Positions 1 through 64,000 of a DNA stretch of 64,000 nucleotides are shown here, piece after piece. Where the stretch lies: contig NZ_JAQNDL010000003.1 of NCBI RefSeq assembly GCF_028368995.1, positions 2,400,001 to 2,464,000 of the forward strand, written 5' to 3'. Every line of letters starts with the position of its first letter. Position 1 is the first letter of the stretch. A model generated the notes under the pieces. The model worked only from the letters and a program-made list of their open reading frames with translations, was not told the origin of the DNA and did not search any database. The translations under genes and the position numbers were made by a program. The stretch is from Nannocystis bainbridge (GTDB taxonomy: Bacteria; Myxococcota_A; Polyangia; Nannocystales; Nannocystaceae).

Positions 1-2
1 TG

Positions 3-1625
3 CGCGCCGCGGACCTTGCCGGTGGTCACGCCGATGACGCCGACCTGCGCGCCGCCGACCTCCTTACTGACGTTGACGGGGGCTATCTGGGCGCCGCCGA
101 CCGAGCGGGCCCAATTGACGCCGCCCGCGGCCTGGACCCCGCGCATGTGCCCGCGCAGGACGTTGACGCCGGCGGCCGCCTGGACGCCGCGGCCGTCGCC
201 GCCGACGCTGTTGAAGCCGGCCGCGCCCTGGACCCCGCGCATGTCGCCGCGCACGAGGTTGAAGCCGGCGGTCGACTGGAAGCCGTGCACGCCGCCGCCG
301 ACGTAGTTGAAGCCGGCCGCCAGCTGGACCCCGCGCACCCGCTCGTCGACCCAGTTGGCGCCGCTGGCGATCTCGACGCCGTCGATCACCGCGGCGCGAC
401 CGACGATGAGGTTGAGCGAGAAGTGGTTGATGACCTTGCGCGTCTTCTCGAGCTTGTTGGTGGTCAGCGGATAGACGAAGCCGAACTGGACCGGAATGAC
501 GCGGTACTGCGACGGATCGATCGGGACCTCGTCGCCGCGCATGGTGGTCATCTCGGCGCCGACCGAGGTCAGCGCCGCGCGCGTCAGCTCGTTCTGCACC
601 CCCGGCCGCACGTCGACGGTCCCGCGCCACTTGTTCGCGCCGTCGTCGATGACGACCGAGTAACGCCCGGGCTCGAGCGCCAGCGACACCGCGCCGGCGC
701 CGACGCCCTTGTAGAGCTCGGCCGCGAGCCGACCGTCGCTGTCGCGCACGTAGACCCGCCCGCCGATGCTCGAGTGAATGTCGAGCGTCGCGGTGGTCTC
801 ACGCAGGTCGGTCATCACGAGGTCGCCGGTCCCGACCAGCTGGATGTCGTAGACGGGGTGCTGCGCGCGCCCCAGCGTGGTCTCGGTGCCCGCCAGCGTC
901 TCGTCGAAGGCGAACCGATACGCCTCGTGCAAGGTGACCCGGCGATCGCGATTGACGTCGGCCGCGCCGCGCAGGCCCGACACTAGATAATGCGTGAAGT
1001 AGGAGCCGCCGATCCGGTCCGACTCCTGCGCGGCCTCCTCGGCGGAGCTCGAGGTGAGGAAGGCGTGACCCTGGATGTTGGCGTCGCCGGTCGACAGCGG
1101 CGGCCGCATCTTGCCGCCCTTGAGCCGCACGAACGCGCCCGAGGAGCACGAGTCGAGCAAGCCGAGGCGGACCTGGGCGTCGACGGCGTGGATGAGGCCG
1201 CGCAACCTGGGATAGTCGACCTGCGAGGTCCCGAGGTGCACGCCGCGATCGTCGGCGTGGCCGGAGTAATAAAAGAGGAACTGCACGCGCTCGCCGGCAG
1301 CCCGGGCCCTGGCGACGCGATCCTGGGCCCAGCGAAAGCCGTCGAGGAACTGCGTGGGGGACGGATCGATCAACACAAAGGCGTCCCGCCGATCGATGCC
1401 GCCGACGTCGGCGAGCACGCGCGAGAGGGCCTTGGCGTCGCTGCCGGCGTAGCGCAGCTTGACCCGCCCGGGCCCGCCGTCGTTGGCGCCGACGATCAGG
1501 GCGACCCGCCGCGTTTGCGGCTGCGGCACCGGCACGGCGGCCGCGTCGTCGTACACGGGCTCGCGCGGCGCGACTTCCAGCGCGCTGCCGAGCGCGAGCG
1601 CGGCCAGGCTAATCAGGGCGATCAT
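3..1625 (-). CDS. Caspase-family (peptidase C14) protein with N-terminal signal and C-terminal Gly-rich surface repeats; runs off left edge
   Basis: Not in ORF track (no stop in window). Hand translation from ATG 1625, overlapping the upstream stop as ATGA: MIALISLAALALGS...RVALIVGANDGG...FLFYYSGHAD (His)...LLDSCSSG (Cys). C-terminus has repeated GVQAAAGVN / GLQSTAGFN / GAQVG units. Confidence 0.85.
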   Translation of the reverse strand, partial: MIALISLAALALGSALEVAPREPVYDDAAAVPVPQPQTRRVALIVGANDGGPGRVKLRYAGSDAKALSRVLADVGGIDRRDAFVLIDPSPTQFLDGFRWAQDRVARARAAGERVQFLFYYSGHADDRGVHLGTSQVDYPRLRGLIHAVDAQVRLGLLDSCSSGAFVRLKGGKMRPPLSTGDANIQGHAFLTSSSAEEAAQESDRIGGSYFTHYLVSGLRGAADVNRDRRVTLHEAYRFAFDETLAGTETTLGRAQHPVYDIQLVGTGDLVMTDLRETTATLDIHSSIGGRVYVRDSDGRLAAELYKGVGAGAVSLALEPGRYSVVIDDGANKWRGTVDVRPGVQNELTRAALTSVGAEMTTMRGDEVPIDPSQYRVIPVQFGFVYPLTTNKLEKTRKVINHFSLNLIVGRAAVIDGVEIASGANWVDERVRGVQLAAGFNYVGGGVHGFQSTAGFNLVRGDMRGVQGAAGFNSVGGDGRGVQAAAGVNVLRGHMRGVQAAGGVNWARSVGGAQIAPVNVSKEVGGAQVGVIGVTTGKVRGA

Positions 1626-2410
1626 GGCGACACCTTCTCGACCAAAAACGAGGACTGAGCCCAGCCCGCGGGCAACTGCAGCGGGCGCGTGGTGGCGTCG
1701 GTGAACGCCGCGATCGTCTTGAGCTCGGCGACCACCCGCGAGGCGTCGAGCGGCCCGTTGGCGGTCACGAACACGAACCGCTCGAAATTCGGGGCGGCGT
1801 CGAGCTCGTAAGCCTGGGCCAGCCGGACCGCGCCGCCCTGGCGCAGCGCCGTCGAACCGCCGGGCTCGCCCGGGAAATGCAGCGTGACCACGCCGGCGCC
1901 GTCGAGCGAGGCGACCACGCCGTGGGTCGCCCCGGCGGCGACGTAGCTGACCTGAAGCACATCCCCGGCGCCGGCCCGCGCCGGCGCCCGCAGCGGCTCG
2001 GCGACCTCGCCGACCTGACGGTGGATCACCAGGTGCGAGGCCAGGCCCTTGATCCGCACGCCGTCGCCGGCCTCCCCCTGGGACATGTCCCCGAGGACAG
2101 ATGGTTCGCCGCTCGGCGCTGCGGGATCGCCCGGGCGCAGCATCACGATCGCCACCGCCGCGGCGGCGACCGCCGTCGGCAGGCCGAACCACACCATGCG
2201 CTGGCGGTTGGCGCGGGCCTCGGCGATGCGCCGCCCGGCTCGCCGCTCGACCTCGGCGGCCACCGCCGCGGCCGGGTGTGCGGCCAGGATCGCCGCGTCG
2301 GAGGCCCGCAGCGCCGCCAGCTCGGCCTCGTCGACCACCCCCGCGCGCTCGCCCGCCGCGATCTGCTCGAGATGCAGCGCCGGCCGCTGCCTGGTGCCCT
2401 TGTCGCTCAT
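1622..2410 (-). CDS. Putative membrane-anchored anti-sigma / ActD-like protein
   Basis: MSDKGTRQ start overlaps the sigma-factor stop (ATGA); single TM segment (MVWFGLPTAVAAAAVAIVML); C-terminal beta-rich domain (GDVLQVSY...VVTLHFP...YELDAAPNFERFVFV). Confidence 0.7.
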   Translation of the reverse strand: MSDKGTRQRPALHLEQIAAGERAGVVDEAELAALRASDAAILAAHPAAAVAAEVERRAGRRIAEARANRQRMVWFGLPTAVAAAAVAIVMLRPGDPAAPSGEPSVLGDMSQGEAGDGVRIKGLASHLVIHRQVGEVAEPLRAPARAGAGDVLQVSYVAAGATHGVVASLDGAGVVTLHFPGEPGGSTALRQGGAVRLAQAYELDAAPNFERFVFVTANGPLDASRVVAELKTIAAFTDATTRPLQLPAGWAQSSFLVEKVSP

Positions 2411-2889
2411 GCGGCCCCCTCTCGCGCCATCACGCCGGCGCGCAGCGTCCGCAGCCGCTTGCGGACCCCCGAGACCGAGAGCCCGACGCTCTCGGCGACC
2501 TCCTCGAGCGTCATGCCGTCGACGAGGTGCATCACCGCCATCGTGCCCGTCGACACCGGCTCGCGCGCGAACAACTTGTCGAGCACGACCCGCGCGACCC
2601 CGCGGGCCTCGGTGTCGTCGAGCGCGGCGATCTCCATCAGCAGCTCCGACTGCGGGTCCTCGGGCCGCCGCTTGATCGAGCGCAGCTTGTTGAGGCACAC
2701 GTTGGTGGCGATCCGCCACAACAGGCTGCACGCGCCCTTGTCGACCAGGCGCTCGCGGTGCACCAGAAGTTGTACGAAGACATCGTGCATGGCATCCACC
2801 GCCTGCTGCTCGTCGCGCAGCAAGCTCCGGCAACGGCGCAGGACCATCGGTCCGTGGCGCTTGTAGGTGTCCTGGACGTCGATGGCCAT
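2407..2889 (-). CDS. ECF RNA polymerase sigma-70 factor
   Basis: Region 2 (DAMHDVF...LWRIATNVCLN) and region 4 HTH (GMTLEEVAESVGLSVSGVRKRL). Confidence 0.9.
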   Translation of the reverse strand: MAIDVQDTYKRHGPMVLRRCRSLLRDEQQAVDAMHDVFVQLLVHRERLVDKGACSLLWRIATNVCLNKLRSIKRRPEDPQSELLMEIAALDDTEARGVARVVLDKLFAREPVSTGTMAVMHLVDGMTLEEVAESVGLSVSGVRKRLRTLRAGVMAREGAA

Positions 2890-3145
2890 CAGCCCCCGCT
2901 CGCCTCGACCCTCAAACACCGCCCGCAGCTTTGCCTGTCACTGCATCGCCGAACTTTTTTTGCGCGCGAACCCGCACGACCGCCGCCCGCGCCTGCACGG
3001 TCGCTCAGGCGAGCCCCTGTGAGGGACCACCCAGCCCTCCCGGTCGCGCCGCGCGGCATGGCGGGATGATTGTCCAGGCGCACACCGCCTCGCAAGGGCG
3101 CCGCGGACGGTGACACTTCCGCGGCCCCGCGGTGTTCGAGGTCGC

Positions 3146-4477
3146 ATGCCCCGTGACCTCCGCTATCTCACCCCGGCGCTCCTCCTGCTCGCGAGCGCGT
3201 GCAAGGACGAGGACCCCGCGCCAGCCGACGAGACGACTTATTGGCAGCACGTCGCGCCGATCTTCTTCGACCGCTGCGTCGGTTGCCACACTGAAGGAGG
3301 CATCGCGCCGTTCCGCCTCGACAACTATGAGGATGCGAGCACCTGGGCCAGCTCGAGCGCCGCCGCCGTGGCCGCGCGGACCATGCCGCCGTGGCTGCTG
3401 ACCTCGGACGGCAGCTGCGGCGAGTTCCGCGGCTCGATGGCGCTGTCGCAGGAGCAGATCGACACCATCGCCGCGTGGGCCGACGCCGACGCGCCCGAGG
3501 GCGAGCCGCGCACCGACCTCAAGCCGGCCGAGCCGCCGCGGCTCGAGTCGGGCCTCGACCTCGTCACCCCCGAATTCGTGCCGCAGGCCGAAGGCGGCCC
3601 GCTGGCGGCCTTCGACGAGTACCGCTGCTTCTTGCTCGAGCCCGGCCTCGACCGCGACCGCTTCATCACCGGCTACGAGGTCACGCCGGGCAACCCGCAG
3701 CTGGTACACCACGCGCTGGCCATGCCGGTCGACCTCGACGCCGAGTCGTGGCGCGGCGACGGCAGCACCAACCGCGAGGTCATCGAGGCGCTCGACGGCG
3801 ACAGCCCCGACCGCGACGGCTGGCCGTGCTTCAGCGCCGCCGGCGAGGGCGTCTCGGTGACCCAGCAGCCGGTGACCTGGGCCCCGGGCATGGGCTTCGT
3901 CGACTACCCCGCGGGCACCGGCGTGCGCCTGCGGGACACCGACGTGGTGGTCGTGCAGCTCCACTACAACCTCCACGACGGCCCCGGCAGCACCGCCTCC
4001 GACAGCACCCAGGTGCGCCTGCGCCTCGCGGACGAGGTCGAGCGCGAGGGCGTGTTCCTCATGGTCGACCACTTCCTCGACACGCTTTTCTACGGCGAGC
4101 CCGCCGAGCTCCCGCCCGGCCAGGCCGCGGCGAAGTACGAGTCCGAGACGCACATCGGCGACTGGCTGCTCGCCGAGGTCGGCGCCGAGTCGCTCGAGCT
4201 GCACGGCATCTTCCCGCACATGCACGAGCGCGGCCGCAAGTGGCGCGTCACCATGTCCGACGACGCCGGCGAGCAGTGCCTGGGCGACGTCCAGCGCTGG
4301 GACTTCGCCTGGCAGATGTACTACTTCTTCACCGACCCGCCGCGGATCACCAGCAAATCGCACCTCAAGATCAGCTGCGAATTCGACACCAGCGCCGACA
4401 AGGAGCCGATCACCCCCGGCTGGGGCACGCAGAACGAGATGTGCCTGGCCGGCCTGTTCGTCGTCCCGCCGAAGTGA
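3146..4477 (+). CDS. Lipoprotein: N-terminal c-type heme domain plus copper type II ascorbate-dependent monooxygenase-like domain
   Basis: Lipobox LASAC; CVGCH; distal MPP; PHM/DBH-like copper ligands VHH, FPHMH and NEMC. Confidence 0.8.
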   Translation: MPRDLRYLTPALLLLASACKDEDPAPADETTYWQHVAPIFFDRCVGCHTEGGIAPFRLDNYEDASTWASSSAAAVAARTMPPWLLTSDGSCGEFRGSMALSQEQIDTIAAWADADAPEGEPRTDLKPAEPPRLESGLDLVTPEFVPQAEGGPLAAFDEYRCFLLEPGLDRDRFITGYEVTPGNPQLVHHALAMPVDLDAESWRGDGSTNREVIEALDGDSPDRDGWPCFSAAGEGVSVTQQPVTWAPGMGFVDYPAGTGVRLRDTDVVVVQLHYNLHDGPGSTASDSTQVRLRLADEVEREGVFLMVDHFLDTLFYGEPAELPPGQAAAKYESETHIGDWLLAEVGAESLELHGIFPHMHERGRKWRVTMSDDAGEQCLGDVQRWDFAWQMYYFFTDPPRITSKSHLKISCEFDTSADKEPITPGWGTQNEMCLAGLFVVPPK

Positions 4478-4490
4478 CTCCTTTCTAAAA

Positions 4491-4532
4491 TGTCCCCAAG
4501 AGCATGTCCTCAGCGACATGCTCCTTGGGGCA
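4491..4532. repeat. Tandem array of three 14-bp palindromic units (TGTCC-N4-GGACA family)
   Basis: tgtccccaagagca / tgtcctcagcgaca / tgctccttggggca; lies between convergent genes. Confidence 0.85.
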
Positions 4533-4603
4533 TCCAGCGATGACAGAATCGACGACGCGCGGGCCGAGCGCGAACGCACCGGCTCGCGACACGCTCATGT
4601 CCC

Positions 4604-5944
4604 TCAGGCCAGGTTCTCGGGCGAACCGACGCCGCCGAAGCGGGTCGCCAGGGTGCGCACGAACGCGGCCAGCCACGGCTGCATCGCGTCGAGCTCGCGC
4701 TCGATCGTCTTGGAGGTCACCACCACCAGCTCGCTGTCGGTCAGCGCCACCACGCTGGCGGTGCGCGGCGACGCGGCGAAGATCGCGGTCTCGCCGAACA
4801 CGTCGCCGGGGCCGAGCTCGCGCAGCACCACCTTGCCCTGGCCCCCTTTTTTAAACACCTGCAGCGTGCCGGCGCGGACGATGTAGGCCGCCTCGCCGAC
4901 CTCGCCCTCGCGGATCACGAGCTCGCCCGCGGCGACGCTCGTCACCGCGAAGCTGCCGCCGCCGCGCAGCAGCGCCTTGATGTCCTCGATCAGGTCGTCG
5001 ACGCGGGGGTAGCGGTCGGCCGGCTTGAGCGCCAGCGCCTTCATGCAGATCCGCACCAGCTCCGGCGGGAAAGTGATCGCGGCGCCGACGACGACGTCCG
5101 GCGGCGTGACCTCGCCGCGCTGCGCCATCTTCAGCACGCGCTTGGGGTCGGGGTCCTGATAGAGCGGGCGGCCGGTCAGCAGCTCGAACAGCAGGCCGCC
5201 GAGCAGGAACACGTCGGAGCGCTCGTCGAGCGACTTGCGGCGGCCCTGCGCCTGCTCGGGCGACATGTACTCCGGCGTGCCCCAGACGATGTTGTCGGCC
5301 TCCTCCGGGCGCAGCGGCGGCAGGTTCTCGTGCGTCCACACGTCCTCGGCCCCGGCGCGCGGCGGCAGCAGCAGCGCGTTACCCCAGTCCATCACGAACA
5401 CCTGGCCGTAGGCGCCGACCATGACGTTCGCTGTCTTGATGTCGCAGTGCAGCACCCCGCGGCTGTGGGCGAACGCGACGCCGTCGCACACCTTGACGAA
5501 CGCGTCGAGGCGGCGCTGCAGCTGGTCGGGCGTGCGCGGCGGTCGGCCGGCGATCAGCGAGTACAGCGAGCGGCCCTCGATCAGCTTCATCGTGAAGAAG
5601 ATGCCGCCGTCCGGGTCGCGCCCGAGCTCGTAGATCGGGGCGATGTTGGGGTGGTCGAGCTGGCCGGACACCTGGGCCTCGCGGATGAACGCGTGCACCA
5701 GCAGGTAGTACTCGTACGAGCCGGGCTGCAGGGTCTTGAGCGCCATCCGCCGCTGCAGCGACTTGTCGAACGCGACCCGCACCGAGCCGACCCCGCCGGT
5801 AGCGATCACCTCACCGATGCGCAGGTGGTTCATCGCCGCCGGCAGCACCGACTGGACCAGCGCGCGCGTGCGGTCGTCGAGCGCGATCACCTCGCCGTCG
5901 AGCCCGACGACGGTGATCGGGATGTCCACGGTCTCCTCGTCCAT
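4604..5944 (-). CDS. Ser/Thr protein kinase with C-terminal cyclic-nucleotide-binding domain
   Basis: ATGGVG, ALK, HCDIKTAN, DWG, GTPEYMSPE; cNMP domain with FGE...PRTASV. Confidence 0.9.
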   Translation of the reverse strand: MDEETVDIPITVVGLDGEVIALDDRTRALVQSVLPAAMNHLRIGEVIATGGVGSVRVAFDKSLQRRMALKTLQPGSYEYYLLVHAFIREAQVSGQLDHPNIAPIYELGRDPDGGIFFTMKLIEGRSLYSLIAGRPPRTPDQLQRRLDAFVKVCDGVAFAHSRGVLHCDIKTANVMVGAYGQVFVMDWGNALLLPPRAGAEDVWTHENLPPLRPEEADNIVWGTPEYMSPEQAQGRRKSLDERSDVFLLGGLLFELLTGRPLYQDPDPKRVLKMAQRGEVTPPDVVVGAAITFPPELVRICMKALALKPADRYPRVDDLIEDIKALLRGGGSFAVTSVAAGELVIREGEVGEAAYIVRAGTLQVFKKGGQGKVVLRELGPGDVFGETAIFAASPRTASVVALTDSELVVVTSKTIERELDAMQPWLAAFVRTLATRFGGVGSPENLA

Positions 5945-5972
5945 CGCGCGCCACCCTATCACGCGGCTGCGC

Positions 5973-7283
5973 TCATCGCATCCGCTGCAGCTGGTACCGC
6001 AGCTGCCGCAGACCGCCGCGCATGCGGGCCCGCAGGTGCCCGAGGTTGCGCCGCGTCAGCAGCTCGCGCGGCCGCAGGTACACCTCGGCGTTGAACATCG
6101 ACAGCAAGATCCGGTGACGGCGCCAGTTCTTCGCCCCGCGCACCACCCGGAGCCGCGCCGACACCCCCAGCGTCTGCAGCCCGAACGGCTGCGTCAGCGC
6201 GAACAGCAGCGGCTGCCCGCACACCTCGACGTCGGCCGCCGCCCCGCGCACCACCTCGCAGCGCCCGCGCGCCAGGTCGAGGCGCAGCGTGACCTCGAGG
6301 TCGCGCACGTCGATCGTCACCGGAGCCAGCCACGCGCGCAGCAGCCACCTCGGGTAGTGCTCGGCCAGGCGGGTCGCCAGCGTCTGGGCCGCGGCGATCA
6401 GCGCCGGCAGCTCGACCGGCGTCGGCGGGTCGAGCGGGGCCGCGCTCGCGCGCGCGAACGCCTCGTCCCACAGCTTCAGCGCCGGCCGCGAGTCCCACGC
6501 CGCGCCGACCTCGTAGTCATCACCCGGCGCGATCACGTCGAGGCGCAGCCCGAGGTGCTCGAACGCCGCCGCCACGCGCCCTGGCGTGTTGGCGTACGCG
6601 TTCATGTACGCGTTGTCCTCGCACGAGAAGCGGACGAAGCTGGCGATCGGGATCGTCGTCTCGGCGCCGAGGTCGCGATGGTTGGCGATCATGCTGTCGA
6701 CGATCGCCCGCGCCTTTCGCGGCAGCCGCTCGTCACGGTCGGCCTCGCCGCCGTAGCCGGCCAGCGAGAACTGGTTCAGCACCACCTGCGCCGGCCCGAG
6801 GTCGCCGCGGATGATGCGGCAGTCACCGGCGGCGGCCTCGGCGTCGTTGACGTTCACGAGACATGTCCCATCGGCCATGACCGCGAGGACAGAGTCCATC
6901 TGCCCGACCTGATAGCAGTACACCTGCAGCCCCGGGCGCAGGTCGACCAGGGCCCGGTGCGGCAACAGGCGGACGTCGGCGAAGCCGAGGCGGGCGAACG
7001 CCTGCGGCATCTTGTCCGTCGGCATCTGCTGGAACAGCACCGTGACGCGGCGCTTGAACGCCGGCGGCAGGTCGCGCAGCGTCGGCAGGTGGAAGTGGTC
7101 GGGGTGCTCGTGCGAGACCCACAGATAATCGACCTGCTCGAGCCACGCCGCGTCCCACACCGGAGGCGTCACCAGCGACCACGAGTTATTAAAAACCTTG
7201 CCGCCGAGCCATGGGTCGGTCCAGATCGTCGCCCCCCCGGCCTCGATCAGCAGCGACGCGTGGGCCACCAGGCGCAGCTTCAT
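5973..7283 (-). CDS. MBL-fold metallo-hydrolase (UlaG / CMP-Neu5Ac hydroxylase-like)
   Basis: HASLLIE, TDPW, SHEHPDH, MDS and NVND motifs. Confidence 0.8.
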   Translation of the reverse strand: MKLRLVAHASLLIEAGGATIWTDPWLGGKVFNNSWSLVTPPVWDAAWLEQVDYLWVSHEHPDHFHLPTLRDLPPAFKRRVTVLFQQMPTDKMPQAFARLGFADVRLLPHRALVDLRPGLQVYCYQVGQMDSVLAVMADGTCLVNVNDAEAAAGDCRIIRGDLGPAQVVLNQFSLAGYGGEADRDERLPRKARAIVDSMIANHRDLGAETTIPIASFVRFSCEDNAYMNAYANTPGRVAAAFEHLGLRLDVIAPGDDYEVGAAWDSRPALKLWDEAFARASAAPLDPPTPVELPALIAAAQTLATRLAEHYPRWLLRAWLAPVTIDVRDLEVTLRLDLARGRCEVVRGAAADVEVCGQPLLFALTQPFGLQTLGVSARLRVVRGAKNWRRHRILLSMFNAEVYLRPRELLTRRNLGHLRARMRGGLRQLRYQLQRMR

Positions 7284-7430
7284 CGCCGGCCCCTCCCGCG
7301 ATCGACCGGTCGCACGGCGACCCGGGACGCGATCACGATCTCAGGCCGCTGCATGCCGTCCACGGTCCACGGTAGCAAGCGGCCCCGGTCCTGCCAACCG
7401 CGCCGCGCGCAGGCATGAGGTCCGCGGGCC

Positions 7431-8078
7431 TCACCCGCCCAGATCGAGCTCGCCGAGGTGCTGCGTGGCGTTCTGGACCTGGATGTCCCATCGGCCATCC
7501 GCGCGGTGGCGCAGGCGATAGAGCCCGGCCAGCGACACCGGCAGCGCGATCGCCTCGGCCTGCGGCATGCCGGTGAGCGCCGCGATCACGGCCTTGATCA
7601 CGCCCTTGTGCAGCACCGCGACCACGCGCGGGCTCGCGGGCATGGCCAGGGTCCGGCGCGCGCCGGCCTGCACGCGGTCCCAGAACGCCTGCCGCGACTC
7701 GCCGCCGGGGTAGGTGAAGCCGAGCCCCTCGGCGAGGTAGCGGCCGTGGCCGGTGGGGTCGCGCTCGGCGACCTCGGCGAAGGTGAGGCCCTCCCACGCG
7801 CCGAAATCGACCTCGGCGAACTCGGGCACCACCGTCACCGGCGGGGGCGGCCGCTGACCGCCGGCGACCAGCGACGCCGCGGCCCGCGAGCGCTGCAGCG
7901 GCGACGCCAGCACCGCCGCGAAGGCGGGCTCGGCCGCCAGCGCGACCGCCACGCGCTCGATCTGCTGCAGCCCGAGCGACGACAGCGCCACGTCCGTGGC
8001 CCCGTGGAGGCGGATCGACGACTGGCCGTCGGTCTCGCCGTGGCGGACCAGCACGAGCTCGGCGGGGGCTGTCGACAT
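7431..8078 (-). CDS. Histidine phosphatase (phosphoglycerate mutase family)
   Basis: LVRHGET, SPLQR, EVDFGAWEG, GES and HKG motifs. Confidence 0.9.
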   Translation of the reverse strand: MSTAPAELVLVRHGETDGQSSIRLHGATDVALSSLGLQQIERVAVALAAEPAFAAVLASPLQRSRAAASLVAGGQRPPPPVTVVPEFAEVDFGAWEGLTFAEVAERDPTGHGRYLAEGLGFTYPGGESRQAFWDRVQAGARRTLAMPASPRVVAVLHKGVIKAVIAALTGMPQAEAIALPVSLAGLYRLRHRADGRWDIQVQNATQHLGELDLGG

Positions 8079-8190
8079 GGCGCTCTGGCACCTGGGGTAC
8101 GCCACGTCCGCGGCTGCGTCAACGGCCCGCCGGCGTGCACACGCCGCGCTTGCGGACGCGGCGGCCTCTGACATATAACGAACCCGCGAA

Positions 8191-8913
8191 ATGGCCTCAC
8201 GAACGCCACGGCGCCCGGCTTCGGAGGCTGTTCCAGGTGCGAGCGCACCGCGCCCCGCGGGTGCCGACGGTGCCCGCTCGGAGGCCGAGTCGGGCGGTCG
8301 CCCGGCCGCCGATGCGACCTCGGAGATCGCGCTGCTCGGCGAGGGCGACATCGGCGCGGCCGAGCTGACGCGCCGCCTCGCCGACAACATCCGCACCCTC
8401 CGCAAGGCCCGCGGCTACTCGCTCGACGACATGGCCCGAAGGTCAGGTGTCTCGCGGGCCAGCCTCTCGCAGGTCGAGACCGCCAAGACCAACCCGACGA
8501 TCGCCATCCTGTGGAAGATCGCCGCCGGGCTCGAGGTGCCGTTCTCCGCCCTGCTCGGGGCCGACAAGACCGAGCGCGTCAGCGTGCTGCGCCGCCCCGA
8601 CCAGCGGGTCCTCCGCTCGGCCGACGGCCAGCTCGAGAGCCGCCCGCTCACCCCCGCCGGCACCCTCGGCGGCGTCGAGGTCTACGAGCTGCGCCTGGCC
8701 CCCCGCGCCGTCCACAGCTCCGAGCCCCACGCCCCCGGCACCGGCGAGAGCGTGACCGTCCTGGTCGGCCAGCTGCGCCTGCGCGTCGCCGAGGAGGTCC
8801 ACGACCTCTCCGCCGGCGACACCGCCAGCTTCGCCGCCGACGTCGGCCACAGCTACGAGAACCCGGGCCGCACGCACACGCTGGTCCACAACGTGATCGT
8901 CTACCAGCGCTAG
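8191..8913 (+). CDS. XRE-family HTH transcriptional regulator with cupin domain
   Basis: LRKARGYSLDDMARRSGVSRASLSQVETAKTNPT; cupin with SEPH...E...HSYEN. Start uncertain. Confidence 0.88.
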   Translation: MASRTPRRPASEAVPGASAPRPAGADGARSEAESGGRPAADATSEIALLGEGDIGAAELTRRLADNIRTLRKARGYSLDDMARRSGVSRASLSQVETAKTNPTIAILWKIAAGLEVPFSALLGADKTERVSVLRRPDQRVLRSADGQLESRPLTPAGTLGGVEVYELRLAPRAVHSSEPHAPGTGESVTVLVGQLRLRVAEEVHDLSAGDTASFAADVGHSYENPGRTHTLVHNVIVYQR

Positions 8914-9223
8914 CGATCTGTCCCGCGGGACAGGTTGATTCGCCGGGGCCGCTGCGACCGATCCTCGGGTCATGGACCTCGGGACGACTCGCGTCCGCGA
9001 CGACCTGTCCTCCGGGACAAATCGCTAGCGCTTCGCGTGACCGGGCGGGCAGACTCGCGGTGACCTGTCCTTCGAGACACCTTGTCATCACGAGCGGTCC
9101 CAAGCGCCGGGCCGCGCGCGACCTGTCCCTCAGGTCAGATCATCGCCGAGCGCGCTCGCGGGTCCGCGGCCGGGCCCCGCCGCGCGCGGCACGTCGCCCA
9201 CGACCAACCTGTCCTTCGGGGCA
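8906..9223. repeat. Dispersed 14-bp palindromes plus a 29-bp inverted repeat
   Basis: Units at 8919 (tgtcccgcgggaca), 9006, 9066, 9124 and 9210; 8906-8934 and 9004-9032 are inverted copies (26/29). Confidence 0.8.
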
Positions 9224-9690
9224 TACCCGCTGCGGGCCGCGTCGCGGGCCGCCACCGCCAGCCGATCGCAGCGCTCGTTCTGCGGGTGGCCGCTGTGACC
9301 GCGGACCCAGTGGAAGCGGATCGTGTGCGTCGCCAGGAACCCGTCGAGCGTCTGCCACAGGTCCTGGTTCTTGACCGGCTGGCGGTCGGCGGTGCGCCAG
9401 CCGGCCCGCTTCCACCCCGGCAGCCACTCGGACATGCCCTTTAAAACATATTGCGAGTCGGAGTAGAGGTCGACCGTCATCGGCCGGCGCAGCGCCCCGA
9501 GCCCGCGGATCACCGCCATCAACTCCATGCGGTTGTTGGTGGTGTGCGGCTCGCCGCCCGACTCCTCGCGCTGCTTGGCGCTCGCCGGGTGCTCCAGCAC
9601 GTACGCCCAGCCGCCCGGGCCGGGGTTCCCGGCGCACGCGCCGTCGGTATACAAGAGGACATACGCGAGTCGCGGGTCGTCCGGTTGCAT
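9130..9690 (-). CDS. rnhA: Ribonuclease HI
   Basis: [47 protein letters not shown]. Confidence 0.97.
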
Positions 9691-9731
9691 CTGCGACGCA
9701 AGCTACCCGACCCGCGCCCCGCTGCCAACCT

Positions 9732-10571
9732 CTACAGGTCGAAGCCGCAGCAGGTGGCGGCCTCCTGGGCCTGGGCTTCGACGTCGAGGTCGCAGAAGTC
9801 GGCCACCGCGGGGCACTCGCCCTGGGGCATGTCGTCGACGAGGCAGGTGCAGGTGTCGCCCTCGCATCTGAACTCGACGGTCGGCTGGCCGGTGCACTCC
9901 TGGCCGAGCGAGCAGCTGCCGGGGCCGCCCTCGGAGCCGAAGCCGACGCAGTCGTCCTGGGCGCAGATCATGTTCGTGGCGTCGAACTCGTCCTGGCACG
10001 GGCCGAACACCTCGTCCTCGAAAGCCTTGTTCAGCTCGTCGCAGGTCATGGTGCCGATGCAGCCGTTGAACGCGACGGTGGCGTCGAGGCAGCCCTCGCC
10101 CTCGCCGAGCGAGCTGGCGCAGTCGCCCTTGCAGCTGGCGACGTCGGGGAACGGCGGGTTCGGGAAGCACTCGAAGAACTTGTCGCAGGCCGCCATGCAG
10201 GCCGCGTCGAGCTCGGGCGGGACCGGCTCGCCGGTGTCCGTGTCGGTGTCGGGCGGCACCATGGTGGTCTCGCCCGCGGTCGCCGTCTGGTCGACCGTCG
10301 TCTCGCCGCCCATCGTGTCGAGCGTGGCGCCCTGCGTCTCGCTGGTGCCCTCGGTCGCCGTCATGCCGCCCTCGGTCGGCGTGCCCGTCGAAGTCGGCGT
10401 ACCGGTGCTCGCGTCGCTGGCGGTCGCGTCGGTGTCGGTCGCGTCGGTGGTCGCCTCGGTCGCGGTGGCGGTCGTGCTGTCGGTCTCGCTCCCCTGCCCG
10501 GGACAGGCTGCGAGCGGCAGCGTGCAGGCGATGAGGAGCGTGCGAAGATCGGAGCGAAGGGTAAGGCTCAT
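9732..10571 (-). CDS. Thr-rich, Cys-rich lipoprotein of unknown function
   Basis: Lipobox PLAAC; Thr/Asp/Glu-rich linker; multi-Cys C-terminal domain. Confidence 0.8.
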   Translation of the reverse strand: MSLTLRSDLRTLLIACTLPLAACPGQGSETDSTTATATEATTDATDTDATASDASTGTPTSTGTPTEGGMTATEGTSETQGATLDTMGGETTVDQTATAGETTMVPPDTDTDTGEPVPPELDAACMAACDKFFECFPNPPFPDVASCKGDCASSLGEGEGCLDATVAFNGCIGTMTCDELNKAFEDEVFGPCQDEFDATNMICAQDDCVGFGSEGGPGSCSLGQECTGQPTVEFRCEGDTCTCLVDDMPQGECPAVADFCDLDVEAQAQEAATCCGFDL

Positions 10572-10848
10572 GCGGCGAAGGGTGCAGCGAGCGACCTGCG
10601 AAGTCCAGGCGCGATGTCGTGCCCGGTGCAGACCCATGCGCCGCGTCTTCGGCCTCGTCGTCGAGCGAGAAGACGTGCTCGCGGTGCAGGGTTCGCGCGA
10701 GCTCGCGTCTTCACGAGCGCGAGCGCCTCAGCGATCGATGACCTCGACGCCGATCCGCTCGAGCGCGCGGCGAGAGTCGTGACGCCACCGAACGAACGCA
10801 CGCGGCGGCGCGACCATGTCCACGAGCTTCAGCGTCACCGCGCGGACA

Positions 10849-10890
10849 TGTCCCATCGGCAATGTCCCATCGACCATGTCCACGGACCGT
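10849..10890. repeat. Tandem array of three 14-bp units (TGTCC-N4-GGACA family)
   Basis: tgtcccatcggcaa / tgtcccatcgacca / tgtccacggaccgt, preceded by GGACA. Confidence 0.7.
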
Positions 10891-11131
10891 CCACGTCGAC
10901 GTGGACCGTTCTCCGCGGAGCCGCTCGCGGACACCATGAAGTGGAAGCGGGCCTCGGCGGCGCTCATCACCACGGTTGTCTCGGCTCGTGCGCGCGAGCA
11001 ACTCCCGGGCGGGCCGTGAGGCCGCCTCGATGCCCCGGATTTAACGCGAACAGCCCCACGGCGCGAGGCGCCGGGGGCCGTCGGGAGCGGACAGGAGAGG
11101 CCGCCGTGAGTCGGGCCGTGCGGCCCTGGAC

Positions 11132-11584
11132 TCACTTCTGGACGCGGATCATCTGGCGATCGAGGGTCACGAACTTGTGACCGTTGCAGCGGGTCGCGAC
11201 CTCGATCGTGACGCTGGTGCCGGCCGGCCCGCGGAGGGCGGCGGCCCAGTCTTCGACGCTGACCGGGTACATGCCGTCGACCGACACGAGGTGCATGCCC
11301 TCGCGGAGGACGCCGTCGGCCGGGGCGCCGGGGAGGATGTCACGGACGACCACGAACTCGCCGCGCTGCTGGATCACCGCGCCGATGCCCGAGTAGGTGT
11401 AACCGCGTTCCGCGACGGTGCGCTGGGCCTTGCAGTTGGTGCCGGCGTAGCGCTGCAGCAGGGCGGCCGAAGTCGCCATCGAGCCGGCGAGGATGATCGA
11501 GCCGAGGACGATCTTTCGCGCTGTGCGCCAGCGGGAGATCGAAGTGGTCAGGTTGGTGTCGGTCTCTGAATTCTGCATGACCAT
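11132..11584 (-). CDS. Small membrane-anchored PDZ-domain protein
   Basis: AGGAG RBS before ATG 11584; TM segment; YSGIGA...LPGAPA...VDG...LRGPAGTSVTI resembles the PDZ domain of C-terminal proteases. Confidence 0.8.
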   Translation of the reverse strand: MVMQNSETDTNLTTSISRWRTARKIVLGSIILAGSMATSAALLQRYAGTNCKAQRTVAERGYTYSGIGAVIQQRGEFVVVRDILPGAPADGVLREGMHLVSVDGMYPVSVEDWAAALRGPAGTSVTIEVATRCNGHKFVTLDRQMIRVQK

Positions 11585-11777
11585 CGCTCCTGTGCCTGAC
11601 GCCTCAAGGTCGTGGATGCTCAGGCTTGTCGAGTGTTTCACAGCTTCGCGGGGGTTGCCAGCGGCGCAAATACCGGCCGCTGCGCGGCGCCATTCCCGGC
11701 CTTCTGCTCGAGTTCGCCCGGGCGAACTGCCAGCTTCTTTGCCAAGCGCCCGCCGTTCGGGCTATAGGCGTGCCCCC

Positions 11778-12677
11778 ATGCCCCTCCTGCGGCTGTTCGT
11801 CCCTCTGACCCTGGTGTCGGTCCTCGCCTGCGACAAGTCGACGCCTGCCACCCCGGCGCTGACGCCCCCGCCCGCAGCGATCGTCTCGGCCGACCCGCCG
11901 GCCCCTGAGCCCGCTCCCGCGGCCGCGGCGGCGCCTCAGGAGCCCGCGATCGCGCCGGCGACCCCGGAGCCGCTGCCCGAAGAGGTCGCCACGGCCCCCA
12001 GCGGCCCGCGCAAGGTGCTCGTGCTCGGCGACAGCCTGGCCGCGACCGGCTTCGGCGCGATGCTCGAGAAGAAGCTCGACGAGCACCCCGACATCGAGTG
12101 CTTCCGCAAGGCCAAGAGCGCGACCGGCCTGGCTCGGCCCGACTTCTATGACTGGGAGTCCGAGGCCAAGAAGGCGGTCGAGCAGCGCAAGCCCGACCTC
12201 GTGGTCGTCATCATGGGCGGCAACGACGGCCAGGACCTCACCACCAAGTCCGGCAAGGGCAAGCGCGTGGCCTGGAAGTCGGACGGCTGGAACGACGCCT
12301 ACAAGGCGCGGGTCGCTGAATTCCTCGGTGAGATCTCCGCCGAGGGCCGCAAGGTCCTGTGGCTCGGTCTGCCGCGCACCGGCACCACCAGCTTCGAGCA
12401 GAAGCTCACCACCATCCGCGACCTGCAGAGCCAGGCGCTCGCCGACTTCGGCGAGGCCGGGGTCTACCTCGACACTTCGCCCTTCATCACCGACTCGGCC
12501 GGCGAGCTCATCGACACCGCCACGATCGGCAAGCGCAAGGCCCAGGCCCTGCGCGAAGAGGACGGCATCCACTTCACGATGGCCGGCAGCGAGTTCTTCG
12601 CCGACAAGGTCTATCCCGAGGTCCTGCGCGTGCTCGGCGTCGAAGACGCTGCTGTGGCCAAAAAGCCCCAGAAGTGA
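11778..12677 (+). CDS. SGNH/GDSL-like lipoprotein (DUF459-like)
   Basis: Lipobox VLAC; GDSL, ATGLARPDFYDW, GGNDGQD and DGIHFT motifs. Confidence 0.88.
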   Translation: MPLLRLFVPLTLVSVLACDKSTPATPALTPPPAAIVSADPPAPEPAPAAAAAPQEPAIAPATPEPLPEEVATAPSGPRKVLVLGDSLAATGFGAMLEKKLDEHPDIECFRKAKSATGLARPDFYDWESEAKKAVEQRKPDLVVVIMGGNDGQDLTTKSGKGKRVAWKSDGWNDAYKARVAEFLGEISAEGRKVLWLGLPRTGTTSFEQKLTTIRDLQSQALADFGEAGVYLDTSPFITDSAGELIDTATIGKRKAQALREEDGIHFTMAGSEFFADKVYPEVLRVLGVEDAAVAKKPQK

Positions 12678-12906
12678 CGCGGGAAGATCTCCCGTGCGCC
12701 GCGCCTCGCGCGCCGCGCACGGCGACGATCTGCAATCCGATTGCAATAGTAATTTCGCCCCCAGGGTCCCGCGAACGCCGCCGTCCGGCCGCATCGCGCG
12801 GCAACAGACAACTGGTTCGCGGCCAGCGCCGTGAGCGGCGAGGCCCGCGCGGCACGAGTGCCCGCGGTGGATAGCCTCTGCTAGCTTGTCCGGTGCTCTT
12901 GCCCGC

Positions 12907-14361
12907 ATGACTCTAGCCCCGTCCGCACGCCCCTTCCGACGCGCCTCCATCGGCAGGTGGTGGTCGTTCTGGGCCCTGCTCGTGGTCCTCTGCGGCGGTC
13001 TGGCCTCGCCCCTGGTGTCCGAGGCCGCGGCCGCGGGCAGCAAGAAGGGCGCGAGCAGCAGCAAGGGCAAGAAGAGCAGCAGCAGCAGCAAGGGCAAGAA
13101 GGGCAAGACCAGCAAGAAGCCGGCGGCCGCGAGGCCGGTGCGGCCGCTGCGACGCGACGTGGACGGCCCGCAGTCTGTCCCCGACGACAGCTTCGAGGAC
13201 ACCGACACCGACGGCGAGGGCGACCTCGAGGACGAGAGCGGCGAGAACGGCGACCCGGAGTCGGAGCTCGAGGCGATCGAGCGCGAGCTGCTGTCGCAGC
13301 CGGCGGGCCCCGAGCCGGAGATCGTATACGCCGAGGGGCCGCCTCCGCCCCCGCCCCCGCCCGTCAAGGCGCGCTCGCTCAAGCACCTGCTGATCCCCGG
13401 CGAGACGCTCGACGAGGTCGCCAAGCTGTATCAGGTCGAGGTCGGTGACCTCGCCAAGTGGAACGCCATCCGCGCGGGTGAGCCGATCCCGAAGAAGAAG
13501 AAGGACCTGCGGGTGATCACCACCCACACGCCGCCGCCGCGCGAGAAGCTCGAGCACGAGATCAAGCGCGGCGACACCTGGGAGGCGATCGCCGCCGAGT
13601 TCGGGGTCGAGGTCGCCAGGCTGCGCCAGCAGAACCCGCGCCTCGGCGACAAGCTGGCCCCCAAGCCGAAGCAGAAGCTCAAGGTCGTCGCCTGGAAGGA
13701 CCTCGACCTCACGCCCTCGGCCGGCCTCGGGACCAAGCTCGGACAGATCCGCGTGCGCGCCGGCGGCCTCAGCATCGGCAAGCCCAACCGCGGCAAGCTG
13801 GTCCGCGGCGTCGAACTGCCCGACCGCCCCGACCTCTACGTCAAGCGCAAGCCCGACGAGTCGTTCGCCTCGACCCACACGGTGATGCAGACGATGGCGG
13901 CGATCACCCGCTTCCGCCACGACAGCAACTTCAAGGGCCAGGTCGTGATCGGCGGGATGAGCCGGGCCCGCGGCGGCCGGTTCCGGCCCCACAAGTCGCA
14001 CCAGAGCGGCCGCGACGTCGACATCCGCCTGCCGGTGCTGCGCGCGGCCGAGGGCAAGCGCCACATCACCTCCGCCGACGTCGACTGGAAGGCGACCTGG
14101 CAGCTGATGCGCGCCTTCCTCGACACCGGCGAGGTCGAGTACATCTTCCTCGAGTTCGCGCTGCAGAAGCGGATCTACAAGGCCGCCCGCGAGTCCGGCG
14201 TGTCGCAGGAGCAGATCGACGCGTGGCTCGAGTGGCCGAAGAAGATCAAGGGCCGCAGCAACAAGCGCGTCCTCATCCGCCACGTCGAGGGCCACCGCAC
14301 GCACATGCACGTGCGCATCCGCTGCGGCCCGCAAGAGAAGCACTGCTACTCGTCGCGCTGA
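12907..14361 (+). CDS. LysM-containing penicillin-insensitive murein endopeptidase (MepA-like)
   Basis: Two LysM-like repeats (PGETLDEVAKLY, RGDTWEAIAAEFG); SIGKPNRGKL, HKSHQSGRDVD and HRTHMHVR. Start uncertain. Confidence 0.85.
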   Translation: MTLAPSARPFRRASIGRWWSFWALLVVLCGGLASPLVSEAAAAGSKKGASSSKGKKSSSSSKGKKGKTSKKPAAARPVRPLRRDVDGPQSVPDDSFEDTDTDGEGDLEDESGENGDPESELEAIERELLSQPAGPEPEIVYAEGPPPPPPPPVKARSLKHLLIPGETLDEVAKLYQVEVGDLAKWNAIRAGEPIPKKKKDLRVITTHTPPPREKLEHEIKRGDTWEAIAAEFGVEVARLRQQNPRLGDKLAPKPKQKLKVVAWKDLDLTPSAGLGTKLGQIRVRAGGLSIGKPNRGKLVRGVELPDRPDLYVKRKPDESFASTHTVMQTMAAITRFRHDSNFKGQVVIGGMSRARGGRFRPHKSHQSGRDVDIRLPVLRAAEGKRHITSADVDWKATWQLMRAFLDTGEVEYIFLEFALQKRIYKAARESGVSQEQIDAWLEWPKKIKGRSNKRVLIRHVEGHRTHMHVRIRCGPQEKHCYSSR

Positions 14362-14375
14362 GCGCGGCCGCCCGC

Positions 14376-14837
14376 ATGTCCCTCGAAGCCCTGTGTCAGC
14401 GCTGCGCGCTCTGTTGCGACGGCAACCTGTTCGCGACCGTCCCGCTGCGCGCGGACGAGGTCGAGGCCGTGCGTCGACATGGCCTCGTCGTCCTCGAGCG
14501 CGCCGCCGGCCCGGTGATGAGCCAGCCGTGCGCCGGCCTGCAGGCCGAGAGCTGCACGCTCTACCCCGATCGGCCGGCGCCGTGCCGCAGCTACGCGTGC
14601 ATGCTGTACGCCGCGCTGGCGGAGGGCGAGGTCGGGCTCGCCGACGCACTCGCGGTGGTCGCCGAGGCCCGGGCCCGGCTGATCGCCGTCGCGAGCGCCC
14701 TGCCCGGCGACGGGCCGGCGCTGGTGCGGGCGCGGGCCGCGGCGCGCGACGGTCACCTGTCCCCGGAGACACACGCGCTGGTGGTCCGCGCGAGCGAATT
14801 CCTCGAGCGACGTTTTCGCGGCCATACGCGCCGCTGA
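14376..14837 (+). CDS. YkgJ-family cysteine cluster protein
   Basis: CQRCALCC, PC-x6-CTLYPDRPAPCRSYAC. Confidence 0.85.
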   Translation: MSLEALCQRCALCCDGNLFATVPLRADEVEAVRRHGLVVLERAAGPVMSQPCAGLQAESCTLYPDRPAPCRSYACMLYAALAEGEVGLADALAVVAEARARLIAVASALPGDGPALVRARAAARDGHLSPETHALVVRASEFLERRFRGHTRR

Positions 14838-14870
14838 GGCCCGCAGCGGCCCGCTGAGGCCCGCAGCGGC
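14831..14870. repeat. Perfect 20-bp tandem duplication, each copy a small hairpin
   Basis: ccgctgaggcccgcagcggc x2; first copy contains the ykgJ-like stop codon. Confidence 0.85.
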
Positions 14871-14932
14871 CCGCGCGGGAGTGCGCAAACCCACAACATG
14901 GGCCCCAGGCGGCGCTGATATGCTCCTGCGCC

Positions 14933-16075
14933 ATGGACAGCGGCAAGCCCAAGCTGTGGAACTTCTCGGCCGGTCCGGCCATTCTCCCGCCGGTGGTGCT
15001 CGAGCGCGCGGCCGAGGCCGTGCACGAGCTGCGCCAGGACGGGCACATCCGCGACGCCGCCGGCGTCGGCATGTCGATCCTCGAGATCTCCCACCGCAGC
15101 GCCCCATACGAGGCGATCACGTTCGGCGCCGAGAAGCTGGTCCACGACGTCCTCGGCGTGCCCGACACGCACCAGGTGCTGTTCCTGCAGGGCGGCGCCA
15201 GCCTGCAGTTCGTGATGGTGCCGATGAACCTGCGCGAGGCCGACAAGTTCGCCGCCTACGTCGACACCGGCGTGTGGGCCAGCCGCGCCATCACCGAGAG
15301 CGAGGGCCTCGGGCCCACGCGCGTGATCGGCAGCTCGAAGGCCACCAACTACGATCGCATCCCCGAGTTCCCCGCGGCCGACAGCTACGCCGGCGCCAGC
15401 TACCTCCACATCACCACCAACAACACCATCTACGGCACCGAGTACCCGGAGATCCCGGCGGCCGAGGGCGGCGTGCCGCTGGTGATCGACTTCTCGAGCC
15501 ACGCCGGCTCGCGGCCGATGGCGCTCGAGCGGGCCGCGATCGGCTACGCCGGCGCGCAGAAGAACCTCGGGCCCTCGGGCGTGACGCTGGTGTACGTGCG
15601 CAAGGACCTGATCGCCAGGAAGCCCGCGGCGCCGGTGCCGGTCTACCTGCGCTACGCGACCCACGCCAAGGAGCCGAGCCTCTACAACACGCCCAACACC
15701 TTCGGCGTGCTGGTGCTCAAGCTGGTGCTCGAGTGGATGCGCGACGAGGGCGGCATCGAGGCGATCGGCGCCCGCAACGAGCGCAAGGCGCAGAAGCTGT
15801 ACGACGTGCTCGACAACAGCAAGGTGTTCCAGCCGCACGCCCAGCAGGGCAGCCGCTCGCGCATGAACGTGACCTGGACCTGCGCGCGTGCCCCCGAGGC
15901 CCAGCGCGAGGCGATCGCCAAGAAGTTCCTGACCGAGGCGCAGGCGCTCGGGTTCGACGGGCTCAAGGGTCACCGCTCGGTCGGCGGCTTCCGGGCCTCG
16001 ATCTACAACGCCTTCCCCGAGGCCGGCGTCGCCGCGCTGTGCGAGTTCATCCGCGAGTTCGAGCGCCGCCTGTAA
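14933..16075 (+). CDS. serC: Phosphoserine aminotransferase
   Basis: NFSAGPA, EISHRS, LQGGASLQF, YAGAQKNLGPSG, YNTP, GHRSVGGFRASIYNA. Confidence 0.97.
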   Translation: MDSGKPKLWNFSAGPAILPPVVLERAAEAVHELRQDGHIRDAAGVGMSILEISHRSAPYEAITFGAEKLVHDVLGVPDTHQVLFLQGGASLQFVMVPMNLREADKFAAYVDTGVWASRAITESEGLGPTRVIGSSKATNYDRIPEFPAADSYAGASYLHITTNNTIYGTEYPEIPAAEGGVPLVIDFSSHAGSRPMALERAAIGYAGAQKNLGPSGVTLVYVRKDLIARKPAAPVPVYLRYATHAKEPSLYNTPNTFGVLVLKLVLEWMRDEGGIEAIGARNERKAQKLYDVLDNSKVFQPHAQQGSRSRMNVTWTCARAPEAQREAIAKKFLTEAQALGFDGLKGHRSVGGFRASIYNAFPEAGVAALCEFIREFERRL

Positions 16076-16078
16076 GCC

Positions 16079-16753
16079 ATGTCCGAGACGATGAAGGCCC
16101 CGGGCTGGGCCGCGATCGACGCCGCCTGCCAGCGGCTCTACGCGCGCCAGGTCCCGCACCAGTACACCAGCAAGACCGCGTACGAGCTCGAGTCGTCGAG
16201 CCCGTTGCCGGCGATCACCGTGTGGGAGGGCCAGCGCCCGCTCCACTGGCACTACGTCACCTACGGCCTGACCGAGCTGTTCGAGAAGACATCCCACGAC
16301 CCGAACGTGTCCGGCTTCGGCTTCGAGCTGACGATGCGCGTGCCGCGGGCCGAGGGTGAGGCCGAGCCGCCGGCGTGGCCGCTGCGCACGCTGCAGAGCC
16401 TCGGCCGCTACGTGCTCGGCAGCCGCAAGGGCTTCGACACCGGCCACCGCGCCGACCTCGGCGGCCCCATCGCCGCCAGCGCGCCCACCGAGCTGACCGC
16501 CCTCGTCTGCGTGCCCGACCCACTGCTCGGCAAGATCACCGGCCCCTACGGCTCGCTGCTGTTCCTCCAGGTCATCGGCGTCACCGCCGACGAGCTGGCG
16601 GCGATGGAGCGCCTCGACCACGAGGGCGTGGTCCACATGATGGGCGAGCTCGATTTCCACGGCCTGACGGACCTGTCCCGCGGGTCATGGCTGAAGAACC
16701 CGCAGAAGGCCCCGGTGGTCCGCCGCTACCAGCTCGGCATCCTCCGCGACTGA
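16079..16753 (+). CDS. Suppressor-of-fused (SUFU) domain protein
   Basis: PGWAAID, HWHYVTYGLTEL, SGFGFELT, FLQVIGVT. Confidence 0.88.
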   Translation: MSETMKAPGWAAIDAACQRLYARQVPHQYTSKTAYELESSSPLPAITVWEGQRPLHWHYVTYGLTELFEKTSHDPNVSGFGFELTMRVPRAEGEAEPPAWPLRTLQSLGRYVLGSRKGFDTGHRADLGGPIAASAPTELTALVCVPDPLLGKITGPYGSLLFLQVIGVTADELAAMERLDHEGVVHMMGELDFHGLTDLSRGSWLKNPQKAPVVRRYQLGILRD

Positions 16754-16765
16754 GCCGTTCGGACA

Positions 16766-16835
16766 TGTCCTCTGCGACATGTCCTTTGCGCAATGCCCCG
16801 AAGGACATGTCCTCCTCGACATGTCCTTTCGCGCA
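16766..16835. repeat. Tandem array of five 14-bp palindromic units
   Basis: tgtcctctgcgaca / tgtcctttgcgcaa / tgccccgaaggaca / tgtcctcctcgaca / tgtcctttcgcgca; convergent junction. Confidence 0.9.
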
Positions 16836-16846
16836 TCTCCGCCCGC

Positions 16847-18010
16847 TCACGGCTCGGGCGGGTTGACGCACGCCACGAACTCGCCGCAGCTCTCGATCTT
16901 CATGCACCGGCGCATCTGCGGCCGGTTCCAGTCGGTCACCGCGAACTCGCACATGCGCTGGCACGAGCGCACGTAGCGGTCGCGCGCCTTGCCCTCCGGC
17001 GGGGCCACGTTGTTGGCGTCGGCCTCGCATTGCAGCTGGCGCTCGCACAGCTGCTGGCACAGGGCGGCCTCGTCGTTGACCGGCGCGGGCGCGCTGGTCG
17101 GCGTCGTCGTCGCCGGGGTCGGGCTGGTCGACGCCGGCGGCGCGCCGGGTGACGGCCGGGGGGACACGGCAACCGCGACGCAGGTGCCATCTGGCCTTCG
17201 GGACATGCCCACAGGGCAGGGTTCGGCCGCGCAGGTGTGGCCGTCCCAGCGGCTGCCGCTCGGGCAGGCCGTCGACTGCGCCACCGCCAGCCCGGGCAGC
17301 GCGCTCAGCTCGATGCGGATCAGCGCCCCGCAGCCCTCCGGCGCCCGCGTGTCCGCCGTGGTCGCCGCGTCGCAGCTGGCGGGCTGGCCGTCGGCCGACA
17401 GCGTCTCGCGCTCGGCCGACGAGCCGACGCCGGCGCCGATCTGGTTGAAGCCGCCGCCGACCTTGATCTCGCCCGCGCCGCCGGCGAAGAAGTGGAACGC
17501 GCCGACCTGCACGCCGGTGATGATGTGCGTGGCCGCGTCGCAGTCGCCCGCCAGCAGGTCGCGCCCGGGCCGGCCCGCCGGCGCCTCGAGCATGCCGACC
17601 AGCGCGATCTCGACGTCGAGCTCACCCGAGCGCGCCAGCTTGCTCTCGAGCCGCGCCGCGCCGAGCGGGAGCTGGGCGTAGAGCTCGTCGGCGCTGCGGA
17701 TCTTGACGCGGTCGTTCTTGCGGGTGAGGCCGAGGTAGGCGTACTGGCCCTGGACGGCGCACTGGCGCTGGATGGCGATCTCGCACCCGTCGACGCGCAC
17801 GGCCACGAGCCCGCGCTTGAGCCGGGCTTCGAGCGAGGCCCGCTCGGCGGCCGCCCACTCGACCACCAGCGGGTGCGAGGCGGCTCCGCCGACGACGCAC
17901 TTGCCCTGCCCGGGGATCTCGAGCTCCGGCGGCTTCGCCAACCGCTCGGCCGGACTGCGACACGAGCCGAGCGCCAACACGACCGCGAACCAACCGCCGG
18001 GGCGAATCAC
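16847..18010 (-). CDS. Hypothetical Cys-rich lipoprotein
   Basis: Lipobox LGSC; globular N-terminal domain, Pro/Thr linker, C-terminal Cys-rich module. Confidence 0.75.
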   Translation of the reverse strand: MIRPGGWFAVVLALGSCRSPAERLAKPPELEIPGQGKCVVGGAASHPLVVEWAAAERASLEARLKRGLVAVRVDGCEIAIQRQCAVQGQYAYLGLTRKNDRVKIRSADELYAQLPLGAARLESKLARSGELDVEIALVGMLEAPAGRPGRDLLAGDCDAATHIITGVQVGAFHFFAGGAGEIKVGGGFNQIGAGVGSSAERETLSADGQPASCDAATTADTRAPEGCGALIRIELSALPGLAVAQSTACPSGSRWDGHTCAAEPCPVGMSRRPDGTCVAVAVSPRPSPGAPPASTSPTPATTTPTSAPAPVNDEAALCQQLCERQLQCEADANNVAPPEGKARDRYVRSCQRMCEFAVTDWNRPQMRRCMKIESCGEFVACVNPPEP

Positions 18011-18070
18011 GGGCGCAGCCTACCAGACCTCGACTTCCACGCCGCGCCGACGATGCGTGACCTCGCGCCG

Positions 18071-18274
18071 TCACGGCCGCGCGGCGACGATCTCCGCCTC
18101 GAGCTGGGACCACACCTCGGGCCCGAACAGCCGCGACAAGTCCACGTGCGCCTGCAACCGCTCGAGCGTGAGGTACGGGGTCTCGCTGGCCTTCAACATC
18201 ACCCGCGCGGCTGCGGTCCGCGCCTCGTGCAGCGCGGCCCGCCGGTCCGGCGAGCGCTCGTCCTCGGCGGTCAT
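18071..18274 (-). CDS. Small hypothetical protein
   Basis: 67-aa ORF with GC-rich third positions, co-oriented with neighbours; no recognisable motif. Confidence 0.45.
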   Translation of the reverse strand: MTAEDERSPDRRAALHEARTAAARVMLKASETPYLTLERLQAHVDLSRLFGPEVWSQLEAEIVAARP

Positions 18275-18305
18275 CGCCCGGTCACGGCGCCGCTCCGCAT
18301 CAACC

Positions 18306-18357
18306 TGTCTCTTCGGACAGCCCACACAGCGAACCGTCCCACATGTCTCTTCGGACA
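18306..18357. repeat. Two identical 14-mers TGTCTCTTCGGACA
   Basis: Copies at 18306-18319 and 18344-18357; the same 14-mer recurs at 46811 and 46884. Confidence 0.8.
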
Positions 18358-18407
18358 GCTCACTCGCGGGCGCGCGCGCTCGGCCGCGCGCGCCTGCGTC
18401 CCCGCGC

Positions 18408-19343
18408 TCAGATCCCGCAGGACCACTTGGCCAGCGGCTCGGCGCCGTCGCCCTTGAGCTTGAAGATGCGGTCGCCGCCGCCGCCGTCGGTGAGGACCGC
18501 GTTGACCCACACTTCTTGCGACTTGTCGCCGTCGAGGTCGAGGAACGCGCGGACCGTGTAGGTCTCGGTGTCGTTGCGCGACTCGAGCAGCGGGAACCAC
18601 TTGCCCGGGGCGGTGGCGCGCTGCATCAGCACGCCGCTGTACGACAGCCGCTCGCTGTCCTTCGGGTTGACCACGTAGACCGAGAACAGCTTGTCGGCCT
18701 GGCCGTCGCCGTCGACGTCGAACGACACCGATTGGTTGATCTGCAGCTCGGCGTCGGGCTTGACCAGCTCGGTCAGCGCCCGCTTCTCCTCCTCGCTGGC
18801 GACCCGGCCCTTCTCGCTGTACGTCTCGGGGTCGGTGCGGTTGATCAGCTTGCCCATCGACTTCGGGAACACCGCGTAGTCGAACGTCTCGCCGGCGTCG
18901 ACCGAGGCGATGCCGAGGCTGGTCGGCTTGTCCTCGCCCGGCTGGCACATCGCGCTCTTGGGCGCCCCGGCCTTGTCGAGCTTCTCGACGCTGTTCGAGC
19001 GCAGGTACACCTCGTCGTCGGCCTTGACCAGCGCCAGGCAGTCCTTGCCGCCGGCCAGCTTCTTCTTGGCGCTGTCGTAGCAGCCGATCGGGATGAGCGC
19101 GCCGTCGACCGTGAAGAACACCGCGCTCGCCTCGGGCGGCACCGGCCCGCTGAGGTCCAGCGCCTGCACGGCCTTGTCGAGGCTGGTCGCGTCGTTGCGC
19201 TTGGTGTCGATGACCTCGGTCTTGGCGTCGGCCTTGGCGTCCTTGGCGTCGGCCTTGGTGCCCTTGGCGGGGTCGCTGGCGCCGCCGCAAGCGGCGATGA
19301 CGAGGGCGAGCGTGAGGGGGAGGGCGGCCTGGCGTGCGATCAT
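18408..19343 (-). CDS. Hypothetical lipoprotein with DxDGDG (FG-GAP/VCBS-like) motifs
   Basis: Lipobox IAAC; DVDGDGQAD and DLDGDKSQE. Confidence 0.8.
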   Translation of the reverse strand: MIARQAALPLTLALVIAACGGASDPAKGTKADAKDAKADAKTEVIDTKRNDATSLDKAVQALDLSGPVPPEASAVFFTVDGALIPIGCYDSAKKKLAGGKDCLALVKADDEVYLRSNSVEKLDKAGAPKSAMCQPGEDKPTSLGIASVDAGETFDYAVFPKSMGKLINRTDPETYSEKGRVASEEEKRALTELVKPDAELQINQSVSFDVDGDGQADKLFSVYVVNPKDSERLSYSGVLMQRATAPGKWFPLLESRNDTETYTVRAFLDLDGDKSQEVWVNAVLTDGGGGDRIFKLKGDGAEPLAKWSCGI

Positions 19344-19405
19344 GGCGGGCGCACGATAGCAACAGGACTGTCCACCGCCAAGCCGCTGACCTACGCTGCG
19401 GGCCC

Positions 19406-20059
19406 ATGCCTCGGCCGCACAGCCCCGAACTCTGCCTCGTGATCGGCGACCAGCGCAAGTCGTCGTGGAGCCTCCGCCCGTGGCTCGCCCTGCGGGCCAC
19501 CGGTTATCCATTTCGCGAGCGCAAGATCCTCCTCGATCGCGACACCACCCGCGCCGAGCTCGAGGCCGCCTCGCCGACCGCCCGTGTGCCGGTGCTCCTC
19601 GACGGCGAGCTCGCGATCTGGGAGTCGCTGGCGATCTGCGAGACGCTGGCCGAGTGGTTCCCGCAGTCCGGGCTCTGGCCCGCGGACCCCGGTGTCCGCG
19701 CGCAGGCGCGCAGCGCGGCGACCGAGATGCACGGCGGCTTCGCCAACCTGAGGCACGAGATGCCGATGGACCTGACGCTGCGCACGCGGGTCACGCCGTC
19801 GCCGGCGACGCAGCTCGAGATCGATCGCATCTGCGCGCTGTGGCGCGACTGTCGGGCTCGCTTCGGGGCCGGCGGCGACATGCTCTTTGGGACATGGACG
19901 ATCGCCGACTGCATGTACGCCCCGGTCGCTACCCGCTTCCGCAGCTACGGCGTGGCCCTCGACCCGGTGTGCGCCGCGTACGTCGACGCGGTCCTCGCCA
20001 CCCGGGACATGCGCGCCTGGGCCGAGGCCGCCGCGCGCGAGGCCGCCGAGCTCGCGTGA
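19406..20059 (+). CDS. Glutathione S-transferase family protein
   Basis: SSWSLRPWLAL, SPTARVPVL, WESLAICE, TIADCMYAP. Confidence 0.92.
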   Translation: MPRPHSPELCLVIGDQRKSSWSLRPWLALRATGYPFRERKILLDRDTTRAELEAASPTARVPVLLDGELAIWESLAICETLAEWFPQSGLWPADPGVRAQARSAATEMHGGFANLRHEMPMDLTLRTRVTPSPATQLEIDRICALWRDCRARFGAGGDMLFGTWTIADCMYAPVATRFRSYGVALDPVCAAYVDAVLATRDMRAWAEAAAREAAELA

Positions 20060-20186
20060 GCGCAGGCCGGCGCGCGCCCGTCCGCGGGCCTGCGCGGGCG
20101 ACCCGGCGGGCTCGACCGTGACGCCGCGGCTTGCACGGCGCCGCGACAGGGACCAAGCACATGGCGCCGCGCGGCAGAGAGGTGTC

Positions 20187-21005
20187 ATGCTCGACAAGCT
20201 CCGAAATTTGCGTCGCCAACTCGGCGACCGGAACGATTGGCCTGATGAAGTCAACGTGCACCCGCTCGAGCGCGCCGCCTCGCTGGTCGGCGCCGTCGGC
20301 TGCCTGGCGCTCGCCGTGGTGCGGCGCAACTGGGGCAGCGTGCCCGTCATCGCCCTCGGCGGCGCCCTGCTCCACCGGGCGCTGACCGGCCACAGCCCGC
20401 TCTACGCCCGCCTCAAGGTCAGCACCGCCCACGGCGTGCGCGGCCCGAGCGCCAGCGTGCCGCACGGCCAGGGCGTCAAGCTGCTGCACACCCTCACCGT
20501 GCGCCAGCCGCCCGAGCGCGTGTACCGGTTCTGGCGCGAGCTCGACAACCTGCCGCGCTTCATGCAGCACCTCGAGTCGGTCGTCGTGCTCGACGAACGC
20601 CGCTCGCGCTGGCGCGTGCGCGGGCCCGCAGACATCAGCGTGTCGTGGGACGCCGAGATCATCAACGACGTCCCGGGCGAGCTGATCGCCTGGCGCTCGC
20701 TCGAGGGCGCCGAGGTGGCCAACGCCGGCTCGGTCCGCTTCGAGCGCGGCGTCGGCGGCCACACCACCCGGATCACCGTCACGCTCGAGTACCACCCGCC
20801 CGCCGGCGTGATCGGCAACATGGTGGCGAGCGCGCTCGGGGCCAACCCGCAGAAGCAGATCGAGTCCGACCTGCAGCGCTTCAAGGAGCTGCTCGAGACC
20901 AATGTCCCGCACGCCGGCGCGTCCCAGCGCGGCCGCCTGCGCGACGTGAAGGACCTCGAGACCGCCCGCCAGGTGCTGCAGCTCGACGACCTGACCAAGA
21001 ACTGA
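20187..21005 (+). CDS. SRPBCC (polyketide cyclase-like) protein with N-terminal YgaP/DUF2892-like membrane segment
   Basis: NVHPLERAASL...TGHSPLY; VYRFWRELDNLPRFM, WDAEI, NAGSVRF. Confidence 0.88.
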   Translation: MLDKLRNLRRQLGDRNDWPDEVNVHPLERAASLVGAVGCLALAVVRRNWGSVPVIALGGALLHRALTGHSPLYARLKVSTAHGVRGPSASVPHGQGVKLLHTLTVRQPPERVYRFWRELDNLPRFMQHLESVVVLDERRSRWRVRGPADISVSWDAEIINDVPGELIAWRSLEGAEVANAGSVRFERGVGGHTTRITVTLEYHPPAGVIGNMVASALGANPQKQIESDLQRFKELLETNVPHAGASQRGRLRDVKDLETARQVLQLDDLTKN

Positions 21006-21019
21006 GCCCGCAGCGATGA

Positions 21020-21105
21020 TGTTCTGGAGGACATGCCCGCACGGGCATGTCCTCTTCGACATTTCTCGAATGACATGTCCTCGGGGACATGCCCCGAAAA
21101 GGACA
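21020..21105. repeat. Tandem array of six 14-bp palindromic units
   Basis: tgttctggaggaca / tgcccgcacgggca / tgtcctcttcgaca / tttctcgaatgaca / tgtcctcggggaca / tgccccgaaaaggaca (last unit 16 bp); convergent junction. Confidence 0.9.
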
Positions 21106-21108
21106 CGC

Positions 21109-21513
21109 TCAATCCTCGCGCCGGGCCCCGACCGCGCCGCCGAGCCAGCCCGGGAGCAGGCAGGCCAGCGGGGTGACGAGCACGAGCCAGGCGGGGTGCG
21201 GGATGGCCCACAGATTCATCCCGGCGGCGACCAGGATCACCGCGCCGACGACGACGCCGAAGCGGCGAGTCCGACGACCGGCGGCGGCCGCCGCGGCCAT
21301 GGCACCGCCGCAGAAGGCGCCCGCGGCCCAGGCCAGCGGCACGAACGCGAGCGCCAGGCAGGGCGCGTCCGCGAAGTAGGCGCGGATGGCCCTCGCGTCG
21401 TCCAGGCGCAGGTCGGCGGGCAGCGGATACAGGGAGTGGCCGACGAGCTCGACGAGCGAGATCGCCAGCACGGCGACCACGACCCCGAGGACCACCGCGA
21501 GCAGGTTACGCAT
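21109..21513 (-). CDS. Small multi-pass membrane protein
   Basis: Four hydrophobic segments; LYPLP and IPHPAW motifs. Confidence 0.8.
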   Translation of the reverse strand: MRNLLAVVLGVVVAVLAISLVELVGHSLYPLPADLRLDDARAIRAYFADAPCLALAFVPLAWAAGAFCGGAMAAAAAAGRRTRRFGVVVGAVILVAAGMNLWAIPHPAWLVLVTPLACLLPGWLGGAVGARRED

Positions 21514-21591
21514 GGCCCGGAAGCTAGTCCCGGGCCCTGCGCGCAGCAACGACCGGCCCGGCGACCTGGCGCCGGACATGCGCCCCGCCAC

Positions 21592-24711
<3,120 letters not shown>

Positions 24712-24822
24712 GGGGCGGGCCGTGCGCGGGCAAAGGGTACGGGCGAGGCTCGCCCGTGTCCACGCGCCATGATCGCAGAAGAAAGGCGGTAACTGACACG
24801 CCCCGCTGGTACTGTCGCCGCC

Positions 24823-25758
24823 GTGAAGGCCGCTCTCGTGCGTCCGCCCCCGTCCGGCCCCGCCGGCCGCGTCGTCGTCGTGGCTCCGTCCGGCCCCGCC
24901 CCCGAGCCCAGGCTCGCCGATGGCCTGGCTGTCCTGCGCGCCCTGGGCATCGGTGAGATCTCGCTCGCGGCCAACCTGGGCGTGAAGACCGGCTATTTCG
25001 CCGGCGAAGACGCGGTCCGCCGGGATGCGCTGCAAGCGGCGCTCGACGACCCGGAGGTGACGGCGATCGTGTGCGCGCGCGGCGGCTACGGCCTGACCCG
25101 CCTGCTGCCGCTCCTGCGCGCGGAGCGATTTCAGGCCGCGCCCAAGCTGCTGGTCGGCTTCTCCGACGCGACGGCGCTGCTGTGCTGGGGCCTCCGCGCC
25201 GGCGTCTGCGGGGTGCACGGGCCGGTGGTGACGCAGCTCTCCTCGCTGCCGCCAGCCGACGCCGGGCGCCTGGCCGCGCTGCTGCGCGGCGAACTCCCCG
25301 CAGCGCTCACCGGCGACGAGGGCGTGGGCGAGGCCCGCGTGGCGGCGCCGCTGGTGCCGGCCAACCTCGAGGTGCTGCGCTCGCTGATCGGCACACCATG
25401 GCTGCCCGCGCTGGCAGGGACGATCGTGGCGCTCGAGGAGATCGGGGAGCGACCGTATCGCATCGACCGCGCGCTGACGCAGCTGATCACCAGCGGGGCG
25501 TTCGCGGGGGTCCGTGGGTTTGCGATCGGGCAGCTTTATGCGTGCGACGAGCCCGCGAGCGGCAACCCCCACAGCCCGGACGCACGAACGGTGGTGCGCG
25601 AGCGCCTGCAGTCGCTCGGAGTGCCGCTGGTGTTCGGCTTGCCCTTCGGACACCAGCCGCACGAACACGCGGCCCTGCCCTGCGGCTCCCGCGTCGAGCT
25701 CGACCCCGGCCGCGCGACGCTGTCACTGCTCGAGCCAGTCGCGGCGCGCGCGGGCTGA
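24823..25758 (+). CDS. ldcA: LD-carboxypeptidase (peptidase S66)
   Basis: APSG, ARGGYG, GFSDAT (Ser), [13 protein letters not shown] (Glu), FGH (His). Confidence 0.9.
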
Positions 25759-25883
25759 GGCCGGCGAGGCTGTCCCAGCGCGCAGGCTGAGGCGCGTCAC
25801 GCGAGGCTGTCGCGGCCGAGCAGGACGCATGGGCGTCGCCGAGGCACCTCGGCGATGCGCCACTGTCACTGCTCGAGCCAGTC
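25720..25883 (+). repeat. 21-bp direct repeat duplicating the 3' end of the LD-carboxypeptidase gene
   Basis: ctgtcactgctcgagccagtc at 25720-25740 and 25863-25883. Confidence 0.8.
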
Positions 25884-25901
25884 ACGCGCGCAGGCCGAGA
25901 A

Positions 25902-26567
25902 TCACCGGCCGAGCAGGTGATCGAGCATCACCCGGGCCTCGGCGCTGGTGGTGACGGCCCCGAGAGTGATCTCGAGCTCGCCGCCGGTCAGCGGCTCGCG
26001 CATCACCGGCGCCATCAAGACCTCGTCGTCCTGGACGACGGCCAGGCGCCGACCCACCTGTGCAGCAGTGAGGCTGGCGAGGCGCCCGACGTCCTCGCTC
26101 AACAGGCGCACGCGGATCCGCTGCCGACCCTCAGCATCCTGGCTGAGCAGCGCGGAGCCCAGCTTGCGCAAGGCGAGGCCGCCGGCCTCGACGCAGTGCA
26201 TGCGCCAGTAGGTCCGCCCGTCGTCGCGCAGGCGCTCGTAGCCGAACGCATGACCGGCGGGCGGCGCGAGCTCGGGGTGGGTGCGGATGTAGTCCTCGAG
26301 GACATGTTTCTCGGGACCTGTCACAAAGGTCTCGTGGACCGCGGGCCCCTGACCGTCGCCTACGAGGGGGACCTCGCCGACGTCGAGCCCCGCCTGCGGA
26401 TCGGCGCGGACGGCCGCGACGACCCGCTGCAGCGCGCCCCGCGGATCGTCGACCGGGGTCAGCACGAGCGGCCGCTTGAGCTCGAGCTCGGGCGTCGTCG
26501 CGGTGCAGCCGGGCACGAAGGCCGCAGGTGCGAGCGCGAACGCGAGGACGATCAGCGAGCGGAGCAT
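25902..26567 (-). CDS. Lipoprotein with SecDF P1-head-like domain
   Basis: Signal ending VPGC; LTAAQVGRRLAVVQDDEVLMAPVMREPLTGGELEI resembles the SecD P1 head. Confidence 0.7.
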   Translation of the reverse strand: MLRSLIVLAFALAPAAFVPGCTATTPELELKRPLVLTPVDDPRGALQRVVAAVRADPQAGLDVGEVPLVGDGQGPAVHETFVTGPEKHVLEDYIRTHPELAPPAGHAFGYERLRDDGRTYWRMHCVEAGGLALRKLGSALLSQDAEGRQRIRVRLLSEDVGRLASLTAAQVGRRLAVVQDDEVLMAPVMREPLTGGELEITLGAVTTSAEARVMLDHLLGR

Positions 26568-26670
26568 GCCCCCCACGATAGCGGGTCCAGCAGCGCGAGA
26601 GGGAGCGTCCGCGATGAGAGGGCTGTCGCGAGGATCGGGCGGCGGTCCGCCACGAACTCAGCGCCGCGAT

Positions 26671-27288
26671 TCACGGGCCCGGCAGCAGGCCGGCGCCGCG
26701 CAGCAGGCGAGCCACGGCGAGCAGCGGGAGGCCGATGATGCCGGTGTAGTCGGCGCCGTCGATGCGAGTGAACAGCTTGATGCCCGCGTCCTCGATGCGG
26801 AAGCTGCCGGCGCAGTCGAGCGGCTGGTAGCGACGCACGTAGTCGGCGGCCTCTTGCTCGCCGTAGGCGCGCATGGTCAAGGTCTGGACGTCGACGGCGG
26901 TGGCAGCCTCGCCGGTGGCGGCGTCGAGCAGGACCACGCCGGTGACCAGGCGAAACGTGGCCCCCGACAGGCGCATGAGCTGAGCGATCGCCTGGTCTTC
27001 GGTACCTGGCTTATGGAGCAGGTCAGGCCCGGGGCCGACGGCGACCTGGTCGGCCCCGAGGATCCACGCGTCCGGGTTTGTCGCCCGTAAACTCTCGGCC
27101 TTCCCCAGGGCGAGCCTGAGGGCGAAGGCCTCGGCGCCGATCTCGCTGAACCAGGGATCTTCCTGGCGCTCGTCAAATGCAGGGGCTGCGGTGAAGAAAG
27201 CCACATCCAGGCGGCTCAGGAGCTCGCGCCGATAGCGCGAGGTCGAGGCCAGAACCAGGTTCCGCTGCGAATTTTGCGAATCTCTCAT
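26671..27288 (-). CDS. maf: Maf-family nucleoside triphosphate pyrophosphatase
   Basis: LVLASTSRYRRELL, KA, GADQ, KPG, CAGSF, IIGLPL. Confidence 0.93.
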   Translation of the reverse strand: MRDSQNSQRNLVLASTSRYRRELLSRLDVAFFTAAPAFDERQEDPWFSEIGAEAFALRLALGKAESLRATNPDAWILGADQVAVGPGPDLLHKPGTEDQAIAQLMRLSGATFRLVTGVVLLDAATGEAATAVDVQTLTMRAYGEQEAADYVRRYQPLDCAGSFRIEDAGIKLFTRIDGADYTGIIGLPLLAVARLLRGAGLLPGP

Positions 27289-27318
27289 GGCAAAGCGGGC
27301 TAAGGGCGGACGAGCGAG

Positions 27319-27358
27319 TTGACCAAAGGTGATGATTTCTTCATATTCAATACCGGAG
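27319..27358 (+). promoter_or_regulatory. Putative sigma70-type promoter and RBS for the winged-helix gene
   Basis: TTGACC (27319)-17 bp-CATATT (27342) in an AT-rich tract; GGAG at 27355 before GTG 27366. Confidence 0.5.
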
Positions 27359-27365
27359 ACTAATT

Positions 27366-27695
27366 GTGCCCGATAGGCCCTCGGAGTGGACGTTTCTGAC
27401 CAATCACGCGCACGTGCTCTTCTGCGTGGCGCAGGACCCGGAGATCCGTCTGCGCGACGTCGCAGAGGCCGTCGGCATCACCGAGCGAGCGGTGCAGCGG
27501 ATCGTCACCGAGCTCGAGGAGTCAGGGTACATCACCCGTCAGCGAAGCGGACGTCGCAACTTGTACGTCGTGCACAAGGACCTGCCGCTGCGTCACCGCA
27601 TCGAGGCGCACCGGCAAGTGAGCGACCTGATCGGGCTCATCGTGCCCGAGGTCATTTCCCGCGCTTCTTCTTCTTCTTCACCGGCTTCTTCTTGA
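27366..27695 (+). CDS. Small winged-helix transcriptional regulator (MarR/ArsR-like)
   Basis: WTFLTNHAHVL...RLRDVAEAVGITERAVQRIVTELEESGY...GRRNLY; 3' end overlaps the convergent kinase by 44 bp. Confidence 0.88.
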   Translation: MPDRPSEWTFLTNHAHVLFCVAQDPEIRLRDVAEAVGITERAVQRIVTELEESGYITRQRSGRRNLYVVHKDLPLRHRIEAHRQVSDLIGLIVPEVISRASSSSSPASS

Positions 27696-29607
27696 CCGCC
27701 TTGGCCGGGGCGAAGGCCTCGGGGAAGCGGCCGGCGTACTCGGTGCGGACGGTGGCCAGCAGCGCGGCGGCCTGGTCGCAAGCCGGGTTCGCCGGGGCGC
27801 CGGCGGCCACGGTCGGCGGCAGGGCCGCCTTGAGCGCCGGGACGTAGTCGGCCAGCGGCTCGGCCTGGATCGCCTGCAGGACCGGCACGGCGGCGGCGCA
27901 CGGGTCGGGCGCCTCGCCGTACTGCTCGAGGTCGCGGCGGCGGTTGAGCGCGAGGTCGACCTGGGCCGCGGCGTCGGCCGGGAGGGCGTCGCGGATCAGC
28001 CGGCGCTGGGCCCAGGTGGCCCACGGCTTGGCGTCGTTGATGTAGTGGACGAGGATCGGCACGCCGGCGGCGCCGAGGTCGACCGCCAGCGCGATCGCGG
28101 CGTCGGTGAACGGCCGCTTGCGCAGCAGGACGTCGACCTCGTCGATGAAGCCGAGGTCGCGCTCGAGGTCGGGCGATTTCTTCAGCACCTCGCCGTAACG
28201 CCGCACCGCCGCCTCGTGCATGGTCGCCCGCTTGGCCAGCTGCCGGGCGTCGCGCCACACCAGCTGCGAGTGGCCAGGGTGACGCTCGAGCAGGGCGTCG
28301 ATCTGGGTCTGCGCCTCGTCGAGCTTGCCCTGCTTGATCAGGTCGTCGAGCGTCGCGAGCTCGAGCTCGGACGGACCTGTCGTTTGCGACATGGCCGAAG
28401 GGACATCCCCTGCGGTACCCGCCTTGGGCGCGTCGGTGCCCGGCCCGGCCTCGCCGGCGGTGGCCGCGGGCGCGTCGGGGCCGGCGGGCGCGGCGGGGCC
28501 GTCGCCCGAGAACAGCCAGTAGAGCAGCCCGGCCGAGGCGACCGCGAGCACGATGCAGCCGGCGATCAGCGCCTTGAACCGCGTGCGGCGGGACCAGCGG
28601 TCGGTCTGCAGCACCGACTCGACGAAGTCGATCTGGCGCGGGCGCAGGGCCTCGGGCAGCGGGCGGCTGGCGGTGTCGGTGCCGGCCACGGCGCCGATGT
28701 CGAGCAGCGGGTCGGAGGTGTCGCCGCGGCCCTTGTGCGACATGTTGCTGCGGTAGCGCTCGAGCGCGGCGCGCACGGTGCGGGCGTCGGGGAACCGCTG
28801 CTCGCGCTGCTTGGCCAGCAGGCGGTAGACGATCGCCGCCAGCTCCTGCGGCACGTTGTCGGGGAGCTGCGGCGTCTCGGTGCTGACCTGCATGCGGATC
28901 AGCGCGATCGCGTCCTCGTGGTTGAAGGGCAGCCGGCCCGTCAACATCTGGAACATCAGGATACCGACGGCGTAGAGGTCGGCGCGTGGGTCGATCTCGA
29001 GGCCGAGCGCCTGCTCGGGGCTCATGTACTGCGGGGTGCCGAACACCATACCGGCGCGCGTGAGCGGGTCGCCGGCGTCGCTGCCGACCAGCTTGGCGAT
29101 GCCGAAGTCGACCAGCTTGAGCAGCGGCGCGCCGTGCTTGTCGCGGGTGAGGAACACGTTCTGCGGCTTGAGGTCGCGGTGGATCACGCCCTGGCCGTGG
29201 GCGTGCTCGAGGCCTCGCAAGATCTGGATCGACCACTCCACGACCCGCTTCGGCGCCGTCGGCTCGGTCAGCAGGTCGGCCAGCTCGACGCCCTCGAGCA
29301 GCTGCATCACGAGGTAGCGCATGCCGTCCTCGGTGGTGCCGTAGGCCGACACGTGGATGCAGTTGGGGTGGTCGAGGCGGGCCGCGCTCTGGGCCTCGCG
29401 GTCGAACCGCCGCACCAGCTCGGGGTCGCGGTTGAAGTCCGGGTGCAGGATCTTGATCGCGACGTCCCGCATCATGATGACGTGGCGGCCGCGGAACACC
29501 GCGCCCATGCCTCCCTCACCGATCAGCTGGTCGAGCCGGTAGGTGCCGTCGAGGACGGTGCCGACCAGCGACGCGAGGTCGCGAGCGATGCCAGCCGCAG
29601 CGGTCAT
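27652..29607 (-). CDS. Membrane Ser/Thr protein kinase with helical extracytoplasmic domain
   Basis: GEGGMG, VAIK, HRDLKPQN, DFG, GTPQYMSPEQ; TM segment ALIAGCIVLAVASAGLLYWLF. Confidence 0.93.
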   Translation of the reverse strand: MTAAAGIARDLASLVGTVLDGTYRLDQLIGEGGMGAVFRGRHVIMMRDVAIKILHPDFNRDPELVRRFDREAQSAARLDHPNCIHVSAYGTTEDGMRYLVMQLLEGVELADLLTEPTAPKRVVEWSIQILRGLEHAHGQGVIHRDLKPQNVFLTRDKHGAPLLKLVDFGIAKLVGSDAGDPLTRAGMVFGTPQYMSPEQALGLEIDPRADLYAVGILMFQMLTGRLPFNHEDAIALIRMQVSTETPQLPDNVPQELAAIVYRLLAKQREQRFPDARTVRAALERYRSNMSHKGRGDTSDPLLDIGAVAGTDTASRPLPEALRPRQIDFVESVLQTDRWSRRTRFKALIAGCIVLAVASAGLLYWLFSGDGPAAPAGPDAPAATAGEAGPGTDAPKAGTAGDVPSAMSQTTGPSELELATLDDLIKQGKLDEAQTQIDALLERHPGHSQLVWRDARQLAKRATMHEAAVRRYGEVLKKSPDLERDLGFIDEVDVLLRKRPFTDAAIALAVDLGAAGVPILVHYINDAKPWATWAQRRLIRDALPADAAAQVDLALNRRRDLEQYGEAPDPCAAAVPVLQAIQAEPLADYVPALKAALPPTVAAGAPANPACDQAAALLATVRTEYAGRFPEAFAPAKAVKKKPVKKKKKRGK

Positions 29608-29708
29608 GTCGGCGCCTGGACTCGAAAGTCGCCGCGTAGTCTAAGGGTGGGGGTCATGAGGCGGCCTCGAGGGCTCGAGGCAACACGGACATTAATGCAG
29701 GCCCGGAG

Positions 29709-29789
29709 GGCCGGGAAGCGGAAATCTGCAGGCCCGGCCGGGAAGCGGAAATCTGCGGGCCCGGCCGGGAGGCGGAAATCCGCGGGCCC
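29709..29789. repeat. 27-bp intergenic tandem repeat x3
   Basis: ggccgggaagcggaaatctgcaggccc / ...ctgcgggccc / ggccgggaggcggaaatccgcgggccc. Confidence 0.9.
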
Positions 29790-29821
29790 GGGAGGTCACG
29801 GGGCAGCGCGCGCCGCCGGCG

Positions 29822-32800
29822 TCAGCGCAGGGGCTTGGTCCGCACCGTGTCCTGGTCGGGGGAGACGGTCTGCGAGTCGTCCTCGTCGGGGGTCTCGATG
29901 AAGCTCGTGCCGCGGTCGCGCTCGATGCGGCTGAGCGCCTCCTGAGCCCACTGCGCGAGGCTGAGCTCATTGGTCGAGTGGAAGTCCGCCAGCATCTCCT
30001 CGAGCTCGCGGCGCGCTCTCGGGCTCTGCCCGAGCATGTGCGCGACTTCGGCGTCGAGGAGGCGCAGCTGATGGTGGGCGAACTGCTCGTTCTGGATGGT
30101 CTGGATGCCTCGCCGCGCCTCGGCGAGCATCGCGGCGCCCTCCTCGACCTCGCCCATGCGCGCGAGCGTGTAGCCGAGGAAGCCGCGGTTGAGGTGCAGG
30201 TGGTAGGCAAAGCCGTGCAGGCCGGCGAAGCGCAGGGCCTCGCGGAAGCTCTCGGACGCGCCCTCGAGGTCACCGCTGCGGAGGAGCAGGTCGCCGAGGT
30301 TGTGGAGCGGGTTGATGAGCATGCGCGTGACCCCTGCAGCGCGCAATTGCTCCAGGGCGGCACGGGTCTCCGGAATCGCCCTTTCGGGTTCGTTGCCGAG
30401 CACCGCGAGGTAGGCGATGCCGGAGATATAGGCCTGGCGCTGCAGCACCGACACGCGCTCGGCGAGCAGCTTGGCCTCGTCGTGCAGGCGGCGGGCCTCG
30501 GCCAATTGTCCGGCGAGCGAGAGGCAGCGCAGGCGCGTGCCGACGACGTGACAGACGTAGTGATCCTGCGCGTCGGGGAGGTCGAGGATCTCCATCGCCT
30601 CTTTGGAGCAGCGGACCGCGCCGTCGATCTCGCCGGCGCCGAGCAAGATCTCGGCGCGGCGGTTGGCGATGCGCAGCTCGAGGATGCGGTCGCGCGCCTG
30701 CTTGGCCGCGATCGCGGCGTTCTGCAGGCGCCCGAGCGCCATCTCGGCGTCGGAGCCGCCGTCGAGGGTGTAGCGGTCGACGAGGCCGAGCCAGAACACC
30801 GCCTGGGCCCGATGGTCGCCGAGCAGCTCGGCGACGAGGATGCCGGCCTCGTGCTGCGCGGCCTCGCGGCGCGGGTCGTTGAGCGCGCCCGGGGCCCGCT
30901 CGACCAGGTTGAGCTGGGCCCGCAGCAGGCGCGGCAGGCCCTGGACGCGGCCGAACTTGCGGAGGCGGATGATGACCCGCTCGAGCACCTGGGCGGCGAG
31001 GTTCGGCTGGCCGCCGGCGAACAGGTCCTCGGCGGCCTTCTCGAGCTCGCTGAGGTACTCGAGCCCGTCGGCGGCGGCGTCGAGCAGGCGGGCGCGCAGG
31101 AACACGAACTGCGGGTCGACGGTGGCCTGCTCGGCGATCCGCTCGGCCAGCTCGAGGCGGGTCTCGGACAGCGAGTCCTCGTAGCGGATCCGGACCGCCT
31201 CGCGCACGCTCGCGTGGGCCAGCACGACCTGCGAGGCGCCGGTGATGGCGCTGCGCAGGATGAGGCTCTCGCCCTCGAGCCGCTCGAGCGTGCGGCGGAA
31301 CCGTTCGCGCCGCAGGTCGGTGAGGTGGGCCAGGCGCTCCTCGTCGATCGGCGCCTCGATCAGGTAGAGGATGCTGGCGACCTCCCAGGCCGACACGCCG
31401 AGCGCGTCGAGGCGGGCCTCGCTGCGCTGGGCCAGGGTCTTGTGCAGCTGCTCGGCGGCGGCCGAGGCGGAGCGCAGGACCCAGGTGTCGTTGTCGCGGA
31501 CGAGGATCGACTCCTCGATCAGCACGCGCAGGGTCTCGCGGAAGCTCAGCGGGTGGCCGCCGGTGAGCTTGTCGAGCATGGTGACGAGCTCGCGCAGCGC
31601 CGGCGCGTCGCCGAGGATGCCCTTGAGGACCTCCAGCATCTCCTTCTGCGTGAACGGGCGCAGGTTCCACAGCTCGACCAGCTGCTCGCGGCTCAGCGCG
31701 ACCAGCTGCGGGCGGAACTTGGGGTGCGGCTCGGTGGTGATGCAGAGCAGCGCGCGGGCCTCGTTGTGGTCGATCGCGCGGGTGAGCTGCTCGACCAGGG
31801 CCCGGGTCGTCTCTGTCCCTCGGGCCAGGTCGCTGAGGTAGAGCACGAAGGGGTGCTCGCTGGCGCAGCGGACCAAAAACTCGGTCAGCTGGGCGGCCGC
31901 CGACGACTCGTGGCTGCGGTCGCGGGCGGCGCGGATGAGCTCGGGGTACTTGCGGACGGCCTCGCTGCGCTCGCCGAGCGCGGTCGCCAGCTGCAGCACG
32001 ACCGGCGCGAACGGGCCGAGGCCCTCGCCGTCGCCGGTCCAGCACGAGCCCTCGACGAACAGCCCGTCGCCGAGCTGGATCTCCCGCCGCAGCTCGCTCA
32101 GCAGGCGGGTCTTGCCCATGCCCTCCGGCGCCTCGACGATCACGGTGCGGATCACCCGGCTGACGCTCTTGTTGCGCGCGGTGTCGGGGCGCAACACGTC
32201 GTGGGCGCGCAGCAGCAGGATGTCGAGGTAGTCGGCGCGGTCGACGAACGGCAGCAGCTCGACGAGGACGCGCGCGAACTCGCGGCGGTCCTGGGCCGAC
32301 TTCTGGCGGTCGCGGATGTGGCTCGACTCGCGCCGCAGCAGCTCGAGCACGATGCTGCGGGCGCTCTGCGGCCGCAGCTCCGGGTCGGGCGAGAGCATGC
32401 GGCCGACCAGCTCGGCCACCACCGGGCCGCACTGCTGCAGCAGCGCGCCGGCCAGCTCGGGGCGCCAGTCGATCGCGTTGCGCAGCGCCTCTTTGAAGGT
32501 GCGCGAGGGGAACGGCCGCACGCCGCGGACCGCCGTGTAGATCGTCGCGGCCAGCGAGTAGATGTCGGCGCGGCTGTCGATGACCTCGCCGCGGACCTTC
32601 TCCGGCGCGCTGAAGCCGGGGGTGCCGCGGACCTTGATCAGCTCCTCGCTGTCGTCGAGCTGGTCGAGCGCGAGGTCCTTGAGCTTGCGGTGGTGCCGGA
32701 ACAGGCGCGCGAGGCCGAAGTCGATCAGCTTGGCCTGCGGCTGACCGCCGTCGACGTCGGGCGGGCAGACGATGACGTTGCTCGGCTTGATGTCGCCGTG

Positions 32801-33388
32801 CACGAACCCGACGGCGTGGATGTAGTCGAGCGCGCGCGCCAGCTGGACGAACAGCTCGACGATCGTCTCGCGCGGGGCGGTGCGCAGGCACTCCTGCAGC
32901 GACACGCCGGCCAGCAGCTCCTGCGTGAAGTACACCCCGCCGTCCTCGCAGCGGCCGAAGTCGTAGACGGCCGCGAGGTTGGGGTGGTGGAGCTGGGTCA
33001 GCAGGCGGAACTCGGCCTTGAACTCGGCGATGTCGTCGCTGACCGCGCCCTGGGTGGCGCCGAAGCTGCGGGTGATCGGCGGCCGGCGGGCGCCGTCGTG
33101 CAGGCGCGCGCTCGAGCTCGCGGCGGCCGCGGTGGCCGGCTGTTGCACCGAGCTGGCCGGCACGACCTCGCTGGAGCGCGAGCCGGGGGCGTCGAGGCTG
33201 GCGTCGCGGCGGATCAGCTTGAGCGCCACCGGGCGCTCTTCAAGCTCGTCGTAGGCCTCGTAGACGGCGCCGAAACCGCCGCGCCCCAGCAGCCCGCGGA
33301 CCTGATAGCGCCCGGCGATCTTGTCCGGCATCGGCGGCTCCGCCCCGTCCGCCGTGGGCTTCGATGGCTGCGCGTCGGACTGGTTCAT
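29822..33388 (-). CDS. Ser/Thr kinase-ATPase-TPR protein (STAND/PknK-like architecture)
   Basis: GRGGFG, HGDIKPSN, DFG, GTPGFSAPE; Walker A APEGMGKT; TGGHPL; C-terminal TPR-like helices. Confidence 0.88.
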   Translation of the reverse strand: MNQSDAQPSKPTADGAEPPMPDKIAGRYQVRGLLGRGGFGAVYEAYDELEERPVALKLIRRDASLDAPGSRSSEVVPASSVQQPATAAAASSSARLHDGARRPPITRSFGATQGAVSDDIAEFKAEFRLLTQLHHPNLAAVYDFGRCEDGGVYFTQELLAGVSLQECLRTAPRETIVELFVQLARALDYIHAVGFVHGDIKPSNVIVCPPDVDGGQPQAKLIDFGLARLFRHHRKLKDLALDQLDDSEELIKVRGTPGFSAPEKVRGEVIDSRADIYSLAATIYTAVRGVRPFPSRTFKEALRNAIDWRPELAGALLQQCGPVVAELVGRMLSPDPELRPQSARSIVLELLRRESSHIRDRQKSAQDRREFARVLVELLPFVDRADYLDILLLRAHDVLRPDTARNKSVSRVIRTVIVEAPEGMGKTRLLSELRREIQLGDGLFVEGSCWTGDGEGLGPFAPVVLQLATALGERSEAVRKYPELIRAARDRSHESSAAAQLTEFLVRCASEHPFVLYLSDLARGTETTRALVEQLTRAIDHNEARALLCITTEPHPKFRPQLVALSREQLVELWNLRPFTQKEMLEVLKGILGDAPALRELVTMLDKLTGGHPLSFRETLRVLIEESILVRDNDTWVLRSASAAAEQLHKTLAQRSEARLDALGVSAWEVASILYLIEAPIDEERLAHLTDLRRERFRRTLERLEGESLILRSAITGASQVVLAHASVREAVRIRYEDSLSETRLELAERIAEQATVDPQFVFLRARLLDAAADGLEYLSELEKAAEDLFAGGQPNLAAQVLERVIIRLRKFGRVQGLPRLLRAQLNLVERAPGALNDPRREAAQHEAGILVAELLGDHRAQAVFWLGLVDRYTLDGGSDAEMALGRLQNAAIAAKQARDRILELRIANRRAEILLGAGEIDGAVRCSKEAMEILDLPDAQDHYVCHVVGTRLRCLSLAGQLAEARRLHDEAKLLAERVSVLQRQAYISGIAYLAVLGNEPERAIPETRAALEQLRAAGVTRMLINPLHNLGDLLLRSGDLEGASESFREALRFAGLHGFAYHLHLNRGFLGYTLARMGEVEEGAAMLAEARRGIQTIQNEQFAHHQLRLLDAEVAHMLGQSPRARRELEEMLADFHSTNELSLAQWAQEALSRIERDRGTSFIETPDEDDSQTVSPDQDTVRTKPLR

Positions 33389-33546
33389 GGCGCGGAGAGG
33401 GACGGGCGGCGCTCGGGTGCGCGGACAACGGACCGTGCCGCCCCCCGCAACGGCCGAACGCGAGGGACGAGTATTCCACAGCAACGTCCCAGTGACGTAT
33501 CAAATTGAAATATTCGCAGGCCGACGGGTTTTTGGGGCACCGTCGC

Positions 33547-34368
33547 TCAAGACCGGCGGGGACCCCACGGTGGCACTTCGCCCGCGCGAATTGCGCTGAA
33601 CGAAGCGCGTCCGATCGCGGCCTCACCGGCGTCGATACAGCGTTCGTACGCGGCGGCCTCGATGCAGAGGCGCTCTGCTTCGGCCTGCCCGATCGCCCCC
33701 AACAGGCCACGCTTGTACACCGCGACAGCGGTCGGGGAGCGTCGTCGCAGGAGTTCGGCGAAGGTGCGCACGCGGGCGAGACCTGCGTCGATGTCCGGGA
33801 CGATTTCGTGGCAAAGACCGATCCGCAGCGCCTCGTCGGCGCTGATCTCCTCGCCCGTGCAGCCGAGCCGGAGCGCGTGCGCCGGGCCGACCGCGAGCGC
33901 CAGCTCCGCCGTACCGCGCGCGCCGGGGATGATGCCGAGGCCCGTCTCCGGCAGCGCGAAGCGGCCCGTCGGCGTCGCCAGGCAGTAGTCGGCGGTGAGC
34001 AAGAACTCGAGGCCCCAGCCGAGCGTGACGCCGTGGCTCAGGGCGACGGTGAACAGCGGGGCGTGGCGCAGGCGCAGGAGGATCGAGCGCTGGCGGCGGA
34101 CGTGGGCCTTGACGCGCTCGTCGGGCCAGCCGACGCGTTCGGTGACGTCGGCGCCGGCGACGAAGATCGGCGCGCCCGACTTGCTGGTGCGCCGGCTGGT
34201 GGTGCACAGGCAGGCGACCTCGCCGTGCTCGAGCAGGTCGCACAGCGCCTCGAAGGCGTCGAGGATGCCGGTGCCGACCTCGTTGGCCTTGCCGTGATCG
34301 AGGGTCAGCGTGAGGAGCCGGAGCTCGGGGTCGTAGTGCGGATGCAGGGCGTCGATGCGCTCGAACAT
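33547..34368 (-). CDS. Enoyl-CoA hydratase/isomerase family protein
   Basis: FVAGADV, LGWGLE, FALPETGLGIIPG, AxEALRIGL. Confidence 0.9.
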   Translation of the reverse strand: MFERIDALHPHYDPELRLLTLTLDHGKANEVGTGILDAFEALCDLLEHGEVACLCTTSRRTSKSGAPIFVAGADVTERVGWPDERVKAHVRRQRSILLRLRHAPLFTVALSHGVTLGWGLEFLLTADYCLATPTGRFALPETGLGIIPGARGTAELALAVGPAHALRLGCTGEEISADEALRIGLCHEIVPDIDAGLARVRTFAELLRRRSPTAVAVYKRGLLGAIGQAEAERLCIEAAAYERCIDAGEAAIGRASFSAIRAGEVPPWGPRRS

Positions 34369-34432
34369 GTGCGCCGGAGACCATACGAGGGCCGCCCGGC
34401 GAGTGCCAGCGGGTAATGGGACCCACCCCGGC

Positions 34433-35017
34433 TCACGGTAGCCGTGCGAGATCGGCGGGCCGGTCGAGGTTGTCGAGCACGGCGGGATCGTCGACCGCCA
34501 GCGCGCTGCGCATGCCGCTGACCGCCGGACGTCCCAGCAGGTCGCGCGGGCTGGCGTCCGGCCCCAGCGCCAGCAGCTCGGGCACCAGCGCCGCCGGCCA
34601 CACCAGCGGATGGCCGCGGCGACCGCCGTGGCTCGGCTGCCAGACCTGCGTGGGCGCCGCGCGGAAGGCCGCCGCCAGCGCCGCGACGGTCTCGGGCCGC
34701 ACGTGCGGGCGGTCGACCGTCAGCACCAGCGCGGCGCAGCCGGGGGCCAGCATCTCGAGCTCCTGCAGGCCGCGGCGCAGGCTGTCCATCTGTCCTTGCG
34801 GCCATGTCGGATTGGTCACCTTGATCGCGGACCCGAGGTCCTCGGCGGGGATGACGACCGCGCCCTCGACGACGACGATCGGGCTGGCGTCGGCCGCCTC
34901 GGCCTGGGCCACGGCGTGGCGCACGAAGGCCCGCCCGCGCCACTCGAGCAGCGCCTTGGGCTGGCCCATGCGCTCGCCGGCGCCGGCCGCGAGGACGATC
35001 GCGCCGAGCGCGGTCAC
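34433..35017 (-). CDS. MocA/YgfJ-like nucleotidyltransferase (molybdenum cofactor cytidylyltransferase family)
   Basis: IVLAAGAGERMGQPKALL, GQMDSL, VDRP, GHP, NLD; GTG start inferred. Confidence 0.85.
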   Translation of the reverse strand: MTALGAIVLAAGAGERMGQPKALLEWRGRAFVRHAVAQAEAADASPIVVVEGAVVIPAEDLGSAIKVTNPTWPQGQMDSLRRGLQELEMLAPGCAALVLTVDRPHVRPETVAALAAAFRAAPTQVWQPSHGGRRGHPLVWPAALVPELLALGPDASPRDLLGRPAVSGMRSALAVDDPAVLDNLDRPADLARLP

Positions 35018-35170
35018 GGGCGGCCTCCGAAGCAGCGGTGCGCGGCCACGGGGGGCGAAAATTGCGATGGTCGCGCCAGACGGGTGCAGCGCGTCTGTGA
35101 AGCGCGGTCGTCCCCTCTCTCGCGCGAGCATCGCGCGGCTCGCGAGCGGCGCTCCGCGGTGTCATGAACT

Positions 35171-35240
35171 AGCGCGAAGGGACATGTCCGAACGAACATG
35201 CCCTCTCGCACATGTCCTCGCGGACATGCTCGAAAGGGCA
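35171..35240. repeat. Tandem array of five 14-bp palindromic units
   Basis: agcgcgaagggaca / tgtccgaacgaaca / tgccctctcgcaca / tgtcctcgcggaca / tgctcgaaagggca; between co-directional genes. Confidence 0.88.
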
Positions 35241-35270
35241 GCAGCGTCGGCGTGTCTGCCACCGGTCCGC

Positions 35271-37109
35271 TCAGGCCGGCGGGAGCGCCGGCGAGGGCTC
35301 GCGCGACTTGTTCGACAGCGGCTTGTCGTTCGGGCGCGCCGGCTCGGCCTTGTCGCCGAACAGCTCGCCGAGCTGGGCGGCGTCGGCCGGCGACGGCACG
35401 AGGACCGCCTTGGGCACGCCGACGGCCAGGCTGCCGAGGTTGGGGTCGAGCTTGACGCCGATGCCGACGGCCCCGCCGATGCGGGCGAAGGCGGCCGCGC
35501 CGGTCTCGATCTTCTTCAGCCGGGCCTTGTCGGCCCGCGACTCGGCGCTGCTCAGCACCGACAGCCGCAGCAGCGCGACCGGGTCGACGCTGACGCAGAA
35601 GTGGCAGCCCTGGCTGGCGGTCCGGGCCAGGCGCAGGCCGGCGTCGCCGCCGAGCGAGGTCTTGCGGCCCTTGAGCTCGGCGCCGATGTCGCCGGCGACC
35701 TTGGTGGCGCCGGCGCCGATGGTGAACACGGCGAGGTTGCCGGTCACGAACGAGGCGGCCTCGAGCTTCTTCTTGGCGACCAGGAACGGCTCGAGATCGG
35801 CTGCCTCTTTGGCCATGTTCTTCGGGACAGGGATCGTCAGCAGGTCGCCCTTGACCGGGCCGGCCTTGGCGCCGTCGGTCTTGAGGGTGAAGCCGATCTT
35901 GGCCGACTTGTCGTCGCCGGTGAGGCTGTCGAACGCGGCGAAGCCCTTGACCAGCGCCTGCTCGATGCCGCGGATGGCCGCCCGCGCGCCGGCCTCGTCC
36001 TTGACGTTGGCGGCCAGCACGGCGGTGGCCTCGCCCTTGGGCGAGAGGTAGAGCGCGAACACGACGTCGCTCTGGACCTGGTCGAGCACAGCGTGGGCGG
36101 CGGCGACGGCGTCCTTGGCGACGACGTCGAAGGGGGCGGGGATCTGGCTCAGCGGGACGCCCTTGTCGAGGGCGCCGTGGAGGGCCTCGGGGGTGCCCCA
36201 GGGCATGGCCACGACGAGGGCGGGGCCGGCCGGGAGGACGGCCTCGAGGGCGGTCGGGGCGGTCCGCGCCGGGCCCAGCGGCGACAGGCCGAGGCGCGAG
36301 AACGGGGCCTCGGCGGCGAGCTGCAGCGCGAGGTCGCGGTCGGTGCCAGCGTCGAGCTCGAGCGAGCCGGCGGTGGCCTCGCGCAGGACCGCCTGCACCT
36401 GCCTGCGCAGGCCGGCCGGCAAGCTGTTGAGGGCGCCGGTCTCGAGCATGCCGGGCGGCAAGTCGGTGCCGCGCAGGCGCAGCCGCCGACCCTGCCCGGC
36501 CTCGCCGGCGAGCCCGGCGGCGCGCTCGAGGTCGGCGTTCGACAGCGCGAACTCGAGGGCCTTGGGCTGCTCGCGCAGCAGCACCCGCAGCTCGCCCTGG
36601 ACCAGCTCCCACAGGCCGTTGCCGAGCGGCTGCGGCCGCTGCGCCGAGGGCATGCCGTCCATGACGCCCTTGGCGCTGACGGCCGCGAGGGTGCCGGCCA
36701 GCTTGAGGTCGTTGCTGGGGTCCTGGACGTGGAAGGTGGCGTCGACGGCGAACGGGCCGGCCAGATCGAGGTTGGCCCACAGACCGGGCCCGAAGCCCAT
36801 CTGCAGCAACATCGCCTGGATCTGCGCGGCCGGATCGATCGGCTGCTTGGGGGTCCAGGCGGTGGTGGTCTGCTTGACGAGGGCCATCAGGTCGCCGGCG
36901 CCGTGGAGGCTGGCGCGCAGCTTGACCGGCTTGCCCGGCGGAGGCTTGCGCGCGGGCCGCCCGCTCTGCCCGTCGCCCGCGCCGGCGCCGTCCTCCTGCG
37001 GTTCGTCGACCACAACGACGGCGGGCGGCGGAGTCTTCTTGGCGCAGCCAAGTGTGGCAGGAGCGACGACCATGGCGATCGTCCCGAGCGCGACGCGGGC
37101 GGTGAACAT
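35271..37109 (-). CDS. Large hypothetical lipoprotein
   Basis: Lipobox TLGC; 612-aa ORF with GC-rich third positions. Confidence 0.8.
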   Translation of the reverse strand: MFTARVALGTIAMVVAPATLGCAKKTPPPAVVVVDEPQEDGAGAGDGQSGRPARKPPPGKPVKLRASLHGAGDLMALVKQTTTAWTPKQPIDPAAQIQAMLLQMGFGPGLWANLDLAGPFAVDATFHVQDPSNDLKLAGTLAAVSAKGVMDGMPSAQRPQPLGNGLWELVQGELRVLLREQPKALEFALSNADLERAAGLAGEAGQGRRLRLRGTDLPPGMLETGALNSLPAGLRRQVQAVLREATAGSLELDAGTDRDLALQLAAEAPFSRLGLSPLGPARTAPTALEAVLPAGPALVVAMPWGTPEALHGALDKGVPLSQIPAPFDVVAKDAVAAAHAVLDQVQSDVVFALYLSPKGEATAVLAANVKDEAGARAAIRGIEQALVKGFAAFDSLTGDDKSAKIGFTLKTDGAKAGPVKGDLLTIPVPKNMAKEAADLEPFLVAKKKLEAASFVTGNLAVFTIGAGATKVAGDIGAELKGRKTSLGGDAGLRLARTASQGCHFCVSVDPVALLRLSVLSSAESRADKARLKKIETGAAAFARIGGAVGIGVKLDPNLGSLAVGVPKAVLVPSPADAAQLGELFGDKAEPARPNDKPLSNKSREPSPALPPA

Positions 37110-37122
37110 CGCGCGCAGTGTA

Positions 37123-37983
37123 TCAGCGGTCGTCGCGCGCGTCGCCTTCGCGCGGTCCGCCGATCCTGGCGACCGCCTGGGGGACCACGTTCATCGGCAA
37201 GCCGGTGCCACCGTGACGGTCCGCCAGCAGCTCGGCGACGATGCTGACGGCGATCTCGGCCGGGGTGCGACCGCCCAGCGCAATTCCCACCGGCGCCCGC
37301 ACGCGCGACAGGTCGGGGGCGCCGCGGCCCAGCTCCTGCTCGCGGCGCAGGACGCGAGCGACGATCGCGTGGACTTTGCGGACGCTGCCGATCATGCCGA
37401 GGTAGCGGTGGGGGCGGCGGACCAGAGCGGCCAGCGCCCGCTCGTCGCGCGCGTGGTCGCGGGTGAGGATGACGACGTAGTCGCGCTCGCCGAGGTCGGG
37501 CACGGCGCGCTCGAGCTCGTCGACGTCGCGGGCGTGCCGCTCGGCGCCGGCGAACGCGGGGTGGTCCAGCAGCTCCTCGCGGTCGTCGACGACGACGACG
37601 CGAAAGCCGACCCCGGCGGCCACCGGGGCCACCGCCTGGGCCACGTGGCCGGCGCCGACGAGGACGAGCCGCGCTTCGGGGGCGAGATACTCCACGAACA
37701 CCTCCATGGCGCCGCCGCAACACATGCCGAGGTCGCGGACCAGGTGCGCCTTGACGACCCGCGGGCTGCCGTCGCGCAGGCAGCCGCGGCAGGCGCCCAG
37801 CACCTGCTCCTCGATCGCCCCGCCGCCGACCGTGCCGACCTGGACCCCGTCCTCGCGCAGGAGCAGACGGGCCCCCACGACCTGCGGGGCCGAACCCGAG
37901 CGGCCGATGACCGTCGCCAGGGCCGCGGGCCCACCCGTCCTCCCAGACAGGACGTCGACGACGGCACGGGCGACCGGGAGCAC
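37123..37983 (-). CDS. XdhC/CoxI-family xanthine dehydrogenase accessory protein
   Basis: GSAPQ, GTVGGGAIE, GMCCGG, GAGHV, YLGMIGS, TPAEIAVSIVAE. Confidence 0.92.
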   Translation of the reverse strand: MLPVARAVVDVLSGRTGGPAALATVIGRSGSAPQVVGARLLLREDGVQVGTVGGGAIEEQVLGACRGCLRDGSPRVVKAHLVRDLGMCCGGAMEVFVEYLAPEARLVLVGAGHVAQAVAPVAAGVGFRVVVVDDREELLDHPAFAGAERHARDVDELERAVPDLGERDYVVILTRDHARDERALAALVRRPHRYLGMIGSVRKVHAIVARVLRREQELGRGAPDLSRVRAPVGIALGGRTPAEIAVSIVAELLADRHGGTGLPMNVVPQAVARIGGPREGDARDDR

Positions 37984-38051
37984 CGCCGCGAAGTGTAGCC
38001 CGGGGCTTGTTCGGGGCGCCGGGCAATTTTACAAGGTTGGCCGGACGAGAG

Positions 38052-38663
38052 ATGCGCAGGGTCGCAGCGGTCGCGCTGGTGTTCGGAGCGTGCGGTGAGC
38101 CGGAGGCGGCGCCGCGGGCGGAGCCGCCTCCCGTGCGCCCGACGATCGCCGCCTCCCCGCTGTCGATGACGCCGGACGAGCTGGCCGAGACCCGCCGCAA
38201 GGCCGGCTTCCAGGACGGCGCGACGCTCGAGGCGGAGCGCGCCGAGGCCCGCGAGCGAGTCGCCCGCAGCTACGTGCGCGCCCATCTCCCGGCGTATCGC
38301 GAGGTGGTGAAGGCGCTGCGCGGCAACCTGGCGGAGATCGAGCGCGCGGCCCGACGGTGGCTGCGTACGAGCGATCCACAGCGGGCCTACGAGCGCTGGC
38401 GCGGGGTTTCGCGACGACGGGCCGATCGCGTCGCAGGGTTGTATGCGCAGGTCGCCGACGACGGCTTCGACGGCGGTCACGCCCAACGCCTGCTGGCTGA
38501 CGCGTATCGCCGGTGGGAAGAGCTGCGGGAAGATCTCGGCGGCGAGGTCGCTGCCGACGCGCGTTTCTCCGCCCTCCTCGTCGAATTGCGGGACGCGCTG
38601 ACGGCCGTCGCACGCGTGCTCGACGAGATCGAGCACGACGAAGAACTGGCCGCAGGCCCGTGA
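38052..38663 (+). CDS. Hypothetical helical lipoprotein
   Basis: MRRVAAVALVFGAC lipobox-like signal; helical composition. Confidence 0.65.
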   Translation: MRRVAAVALVFGACGEPEAAPRAEPPPVRPTIAASPLSMTPDELAETRRKAGFQDGATLEAERAEARERVARSYVRAHLPAYREVVKALRGNLAEIERAARRWLRTSDPQRAYERWRGVSRRRADRVAGLYAQVADDGFDGGHAQRLLADAYRRWEELREDLGGEVAADARFSALLVELRDALTAVARVLDEIEHDEELAAGP

Positions 38664-38824
38664 ATTCAGGCGTCTGGCGGCGGTTTTGCGCGCGTTGCGC
38701 GAACAGCCTTCAAGATTCTGGTAATTGGCGAAGTTTTGCGGTACCTGGCTAAAGCACCGTCCACGACGACTGCCCCTCGCAAGGGGCCGTGCACTCGCCC
38801 CGCGAGGGGAAGCCAGGAGAACTC

Positions 38825-39025
38825 ATGAAGAAGACCATCGCGATCATGTTCGCCGCCATCTCGGTTGCGAGCTTCGGCTGCAACAAGAGCAAGACCGACA
38901 CCGCCAACCCGGACGAGGTCAAGACCGACGCCCCGGCGGAGACCCCCGCCGAGACGCCGGCCGAGACCCCGGCCGAGGGCACCCCGGCCGAGGGTGGCGA
39001 CGCGGCTGCTGCCCCCACCCCGTAA
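38825..39025 (+). CDS. Small acidic lipoprotein with TPAE repeats
   Basis: AGGAG RBS; MKK...SFGC lipobox; (PAET)n tail. Confidence 0.85.
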   Translation: MKKTIAIMFAAISVASFGCNKSKTDTANPDEVKTDAPAETPAETPAETPAEGTPAEGGDAAAAPTP

Positions 39026-39061
39026 GCCCGATCTCCCTCGGGAGATCTCAGCTTGCAATTC

Positions 39062-39102
39062 CATGGGCCAGACTGGCACTTCGCCGGTCTGGCCCATGTT
39101 TT
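39062..39102 (+). terminator. Intrinsic terminator-like hairpin
   Basis: catgggccagactgg...ccggtctggcccatg followed by TTTT; a second hairpin gatctccc-tc-gggagatc at 39030-39047. Confidence 0.7.
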
Positions 39103-39173
39103 ATTCTGCAGTGTAGTGCCAGGCCCCCGGGGTCGATTTCTGCTATAGGCCCCGGACCCCCGGCCGCTCGCCC

Positions 39174-41006
39174 GTGTCGCTCGCCAACCGCTTCTTCCAA
39201 CGGTACGTCCGGCGCAACCTGCCGCAGTACGCCCTGGGCTTCGCGATGTTGGTGGCGACCAACTACGCGGTGGTGCGGATCCCGACGCTCATCGGCCACG
39301 CCCTCGACGCGCTCGGCGGCGGGCAGGCCGACGCCCTCGCCGTGGGCCGCGGGATCGCCCTCGAGCTGATGATCTGGGCGGTCGCGGTGGTGGTCGTGCG
39401 CACGCTGTCGCGCGTGCTGTTCTTCAACCCCGGGCGCGAGGTCGAGTACCGCGTCAGCGTCGACCTGTTCTCGCACCTGCTGGCGCTGCAGCGGCCGTTC
39501 TTCCTCCGCCGCAAGGTCGGCGAGTTGGTCAGCATGGCGACCAACGACACGATGTCGATCCGCCTGCTCATCGGCTTCGCCGGCCTGCAGGTGTGCAACG
39601 TCCTCGTCGCGGTGCCGCTCCACCTCGGGCAGATGCTCCTCACCGACGCCTGGCTGACGCTGTGGTGCCTGCTGCCGATCGCCGCCGGCAGCGCCTACAC
39701 GATCGCGGTGGTGCGCCGGTTCTACTCGCTGATCCGGGTCTCGTTCGAGGAGCTCGGGCGGCTGTCGGACCGGGTGCTCGAGTCATACGCCGGCATCGGC
39801 ACGGTGCGGGCCCACGGGGCCGATGCGGCGATCCTGCGCCACTTCGACGCCCGCAACCAGGCCTACCTCGACCTGCAGCTGCGGCTGTCGTCGATGCGCG
39901 CGTTCTCGATGCCGGTGCTCGGGCTGTCGGGCCAGGTGGCGGCGGCGATCGTGCTGTGGGTCGGCGGCGCGCGGGTGATCGCCGGCGAGTTGCCGGTCGG
40001 CGCGCTCGTCACGTTCACCACCCTGCTCGCCAGCCTGGTCGCGCTGCTGATGGCGGTCGCGTGGGTGCTGGCCTCGGTGTCGCGCGGGATCGTGGCGGTG
40101 AAGCGCATCGACGAGGTCGTCGCCACGCCCGACGGGCTACCTGTCCCGACGGACAGCTTGCCGCCCGGCCCGCCGCCGGCGCTCGAGCTGCGCGGCCTGA
40201 CCTTCGCCTACCCGGGCGCCGAGGCGCCGTCGCTGCAGGACATCTCGTTCGCGCTCGCGCCGGGCAAGACGCTCGGGATCTTCGGCCGCACCGGCGCCGG
40301 CAAGTCGACGCTCATCCACCTGCTGTCGCGCGTCTACACCCCGCCGGCCGGGACCGTGTTCGTCGCCGGCAAGGACGTCACGAGCTTGCCTTTGGACCAG
40401 GTCCGGGCCCAGCTCGCGGTCGTGCCGCAGGACCCGTTCCTGTTCTCGAACACGCTGCGCGACAACATCCGCCTGCGCGGCGAGCGGAGCGGGCACGTGC
40501 GCGGCGAGGACGGCGGCGGCTCGGCCTCGTCGTCGCAGCTGCGCCGCGAGGAGCCCGAGGACCCGCGGCTGCAGCAGGTGCTGCGCGCGGCCTGCCTGGT
40601 CGACGACGTGCGCTCGCTGCCCGAGGGGCTCGACACGGTGGTCGGCGAGCGCGGGGTGATGCTGTCGGGCGGCCAGCGCCAGCGGACCGCCCTGGCCCGG
40701 GCGCTGTACCGCGGGCCGGGGCTGCTGCTGCTCGACGACGTGCTGTCGGCGGTCGACCAGGGCACCGAGGTCCGGCTGGTCGCGGCCATCCGCGGGCTCC
40801 ACGACGAGGGCGGCGCCGGCCTGATGCGCGAGCCGCCGAGCACCGTGATCGTGTCGCACCGCACCAGCGTGCTCGAGCACGCCGACGAGATCCTCGTGCT
40901 CGAGCGCGGCGTGGTCGTCGAGCGCGGCACGCACGCCCAGCTGCTCGCGCACGACGGCGTCTACGCCGAGACCCACCGCCACCAGGAGGCCGCGCACCAT
41001 GGCTGA
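39174..41006 (+). CDS. ABC exporter, fused permease/ATPase (heterodimer subunit 1)
   Basis: TM domain; GRTGAGKS, LSGGQ, non-canonical Walker B LLLLDD. Confidence 0.93.
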   Translation: MSLANRFFQRYVRRNLPQYALGFAMLVATNYAVVRIPTLIGHALDALGGGQADALAVGRGIALELMIWAVAVVVVRTLSRVLFFNPGREVEYRVSVDLFSHLLALQRPFFLRRKVGELVSMATNDTMSIRLLIGFAGLQVCNVLVAVPLHLGQMLLTDAWLTLWCLLPIAAGSAYTIAVVRRFYSLIRVSFEELGRLSDRVLESYAGIGTVRAHGADAAILRHFDARNQAYLDLQLRLSSMRAFSMPVLGLSGQVAAAIVLWVGGARVIAGELPVGALVTFTTLLASLVALLMAVAWVLASVSRGIVAVKRIDEVVATPDGLPVPTDSLPPGPPPALELRGLTFAYPGAEAPSLQDISFALAPGKTLGIFGRTGAGKSTLIHLLSRVYTPPAGTVFVAGKDVTSLPLDQVRAQLAVVPQDPFLFSNTLRDNIRLRGERSGHVRGEDGGGSASSSQLRREEPEDPRLQQVLRAACLVDDVRSLPEGLDTVVGERGVMLSGGQRQRTALARALYRGPGLLLLDDVLSAVDQGTEVRLVAAIRGLHDEGGAGLMREPPSTVIVSHRTSVLEHADEILVLERGVVVERGTHAQLLAHDGVYAETHRHQEAAHHG

Positions 41007-42858
41007 CCCGAAGACCAGGTCGAAGGGCCGGGACGGCGCGCCGCAGGGCAGCACGTGGGCCGCGCTGCGCCGGTTCTGGCCGTACGCGCTGGCGCACAAG
41101 CGGTGGCTGTGGCTCGGCATGTGGATGATCCCGGTGGTCGCGGCGATGTCCGCCCTGCGCCCGCTGCTGGTCAAGCAGGCCGTCGACACCGACATCGCCC
41201 ACGGCGACCTGATCTCGCTGCGCGTCACCGGCATGCTGTTCCTCGCCGCGGTGATGGCCGAGTTCCTGGCCACCGCGGTCCAGGTCTACGCGCTGTCGCG
41301 GGCCGGCCACGCCACCATCACCGACCTGCGGCGCTCGATCTTCGGCCACGTGCTCAAGCTGCCGGCCCGCTTCTACGACAAGACGCCGATCGGCAACCTG
41401 CTCGCGCGCAGCACCAGCGACATCGAGGCGCTGAGCGAGACGCTCGCGTTCGGGGTGTTCACGATCCTCACCGACATCGCCGTGATCCTGTCGATCCTGG
41501 CGGCGATGTTCTTCCTCGACTGGCGGCTCACCCTGGTGTCGCTGGCCGCCGCGCCGCTGCTGTGGGTGATCGTGGTCCACTTCTCGGCCCGCCTGCGCAC
41601 GCTGCAGCTCGAGATCCGGCGCGCGCAGTCGGTCCAGAGCGGGTACCTGGCGGAGCAGCTGGCGGGCGTCACGGTGCTGCAGCTGTTCGGCCGCGAGCGG
41701 GCCGCCGTGCAGGAGTTCGAGCGGCTCGGCGACCGCTTCCTGCGCGCGGTCAAGACCGCCAACTGGTACGACGCCGGGCTCTACTCGGTGATGGACGGCG
41801 TCAGCGCGATGTGCGTGGCGCTGCTGATCTACTTCGCCGCGCCCTACCTGTTCGAGGACGTGGCCCGCAGCGGCGTGACCCTCGGCCTGCTGTTCGCGTT
41901 CATCGACTACCTGCAGCGGGTGTTCATCCCGATCCGCGAGTTCTCGGCCAAGCTCGCCACGATCCAGCGCGCGGTCGCCTCGCTCGAGCGGATCTACGGC
42001 CTCATCGACGAGCCGCCCGAGGCGCGCCTGCCCGCCGGCGCGAGCGACCCACTGCAGGGCTGGAGCGGCGGGCTGCAGGTCCGCGACCTCCGCTTCGGCT
42101 ACCGCGACGGCGGCTCCGACGTGCTCAAGGGCATCGACTTCGACATCGCCCCCGGCGAGGTCGTGGCGGTGGTCGGCCGCACCGGCTCGGGCAAGACCAG
42201 CCTCGGACGGATCTTGACCCGCACCTACGACGGCTACCGCGGCAGCGTCTCGCTGCAGGCGCCCGCGGGGTCGGTCGAGGTCCGCGACGTGGTCCCCGAC
42301 TGTCTCCGGGGACATGTCCTCATGGTCCAGCAGGACGTGTTCCTGTTCAACGACGACGTCGCGTTCAACGTCAGCCTCGGCGAGCCCGGCCTCGCCGACG
42401 AACCAGCGCGCATCGAGGCCGCGCTGCGCACGGTGCAGGCGTGGGAGTTCGTGCAGGAGCGCGGCGGGCTGTCGTTCGTGGTCGGCGAGCGCGGGCGCAA
42501 CCTGTCGGCCGGCGAGGCGCAGCTGCTGGCGTTCGCGCGAGTGGCCGCGCGCCAGCCGACGCTGCTCATCCTCGACGAGGCGACGGCGAGCGTCGACAGC
42601 ATGACCGAGCACAAGGTGCAGGCGGCGATCGAGCGGCTGCTCCGCGGGCGCAGCGTGCTGGTGATCGCGCATCGCTTGAGCACGGTGCGGCGGGCCGACA
42701 AGATCCTGGTGCTGCAAGACGGCGTGGTCGTCGAGCAGGGACCGCACGAGGTCCTGCTCGCGCGCGGCGGCGTGTACGCCGAGCTCTACCGCATGGGCTT
42801 CAAAGAGGAAGAAGACGACGGGAATAGCGGCGCGCAGCCCCCGGTTCCCGCGGCATGA
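40999..42858 (+). CDS. ABC exporter, fused permease/ATPase (heterodimer subunit 2)
   Basis: GRTGSGKT, degenerate signature LSAGE, LILDEAT, AHRL. Confidence 0.93.
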   Translation: MADPKTRSKGRDGAPQGSTWAALRRFWPYALAHKRWLWLGMWMIPVVAAMSALRPLLVKQAVDTDIAHGDLISLRVTGMLFLAAVMAEFLATAVQVYALSRAGHATITDLRRSIFGHVLKLPARFYDKTPIGNLLARSTSDIEALSETLAFGVFTILTDIAVILSILAAMFFLDWRLTLVSLAAAPLLWVIVVHFSARLRTLQLEIRRAQSVQSGYLAEQLAGVTVLQLFGRERAAVQEFERLGDRFLRAVKTANWYDAGLYSVMDGVSAMCVALLIYFAAPYLFEDVARSGVTLGLLFAFIDYLQRVFIPIREFSAKLATIQRAVASLERIYGLIDEPPEARLPAGASDPLQGWSGGLQVRDLRFGYRDGGSDVLKGIDFDIAPGEVVAVVGRTGSGKTSLGRILTRTYDGYRGSVSLQAPAGSVEVRDVVPDCLRGHVLMVQQDVFLFNDDVAFNVSLGEPGLADEPARIEAALRTVQAWEFVQERGGLSFVVGERGRNLSAGEAQLLAFARVAARQPTLLILDEATASVDSMTEHKVQAAIERLLRGRSVLVIAHRLSTVRRADKILVLQDGVVVEQGPHEVLLARGGVYAELYRMGFKEEEDDGNSGAQPPVPAA

Positions 42859-44342
42859 GCTCATCCTCGATCCGGTCCCGACGACTCCGTTCGCCGCAGG
42901 CGCTGCTCGCCTTCCTCGGCCTGACGACGATCGGCGGCGCAGCGGTCGCACTCGGGTATCACGACCAGGCCGAAGCCGCGGACGACCCGCCCGCGGCCAC
43001 CGCCGCCAGCACGCTCTGGCGCGAGGGCAGCGGCGCGCCGGTGGTCGGCGGCGAATTCGACCCCCGCCGCAGCCTGGCCCCGCTCGTCAAGGAGCTGTCG
43101 CCCGCGGTGGTCAACATCCGCGCCTATGGCAAGCGCGCGCAGCTCGACATGCAAGGCGTCGACCCGCGCATGCTGCCGTTCCTCGAGCAATTCAATATGG
43201 GCCCGGGCGCCGAGGCGCCGCCGCAGCAGGGCATCGGCTCGGGCTTCGTGCTCACGCCCGACGGCCTGGTGGTCACCAATCACCACGTGGTCAACGGCAC
43301 CGAGCGGCTCGAGGTCAAGCTGCACGACGGCCGCATGTACAAGGGCAAGGTGCTCGGCTCCGACCCGTACACCGATATCGCCCTGGTCCAGCTCGAGGGC
43401 GCGAGCGGGCTCAAGACGGCGACGCTCGGCAACAGCACCGCGCTGTCGGTCGGCGACTGGGTGATGGCGATCGGCTCGCCGATGGGCCTCGAGCAGACGG
43501 CCACCGCCGGCATCGTCTCGGCCAAGGGCCGCGGCAGCCTCGGGCTCTACGCCAACAGCTACATCGATTTCTTGCAGACCGACGCCTCGATCGCGCCCGG
43601 CAGCAGCGGCGGGCCGCTGTTCAACATGGCGGGCGAGGTGGTGGGCATCAACACGGCGGTCGGGGGGATCGGCCGCGGGCTGGGGTTCGCGGTCCCGGTC
43701 GATCAAGCAAAGACGGTGATCCCGCAGCTCAAGGCGTCCGGCAAGGTGGTGCGCGGGTGGCTGGGGATCTCCGGCCGCGAGATCGAGCCGGCCGTGGGCC
43801 GCGCGCCAGAGGCCGGCGCGGTGGTGGGGACGGTCCAGGCGGGGACGCCGGCGGCGCAGGCGGGCCTGCGCGCGGGCGACCGGGTGACCGCGATCAACGG
43901 CCGCGACGTGCTCAACTTCAGCGACCTCCGCGGCCGCGTCGCCGACACCAAACCTGGCTCTCAGGTCATCCTGTCGGTCGACCGCGGCGGCAAGCAAGTC
44001 GACCTCAAGGCGACGATCGGCAAGCTGCCGAGCGAGGACGAGCTGCAGCGCTCGGCCCGCCGCATGAACGGCGAGCCCGGCAAGCTGTTCCCCGACGGCC
44101 AGCCGCGCCTCGGGGCCCAGGTCGAGGCCAAGGACGGGCTCCTGACGGTCCGCAGCGTGATGCCCGGGTCGCTCGCCGACGAGCTCGGCCTGCGCGAGGG
44201 CGACGTGCTGCAGACGATCAACGGCCAGAAGGTGACGCAGGTCGGCGACGTCGCCGGGGCGCTGGCGAGCGACGACGGCAAGGTGGCCGTCGAGGTGAAG
44301 CGCGGCGGCTCGACCCACTCGGCGATGATCGAGCGTCGCTGA
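42855..44342 (+). CDS. HtrA/DegP-family serine protease with two PDZ domains
   Basis: GSGF, TNHHV, DIAL, QTDASIAPGSSGGP, RGWLG; ATGA overlap with the ABC gene. Confidence 0.93.
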   Translation: MSSSSIRSRRLRSPQALLAFLGLTTIGGAAVALGYHDQAEAADDPPAATAASTLWREGSGAPVVGGEFDPRRSLAPLVKELSPAVVNIRAYGKRAQLDMQGVDPRMLPFLEQFNMGPGAEAPPQQGIGSGFVLTPDGLVVTNHHVVNGTERLEVKLHDGRMYKGKVLGSDPYTDIALVQLEGASGLKTATLGNSTALSVGDWVMAIGSPMGLEQTATAGIVSAKGRGSLGLYANSYIDFLQTDASIAPGSSGGPLFNMAGEVVGINTAVGGIGRGLGFAVPVDQAKTVIPQLKASGKVVRGWLGISGREIEPAVGRAPEAGAVVGTVQAGTPAAQAGLRAGDRVTAINGRDVLNFSDLRGRVADTKPGSQVILSVDRGGKQVDLKATIGKLPSEDELQRSARRMNGEPGKLFPDGQPRLGAQVEAKDGLLTVRSVMPGSLADELGLREGDVLQTINGQKVTQVGDVAGALASDDGKVAVEVKRGGSTHSAMIERR

Positions 44343-44445
44343 GCGCGATGCGCTCGACGCAGAGCCCGGACGCCGCCCACGCGGCGCCCGGGCTCTCGCG
44401 CGCGCCGAGGACGTGCTCGATGGTTACGGAGACGTGCGGGACCGC

Positions 44446-44543
44446 CGTCTGTCTCGACATGTCGATGTGGATATGTCCATGACGACATGTCCAATTCGAC
44501 ATGTTTTTAAAGACATTTCCCGAGGGGCATGTCCGAAGGGACT
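44446..44543. repeat. Tandem array of seven 14-bp palindromic units
   Basis: CATG-like junctions at 44458, 44472, 44486, 44500, 44514 and 44528; e.g. tgtccatgacgaca, tgtccaattcgaca, tgtttttaaagaca; convergent junction. Confidence 0.9.
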
Positions 44544-44611
44544 GCCCCGTCTCGCGAAGAGACGAGCGCCCGCGCCGCTCGGCGCGCTGCGCTCGTCCCC
44601 AGCCCGGCGGC

Positions 44612-45544
44612 CTACAGGTGCTCGGCGAGCCAGCGCTCGGCGTCGATCGCCGCCATGCAGCCGGTGCCGGCCGCGCTGACCGCCTGGCGGTAGACCTTGT
44701 CGGCCACGTCGCCGCAGGCGAACACCCCGGGGATGTTGGTCGCGGTCGAGCCGGGGCGGACCTTGAGGTAGCCGGTCTCGTCCATGTCGAGCATGCCCTT
44801 GAAGATGTCGCTGTTGGGCTGGTGGCCGATGGCGAGGAACAGGCCCGTCACTGCCAGCTCGCGGGCGCCCCCGGTCACCGAGTCGCGCAGGGCCAGGCCG
44901 ACCACCCGGTCGCCGCCGAGCACGTCGTCGACCTCGGTGTTGTAGTGCACCGTGATCTTCGGGTTCTCGATCGCGCGGGTCTGCATGATCTTGCTGGCGC
45001 GGAACGTGTCGCGCCGGTGGATCAGGTGGACGTTGCGGCACATGCGGGTGAGGAACGTGGCCTCCTCCATCGCCGTGTCGCCGCCGCCGATCACCGCCAC
45101 GTCCTGGTTGCGGTAGAACGCCCCGTCGCAGGTCGCGCAGGCCGTCACGCCGCCGCCCGACATGCGCAGCCGCTGCTCGTTGGGCAGGCCGAGCCACTTG
45201 GCCGACGCGCCGGTGGCGATGATGAGCGCGTCGCCGTGATAGGTGTCGGCCTCGCCCTCGACCACGAAGGGCCGGCGCGACAGGTCGACGCGCATGCCCA
45301 TGTCGTAGTGGAGCTGGGTGCCGAAGCGCTCGGCCTGCTGGCGGAACTCCTCCATCATGTCGGGGCCGGTGATGCCCTTGGGGAAGCCCGGATAGTTCTC
45401 GACCTCGGTAGTCGTGGTGAGCTGGCCGCCCGGCTCGGGGCCGGCGATCATCACGGGCTCCAGGCTCGCGCGCGCGGCGTAGATCGCGGCGGTGTAGCCC
45501 GCGGGGCCCGAACCGAGGATGAGGACTCTGCTGTGCGTCGGCAT
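44612..45544 (-). CDS. trxB: Thioredoxin-disulfide reductase
   Basis: GSGPAG, GGQLTTTTEVENYPG, CATCDG, GGGDTAMEEA, HRR, YRQAVSAAGTG. Confidence 0.97.
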   Translation of the reverse strand: MPTHSRVLILGSGPAGYTAAIYAARASLEPVMIAGPEPGGQLTTTTEVENYPGFPKGITGPDMMEEFRQQAERFGTQLHYDMGMRVDLSRRPFVVEGEADTYHGDALIIATGASAKWLGLPNEQRLRMSGGGVTACATCDGAFYRNQDVAVIGGGDTAMEEATFLTRMCRNVHLIHRRDTFRASKIMQTRAIENPKITVHYNTEVDDVLGGDRVVGLALRDSVTGGARELAVTGLFLAIGHQPNSDIFKGMLDMDETGYLKVRPGSTATNIPGVFACGDVADKVYRQAVSAAGTGCMAAIDAERWLAEHL

Positions 45545-45841
45545 GAGGCTGGAGGATAGCTGCTCCCGCCAGGCCGCATGACGGGGCCCCGGCCCGCCCG
45601 GCCCCTGAGGGACATCACGCCCGCCGCGCGCGCGAGCCCGTGGACGTGGTTTCACCGCGACGCAGGCCCGAGCCGCGGGGGCGATCGCCGCGACTCACCG
45701 CCGGCGCCGCCACCTCCGGCCATGACGCGGCGGATGTCCTCCCGCGAGCCGTGACATGGCCCGAAGGACATGTCCCGCCCCCGGCGGCCCTTGACGGCGC
45801 GCTCGATGGGGCCAGCGGGCCGCAGAACCATGGCCCGCGGC

Positions 45842-46021
45842 TCACTGGGCCCGCTCGACGGTGACCAGCGGCGAGCCGTCGCGGCGGCGGCGGATCAGCA
45901 TGCGCCACGGACGGCAGCAGACCTCGCAGTCCTCGATCAGCTCACCGCGGGTCCCGGGGTCGACCACGATCTCGACCACCTGGAAGCAGTAGGGGCACTG
46001 GACCTGGGCGATGTCGTCCAT
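45842..46021 (-). CDS. CPXCG-motif cysteine-rich small protein (59 aa)
   Basis: Below the ORF-track cutoff; MDDIAQVQCPYCFQVVEIVVDPGTRGELIEDCEVCCRPW... Confidence 0.85.
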   Translation of the reverse strand: MDDIAQVQCPYCFQVVEIVVDPGTRGELIEDCEVCCRPWRMLIRRRRDGSPLVTVERAQ

Positions 46022-46096
46022 GCTCGTCGCATAGCACGGGCGGCCCGGCCTGACCGGTCCGGGCGCTTGGCGGGTGCTCTGCTATGCTGGCGCGCG

Positions 46097-46525
46097 ATGT
46101 CCATCCGCGATCAGGCGAAAGACTGGGCCAAGCAGCAGACCGACCAGATCCGCAGCGACCCGAGGGGGTGGGCCAAGGCCCAGGGTGAGCGCTTCAAGCA
46201 GATGGTCGACGTGGCGCCGTTCAGCGACGCGGCGCTCGAGCGCGAGCTCCGGTCCCTGCGCGAGCGCTCGGCCCGCCTGAGCCAGCTCGACGGCGACGAG
46301 CGGCAGAAGCTGGCCGACGAGCTGCTGGCCCTCCACGAGCGCCTCACCGCCGGCGGCGCGCTCATCAGCGGCGCCAAGATCGGCCTCGCCGCCTCGGTCC
46401 TGCCGGTCGTCGGCATGATCACCGGCCCGGTCCTCGGCAGCGCCTACGGCGTGTACCGCTCGCAGCGCCTCGGCGAGGTCCGCGAGGAGGTGCAGGCGAT
46501 GCTGCGCAAGCTCGCTCGCGGCTGA
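46097..46525 (+). CDS. Hypothetical helical protein with C-terminal Gly-rich hydrophobic hairpin
   Basis: 142-aa ORF with GC-rich third positions; GAKIGLAASVLPVVGMITGPVLGSAYG. Confidence 0.75.
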   Translation: MSIRDQAKDWAKQQTDQIRSDPRGWAKAQGERFKQMVDVAPFSDAALERELRSLRERSARLSQLDGDERQKLADELLALHERLTAGGALISGAKIGLAASVLPVVGMITGPVLGSAYGVYRSQRLGEVREEVQAMLRKLARG

Positions 46526-46615
46526 GCCCGCTCGCGGGAGCGCGTGAGCCGCGGGCGCGTGCCCTGAGCGACGCCGTCGCGTATGCGTGACCGGATCTGC
46601 GGGCGAGCGCCGGCC

Positions 46616-46767
46616 CGACGAACCTTGCGACGTGTCGCGTCGCAAGGTTCGTCGCGACGTGCGAGCGCCGGCCGACGAGCGCGAGCGCCGGCGACCTGTC
46701 GCGTCGCGAGGTTCATTGCGGCGTCCGAGCGCCGGACCGAGGAGCGCGAGCGCCGGCTACGTGTCGC
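46616..46767. repeat. 17-bp perfect hairpin plus degenerate ~64-bp tandem repeat
   Basis: cgacgaaccttgcgacg-tgtcg-cgtcgcaaggttcgtcg (46616-46654); repeat units start at 46633, 46697 and 46762. Confidence 0.75.
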
Positions 46768-46810
46768 ACCGTGACGTCGTCGCGGCGCCTGGACCGGCCC
46801 CGCGTCATCA

Positions 46811-46911
46811 TGTCTCTTCGGACAGCCGCGTTCGAGCCCCGGCAGGTCCCCCCGACATGTCTCATGGGCCATCTTTATGAACATGTCTCTTCGGACATGT
46901 CCTTCGTGCAA
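46811..46911. repeat. Cluster of 14-bp palindromic units upstream of the response regulator
   Basis: tgtctcttcggaca (46811, 46884), tgtctcatgggcca (46858), tgtccttcgtgcaa (46898). Confidence 0.8.
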
Positions 46912-47047
46912 GGTCCACATGCCAGAGCTATTCTTTTAAAAGGGGAAGTCTCTTGGGACAGCTTCTTGCTTGACCTCATGAACTCGCCTTCATGCGGACG
47001 GCGGCCTGCGGTCACCGGGGTGGACCGCGCGTGCTAGGGTTTGGTGC

Positions 47048-47701
47048 GTGGAACCGAAGCAGGTTGTTCGGGTGTTGCTGGCGGACGATCACGCGATTGT
47101 CCGGGAGGGGGTCCGCATGCTGCTCGCTGACCAGCCTGGCATCGAGGTCGTGGGCGAGGTCGCCGACGGTCGCGCGGCGGTCGCCGCGGTCGGGCAGCTC
47201 CGACCCGATGTCGTCGTCATGGACCTCGGCATGCCGGAGTTGAACGGCGTCGAGGCGACCCGGGCGATCTGCCGCGATTTTCCTGGCACCCAGGTCCTCG
47301 TGCTCTCGATGTACGCTGGCGAGGAGTACGTGCGCCCGGCGATCCGCGCCGGCGCCAGCGGCTATCTTTTGAAGGGGTCGGGCTTCACCGAGCTGCTCGC
47401 TGCGATCGCGGCCGTGGCGCGCGGCGGCGCCTTCTTCAGCCCGGCGATCGCCAAGCTCGTGCTCGTCGACTCGCGCCGGCGCGAGGACCATCCTGCCGAC
47501 GCCCTCACCCAGCGCGAGTGCGAGATCCTCCGGCTCGTCGTTCAGGGCCAGTCGAGCAACCAGATCGCCCGTGACCTCGGTCTCAGCATGAAGACCGTCG
47601 AGGGCCACCGCGGGCGGATCATGGCCAAGCTCGACGTGCACCACCTCGCCGGCCTGGTGCGCTACGCCGTGCGGGCCGGCATCGTCTCGCCGGATCCGTG
47701 A
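47048..47701 (+). CDS. NarL/LuxR-family response regulator (no cognate kinase in window)
   Basis: ADDHAIVREG, MDLGMPELNG, GYLLK, LTQRE...KTVEGHR. Confidence 0.95.
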   Translation: MEPKQVVRVLLADDHAIVREGVRMLLADQPGIEVVGEVADGRAAVAAVGQLRPDVVVMDLGMPELNGVEATRAICRDFPGTQVLVLSMYAGEEYVRPAIRAGASGYLLKGSGFTELLAAIAAVARGGAFFSPAIAKLVLVDSRRREDHPADALTQRECEILRLVVQGQSSNQIARDLGLSMKTVEGHRGRIMAKLDVHHLAGLVRYAVRAGIVSPDP

Positions 47702-47785
47702 GCGGCGGCGTTTCTATTTTTATTAAAGCTGCGTTACCTGGGGGGCGCCAGCGCGCCAGCGCGCCGGGCGCAGATCGCTGGACCA

Positions 47786-47855
47786 TGTTCTTTCAGACAT
47801 GCCCTCGCGGACATGCTCCATCGGACATGCCCTCACAGACATGTCCGAATCGCCA
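47786..47855. repeat. Tandem array of five 14-bp palindromic units
   Basis: tgttctttcagaca / tgccctcgcggaca / tgctccatcggaca / tgccctcacagaca / tgtccgaatcgcca; convergent junction. Confidence 0.9.
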
Positions 47856-47860
47856 CCCGC

Positions 47861-50458
47861 TCACAGCCCGAACATGTGCTGCAGCTTGAGGAACAGGATG
47901 TCCTCGTTGGCGACCCCCGGGGTGACCAGGTTGCTGAAGCCGCCGATCGGTCGGTAGCTGAAGCGGGGGCTGAAGTCGGTCAGCACGGTGCGGTGGGTGT
48001 AGACGAAGAACAGGAAGCTGCCGGGGCGGTACTCCCAGCGGAGGATCGAGTTGGAGATGAAGCTCGTGAGGCCCTGGTCGACCTCGCCGACGTAGGGCGC
48101 CGGGTTGACCGGCACGAGCACGTCGGGGCGCTGGAGCACGAAGAAATCGGTGTGGCGGGCCGACAGGAAGTACAGCTGATTGAAGGTCTGCAGCGTCAGG
48201 TTGGGCAGGATGCCGAGGGTGCCGCGCAGCACGCCGATGTACTGGGTCACGTAAGCGCGGCCGAACACGGCCTCGTCGAGCTCGTTGGTGGTGGTCCAGC
48301 GCGGGCGGCCGAAGCTGAGGTTGAGGTCGCCGCGCAGCGTCAGCTCGAGCCGCGGCACCGGCCGGAGGCGCAGCTCGACCCCGTAGTCGGGGCCTGGGCG
48401 GCCGTTCTGCTCGCCGTAGGCCCAGTTGAACACGCCGACGACCTTCTTGTTGTCGGGGCTCCAGTAGGTGCCGCCGATCCACCAGTGGAACGGCACCAGG
48501 TACGGGATCCCGCCGCGCGTCTCGTACAGGTCGTACTGCGGCAGGTGGCCGCCGGCGTTCATCGAGGTGCCCCACAGCTTGAGCGTGGTGAGGTTGAGGT
48601 CGAGGTGGAGCTGCTTCTGCAGCAGGTAGCCCTGGTACGACGACGCCACCTGCGTCGACACCGTCGCCGCCATACGGCGGATGTTGCCGACCGGCTGGGC
48701 GTTGAACACACCGACGTTGGCCTTGCCGTCGATGAAGTTGTTGAAGCGCATGTAGCCGAGGTCGTTGAAGTCGGCGTGCGGCGTGAGGGTCTCGAAGGCC
48801 GCCCCCATCGACAGGTTCTTGCTGGTGCGGTTGATGTCGGCCACCGCGCCCATGCCCTCGCGGCGGCCGTTGTGCGTGCCGATGATCTGGGCCGAGTGGC
48901 GCCAGCGCTCGCGGAAGCGGATCCGGTAGTCGATGCCGCCGGTGAACGCCGACGGCTCGCCGCCGCCGCGCACCACCCCGGTCACGAGCGCGCCGATGCT
49001 GGTCTGGCCGTCGAACTCGCGGCGCACGCGGACCACCGAGTACTGGCTGATCGGGTCGACGGTGACGCGGCGCTCGAGGCCGTCGGAGAAGCGCTCGACG
49101 CCGAAGCTGGCGCCGGTGTTGGCCGTCAGCACGCCGAGGCTCCAGCCCGGCTTGACCTGGCCGGTGACGCGCAGGGCCCCGAAGATGCGGGTCAGCGGAT
49201 CGAGCGCGACGACCTCGCCCGTCTCCTCGCCGCGCGGGGTCTGGTCGGCCAGCCCGGCCCGCGGGATGCGCCCCACTCGGCGCGAGTAGAACAGCTGGAA
49301 CCGCGTCTCGAAGATCTCCTTGGACTCGAGGAAGAACGTGCGCCGCTCGGGGAAGTAGACCTCGAACGGCCCGAGGTTCAGCACCGCCGGGTCGACCTCG
49401 GCCTGGCCGAAGTCGGGGTTGACCGCGAGGTCGAGCGTCAGGTTGCCGCGCAGGCCGTACTTGAGGTCGAAGCCGCCGTTGGGCAGCAGCGGGAACGAGC
49501 GGTCGAGGCTGTCGTCGCCGCGCCGCGGCACGCCGCGCAGCGAGAAGAACGGCCGCAGCTCGAGGTTGAGGCCCGGCTGGATGTCCTTGACCCCGGTGTA
49601 GTCGAGCGCCCAGCTGATGCGGCCCGGCAGGCCCTGCGGCGTGGGCGACAGGATCTGGGTCTCGCCGTCGTGGTTGATCCACCGGCCGACGTTGACGCCG
49701 AAGGTGTACTCGTCGCGCGCGGTGAAGCGGATCGTCGACCACGGGATGAACATCTCGGCCGACCAACCGGTGTCGGTCAGCCTGGCCGCGCCCTTCCACA
49801 CCCCATCCCACAAAAACTCCTCGGAGTCGTCGCGAAACAGCTGCGAGTCCTCCTGCGAGCCGGAGGCGTTGAGCGCGAACGAGTAGCCGGTGGTGTCGTT
49901 GTTGTTGGGGTCGAGCTCGAGCCAGACGATGTCGCTGGGGCCGAGCTGGTCCTTGCGAAACACGCCGGCGCGCACGTGCTTCGGGTCGTCCTGGCAGTCG
50001 AAGGCGACGTAGATGCCCTTGCTGCCGTAGGCGATCCGCACCCGCGTCTCGTGGGTCGGCGCGTAGCCGTAGCGCGGCTCGAACTGGACCAGGTCGGGCA
50101 GCAGCGGCACCGCCAGCCAGGCCGGCTCGCTGGTCCGGCCGTCGATGTCGATCGCGCCGTCGTCGATGCGCGTCGACCTCAGCTTGAAGTCCCGCACCCG
50201 CGCCTTGCCGACGATCGGCCGCAGCGGCGGGGCGCTGGTCGGCCGGACCCAAAGTGGCGCTTGGGACATGTCCTGAACGCCAGCTCGCGGCGACGGCGGG
50301 GTCGGCAGCGGCGCGCTCGCCCCGGGCGCCAGCTTGTCGACGGCGGGCCCGGCCGCGGGCGCGGGCGCGGCGGCGCCTGCGGCCGGCACCGGGCCGACGA
50401 CGCGTGCAGACAGACCCCACGCGACCAGGACCCAGACAGGCAGGAGCTGCGCGAGCAC
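47861..50458 (-). CDS. DUF5916-like outer-membrane protein with N-terminal CBM9-like domain
   Basis: IDGRTSEPAW, WSAEMFIPW, NPDFGQAEVD, ERRTFFLE, LFYSRRVG, LRWEYRPGS. Confidence 0.82.
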   Translation of the reverse strand: MLAQLLPVWVLVAWGLSARVVGPVPAAGAAAPAPAAGPAVDKLAPGASAPLPTPPSPRAGVQDMSQAPLWVRPTSAPPLRPIVGKARVRDFKLRSTRIDDGAIDIDGRTSEPAWLAVPLLPDLVQFEPRYGYAPTHETRVRIAYGSKGIYVAFDCQDDPKHVRAGVFRKDQLGPSDIVWLELDPNNNDTTGYSFALNASGSQEDSQLFRDDSEEFLWDGVWKGAARLTDTGWSAEMFIPWSTIRFTARDEYTFGVNVGRWINHDGETQILSPTPQGLPGRISWALDYTGVKDIQPGLNLELRPFFSLRGVPRRGDDSLDRSFPLLPNGGFDLKYGLRGNLTLDLAVNPDFGQAEVDPAVLNLGPFEVYFPERRTFFLESKEIFETRFQLFYSRRVGRIPRAGLADQTPRGEETGEVVALDPLTRIFGALRVTGQVKPGWSLGVLTANTGASFGVERFSDGLERRVTVDPISQYSVVRVRREFDGQTSIGALVTGVVRGGGEPSAFTGGIDYRIRFRERWRHSAQIIGTHNGRREGMGAVADINRTSKNLSMGAAFETLTPHADFNDLGYMRFNNFIDGKANVGVFNAQPVGNIRRMAATVSTQVASSYQGYLLQKQLHLDLNLTTLKLWGTSMNAGGHLPQYDLYETRGGIPYLVPFHWWIGGTYWSPDNKKVVGVFNWAYGEQNGRPGPDYGVELRLRPVPRLELTLRGDLNLSFGRPRWTTTNELDEAVFGRAYVTQYIGVLRGTLGILPNLTLQTFNQLYFLSARHTDFFVLQRPDVLVPVNPAPYVGEVDQGLTSFISNSILRWEYRPGSFLFFVYTHRTVLTDFSPRFSYRPIGGFSNLVTPGVANEDILFLKLQHMFGL

Positions 50459-50604
50459 GTCGAGATCCCAGAGAGGCCGCGTACAGGGTTACGGCCGGCG
50501 GTGCATGTATACCGCGTCCTGCGCGCGAATTGGGTGAGGATCCACACCGGAGCCGCGAACGGGCCGGTCGGTCGCACACACCGACGCGCGTGTACACCCG
50601 AACC

Positions 50605-51771
<1,167 letters not shown>

Positions 51772-51773
51772 GC

Positions 51774-51848
51774 TGACCTTCGGGACATGCCCTCCGGGGC
51801 ATGTCCCTCCCGACATGTAAAAAGGGACATGCTCCGCAGAGCATGTCC
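51774..51848. repeat. Tandem array of five and a half 14-bp palindromic units
   Basis: tgaccttcgggaca / tgccctccggggca / tgtccctcccgaca / tgtaaaaagggaca / tgctccgcagagca / tgtcc; convergent junction. Confidence 0.9.
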
Positions 51849-51867
51849 CTTTTTCTTTAGCCCGCCG

Positions 51868-54318
51868 CTACTCGAGGCTGGCGACGATCAGGTCTTCGGG
51901 GATGAGCTTGCTCGGGGGGCCGGAGCAGACCATCCACAGCTGGTGGGCGGCGCGGGTGGCCCCGATGTGCAGCAGGTGGCGCGACTCGATGACCTCCGGG
52001 TAGTTCTGGGACGTCGGGTCGAGCAGGACCACGTAGTCGAACTCGAGGCCCTTGACCTGGCGGATGTCGGTGACGTCGATGCCGGGGGTGAAGCTGAAGT
52101 CCTGGCGGCCGACGCGGCGCAGCTTGGGCACCTCGGCGATGCGCAGGGCGTCGTAGTACACGTCGGCCTGCTGCGGGTAGCGGGTGACGAGCGCGCAGCT
52201 GGCCGTCGGCTCGCGCTGGATCAGCGCGCGCAGGGCCTCGGCCAGGAACGCGACCGCCTCGCCGGTGTCGCCGAACTGGTAGTAGCCGACCGGCGCGCCC
52301 TCGCGGGCGATGAGCGCGTCCTCCGGGCTGTGCAGCGGCCCGAGCACGAAGCGCGACAGCTCCATCACCTGGCGCGTCGAGCGGTAGGTGATCTTCAGCG
52401 GCTGGATCGCCACGTGCGGCAGCCCGGCGTCGCCGAGCAGCTGCGGCCAGTCGACGAAGCCGTTGTCGAAGATCATCTTCTGCGCCCGGTCGCCGGCGAT
52501 CGTCACGCTCTGGCCGTCGGTGGCGCAGTCGAGCAGCACGCGGACCTCGAGCGGCGCCAGGTCCTGGGCCTCGTCGATGACGATGTGCTCGTACTCGAAG
52601 CGCTTGCCGCCGAGGAACAGGCCGCCGTACTTGCGCTGCAGCAGGCGCAGCAGGATCGCGTCGTCCTCGGGGTCGAGCCCGACGCTGTGGTGGCCCATGC
52701 GCGTGCGCGCCGGCAGCGGCGCGTCGCCCTCGCCGTCCTCGCCCTCGGGCTCGGCCTCGCCCTTCGGCGGGGCCGGCTCGCTGTCGATGCTGGGCTCGCT
52801 GCGCGGCTCGTCGGGCTCGTCCTCGTCGCGCTCCTCGGGCTCGGGCTCCTCGTCGAGCTCGGCCTTGGCCGCGCACCAGCGCACGATCGTGGCCACGTCG
52901 GCGTCGTTGAAGGCGCCGGGGGCGTACTCCCGCAGCGCGGTGCGCAGGGCGTCGCTGTCGGTCATCAGCTCGAGCCAGTCGTCGCAGACGTCGCGCAGGT
53001 CGTCGCGGATGGCCCGCAGCGCGGTCTCGGCGGCCGCGCGCGCGGGCCCGGGGATGCTGACGTCGGCCTTGATCTGGTCGAGCGTGCGCTCGGCGCGGAC
53101 GACCGGCGGGAGGTCGGTGTTGCGCTTCCACACCGCGAACGCCGCCTCGGCGCCGGCGCGCTCGCCGAGCCGCTTCTTGAGCAGCTCCTCGGCCTCCTCG
53201 AGCTGCCAGCCGATGCGGTCGTCGATCATGCGCAGGACGACCGGGTGCTTCTTGAAGCGGCTGACGGCGTCGGGCACCCCGTCGATGTGGCTGATGGGGA
53301 TCCGCAGCTTGAGCTTGCGCAGCAGCTGGGTGCTCCACTTGCGGTAGGTCGTGACCGGCACGCCGTCGATGCCGAGCGCCGGCAGCACGTGGCGGATGTA
53401 CTCGACCAGGGCCTCGTTGAAGACCATGATCAGCATCTTGCTCGGGGCGAACCGGCGCCGGTCCTGATAGGCGAGGTAGGCCACGCGGTGCAGCGCGACC
53501 GTCGTCTTGCCCGAGCCGGCGCCGCCCTGGATCAGCACGATGCCCGACTCGGGCTGCGTGATCAGGTTGAACTGCTCCTTGTCGATGAGCGCCGTGATCT
53601 CCTGCAGGTGCTTGTCGGCGCGCGGCTGGTCGTCGTCGCCGTGGACGCCGAGCTGGCCCTGGGGCACGCGCACGGCGGTGCCGACCCCGCCCTCGAGCAT
53701 CGGCTTGGCGGCGCCGACGGCGTCGCGCCAGCGGCCGCGGCGGTCGCTGACGAAGGTGCCCTGCGGGGCCGACACGCGGCGCAGGCTCGACTCCATCACC
53801 GCGACCGAGCGGCGGATCATGACGGTGCCCTCGAGCGAGCGCGAGTCGAACTCCTCCTCGTACTCGTCGTCCTCCTCGTAGCGGTAGTAGAGGCGCGACA
53901 CCGGGGCGTTGCGCCAGTCGACGATCGACAGGCCGTCGCCGTCGTCGAGCAGGGTGCGCTTGCCGACCAGCACGTCGCGCAGCCGCTTCGACTTGGCCTC
54001 GCGCAGGCGGAGGTGGCCGAAGTACGGGTTGTTCGGGTCGACCGGCGCGTCGCGGCCCTGACCGCGGGTGCGGCTGAGGGCGGCGACTTGGTGCATCTGC
54101 TCGACGAGGGAGGCCTGGTCCTCCTCCTTGGCCTCGGCCAGGGCGTCGCGCAGCTCGATCAGCTGGGCGTCGAGGTCCTCAATCTGCCCGGGCGCGTTCT
54201 GGGCCTCGCGTTCGAGGCGCTCCTGAATGCGGCGCAGAATGTCGAGCTCTTCGGCGACGATCTTGCCGCCCTCGTCGGACAGCGCGTGGAGGTCGGGGTC
54301 CTGGTGCTCCTGCGACAC
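51868..54318 (-). CDS. HelD-like superfamily 1 (UvrD-type) helicase/ATPase
   Basis: PYFGH, IVDWRNAPVSRLYY, QGGAGSGKTTVALHRVAYL, IDEAQD, AGDRAQ, YRST, KGLEFD, ATRA; GTG start inferred. Confidence 0.88.
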   Translation of the reverse strand: MSQEHQDPDLHALSDEGGKIVAEELDILRRIQERLEREAQNAPGQIEDLDAQLIELRDALAEAKEEDQASLVEQMHQVAALSRTRGQGRDAPVDPNNPYFGHLRLREAKSKRLRDVLVGKRTLLDDGDGLSIVDWRNAPVSRLYYRYEEDDEYEEEFDSRSLEGTVMIRRSVAVMESSLRRVSAPQGTFVSDRRGRWRDAVGAAKPMLEGGVGTAVRVPQGQLGVHGDDDQPRADKHLQEITALIDKEQFNLITQPESGIVLIQGGAGSGKTTVALHRVAYLAYQDRRRFAPSKMLIMVFNEALVEYIRHVLPALGIDGVPVTTYRKWSTQLLRKLKLRIPISHIDGVPDAVSRFKKHPVVLRMIDDRIGWQLEEAEELLKKRLGERAGAEAAFAVWKRNTDLPPVVRAERTLDQIKADVSIPGPARAAAETALRAIRDDLRDVCDDWLELMTDSDALRTALREYAPGAFNDADVATIVRWCAAKAELDEEPEPEERDEDEPDEPRSEPSIDSEPAPPKGEAEPEGEDGEGDAPLPARTRMGHHSVGLDPEDDAILLRLLQRKYGGLFLGGKRFEYEHIVIDEAQDLAPLEVRVLLDCATDGQSVTIAGDRAQKMIFDNGFVDWPQLLGDAGLPHVAIQPLKITYRSTRQVMELSRFVLGPLHSPEDALIAREGAPVGYYQFGDTGEAVAFLAEALRALIQREPTASCALVTRYPQQADVYYDALRIAEVPKLRRVGRQDFSFTPGIDVTDIRQVKGLEFDYVVLLDPTSQNYPEVIESRHLLHIGATRAAHQLWMVCSGPPSKLIPEDLIVASLE

Positions 54319-54493
54319 GATCGGTGTGCATAGCAAACTGGCCGCTAGCCGGCCAGTGGGCGCGCACGCCCCGGTGTGAGGCGACCCATAGATTCGTCCG
54401 GGAGGCGCCATGGCCCGCTGCGTCGGGTTTTGCGGCGGCAGACCGGCCCGCGGCGGCGGCCGATCGGTCCGGCGTCGATCGGGGACGCCGACC

Positions 54494-54512
54494 AAAAAGG
54501 CGGAGGCCGCCT
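54494..54512 (-). terminator. Possible intrinsic terminator after the VWA gene
   Basis: Minus strand reads AGGCGG-CCT-CCGCCT-TTTT. Confidence 0.45.
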
Positions 54513-54581
54513 CCGAAAACCGGAGACGGCCCCTGCGTGCGGCTTGGCCGCTCACGGACCTCGTGGGCCCGTGTCGTCCGC

Positions 54582-56837
54582 TCAGGCGCGGCGGCGACGG
54601 CGGATGAAGCCCGCCAGGCCGAGCGTGAAGATCGAGGCGAGCAGGCCGCGGGTCTGACCCTCGGTGTCGTCGACCTTGCAACCGCAACCACCCTCGTCGG
54701 TGCCCGCGCCGGTGTCGGTCGCGGTGTCGGGGCTCTCGGTGTCGGTGCTGTCCGTGTCGCTGCCACCGTCGGTCGCGGTGACGTTGCCACCCGTCGGGTT
54801 GGTGGTCGTCGTCGGCGCGTCGGTGGTCGTGACGGGACCGTCGGTGGTGGTGCCGGTGGTCGGCGGCTCGTCCGTGGTCGGGCCGGCGCTGGTCTCCGAC
54901 GTCTCGGTGGTGGTGACCGGCGTGGTGTCGGTCTCGTCGGTGTCGGTCCCCGGCGTGTCGGTGTCGGTCCCCGGCGTGTCGGTGTCGGTCGCCGTCGTGT
55001 CGGTGTCCGACTCGCTGGTCGTGCTGGTCGTGCCCATCGGCAGCGGATCCGGCTCGTTGGTGGTCGGCTCCGGGTTCATCGCGCAGTTGACGAAGCCGCA
55101 GCACGGGTCGAACGTGATCTGCTCGATGATGCTGGCCAGCGCCGCCTCGAGGGCCGCCTGGTTGTTGGCGTCGTAGTACATCTCGGCGTTGCCCGAGCCC
55201 CACTTGGCCATGTTGTTCAGCTTGGCCTGCGAGGCCGGGCTGCTGACCAGGTCGCCGAAGCCGATCACGTAGGTCGTGACGCCCGCGTTGAACATCGCCT
55301 GCAGCGGCGTCTGGACCTGCGCGTCGGTCGACTGGTAGTCGCCGTCGGTGACCAGGATGTTGATGAACTTGGTGTTCGCGTCACACGGGTACGGGAACAT
55401 CGGGTTCGCGCAAGCGGCCTTGTAGTCCGTGATGTTCTGCTGGACCAGCTGGAGGCCGAGGTGCGTGTACGTGCCGGAGCCGACGCACGCCTCGGGCAGG
55501 TTGCCCGCGAAGTCGCACTTCGGCATGTGGCTGACGGTCTGAGCGTCGAAGCCCGGCGGGTCGTTCGCGGTGCCGTCCTGGAAGGTCCAGGTGATCGGCG
55601 GGCCGCCCCACGGGTCGGTGCAACCGGGCGCCTCGCACGAGGTGGCCGGGTCGAGGGCCCAGTTGAAGTTGTCCTTCATGCAGGGGCCGTAGTTGACGAT
55701 CAGCTTCTGCTCGCCCGGCGCGGGCGCGTTGAAGCCGAACACCGCGAGGCCGAGGTGCACCAGGTTCTCGACCTTCTGCTGGCCGAAGACCTCCTGGTCG
55801 AACAGCGAGTTGGCGCCGGCGAGCGCCTCGCGAGCGGCGTCCCAACCCGTCATGCCCTGCGGGCCGGCCTGGGTGCCGTTCATGATGTTGAGCATCGACG
55901 ACGAGGCGTCGAGGAGCACCATGACGCGCGGGAGGCCCGGCGCGCAGATCGGCTGGATGACGTCGGAGATGATCGCCTGGACGACCATCTTGAGCGCGTC
56001 GATGAGCTGCTGCGGGTTGGCGGCGTCGTACGCCGTGCCGGTGCCGCCGTTCATCGCGATCTCGTCGGCGAACATCTTGCCCATCGCCTCGCCGATGGCG
56101 ACGACGTAGGTCGGGACCTGGCTGTTGTCGAACAGGTCCTTGGCGGTGAGCGACGGGTTCTGGTTGGCCGGGCCGGGCGACTGGGTGCCCGACGGGTCGG
56201 TCCACTGGCCGTCGGTGAGCAGCACGATCGCGCCCTTGCGCTGCGCCTTGTCGTTCGGGTGGTCGGCCCAGGTCTGCAGGATGTAGGCCTTGGCCTTGTC
56301 CATCGCGCCCTTGGTCCACGTGCCGATGCCGGTGAGGCTGCCGTTGATCGGCGCGGGCACCGACATGATGGCGGTCTTGATCGCCTCGCCGTTACACTGG
56401 AAGTACGCCTTGTCCGGCGCCGCCTCGTCGTAGAAACCGACGTCGATCTTCTGACCGTCGGTGATGCCCGACGAGTCGTTCTGGATCAGCGTGCCAGTCT
56501 GACCGACGTTGGGGTCGTGACCGAAGCGCATCAGGCCGAGCAGGACGTTGCCCTGCAGGTAGCCGTTGTCAGCGTCGACCATCTCCACGATCGCGCTCAC
56601 GGCCGCTTCCCAGCGGGTCTCGTTGGCGTCGAACATGGTGTTCATCGACGTCGAGTAGTCGGCGACGATGAGGAACAGCGGCTTGACGAAGGTGCACTGA
56701 CCTTCCTCGACACACACGGGGGCGGCGGCCGCGGGCGGCGGCTCCGAGCCACCGATGAAGGCGATGCCGACGCCGGCGAGGAGACCGACCTGCACGCCGA
56801 GGCGCTTCCAACTTCCAATCAGACTGAGACGCTTCAT
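54582..56837 (-). CDS. Double-VWA-domain surface protein with MYXO-CTERM sorting signal
   Basis: MIDAS motifs DYSTS/LLTDG and DASSS/LVTDG; Thr-rich stalk; GCGC-linker-TM-RRRRR C-terminus. Confidence 0.88.
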   Translation of the reverse strand: MKRLSLIGSWKRLGVQVGLLAGVGIAFIGGSEPPPAAAAPVCVEEGQCTFVKPLFLIVADYSTSMNTMFDANETRWEAAVSAIVEMVDADNGYLQGNVLLGLMRFGHDPNVGQTGTLIQNDSSGITDGQKIDVGFYDEAAPDKAYFQCNGEAIKTAIMSVPAPINGSLTGIGTWTKGAMDKAKAYILQTWADHPNDKAQRKGAIVLLTDGQWTDPSGTQSPGPANQNPSLTAKDLFDNSQVPTYVVAIGEAMGKMFADEIAMNGGTGTAYDAANPQQLIDALKMVVQAIISDVIQPICAPGLPRVMVLLDASSSMLNIMNGTQAGPQGMTGWDAAREALAGANSLFDQEVFGQQKVENLVHLGLAVFGFNAPAPGEQKLIVNYGPCMKDNFNWALDPATSCEAPGCTDPWGGPPITWTFQDGTANDPPGFDAQTVSHMPKCDFAGNLPEACVGSGTYTHLGLQLVQQNITDYKAACANPMFPYPCDANTKFINILVTDGDYQSTDAQVQTPLQAMFNAGVTTYVIGFGDLVSSPASQAKLNNMAKWGSGNAEMYYDANNQAALEAALASIIEQITFDPCCGFVNCAMNPEPTTNEPDPLPMGTTSTTSESDTDTTATDTDTPGTDTDTPGTDTDETDTTPVTTTETSETSAGPTTDEPPTTGTTTDGPVTTTDAPTTTTNPTGGNVTATDGGSDTDSTDTESPDTATDTGAGTDEGGCGCKVDDTEGQTRGLLASIFTLGLAGFIRRRRRA

Positions 56838-57140
56838 TGCTGGTAATCCTTGTGGGGCTTAGTACCGGGTGCCGACACGCCTCGCGCATGCGCGTTGCGT
56901 TTCGCGGGTTTGAGACAGCGCGGGGCACGGTACGCCAGAGTCACGGAGGGCGTCAATACACCGGAGGGCGGCCGTGCAACCAAGGTTGCACACTAAAGAT
57001 GGTTCGCCTCGAGCACCGTCGAGCACGCGATGATCGTCAGCTTCGGTCGAGTAGTGGGACGAGAATGCGTGAAGCAACGCACGCAAGCGGGAGCACCGCG
57101 ATGTCCGAGGTCGCGGTCAAAAGGGCGCTAAGAGTCGCTC

Positions 57141-59120
57141 GTGCGCACGCCGTTTTCGTCCTCGTCGCTCATGCTGTCGACGGCCCTGATGCTGGCGCCA
57201 GGCTGCACACGGCCCGTCGCATCGACGACCGCGGCGCCTGCGGAGCGAGCTGATGCGTCTGCCCCGACGACTGCGACGTGGACGCCCGACCGCGCCCGTC
57301 TGCAAGCGGACATCGCTGCGCTCGCGCGCGACGAGATGCGGGGCCGCTTCACCTTGAGTCCCGAGCTCGCTCAGGCCGCGGAGTACTTGGCGCAGCGGCA
57401 CCAGGAGCTCGGCCTCGAGCCGGTTGCGGGCGATTCGCTCCTGGCCAACTTTTCGCTTTCCGTCGGCGTCCGTGCGCGTGAGCCTGTGAGCTTGCAGCTC
57501 GTCCGCGGCGCGCGGGCGACGTCGGTCGCGAGCGGCGAGTTTTCGATCTCGCCGCAGACGGCGAGCGGCGAGGTGCAGGGAGCTGCCGTGTTCGTCGGCT
57601 ACGCGGCCGCCTCCGAAGTCACGCCCGGCGACGACGACGCGGCCGCGCCGATCTACGACGACCTCGCCGGCCTCGACCTCAAGGGGAAGATCGCGGTCGT
57701 GCTGCTCGACGCTCCGGGGCGGCCCGACACAGTCACCTTCTTTCGCAGGCTTCAGCGCGAAGCGGGCGATTTCGCGGCAGCGGCCGCCCCGCTCAAGCAG
57801 AGCGGCGACGCGGCCGGCTTGCGCGCGCTGCACGAGCGCACCCGCGGGCGCGTGATCGCCATCCTCCAGCGGTTCATGCCCGAAGCTGACCTGAAGGACA
57901 TGTGGCCCCTGCCCGCCGATCCGCTGACGGTCGAGCTCGATCTGCAGGCGCTCGTCGGCCCGGTCATGCGCGAGGCCGGCAAGCGCAAGGGCCCGCAGTT
58001 CGGCATGGGCGCGGGATCGCTGCGGACCAAGGTCGAGCGTCTGACCAAGGCGGGCGCCGTCGCGGTGATCGCCGTACGCGGGCCTCGGAGTTTCCTCGAC
58101 GCGGAAGAGCGCGAGGCGGACGCGTTCGCGCCGCTGCAGCGGGAGGACGGCGTGGTCGGCGAGCCGTTCGCGCTGCCGGTGGTGCAGATGAAGTGGAAGG
58201 CGGCCGACAGGCTGCTGCGCGTCGGCAAGGCCAAGCAGAAGATCTCCGCGGTGCAGGAGGGGATCGACACCAAGCTCGCGCCGCTCTCGGGGGACATCCC
58301 CGGGGTCGAGCTGAAGTTGTCGGCCAGCGTCGAGCCGATCCAGGTCGAGGTCCCGAACGTGCTGGCGAAGATCTCCGGCACCGACCTCCGCGACGAGATC
58401 GTCGTGCTCGGCGCGCACTACGATCACATCGGCGTCGTCGGCCGCGGCGAGTGCAGCGAGGCGCGCAAGGACGACGTCGTCGACGGCATCTGCAACGGGG
58501 CCGACGACAACGCCAGCGGCACGGCGATGCTGCTCGAGCTGGCGCGGCACTTCCGCGAGCAGCGGCCGCGGCGCACCGTCGTGTTCGCCCACTTCGCCGG
58601 CGAGGAGCTGGGGCTGCTCGGCTCCAAGGCGCTGGCGGAGCGGCCGCCGTTTGCGCTCGACAAGGTCGTCGCCATGGTCAACCTCGACATGATCGGCCGA
58701 CTCGGACCGAAGGGCCTGGCCGTCGGCGGCCTCGTCTCTTCCGACGCCTGGATGCCGCTGCTCGACCGCCTCGGCACCGCCGGCCTCTCGGTGCTCTACG
58801 AGGCCAGCGTCGCCACGCGCAGCGACCACGCCAGCTTCTACAAGAAGAGCCTGCCGGTGCTGTTCTTCTTCACGGGCACCCACGCCGACTACCACCGGCC
58901 GGGCGACCACGCCGACAAGATCAACTACGACGGCCTGGTGGCGATCGGCACCCTCGTCGGCGGGGTCGCGCGCGCGGTCGCCGACGGCTTGCCCGTGCCG
59001 TACAAAGCCCCGCCCGAGGGTGGGGGCCTCGCCTCCGGCTTGCCCGGGTCGAACCCCGACACCGTCGTCAAGCGGGTCCAGGGCACCTCGACCCCGGTCA
59101 CGGCCCCCGTCGCGGAGTGA
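57141..59120 (+). CDS. M28-family metallopeptidase with PA domain, probable lipoprotein
   Basis: APGC lipobox; GAHYDH, NGADDNASG, GEELGLLGS, NLDMIG, SDH, DYH. Confidence 0.92.
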   Translation: MRTPFSSSSLMLSTALMLAPGCTRPVASTTAAPAERADASAPTTATWTPDRARLQADIAALARDEMRGRFTLSPELAQAAEYLAQRHQELGLEPVAGDSLLANFSLSVGVRAREPVSLQLVRGARATSVASGEFSISPQTASGEVQGAAVFVGYAAASEVTPGDDDAAAPIYDDLAGLDLKGKIAVVLLDAPGRPDTVTFFRRLQREAGDFAAAAAPLKQSGDAAGLRALHERTRGRVIAILQRFMPEADLKDMWPLPADPLTVELDLQALVGPVMREAGKRKGPQFGMGAGSLRTKVERLTKAGAVAVIAVRGPRSFLDAEEREADAFAPLQREDGVVGEPFALPVVQMKWKAADRLLRVGKAKQKISAVQEGIDTKLAPLSGDIPGVELKLSASVEPIQVEVPNVLAKISGTDLRDEIVVLGAHYDHIGVVGRGECSEARKDDVVDGICNGADDNASGTAMLLELARHFREQRPRRTVVFAHFAGEELGLLGSKALAERPPFALDKVVAMVNLDMIGRLGPKGLAVGGLVSSDAWMPLLDRLGTAGLSVLYEASVATRSDHASFYKKSLPVLFFFTGTHADYHRPGDHADKINYDGLVAIGTLVGGVARAVADGLPVPYKAPPEGGGLASGLPGSNPDTVVKRVQGTSTPVTAPVAE

Positions 59121-60721
59121 TGACCGTGCCCTCTGCCCCCCAGCGGGTTCGCGTCGACCTCCACCCCGACGCCCTCCTCGACCCCGCCGCCCTGCGCACC
59201 GCCGCCGCCCGCGCGGCCGGCCTGCGCGAGGCCGAGGTCCGCCACGTCGAGGTCGCCCACCGCTCGATCGACGCCCGCCGCGGCCGCGTCCGCGTCCACG
59301 TCGAGCTCGTCGTGCATGTCGGCAAGGACATGCCCGAAGCGCCATGTTACTTGCCACATGTCCTACCGAACATGTCCCAGGAGCCAGCCGTCGTCATCGT
59401 CGGCGCCGGGCCGGCGGGGCTGTTCTGCGCCTGGGGCCTGGCGCGCGCCGGCGTGCGCGCGGTCGTGCTCGAGCGCGGGCGCGACGTGCGGGCGCGGCGG
59501 CACGACCTCGCCGGGCTGAGCCAGCGCGGCGAGCTCGACCCCGAGAGCAACTACTGCTTCGGCGAGGGCGGCGCCGGCACCTACTCCGACGGCAAGCTCT
59601 ATACTCGCGCGACCAAGCGCGGGCCGGTAGATCTGGTCCTGCAGGCCTTCGCCGGCTACGGCGCGCCTGCGGAGATCCTCGTCGACGCCCGGCCGCACAT
59701 CGGCACCAACCGGCTGCCGCGGGTGATCACCGCCATGCGCGAGCACCTCATCGGCGCCGGCGTGGTGGTCCGCTTCGAGGCCCGCGCCGACGCCCTGGTC
59801 GTGCACGACGGCGCGGCCGCGGGCGTGCGCCTGCGCGACGGCGAGGTCGTGCCGGCCCGCGCCGTCGTCGTCGCGCCCGGCCACTCGGCCCGCGACGTCC
59901 AGGCCTGGCTGCGCGCGGCCGGGGTCCAGCTGTCCTTCAAGTCGTTCGCGCTCGGCGTCCGCATCGAGCACCCGCAGGCGCTCGTCGACCGCCTGCAGTA
60001 CGGCGCGCTCGCCGGTCACCCGGCGCTCGGGGCCGCCTCTTACCGCCTCGTCGAGCAGACCAGCGCGGGCGCGGCCTTCTCGTTCTGCATGTGCCCCGGC
60101 GGCTACATCGTGCCCGCGGCCACCGACCCTGGCATGCAGGTCGTCAACGGCATGAGCCCGCACAGCCGGCGCGGCCTGTTCGCCAACTCGGGGCTCGTCA
60201 CCGAGGTCGGCCCGCAGCACCTCGCCGCCGCCGGCCTGTCGCCCGCCGACCCGCTCGCCGGCGTCGAGTATCAGTCGCGCTTCGAGGCCGAGGCCTACCG
60301 CGCCGGCGGTGGGGCCTTCGTCGCCCCGGCCCAGCGCCTCGCCGACTTCGTCGCCGGCGCCCTCTCGCCCGAGCTGCCGCCGACCAGCTATCACCGCGGC
60401 CTCCAGCCGGCCCGCCTCGACCGGCTGCTCGGCCCGCTCGGCCCGCCGCTCCAAGCCGCGCTGCAGGCCCTCGGCGCGCGCATGCCGGGCTTCCTCGGCG
60501 ACGACGCGATCGCCGTGGGTGTCGAGAGCCGCACCAGCTGCCCGGTCCGCATCGACCGCGACGGCGAGACCCTCGAGTCGCCGAGCACCCCGCACCTCTA
60601 CCCGTGCGGCGAGGGAGCGGGATTCGCCGGCGGCATCGTCTCCGCCGCGCTCGACGGCCTCCGCGTCGCGGTCGCCATCGCCCGTCGCCTCGGCGCCCCG
60701 CACGAGCGGATTACGAGCTGA
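59120..60721 (+). CDS. FAD-dependent oxidoreductase (uncharacterised dehydrogenase family)
   Basis: VGAGPAG, FGEGGAGTYSDGKL, PHIGT, GHSARD, FCMCPGG, GEGAGFAGGIVSAA; TGATG coupling to the peptidase. Confidence 0.9.
   Translation: MTVPSAPQRVRVDLHPDALLDPAALRTAAARAAGLREAEVRHVEVAHRSIDARRGRVRVHVELVVHVGKDMPEAPCYLPHVLPNMSQEPAVVIVGAGPAGLFCAWGLARAGVRAVVLERGRDVRARRHDLAGLSQRGELDPESNYCFGEGGAGTYSDGKLYTRATKRGPVDLVLQAFAGYGAPAEILVDARPHIGTNRLPRVITAMREHLIGAGVVVRFEARADALVVHDGAAAGVRLRDGEVVPARAVVVAPGHSARDVQAWLRAAGVQLSFKSFALGVRIEHPQALVDRLQYGALAGHPALGAASYRLVEQTSAGAAFSFCMCPGGYIVPAATDPGMQVVNGMSPHSRRGLFANSGLVTEVGPQHLAAAGLSPADPLAGVEYQSRFEAEAYRAGGGAFVAPAQRLADFVAGALSPELPPTSYHRGLQPARLDRLLGPLGPPLQAALQALGARMPGFLGDDAIAVGVESRTSCPVRIDRDGETLESPSTPHLYPCGEGAGFAGGIVSAALDGLRVAVAIARRLGAPHERITS
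59317..59386. repeat. Five 14-bp units embedded inside the oxidoreductase CDS
   Basis: tgtcggcaaggaca / tgcccgaagcgcca / tgttacttgccaca / tgtcctaccgaaca / tgtcccaggagcca. Confidence 0.82.
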
Positions 60722-60809
60722 CCTTCAGGACAGGCCCCGCGCGTCGGGCGTCTGCGTGACGTTTTTCACTCCTACACCCAGCGTGGGAGGACTGTCTTCA
60801 CGCGAGCGC

Positions 60810-62021
60810 ATGCCTTCTTATGTGCGCATGCGCTCGACACGATGTCTTCCCTTGGTCCTGCTGACCGCGTGCACCGTCTATCAGGTCCCCGACGAGGGGG
60901 ACACCGACACTACCGGAGCGACCAGCATCGGGACCGGTTTGACCGGCACTGGCACTGGCACCGACGCCACGACCGACCAGCCTGACCCGACGACCTCGTC
61001 GACCAGCAGCAGCACCACCGGACCCGACCCGAGCGCCGGGCCCAGCAGCGACCCGACCGTCAGCAGCGATCCGACCACGGAAGATCCGCCGCCTGCGGAC
61101 TGCGACTTCCCGACCTCGATCCAGCCGATCTTCAGCGCCAGCTGCGGCTGCCACCTCAGCGGCATGCCGCCCAAGGGGCTGGTGCTCAGCGAGGGCTCGG
61201 CGTTTGCCGCGCTGGTCGGCGTCGACAGCATGGGCCAGCCCGGCACCCCGCACGTCGACCCGGGCAACTCGGCCGGCAGCTGGCTCATCACCAAGCTCAA
61301 CCCGGCGCCGCCGGTCGGCCTGCAGATGCCCGAGGGCGGCATGCTCTCGGCCGACCAGATCGCCCTGATCGCCGCCTGGATCGACGCCGGCGCGCCCGAG
61401 GCCGGCTCGTTCGCCTGCGACGGCGGCAGCCAGGGCGAGGCCGGCTCGGTCACCATCGACGAGCAGGGCCCGGCGAACGTGGAGATCGGCGAGATGCTGG
61501 ACCTCGACGTCACGGTCCTCGACGCCCAGGGCGACCCGGTCGTCGGCCCGACGGTCAAGTGGATCTCGAGCGACGAGACGGTCCTCTACGTCGACGCCAA
61601 GGGCACCCTGCTCGGCCTCAACCCCGGCACCTCCGAGGTGACCGCCGAGGTCGAGGGCGTGACGAGCGAGCCGCTGTCGGTCTCGGTCCTCAACAACCAG
61701 GCGGTCGCCGCCGCCAGCTTCACCGACGCGCTCAACGTGCTCTCGACCAACTGCGGCTGCCACAAGGGCGCGATGCCCCCCGCCGCCCTGGCCTTCGACC
61801 TCGCCGGCCCCGACGTGCTCGCCGCCCTGCTCGCCCCCGCCACCCAGGACCCGGCGACCAAGCGCGTCATCCCCGACCTCCCGGGCAGCAGCTACCTGTT
61901 CAAGAAGCTCACCCGCACCGTCCAGACCACCGGCGAGCAGATGCCGAAGGGCAAGGCCCCGCTCGAGGCCGAGAAGGTGCAGATCCTGTTCCGCTGGATC
62001 TTCAACGGCGCGCCGGCCTGA
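60810..62021 (+). CDS. Lipoprotein with two cytochrome c-like domains (CxCH motifs) flanking an Ig-like domain
   Basis: Lipobox LTAC; SCGCH...QMP...WIDAGA; Ig-like WISSD...VTAEVEG; NCGCH...QMP...WIFNGA. Start may be 60828. Confidence 0.8.
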   Translation: MPSYVRMRSTRCLPLVLLTACTVYQVPDEGDTDTTGATSIGTGLTGTGTGTDATTDQPDPTTSSTSSSTTGPDPSAGPSSDPTVSSDPTTEDPPPADCDFPTSIQPIFSASCGCHLSGMPPKGLVLSEGSAFAALVGVDSMGQPGTPHVDPGNSAGSWLITKLNPAPPVGLQMPEGGMLSADQIALIAAWIDAGAPEAGSFACDGGSQGEAGSVTIDEQGPANVEIGEMLDLDVTVLDAQGDPVVGPTVKWISSDETVLYVDAKGTLLGLNPGTSEVTAEVEGVTSEPLSVSVLNNQAVAAASFTDALNVLSTNCGCHKGAMPPAALAFDLAGPDVLAALLAPATQDPATKRVIPDLPGSSYLFKKLTRTVQTTGEQMPKGKAPLEAEKVQILFRWIFNGAPA

Positions 62022-62022
62022 C

Positions 62023-62106
62023 CGGCACTCGGGACATGCTCGAACGAGCATGTCCCGAACGACATGTCTTGAGTGACATGCCCCGACGGGCATGTCACTT
62101 CAGACA
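62023..62106. repeat. Tandem array of six 14-bp palindromic units
   Basis: cggcactcgggaca / tgctcgaacgagca / tgtcccgaacgaca / tgtcttgagtgaca / tgccccgacgggca / tgtcacttcagaca; fills the convergent intergenic gap. Confidence 0.92.
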
Positions 62107-62108
62107 TC

Positions 62109-62906
62109 TCAGGCCGCGCCGAGCAGCGCCCCGCGCTCGGCCAGGTCGGCGAAGTAGCCGGCCATCGCCGCCAGGAGCTCGTCGTCCAGCGCCACCCCGA
62201 GCTCCGCGCACGCGCCCTGCAGGGCGCCCTGCAGCGGCTCTCCGGCCAGCAGTCGCTCCGTCACCGCCGCCGCCCGCGGCGTCAGCTCGAGCGTCTTGAC
62301 CTGATGGTCGCTCCGATCGCGGTACTGCAGCAGCGCCGTCGCCTCGGCCGGCGGCGCCTCTGTCGCGCTCGCGCGGTGGACCGCCCAGCGGTAGCGGCGG
62401 AGCCGGACCGTGCCATCGAACTGTACCGGCCCGTCGAGCGCCAGCGGCTTGCCGCTCGCGGCCTCCCCGCCGGCCGGCAGGTTGCCGAGCTCGGCATCCG
62501 ACCACTCGTGCAGCGCCAGCTCGAGCAGATAATCCGGCAGCGTCGTGTCGACCGCCCACCGCGGCCGGGCCCATCTTAAAAACTCGCCCGTCACCCGCCA
62601 GAAGTACGGGGCCACCGGCGCCGCCTCGGCCACGAACTGGGCGATCTCCAGCCGCAGCCGCAGTCGGCCGAGCCGCGTCGCCGTGTTCGGCAAGAAGTCC
62701 TCCACCGCCCCGCGCAGCCGCCCGTGGACCATCGTGCGGTAGATCGCCAGCCGCTCGGCCGCCGCTTCCGGCAACGCGACCAGCGCCTCGGCCGGCACCC
62801 CGTGGCCGGCCAAAAATCCCTGCACGTCGGCCTTCACCGCTGCCGGCGCCTCGAGCTCGATCACGCTGGCGGCGAACGCCCGGATCCACGCCTCCTCGCC
62901 GCTCAT
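62109..62906 (-). CDS. DUF2063-like partner protein of DUF692
   Basis: RLAIYRTMV...FLP...PYF...EF...YLLELALHEW; ATGA overlap with the DUF692 gene. Confidence 0.8.
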   Translation of the reverse strand: MSGEEAWIRAFAASVIELEAPAAVKADVQGFLAGHGVPAEALVALPEAAAERLAIYRTMVHGRLRGAVEDFLPNTATRLGRLRLRLEIAQFVAEAAPVAPYFWRVTGEFLRWARPRWAVDTTLPDYLLELALHEWSDAELGNLPAGGEAASGKPLALDGPVQFDGTVRLRRYRWAVHRASATEAPPAEATALLQYRDRSDHQVKTLELTPRAAAVTERLLAGEPLQGALQGACAELGVALDDELLAAMAGYFADLAERGALLGAA

Positions 62907-63796
62907 GCCGCCGCTCCTGCCGCGTGGCGGGCCAGCGCCGCCTGGTACACCGCGTCGACGCGGTCGCGCTCGGCCAGCAGCTCGGCCAGCGGCGGGATGT
63001 TCTCGTCGCGCTCGAGCAGGACCGGCAGCGCACCTGTCCTTTCGATCACCCACGCCAGCAGCGCGTCGACCTCGCTGCGAACCGGCGCCCCGTGGGTGTC
63101 GATGATCAGGTCGCGGCGCTCGTCGTCCCAGAACTCGTGACCGGCCACGTGCAGCTGGACCACCCGATCGAGCGGGACTCGGGCCAACCACTCGAGCGGG
63201 TCGAAGCCGAAGTTGCTCGCGTTGACGAACACATTGTTGACGTCGAGCAGCAGCCCGCAGTCGGCCCGCTCGAGCACCTCGACCACGAACGCCGCCTCGT
63301 CGAGCGGCGCCCCCCCGAGCGGCAGGTAGTAGCTGATGTTCTCGACCAGCATCGGCCGCTCCAGCCGCTCCGACACCTCGCGCACGCGGGCCGCCACGCG
63401 CCTGGCCGACGCCGTCGTCCACGGCAGCGGCAGCAGGTCGTGCAGCATCTTGCCGTCGTGGCCCGAGAAGCACAGGTGGTCCGAGTGCCACGGCGACCGC
63501 AGGCCGGCGTCGAGGAACCCGCGCAGGCCCGCCAAGAATTCCGCGTCGAGCGGATCGAGCCCGCCGAGCGACAGCGACAGCCCGTGCGAAAGGATCGGGA
63601 ACCGCTCCGCCACGCTCGCCAGGCGGGCCGGTCGGCTGCCGCCGCGCGCCACGTAGTTGTCCGGTGAGACCTCCCAGAACGGCACCCGCCCGTCGGCCGC
63701 CCCGCGATCGACCTCCGCGAGGAACGGCCCGCGCAGCCCGAGGCCGACCCCGGTGGGCACCGCGGCGCGCGCGGATATACCTGCTCGAAAAGACAT
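62903..63796 (-). CDS. DUF692 multinuclear non-heme iron oxidative enzyme (MNIO)
   Basis: GLGLR, EVSPDNY, HGLSLSLG, SDHLC, HDLLP, ENISYY, LLDVNN, HVAGH, IDTH, LERD. Start may be GTG near 63760. Confidence 0.93.
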   Translation of the reverse strand: MSFRAGISARAAVPTGVGLGLRGPFLAEVDRGAADGRVPFWEVSPDNYVARGGSRPARLASVAERFPILSHGLSLSLGGLDPLDAEFLAGLRGFLDAGLRSPWHSDHLCFSGHDGKMLHDLLPLPWTTASARRVAARVREVSERLERPMLVENISYYLPLGGAPLDEAAFVVEVLERADCGLLLDVNNVFVNASNFGFDPLEWLARVPLDRVVQLHVAGHEFWDDERRDLIIDTHGAPVRSEVDALLAWVIERTGALPVLLERDENIPPLAELLAERDRVDAVYQAALARHAAGAAA

Positions 63797-63833
63797 GTCC
63801 GAAGAAACAGTGTGGGGTCTCGGCCGACCCCGC

Positions 63834-64000
63834 TCATGGGCCGGTGGGCCTGGCGAAGATGGCGCGACGGACCGCGGCTGCCGGGGCGGATTGGCGGATC
63901 TTCACCTCACCGTCTATCACATCGAGCCCGAGCTTCCCATACAGCGCGGCCAGCTCCGGGAACTCCGCGCGCGGCAGCCACGACCCCGCCAGCTCGGTGA
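63834..64000 (-). CDS. 3' end of a gene entering from the right edge (unknown product)
   Basis: Open frame ...TELAGSWLPRAEFPELAALYGKLGLDVIDGEVKIRQSAPAAAVRRAIFARPTGP, stop TGA at 63834-63836. Confidence 0.65.
   Translation of the reverse strand, partial: TELAGSWLPRAEFPELAALYGKLGLDVIDGEVKIRQSAPAAAVRRAIFARPTGP

Follow-up and report, generated by a model that had tools for sequence, protein, structure and literature searches.

A genus-restricted interrupted palindrome in Nannocystis, arrayed after genes and written into coding sequence, as a possible recognition motif spread by DNA-level drive

The window analysed here is a stretch of 64,000 nucleotides from Nannocystis bainbridge (contig NZ_JAQNDL010000003.1, positions 2,400,001 to 2,464,000). 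Genes on both strands of the window carry short copies of one interrupted palindrome, TGTCC-N4-GGACA, and several intergenic spacers hold it as tandem arrays. The window contains 47 sites with at most one mismatch to the ten specified bases, compared with 1.6 expected and a maximum of 5 in 100 dinucleotide shuffles. The arrays, with the z-scores of their RNA folding, and one isolated intergenic unit are as follows.

16752..16849, array of about six units in 14-bp register that fills the spacer between convergent genes, fold z -7.6
21020..21100, array between convergent genes, fold z -6.2
35171..35240, array between co-directional genes
44446..44543, array between convergent genes, fold z -7.4
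45757..45770, single intergenic unit with one mismatch, kept in three of four aligned relatives
47772..47855, array between convergent genes, fold z -1.8, the only array without unusually stable folding
51774..51850, array in register in all six species, fold z -8.1 and -7.7 on the two strands
62025..62106, array between convergent genes, fold z -9.5

Sites are also found in the following genes, and 15 of the 18 site-bearing ORFs of the window have a Pfam match. The strand is that of the gene.

2086..2099, exact unit in ORF 1622-2410 (minus strand), which has no Pfam match
6864..6891, in-register pair of one-mismatch units in ORF 5973-7283 (minus strand), outside its Lactamase_B match, conserved in relatives G010 and G005
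7484..7497, one-mismatch unit in the His_Phos_1 gene 7431-8078 (minus strand)
9210..9223, one-mismatch unit in the RNase H gene 9130-9690 (minus strand), within its C-terminal tail
13176..13189, one-mismatch unit in ORF 12982-14361 (plus strand), specific to this genome (4-5 mismatches in all five relatives, one alignment of the locus being gapped)
14758..14771, one-mismatch unit in ORF 14376-14837 (plus strand)
16674..16687, one-mismatch unit in ORF 16079-16753 (plus strand), close to its 3' end
17192..17205, one-mismatch unit in ORF 16847-17941 (minus strand)
26291..26304, one-mismatch unit in ORF 25902-26576 (minus strand), with the same sequence in all five close relatives
28378..28405, in-register pair in ORF 27652-29607 (minus strand), in the linker that follows its kinase domain; the homologous position in the distant congener G009 holds an exact unit
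31814..31827, one-mismatch unit in ORF 29822-33388 (minus strand), using codons CGA, GGG and ACA, absent from G009 with no indel
34791..34818, two in-register units in the gene for a MobA-like NTP-transferase, 34433-35017 (minus strand), one of them common to G009
35816..35829, one-mismatch unit in ORF 35271-37109 (minus strand), absent in G009, relative to which it was created with G to P and M to V changes
40142..40155, exact unit in the TMD-NBD linker of the ABC transporter gene 39174-41006 (plus strand), written as CTA CCT GTC CCG ACG GAC AGC
42301..42328, unit and junction inside the ABC_tran domain of gene 40999-42858 (plus strand), found only in a six-species clade
57887..57900, one-mismatch unit in the peptidase M28 gene 57336-59120 (plus strand), upstream of the domain, identical in all relatives
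59317..59386, three units (59317, 59359 and 59373) in ORF 59117-60721 (plus strand), all in its N-terminal part
60719..60732, one-mismatch unit at the end of ORF 59117-60721 (plus strand), overlapping its stop codon

An earlier note on this stretch had claimed that one 14-bp palindrome is written into many of its coding sequences, and the observation is real and far beyond chance. All 26 units that it listed lie where it placed them. Two match exactly (2086 and 40142) and 13 have one mismatch (6864, 7484, 13176, 14758, 17192, 26291, 28392, 34791, 35816, 42301, 45757, 57887 and 60719). The other 11 have two mismatches (six units), three (9435, 26305, 35802 and 63782) or four (17206). The two-mismatch class is not enriched in coding sequence (4075 copies genome-wide versus 4539-4707 after synonymous-codon shuffling), so units with two to four mismatches are individually inseparable from chance unless they stand in register beside a better unit, which rescues those at 28378, 34805 and 26305. 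The note overlooked six one-mismatch sites in coding sequence (6878, 9210, 16674, 31814, 59317 and 59359) and was silent on most copies being intergenic arrays. It correctly placed 45757 between genes, but listed 63782 and 63796 among the units inside or at the ends of coding sequences; both are intergenic by our gene calls, and the unit at 60719 straddles a stop codon.

The 11.05-Mb genome contains 1987 exact copies of TGTCC-N4-GGACA against about 10 expected, a very clean signal, and 0-16 copies when the arms are set at other spacings. A further 4258 copies have one mismatch (104-404 for control patterns), and the motif ranks top among all 5-N4-5 inverted repeats of the genome. Exact copies are present on all five contigs at 151-225 per Mb. 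The unit is often flanked as CA/TG...CA/TG, these CA/TG ends being its most invariant positions, and conserved sequence reaches only about three bases outside the unit on either side. Within the half-site G1 is almost invariant and T2 loose, a position-dependent tolerance that looks like protein recognition. Divergence in the arms is about half of that in the free centre, both in coding sequence (30/538 versus 25/219, p=0.008) and in noncoding DNA (80/462 versus 65/181, p=1e-6), and half of that in the local flanks. Covariation between the arms of a unit is negligible, with a mutual information of just 0.007-0.02. Gaps between loci have a coefficient of variation (CV) of 1.20 and exceed 10 kb in 3.4% of cases, compared with 2.3% under an exponential distribution, so that no regular or periodic spacing is seen at the scale tested. 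Among the longest stretches devoid of the motif are a TcA-like island of lower GC and a region with a transposase.

The motif is restricted to the genus Nannocystis. A 19-mer form is present in all ten other genomes of the genus examined, and the 20 genomes outside it gave one hit in all, in a single genome. A collection-wide search returned 78 stretches which, by their titles, are 64 from Nannocystis, nine from Nannocystaceae MAGs, two from Myxococcales MAGs and three unrelated single hits. An analogous motif of different sequence was not seen in a small sample of the sister genus, 100 kb of the genome G011. No published account of the motif or of Nannocystis repeats was found in open-access PMC and bioRxiv texts.

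The commonest form of the motif is a 14-bp-phased array of up to 11 units, mostly at the 3' ends of genes, which adds a REP-like facet. Of the exact copies, 61% are intergenic, and 757 (38%) fall in coding sequence as defined by a crude in-house gene calling (8015 genes, 83% coding). Motif sites occur in 56% of 1286 convergent spacers and in 16% of 1426 divergent ones. Their density is 5.59 per kb in convergent, 1.93 in tandem and 0.72 in divergent spacers and about 0.27 in coding sequence (2498 exact and one-mismatch sites over the called coding length), intergenic density being about 8-fold above coding density. A search for RNA runs from pure cultures returned none. Four soil-metagenome contig sets yielded short fragments, mostly ending beside arrays, a weak record that gives nothing reliable.

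The coding copies cannot be attributed to codon usage. The codon-shuffle comparison proposed in the note refutes its null, with 757 exact copies in coding sequence versus 15-34 in ten genome-wide synonymous-codon shuffles and 1741 one-mismatch copies versus 372-422. All three reading frames and both strands are used, and the fewest copies (64 of 757) are in the frame that calls for two rare codons. Pairing in the 14-bp register in genes on both strands, another feature described in the note, is far above background: 12% of exact coding sites have a neighbour with at most three mismatches at +14 or at -14, compared with 0.44%. The reported use of uncommon codons also holds, as 29% of codons with their third base in a motif arm end in A or T versus 6% overall (GC3 0.94), and motif arms account for a quarter of all ACA codons (845/3546). 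Peptides that the motif encodes are more frequent in the real proteins than in residue-shuffled ones, with 1558 versus 1079-1198 for.V[PLHQR].D[IMTNKSR], 593 versus 258-293 for [LMV]S.[RGW]T and 148 versus 10-19 for CP.G[HQ]. This excess is about the number of motif sites, which means that amino acids were changed and that synonymous codons are not the main route by which the motif is written. Coding repeats of 42 bp, three units long, are found in a few genes.

Coding copies lie where proteins are less constrained. Codon positions 1 and 2 in the flanks of coding sites diverge by 8.4% versus 6.1% (p=4e-9), and 3 of 13 loci in Pfam-annotated window genes lie within the matched domain. Syntenic genes contain 0.505 sites per kb (91 in 180 kb), and genes missing from the syntenic place 0.182 (8 in 44 kb, none exact; p=0.002). 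Motif density thus follows a gradient with both constraint and residence. The proposal in the note that the motif is a DNA-level, chromosome-wide feature and not a local operator is supported by its presence on every contig, in three frames and between genes, all within one genus.

The origin of the copies can be read from orthologues. The motif at 42301 is present in six close species and absent from four distant congeners and the sister genus; the motif-less relatives differ by zero gaps and about seven base changes, three of them amino-acid-changing. Synteny with the outgroup genus spans just three window genes, so the outgroup state was obtained for two sites only. None of 78 coding sites with at least four relatives aligned is gapped, and 24 segment comparisons gave 19 hits, all with zero gaps. 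These alignments show that coding copies arise by clustered substitutions, amino-acid changes among them. On the question raised in the note of synonymous change or insertion, insertion thus falls away and synonymous change is one part of the answer. On the terminal branches of the six-species tree, whose members are non-independent samples, coding sites were lost from the class with at most one mismatch 32 times and gained 8 times. The loss rate equals that of 29 permuted-arm controls (30/212 versus 69/557, p=0.55), and the gain rate is 1.4-2.5 times theirs (p=0.04 and 0.05). Of 98 noncoding sites, 83 could not be aligned with as many as four relatives, and array length differs greatly between species at about 91% identity. 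Even so, all six species retain arrays in the same spacers, although array sequence and length turn over fast.

We favour, with a probability of roughly 0.35, the explanation that TGTCC-N4-GGACA is a recognition motif accumulating by DNA-level drive, in the manner of uptake signal sequences. It would be the target of a DNA-handling activity that is peculiar to Nannocystis, sequence-specific and probably dimeric. As proposed for DNA uptake signal sequences, drive would arise if variants nearer the motif were preferentially passed on, for example by biased uptake and recombination of conspecific DNA, and the motif would build up wherever sequence is free to change. Unconstrained 3' spacers would become saturated as 14-bp-phased arrays, forming strong hairpins and in places terminator-like structures as a by-product. 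In coding DNA it would spread by point substitutions that are silent where possible and change the amino acid where the residue is under weak constraint. The driver would be a bias in uptake or recombination, and the reader probably a dimeric protein.

The uptake sequences of Pasteurellaceae (USS) and Neisseriaceae (DUS) share with the Nannocystis palindrome a short clade-specific motif, thousands of copies and an origin by point substitution. DUS and USS are enriched after genes as hairpin-forming pairs, and the Nannocystis motif is likewise enriched after genes. According to Findlay & Redfield (2009), 34.5% of uptake sequences in Neisseria meningitidis lie in ORFs (range for USS and DUS 34.5-65%), the tripeptides encoded by uptake sequences are doubled in frequency, the residues concerned are poorly conserved, and genes without homologues have no uptake sequences. 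The 38% share in Nannocystis, its roughly doubled peptides, its preference for poorly conserved residues and its scarcity in genes without homologues follow the same lines. Unlike these systems, Nannocystis has an interrupted palindrome with a free four-base centre in strictly phased arrays, and its recent lineages lose more copies than they gain. To our knowledge, neither strict 14-bp-phased tandem arrays nor an interrupted palindrome is a feature of USS or DUS. With losses above gains, a loss rate equal to that of controls and a gain rate only 1.4-2.5 times theirs, there is no clear picture of active drive at equilibrium, and a local function would also account for the persistence of arrays at the same spacers. 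ComEC, DprA and a ComEA-like ORF are present in the genome, but the same searches match 10-11 of 14 control genomes, so their presence is not discriminating; no documented natural transformation of Nannocystis was found in the literature.

It is possible that the primary function is instead local, at the 3' ends of genes, and that the palindrome is a REP/BIME-like structural element bound by protein. A dimeric protein associated with the nucleoid or with termination would bind the arrays, and/or the arrays would fold as RNA that stops transcription or protects 3' ends; the copies in genes would be additional sites under weak selection or spill-over of selection by the same binder. REP/BIME elements are imperfect palindromes specific to a species or genus that cluster after genes, above all where genes converge, and can form stable hairpins, and the Nannocystis arrays resemble them in clustering at 3' gene ends and in their capacity to form hairpins. 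Their frequency in convergent spacers and their persistence in six species speak for such an element, as do the half-site profile and the twofold conservation of the arms over the centre. Six of the seven window arrays fold at z between -6.2 and -9.5, and the 51774 array contains an A5-hairpin-T5, conserved in six species, that looks like a bidirectional intrinsic terminator. However, a T4 or A4 run within 8 nt adjoins only 6 of 110 long motif hairpins, single units in genes with their 5-bp stems are unable to terminate transcription, and no compensatory change was found in 869 in-register three-unit hairpins, in which Watson-Crick counts equal the independence expectation (ratios for alternative pairs 0.94-1.09, one at 1.42); compensatory-looking examples in arrays are therefore anecdotal. 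The N4 centres of units k-1 and k+1 show a small effect, with 1.19 versus 1.08 complementary positions on average. An Rfam scan of the window gave no family. REPs are extragenic, 20-40 nt long and usually accompanied by a RAYT gene, and they are not known to alter amino acids in coding sequence; the Nannocystis unit is 14 bp long with more than a third of its exact copies in genes, where they change amino acids, and the Y1/RAYT transposase PF01797 has no match in this genome (90.5% complete); the control search matches 6 of 14 genomes. Coding sites are neither nearer to arrays nor farther from them than random positions (median 1835 versus 1798 bp). Short palindromic or heptad units set head to tail, on which dimers bind side by side, are known from the MetJ met-boxes and the omega and ParR iterons. 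Those operators comprise very few sites, confined to a regulon or plasmid; the Nannocystis units are similarly short and repeated, with a half-site profile that looks like protein recognition, but number about 6000 with at most one mismatch genome-wide, also in genes.

Selection for a chromosome-wide role comparable to that of cyanobacterial HIP1 (GCGATCGC), such as nucleoid structure or methylation-dependent marking of self-DNA, appears unlikely. It could tie to a methyltransferase reading part of the motif, for instance the invariant CATG junction, and HIP1 is also a hyperabundant, clade-restricted palindrome of coding and noncoding DNA. HIP1 is not known to have the roughly 8-fold intergenic bias and tandem arrays of Nannocystis. 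For HIP1 a 15- to 300-fold excess and conservation are reported (Xu et al. 2018), as are periodic spacing and a link to methyltransferases (Xu et al. 2018; Elhai 2015). Both motifs are one to two orders of magnitude more frequent than expected when codon usage is taken into account, the Nannocystis palindrome being 30-fold to more than 100-fold over-represented, but HIP1 is a contiguous 8-mer described as periodic, in contrast to the gaps without regularity at the scale tested and the strong 3'-intergenic bias found here. A miniature mobile element or slippage-amplified repeat inserting 14-bp units is very improbable. Variable array lengths, unalignable noncoding sites and the 42-bp coding repeats would suit it, but a 14-bp insert would shift the reading frame, nothing is conserved beyond about three bases on either side, no RAYT match was found, and a multiple of 14 accounts for only 5 of the 55 non-zero differences in spacer length (with 21 of 40 spacers anchored in at least one relative). 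For coding copies, such an origin is largely refuted by the indel-free orthologue alignments. Chance, codon bias and peptide-motif selection are refuted by the excess over spacing, pattern, inverted-repeat, codon-shuffle and dinucleotide controls and by occurrence in three frames, on both strands and in noncoding DNA; only individual hits with two to four mismatches are at the level of chance.

A further possibility is that Nannocystis recognizes self-DNA, as a preference in uptake or recombination, through a dimer-read interrupted palindrome spread by molecular drive. This proposal is tentative and on balance doubtful. If true, the drive would be strong enough to rewrite about 2000 coding positions and to fill 3' spacers with phased arrays. 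We know of no uptake-signal-type system outside Pasteurellaceae and Neisseriaceae, and this one would be the first in Myxococcota, with a new receptor type.

Hyperabundant short motifs such as USS, DUS, HIP1 and REP are among the clearest cases of a DNA-level process overriding codon and protein optimisation. They are known in few clades, and their cause is settled for fewer still. The Nannocystis motif combines REP-like arrays with USS-like coding copies in a genus of culturable, non-pathogenic myxobacteria with several complete genomes. It makes testable whether DNA uptake in myxobacteria is sequence-biased, which protein reads the motif, and how much protein sequence a genome yields to DNA-level drive. 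As Nannocystis is a natural-product producer, the motif could also matter for the design of transforming DNA.

The 14-bp interrupted palindrome TGTCC-N4-GGACA is present in 1987 exact copies in the genome of Nannocystis bainbridge (11.05 Mb, five contigs, G+C 71-72%), and the same arms at each other spacing from 0 to 12 occur 0-16 times. Among all 5-N4-5 inverted repeats it stands out, by a wide margin, as the most exceptional. One-mismatch copies number 4258 and two-mismatch copies 7530, compared with 104-404 and 2435-6298 for eight control patterns. The junction of tandem units, GGACATGTCC, occurs 956 times compared with 0-86 for eight other 10-base palindromes, and CATG-N10-CATG occurs 3736 times compared with 66-298 at other spacings. 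Exact copies are found on all five contigs at 151-225 per Mb. The motif shows no regular spacing, and no conserved sequence extending the unit into a larger element was found around the units. The window holds 47 sites (units with at most one mismatch, here and below unless called exact), with 1.6 expected. All 26 units listed in the earlier note lie where it placed them; two are exact, 13 have one mismatch, six have two, four have three and one has four. The isolated units with two to four mismatches are inseparable from chance, because the two-mismatch class is not enriched in coding sequences (4075 observed, 4539-4707 in ten codon shuffles).

The motif is confined almost entirely to the genus. 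A 19-base form occurs in all ten other Nannocystis genomes (1-223 matches each, fewer in incomplete MAGs); among 20 genomes of other genera, eight of them of the same family, it is missing from 19 and occurs once in the remaining one. A scan of a species-level genome collection found at least 78 stretches with the motif, and among the matches listed 64 are Nannocystis-titled, nine come from one Nannocystaceae MAG, two from one Myxococcales MAG, and three are unrelated singles. Loci in this collection align to the N. bainbridge genome at up to 94.7% identity. Exact copies per 100 kb sampled number 12 in a distant congener (G009) and none in the sister genus. A 100-kb stretch of G009 (G009:C2:608001-708000) holds 85 copies of the 10-mer GGGGGGGGGG, which might be an artefact from the assembly or polishing of this MAG, or else a genuine poly-G tract.

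Genes were called with our own script (codon log-odds score and greedy choice), a crude procedure giving 8015 genes and 83% coding DNA. These crude calls place 1216 exact copies between genes, 757 within coding sequences and 14 on a boundary. Spacers 3' of genes are often built entirely of units in strict 14-bp register, in chains of up to 11 units, and site density depends on gene orientation:

Site density (up to one mismatch) by spacer type, for spacers of 20-1500 bp
Convergent spacers: 5.59 sites per kb; 56% of 1286 have a site
Co-directional spacers: 1.93 sites per kb; 25% of 3727 have a site
Divergent spacers: 0.72 sites per kb; 16% of 1426 have a site

The arrays turn over fast between species at about 91% identity. 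For 83 of the 98 non-coding sites, fewer than four relatives could be aligned, and spacer lengths vary widely, with only five of 55 differences being multiples of 14. Despite this turnover, every species has units in the same spacers. The 103-bp spacer at 21006-21108 matches about 1.8-1.9 kb in four relatives (G010, G001, G003, G007). Nothing corresponding to window positions 1-18400 lies at the syntenic location of G001, G003 and G007, and G010 and G005 align only from about 4580. Both regions are local gene-content differences. A variant unit, TGTCTCTTCGGACA, has four identical copies (18306, 18344, 46811, 46884) with similar short flanks, in regions 18303-18363 and 46809-46897, and may form a small sub-family of the element. 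A 64-65-bp direct repeat in three copies (46608-46777), upstream of an ORF at 47072-47701 in a long spacer, contains a 22-nt inverted repeat (46611-46632/46638-46659) and has no sequence relation to the 14-bp unit. The ORF at 62903-63760 strongly matches MbnB/TglH/ChrH, a RiPP precursor-modifying enzyme (E 7.5e-90).

Folded as RNA, six of the seven window arrays give z-scores of -6.2 to -9.5, with stems of 11-16 bp formed from neighbouring arms, and the remaining array gives -1.8. The array starting at 51774 has an A5-stem-T5 structure conserved in six species, and looks like a bidirectional terminator. Genome-wide, a T4 or A4 run flanks only 6 of 110 motif hairpins. No compensatory change at paired positions was found in 869 in-register triples, and tolerance within the half-site is uneven, G1 being nearly invariant and T2 loose, with a YYRR preference in the N4 centre. 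This tolerance pattern without compensation fits sequence recognition by a symmetric protein better than a conserved fold. Arm variants in the same triples anti-correlate across the unit junction, complementary pairs U1[11]-U2[2] numbering 261 compared with 357 expected, and ACATGC/GCATGT junctions are favoured over ACATGT and GCATGC, which are perfect hexamer palindromes. One possible reason is that long perfect palindromes, or a restriction site, are avoided. Searches found no Rfam family in the window and no Y1/RAYT transposase in the 90.5%-complete genome.

The earlier note proposed a comparison of coding copies with codon-shuffled genes, and its outcome is clear: the 757 exact copies compare with 15-34 in ten synonymous-codon shuffles of all called genes, and one-mismatch copies number 1741 compared with 372-422. 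The uncommon codons it pointed out are also real. GC3 is 0.94 in this genome. Of the codons with their third base in a motif arm, 29% have A or T there, compared with 6% overall; 845 of the 3546 ACA codons lie within motif arms. The motif has also altered amino-acid sequences, since the peptides it spells are commoner than in residue-shuffled proteins, with an excess close to the count of motif sites:

Motif-spelled peptides in called proteins
.V[PLHQR].D[IMTNKSR]: observed 1558; shuffled proteins 1079-1198; motif sites in frame 429
[LMV]S.[RGW]T: observed 593; shuffled proteins 258-293; motif sites in frame 264
CP.G[HQ]: observed 148; shuffled proteins 10-19; motif sites in frame 64

The least-used reading frame is the one requiring two rare codons and a cysteine. 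Two called genes contain three-unit blocks (42 bp, 14 residues), each repeated three times (G000:C3:1347891-1348044 and G000:C3:1816596-1816721), and these are in-frame coding tandem repeats of the unit.

The earlier note asked whether coding copies arise by base change or by insertion, and codon alignments that include close relatives, the distant congener G009 and G011 of the sister genus speak for substitution. None of the 12 aligned window sites has an indel, and every segment comparison giving a match (19 of 24) is gap-free. Site 42301, within an ABC_tran domain, reads GAC TGT CTC CGG GGA CAT GTC in six close species and has non-motif codons in four distant congeners and the sister genus (G009, GAC GCC CTC CGC CGC CAC ATC). 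About seven base changes in 19 bases separate them, three amino-acid-changing and all toward the motif. At site 40142 an L-P-V-P-T stretch was already in place, and the motif was finished by CCC to CCT, Ala to Asp and a changed Ser codon. Four or more relatives could be aligned at 78 in-CDS sites (39 with fewer were set aside). Of the 78, 40 show no more than one mismatch in every aligned relative, 36 are mixed, two are specific to N. bainbridge and none is gapped.

Coding copies sit in weakly conserved segments. In the 45 nt to either side of them, codon positions 1 and 2 diverge by 8.4% compared with 6.1% in other coding DNA against G010, and by 11.3% compared with 8.1% against G003 (p=4e-9). 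In Pfam-annotated window genes, only 3 of 13 in-CDS loci fall inside a matched domain. In-CDS sites show no closeness to arrays beyond that of random positions. Leaving out ten intermediate genes, site density is 0.505 per kb in genes shared in synteny with at least three relatives (151 genes with 91 sites, 22 exact) and 0.182 in genes missing from the syntenic place (40 genes with 8 sites, none exact; p=0.002). Six of the 14 longest motif-free stretches were sampled, and they include a ribosomal-protein/rpoC/EF-G/EF-Tu operon, a transposase region and a sugar-nucleotide cluster. The ribosomal-protein stretch (24.7 kb, sampled at G000:C2:2106401-2126400) has no site, coding or intergenic. Another, of 32.5 kb, is a lower-G+C island (0.661) with a TcA-like gene, whose 3036-residue ORF (G000:C2:2195660-2204767) carries TcA_TcB_BD, ABC_toxin_N and Neuraminidase-like domains.

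Divergence was compared in pairs at 88% identity or more and, for the window, also with G005. The arms diverge at roughly half the rate of the free centre, in coding sequences (30/538 compared with 25/219, p=0.008) and in non-coding DNA (80/462 compared with 65/181, p=1e-6), and arm third codon positions differ at 13/207 compared with 13.6% overall (p=0.001). Changes were polarised on terminal branches of the six-species tree over 156,680 six-way columns, with all six genomes ungapped and at least four of the five others agreeing. This gave 32 losses and eight gains in the class with at most one mismatch, small numbers from relatives that are not independent. Loss rates are the same as for 29 permuted-arm controls, and gain rates are 1.4-2.5 times those of controls (p=0.04 and 0.05). 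Slow arm divergence and these counts can be reconciled if sites occupy fast-evolving segments, and maintenance of the motif is at most weak.

A sequence-specific, genus-specific process acts at the DNA level; which process it is, we infer. A drive of the uptake-signal type is ranked first, at a probability of roughly one in three, because the coding copies resemble uptake signals and motif density declines exactly in the order of expected constraint. Set beside the DNA uptake signal sequences described by Findlay & Redfield (2009), the coding copies resemble them in every testable respect, namely peptide doubling, location at poorly conserved residues, rarity in genes that have no homologues, and the share of copies within ORFs. 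ComEC, DprA and a ComEA-like ORF are present in the genome and are too widespread to be evidence for such a drive. A local REP analogue, protein-bound or terminator-like, is a tentative close second: the arrays are phased, they persist at given spacers, and losses exceed gains on recent branches. A HIP1-like role, the likeness that the earlier note drew besides uptake sequences, is ranked third and appears improbable.

Searches of open-access PMC and bioRxiv literature found no description of the motif. We class it with the hyperabundant, clade-specific genomic motifs already known. The Nannocystis case is unusual in that an interrupted palindrome, phased arrays and amino-acid-altering coding copies occur together.

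Follow-up and report, generated by a model that had tools for sequence, protein, structure and literature searches.

A highly iterated bipartite palindrome and its phased arrays in Nannocystis, apparently related to the REP and HIP repeats

In this study, we analyzed a 64-kb stretch of DNA (64,000 nucleotides; hereafter the window) from a soil myxobacterium of the genus Nannocystis, whose genome comprises 11 Mb, and found that its tandem arrays are best explained as clusters of a bipartite palindrome that is highly iterated across the genus. Among known elements, REP/BIME and HIP1-type palindromes come closest, and the motif looks like an undescribed relative of these repeat families. A preliminary description of the window had recognized no described system for the arrays, and our literature search found no published description of the palindrome. 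Overall, what that description had observed was confirmed, and its interpretation was partly supported.

The unit and its arrays

The unit is a 14-bp palindrome (20 bp when extended) with arms of 5-8 bp, whose core is TGTCC-N4-GGACA and whose extended consensus is approximately RCMTGTCC-N4-GGACAKGY. Conserved arms around a free centre had been noted in the window and were upheld genome-wide: TGTCC-N4-GGACA occurred 1987 times, compared with 2-16 occurrences for gaps of 2, 3 and 5-8 nt and 13 for the reversed arm order (GGACA-N4-TGTCC). Arm position 2 was G in 746 of the 759 near-matches within genes and in 1241 of the 1257 in intergenic DNA, and the CATG core showed a per-base conservation of 92-94% in boxes picked regardless of their own sequence. 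From position -4 to -1, exact units were flanked by G/A, A/G, C and A/C, the profile being mirrored on the other side, with no GTAG or CGTC tag at the palindrome end. The left TCC arm and the right GGA arm co-occurred 0.96 times as often as independence would predict. Of the inner triplets, 18% were fully complementary (667 against 551 expected), and complementary non-consensus inner triplets were in 1.8-fold excess. What is conserved is the sequence with its fixed 4-nt gap, not a base-paired stem. Each arm matches the consensus irrespective of the other, and the gap is invariably 4 nt long, which suggests sequence-specific recognition; the simplest recognizer would be a dimeric protein occupying a lattice of 14 bp.

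With regard to the arrays, chains of at least three CATG boxes spaced by exactly 14 bp occurred 801 times in the genome, compared with 0-24 at nine other spacings, so the spacing peak noted in the window recurred genome-wide. CATG-N10-CATG was found 3736 times (66-476 across spacings 6-23), GGACA lay solely at offsets of -33, -19, -5, +9, +23 and +37 from TGTCC, and GGACATG was present 57 times in the window against 6.4 expected. A chance origin of the arrays is ruled out. Recent slippage, already doubted in the preliminary description, did not account for them either: just 20 of 1670 adjacent units were identical, only 25 of the 801 arrays had a 28-mer common to another array, and arrays did not have multi-unit segments in common. 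Non-coding units abut in strict 14-bp register and adjacent sites therefore overlap in ACATGT; with the half-sites of the dyad at fixed spacing and neighbours in exact register, the arrangement resembles that of a cooperative tandem operator array.

All arrays named earlier for the window were present where they had been placed, and Tandem Repeats Finder reported period 14 at 10848, 16762, 35196, 44454, 46881, 47796, 51777 and 62033; one detail was corrected, the CATG assigned to 62105, where the sequence reads CATC. Exact-phase CATG chains comprised 5 boxes at 47784, 51786 and 62035 and 4 boxes at 35183, and exact-phase pairs at 4503, 16764, 16806, 21032, 21074 and 44486 were joined by degenerate boxes. 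The elements of the window are as follows.

2081..2099: exact unit with CATG box, within minus-strand gene 1622-2410
4489..4533: array at convergent junction 4477/4604; 2 exact-phase CATG boxes with degenerate flanking boxes, beginning ~12 nt past the stop
8919..9019: two isolated exact units at convergent junction 8913/9130, TGTCCCGCGGGACA at 8919 and TGTCCTCCGGGACA at 9006; dispersed and out of phase
10844..10881: period-14 array, 2.4 copies, 90% match
16761..16830: convergent junction 16753/16847 filled by an array of 2+2 exact boxes with a degenerate CAATG box between; RNA fold -35.7 kcal/mol, z -7.2
21020..21095: array at convergent junction 21005/21109; 2+2 exact boxes
35180..35230: 4-box array at a tandem junction, directly past the stop of minus-strand gene 35271-37109
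40142..40155: exact unit in an ABC-transporter gene, in the inter-domain linker, read L-P-V-P-T-D-S via rare codons
44454..44535: array midway along convergent junction 44342/44612, with a GC-rich hairpin, conserved in relatives, on either side
45755-45772: 2-box element where gene calls are unsure; not among the arrays of the preliminary description
46811..46994: loose box cluster plus 2-box elements at 46882 and 46977, within a tandem junction of 546 bp
47784..47846: 5-box array beside the stop of gene 47861-50458 (minus strand); most boxes directly oriented (GACATGC); folds of -24 and -34 kcal/mol on the two strands, weaker than the other arrays folded
51783..51858: 5-box array of two perfect hairpins and a middle box, kept in 6 of 6 species; the second hairpin (51825-51858), flanked by A5 and T5, resembles a bidirectional intrinsic terminator
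62032..62106: array filling convergent junction 62021/62109; 5 exact boxes and one degenerate; RNA folds of -57.5 kcal/mol on one strand and -62.3 kcal/mol on the other, z ~-11.5

Placement, persistence and folding

Genes were called with our own crude GC3/codon-model caller, by which ~83% of the genome was coding and junction classes therefore carry error. On these calls, 29% of convergent junctions genome-wide had an array of at least three boxes, compared with 7% of tandem and 2% of divergent ones. By site, the 801 arrays comprised 428 convergent, 292 tandem, 29 divergent and 52 genic cases. Array density was 1.43/kb in convergent spacers versus 0.054/kb in divergent ones, a 26-fold gap, and the first box lay mostly 0-30 nt past the stop codon. 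In the window, the same crude calls placed an array at 7 of 9 convergent and 0 of 9 divergent junctions, in agreement with the 7 of 10 and the lack of divergent arrays reported previously. Thus, the proposed association with gene orientation was borne out, and the idea that arrays mark convergent junctions stood as a bias and failed as an exclusive rule. The preliminary description had missed that many arrays lie at tandem junctions and that the iterated palindrome also occurs genome-wide in coding sequence.

Exact units in coding sequence numbered 774 (39% of exact units) against 8-13 expected from synonymous resampling and occurred in all three reading frames; single genic units run against codon preference. 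The unit at 40142 was identical in four of five relatives and differed by one base in the fifth, and comparison with these relatives indicated that it arose via substitution, not insertion. The motif was present on all contigs, with deserts in lower-GC stretches and a correlation between unit count and GC of 0.42-0.76.

The motif was confined to Nannocystis apart from low counts in two sister genera, one of which showed a low-density state of mostly single units. Among the three junctions with both anchors mapped in all five relatives, an in-phase array was found at the orthologous junction in 5/5 (16753), 3/5 (44342) and 5/5 (47701) relatives; junction 21005 was mapped in one relative, where the array was present, and junctions 51771 and 62021, examined separately, had an array in 5/5. 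The relatives' array units could not be aligned to those of the window at junctions 16753, 44342, 47701 and 21005, and array positions showed 44% identity overall versus 62% for other intergenic DNA. Lattices thus persisted at orthologous junctions, and unit number and spacers turned over. In BIMEs, too, unit number turns over at orthologous junctions.

Arrays folded into very stable hairpins (example fold z -3.5 to -11.8). At junction 51771, 25 pairs were kept across six species, two of them via compensatory change. Sense-strand mismatches were more often of the G·U type than of the A·C type (597 vs 434, z 5.1), and no strand skew was found in spacers or in the remainder of the same intergenic regions. 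A double-stranded-DNA binder alone would explain neither this G·U excess nor that of complementary non-consensus inner triplets. Real arrays reached -32.0 kcal/mol versus -30.7 for column-shuffled arrays (~4% better), and hairpin-type neighbouring boxes were enriched 1.6-1.9 fold. Rfam gave 0 matches at or above the gathering score on either strand of the 64-kb window.

Comparison with known repeats and site arrays

According to one survey, REPs are high-copy, lineage-specific extragenic palindromes that lie downstream of genes, between unidirectional and convergent ORFs, are clustered in arrays, transcribed as hairpins and occasionally genic, with some families having neither tag nor transposase (PMC3733652). 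On that description, REP/BIME and the Nannocystis motif share high copy number, lineage specificity, a position behind genes, arrays, hairpins and some genic copies. The REP unit measures 20-40 bp, whereas the Nannocystis unit is shorter and abuts in strict 14-bp register, its genic share is as large as 39% of exact units, made by substitution, and its arms lack covariation. In contrast with RAYT-associated REP/BIME, which have a Y1 transposase and a GTAG/CGTC tag, the motif has R-C-M flanks and no tag, and a search for the Y1 (RAYT) transposase (Y1_Tnp, PF01797) found it in 0/1 own genome and 0/11 genomes of the genus, compared with matches in 6 of 14 reference genomes in a control search.

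HIP1 of cyanobacteria (GCGATCGC) is also a short palindrome, about hundredfold over-represented, present lineage-wide in genes and spacers; one study gives a 15- to 300-fold over-representation (PMC5861425). A many-fold excess in coding and non-coding DNA beyond codon usage was likewise found here. However, HIP1 is a contiguous 8-mer recognized by two methyltransferases, whereas the Nannocystis motif is bipartite, its arms lying on either side of a free 4-nt centre, and forms phased tandem arrays at gene ends, which HIP1 does not.

More distant likenesses were also seen. The DUS of Neisseria and USS of Pasteurellaceae reach about a thousand or more copies, both genic and as inverted pairs in terminators behind genes, show genus-level dialects and are kept by drive acting on point mutations; unlike the Nannocystis motif, they are non-palindromic and are not known to form in-register arrays. 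In MetJ met-boxes, omega-protein heptads and Fur hexamer arrays, short sites in exact register let dimers touch their neighbours and wind round the DNA, but these serve a handful of promoters or plasmid centromeres and are not known from hundreds of gene ends or from genic sites. Finally, intrinsic terminators share with the arrays a GC-rich hairpin right past the stop, and the member at 51825-51858 has its A5/T5, whereas arrays generally have no U-tract and use one stem sequence and one loop length throughout. TTTT within 22 nt downstream was present in 2.5-4% of oriented views, equal to AAAA and upstream controls; the hairpin of an intrinsic terminator is there and its U-tract is not.

Candidate explanations

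We tentatively lean toward a REP/BIME-like barrier at gene 3' ends that was built from a HIP-like iterated palindrome and has a putative binder, a reading we would not go so far as to call probable. The unit would be the recognition site of a putative sequence-specific homodimeric protein, which would bind single sites everywhere and oligomerize on lattices; with 14 bp per step, each site is rotated by ~120 degrees, so that four helical turns accommodate three sites. At gene ends, as their placement suggests, the protein-DNA lattice together with stable transcribed hairpins might form a 3'-end barrier that would halt or pause read-through and shield the 3' ends of transcripts. Such a role would be the work ascribed to REP/BIME, performed without a RAYT transposase. 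The preliminary idea of a platform for a dimeric or polymerizing protein fits the fixed 5-4-5 geometry, as well as arms that match the consensus independently and half-sites on a 14-bp lattice, but no binder was found: the 85 genes with arrays on both sides included no specific candidate, and only 3 of the 35 small genes preceded by a unit were ordinary regulators. In addition, a site count in the thousands is, to our knowledge, far beyond any known bacterial operator set, which speaks against reading the units as protein sites.

The alternative idea of RNA 3'-end hairpins gained some support from the sense-strand G·U excess and the conserved hairpins. Taken as a pure REP-like hairpin, the units would owe their selection or spread to stem-loops of single-stranded DNA or RNA that end or stabilize transcripts, and their shared sequence would reflect common descent or a structure-specific enzyme or RNA-binding protein and not a double-stranded-DNA binder. 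This appears possible, though doubtful. The 3'-end placement with its convergent bias, the very stable folds, the compensatory changes and the enrichment of hairpin-type neighbours are consistent with it, and the REP survey gives the same placement, genic REPs and families without tag or transposase (PMC3733652). On the other hand, loops were exactly 4 nt, consensus arms did not covary and only 18% of inner triplets were fully complementary; fold energy hardly improved on column-shuffled arrays, the phase stayed strict between separate hairpins, and loop sequences were strand-symmetric (TTCG 129 vs CGAA 135 on the sense strand). The lack of a U-tract and of Y1_Tnp, the origin of genic units by substitution and the lack of multi-unit segments shared between arrays also argue against it.

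Compared with the barrier with hairpins and a putative binder, a stronger protein version, in which a genus-specific protein polymerizes on 14-bp lattices behind ~800-2000 genes and forms roadblocks or insulators that part convergent transcription units, seems unlikely. If true, transcription ending or a topological barrier would be protein-based and coded in sequence, at gene ends that generally lack U-tract terminators, and the polymerizing protein would also mark ~770 genic sites.

We consider it equally unlikely that sequence drive produced the pattern with no function at gene ends, for example through an uptake signal (DUS/USS-like) or a bias tied to methylation or repair, which has been proposed for HIP1, so that the motif accumulated where it is least harmful, behind stop codons. 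The genic units against codon bias (774 vs ~10 expected) in every reading frame, the spread over all contigs with lower-GC deserts, and the one-lineage distribution with a low-density sister genus would suit such a drive, as would the over-representation of HIP1 (PMC5861425). However, the 26-fold density gap between convergent and divergent spacers exceeds what tolerance alone should give, the strict 14-bp register requires cooperative recognition anyway, and both the G·U asymmetry and the conservation of hairpins between species suggest that the RNA is under constraint. As for methylation, the one class covered, the D12-class methyltransferase, was present in 24 of 26 family genomes with or without the motif and thus does not track it.

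Type IIA topoisomerases cleave dyad-symmetric sites with a stagger of 4 bp, and gyrase sites in BIME-2 reportedly lie between convergent genes. That the units might be preferred sites of such an enzyme (gyrase), where positive supercoils build between convergent genes, is highly improbable despite the dyad symmetry about a free 4-bp centre and the convergent enrichment, given a 99% specificity at single arm positions that is far sharper than the loose preferences we associate with gyrase, a one-genus motif for a universal enzyme, and a wrapping that has no known counterpart to the 14-bp lattice. As a minor observation, the sole recurrent family among the 85 array-flanked genes was that of cysteine-rich lipoproteins.

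Phased arrays and their position relative to genes

All arrays listed for the window in the preliminary description were found in the sequence at their reported places, and Tandem Repeats Finder called a period of 14 at eight of these sites; GGACATG occurred 57 times in the window, compared with 6.4 expected from shuffles. Analysis of the whole genome (11.05 Mb in 5 contigs, G+C 71.5%) revealed the same organization. First, the 14-bp spacing peak recurred at 14, 28, 42, 56, 70 and 84. Second, CATG-N10-CATG was found 3736 times, compared with 66-476 at spacings 6-23. Finally, three or more CATG at exact 14-bp steps formed 801 chains, whereas nine other spacings gave 0-24. Altogether there were 2066 arrays with at least two boxes and 5802 boxes, and the longest array had 12. 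The consensus can be viewed equivalently as abutting TGTCC-N4-GGACA units or as GGACATGTCC boxes of 10 bp with 4 nt between them.

Genes were called with our own GC3/codon-model caller (~83% of the genome coding), in which stops are exact, starts approximate and some calls wrong. Of the 801 arrays, convergent spacers held 428, tandem spacers 292 and divergent spacers 29, and the other 52 fell within called genes. By these calls, seven of nine convergent junctions and none of nine divergent junctions in the window carried an array, consistent with the association noticed earlier. At the genome level the convergent enrichment held, and 2% of divergent junctions had an array of three or more boxes.

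Table. Share of gene junctions with arrays or units, by orientation
Convergent junctions: array of three or more boxes, 29%; array of two or more boxes, 47%; any unit or two-box array, 60%
Tandem junctions: array of three or more boxes, 7%; array of two or more boxes, 15%; any unit or two-box array, 28%
Divergent junctions: array of three or more boxes, 2%; array of two or more boxes, 8%; any unit or two-box array, 18%

The first box was mainly found 0-30 nt past the stop codon, the median share of a convergent spacer taken up by arrays was about one half, and units in tandem spacers were nearer the upstream stop in 2230 cases and nearer the downstream start in 1038. Arrays occurred on all contigs, with unit counts following G+C along each contig and some deserts where G+C was lower. 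Several 100-kb stretches of genome G000 were nearly devoid of units or arrays (contig C1, 0.5-0.6 Mb and 1.1-1.3 Mb; contig C5, 0.4-0.6 Mb), which may represent acquired islands or very large biosynthetic genes. The window also contained a 2-box element, GTGACATGGCCCGAAGGACATGTCCC, at 45753-45775, where conflicting gene calls make the junction either divergent or tandem; a 27-bp tandem repeat at 29709-29791 (3.1 copies, 94% match) in the spacer of two minus-strand genes; and a 64-bp tandem repeat at 46627-46767 (2.2 copies, 87% match), beside the loose box cluster in the long spacer 46525-47072.

Structure of the unit and its occurrence within genes

The gap between the two arms was fixed at 4 nt: TGTCC-N4-GGACA was found 1987 times, compared with 2-16 occurrences when the gap was 2, 3 or 5-8 nt; the reversed order, GGACA-N4-TGTCC, was found 13 times genome-wide. 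Relative to TGTCC, GGACA was enriched at -33, -19, -5, +9, +23 and +37 only, which describes a half-site lattice. Gap-centred pairing (1987) was twice as frequent as CATG-centred pairing (956), and single TGTCC half-sites were not enriched genome-wide (12351 versus ~10250 by a hand calculation from base composition); thus, the minimal enriched element is the 5-4-5 dyad. Specificity within the arm was uneven: G at position 2 was nearly invariant (746 of 759 genic and 1241 of 1257 intergenic near-matches), T1 and C4 were conserved at ~90%, and T3 and C5 at 66-80%. A flank preference, R-C-M, extended the palindrome to ~20 bp, and within an array this flank is provided by the neighbouring unit, so that adjacent sites overlap in ACATGT. 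Of 2073 boxes picked solely for having CATG in both neighbours, 1670 had an exact CATG core, with 92-94% conservation at every core base. The spacers were nearly unique, the most frequent N10 accounting for 14 of 3736, and no GTAG or CGTC tag was present in the unit flanks.

Called genes contained ~39% of the exact units. When synonymous codons were resampled, 8-13 units were obtained in coding sequence, compared with 774 observed, and the reversed-order control gave 3-5 resampled and 7 observed. All three reading frames were in use (430, 248 and 64), in proportion to the codon-usage fit of each frame. One such unit, at window 40142, occupies an ABC-transporter linker, uses rare codons, and is identical in four of five relatives, the remaining one differing by a single base. 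Orthologues of four other genera and of a distant Nannocystis member could be aligned over this site without a gap, and the unit therefore arose by substitution rather than insertion. Genic near-units were 94% conserved, compared with 92% for coding DNA generally.

Distribution and turnover

All 11 Nannocystis genomes contained the unit (114-2090 copies per genome), and two sister genera had 87 and 161 copies; the remaining genomes searched had at most 7, and controls gave 0-10. The 18-nt form CATGTCC-N4-GGACATG was confined to Nannocystis and these two genera among 26 family genomes from 17 genera. The motif was thus carried by all 15 genomes covered from these three genera and by none of the other 14 genera. 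Three-box arrays were present in nine of the 10 other Nannocystis genomes, and none was found in eight other genera of the family or 12 other families searched. In one sister-genus genome, all 15 distinct unit sites inspected, one of which belongs to two overlapping loci, were single and mostly within open frames. On this distribution, the dispersed unit appears to predate the arrays. A scan of all species genomes for a 4-box pattern repeatedly named Nannocystis among the matches listed, where other taxa had one stretch each (a few genomes up to three), presumably ordinary tandem repeats. Exact-pattern scans of metagenome contigs, with conserved coding anchors beside the arrays, matched no closer strains.

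Five relatives shared synteny with the window, at 89-91% identity, and six junctions were compared in one analysis. At the three with both flanking anchors in all five relatives (16753, 44342 and 47701), in-phase arrays were found in five, three and five relatives, respectively. At junction 21005 the one relative mapped had an array, and at two further junctions viewed separately, 51771 and 62021, all five had one. Box number, spacers and box orientation varied by species, so that units could not be aligned; GC-rich hairpins neighbouring an array in a shared spacer were still alignable. At junction 44342/44612, for example, GC-rich hairpins lie directly after each stop (44347-44400 and 44545-44600) with the array between them; both could be aligned in all five relatives, which was not the case for the array, and they may be real terminators or another conserved element. 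Overall identity was 44% within arrays, compared with 62% for the rest of the intergenic DNA. We rejected hypermutable loops, as other intergenic DNA was itself just 62% identical; the rapid loop change may for that reason be simply neutral.

Several origins of the arrays by copying were also rejected. Identical adjacent units were found in 20 of 1670 cases (0.5 expected), which spoke against recent tandem duplication and bore out the earlier remark that these are not recent slippage repeats. Reverse-complement adjacent units (3 of 1670) gave no support to inverted duplication. The transposition or ectopic copying of blocks of several units was dismissed as well, a 28-mer being shared by 25 of 801 arrays, mostly in larger duplicated regions. 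Arrays near two contig ends of G000 (C1, ~4.516-4.534 Mb; C2, ~3.023-3.031 Mb) have 40-mers in common, which points to large duplicated segments or unresolved contig-end repeats.

Junction 51771 changed slowly: two hairpins were kept in all six species with different loops, and all 25 pairs were intact but for one gap, two having changed compensatorily. One hairpin, GGGACATGCTC-CGCA-GAGCATGTCCC (51820-51858), has A5 and T5 flanks, which most of the six species retain, and its sequence resembles a textbook bidirectional intrinsic terminator. In a distant genus member (locus L015, G009:C2:183932-187743), a ~670-bp MITE-like insert with long terminal inverted repeats replaces the array at the junction orthologous to 51771/51868.

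Base pairing, proposed protein binding and the search for a partner

Analysis of base pairing gave evidence against selection for it. In consensus arms, left TCC was combined with right GGA 0.96 times as often as expected for independent arms, and fully complementary inner triplets numbered 667 of 3736 (551 expected). Real arrays folded at -32.0 kcal/mol, compared with -30.7 after columns were shuffled between units; loop tetranucleotides had no sense-strand preference (TTCG 129, CGAA 135), and no U-tract was found downstream of arrays. On the other side, complementary triplets of non-consensus type were enriched 1.8-fold, and hairpin-type combinations of neighbouring boxes 1.6-1.9 fold, the direct type also being enriched (1.3 fold). 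At transcription-oriented tandem junctions, G·U-type mismatches exceeded A·C-type ones (597 versus 434, z 5.1), with no strand skew in the spacers or the remainder of the same intergenic regions, and example arrays had fold z of -3.5 to -11.8. These observations indicate some RNA-level selection; together, 3' placement, G·U asymmetry and hairpin conservation show transcription of the arrays and some importance of their RNA hairpins. One DNA and one RNA metagenome contig of relatives end just before the array at 51764, which says nothing about transcript ends because assemblies break at such repeats.

The fixed gap, independent arms, sharp per-base specificity, overlapping lattice and coding pressure are what would be expected from a sequence-specific dimeric protein. 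Such a putative protein would bind double-stranded DNA and touch its neighbours every 14 bp, forming a barrier at gene 3' ends. With these features and the evidence for transcribed hairpins, we tentatively favor a barrier that would be REP/BIME-like in action and made of a HIP1-like iterated palindrome with a putative binder. The likeness to REP/BIME lies in the proposed barrier-like work at gene ends, and that to HIP1 in iteration of the palindrome, including in coding sequence. A pure REP-like hairpin element, to which the RNA-level signals would belong and against which the pairing statistics of the consensus arms count, seems doubtful. Drive without function, in favor of which the same coding pressure counts, is in our view unlikely. 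Further systems compared with the arrays were DUS/USS, MetJ, omega protein, Fur and gyrase, and that the units are sites of the latter, a type IIA topoisomerase, is highly improbable.

Transcript ending and insulation are poorly understood in high-GC bacteria with few U-tract terminators, and myxobacteria with genomes of 11-13 Mb have scarcely been studied in this respect. The Nannocystis element is sharply defined and testable, with a single motif and register at hundreds of gene ends, and five syntenic relatives retain the boxes while spacers drift. A binder, if real, would represent a new factor in nucleoid structure or termination; if there is none, the family would be a clean case of REP-like hairpin arrays that persist in the absence of a RAYT transposase. 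It would also provide a second example, besides the cyanobacterial one, in which a palindrome has been driven into genes despite codon bias. The arrays break short-read assemblies, and they would be relevant to the engineering of Nannocystis biosynthetic gene clusters, where they may act as terminators or insulators and may also make cloning unstable.

A full-text literature search found no description of the motif or of such arrays in myxobacteria. The available parts of a REP survey (PMC3733652) mention no myxobacteria, and record REPs with 5-bp stems, REPs within genes, and REP families without tag or transposase. No Y1 (RAYT) transposase was found in the 11 Nannocystis genomes, and Rfam gave no match in the window. 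D12-class methyltransferases were rejected as partner, since 24 of the 26 family genomes have one and its presence thus does not track the motif. An exact unit was present upstream of 113 genes; a Pfam scan for an autoregulated binder, limited to the 35 of at most 260 residues, yielded one OmpR-type, one MarR-type and one ArsR-type regulator and nothing distinctive, and this candidate was set aside. The 85 genes with arrays on both sides contained no candidate partner enzyme, and their sole recurrent family comprised five paralogues of cysteine-rich secreted lipoproteins without a Pfam match. These lipoprotein-like paralogues (~300 aa; among them loci L155, at G000:C1:3450901-3453700, L156, L157 and L158) each have arrays on both sides, and their loci include one 38-bp spacer whose last CATG box gives the ATG start of the next gene.
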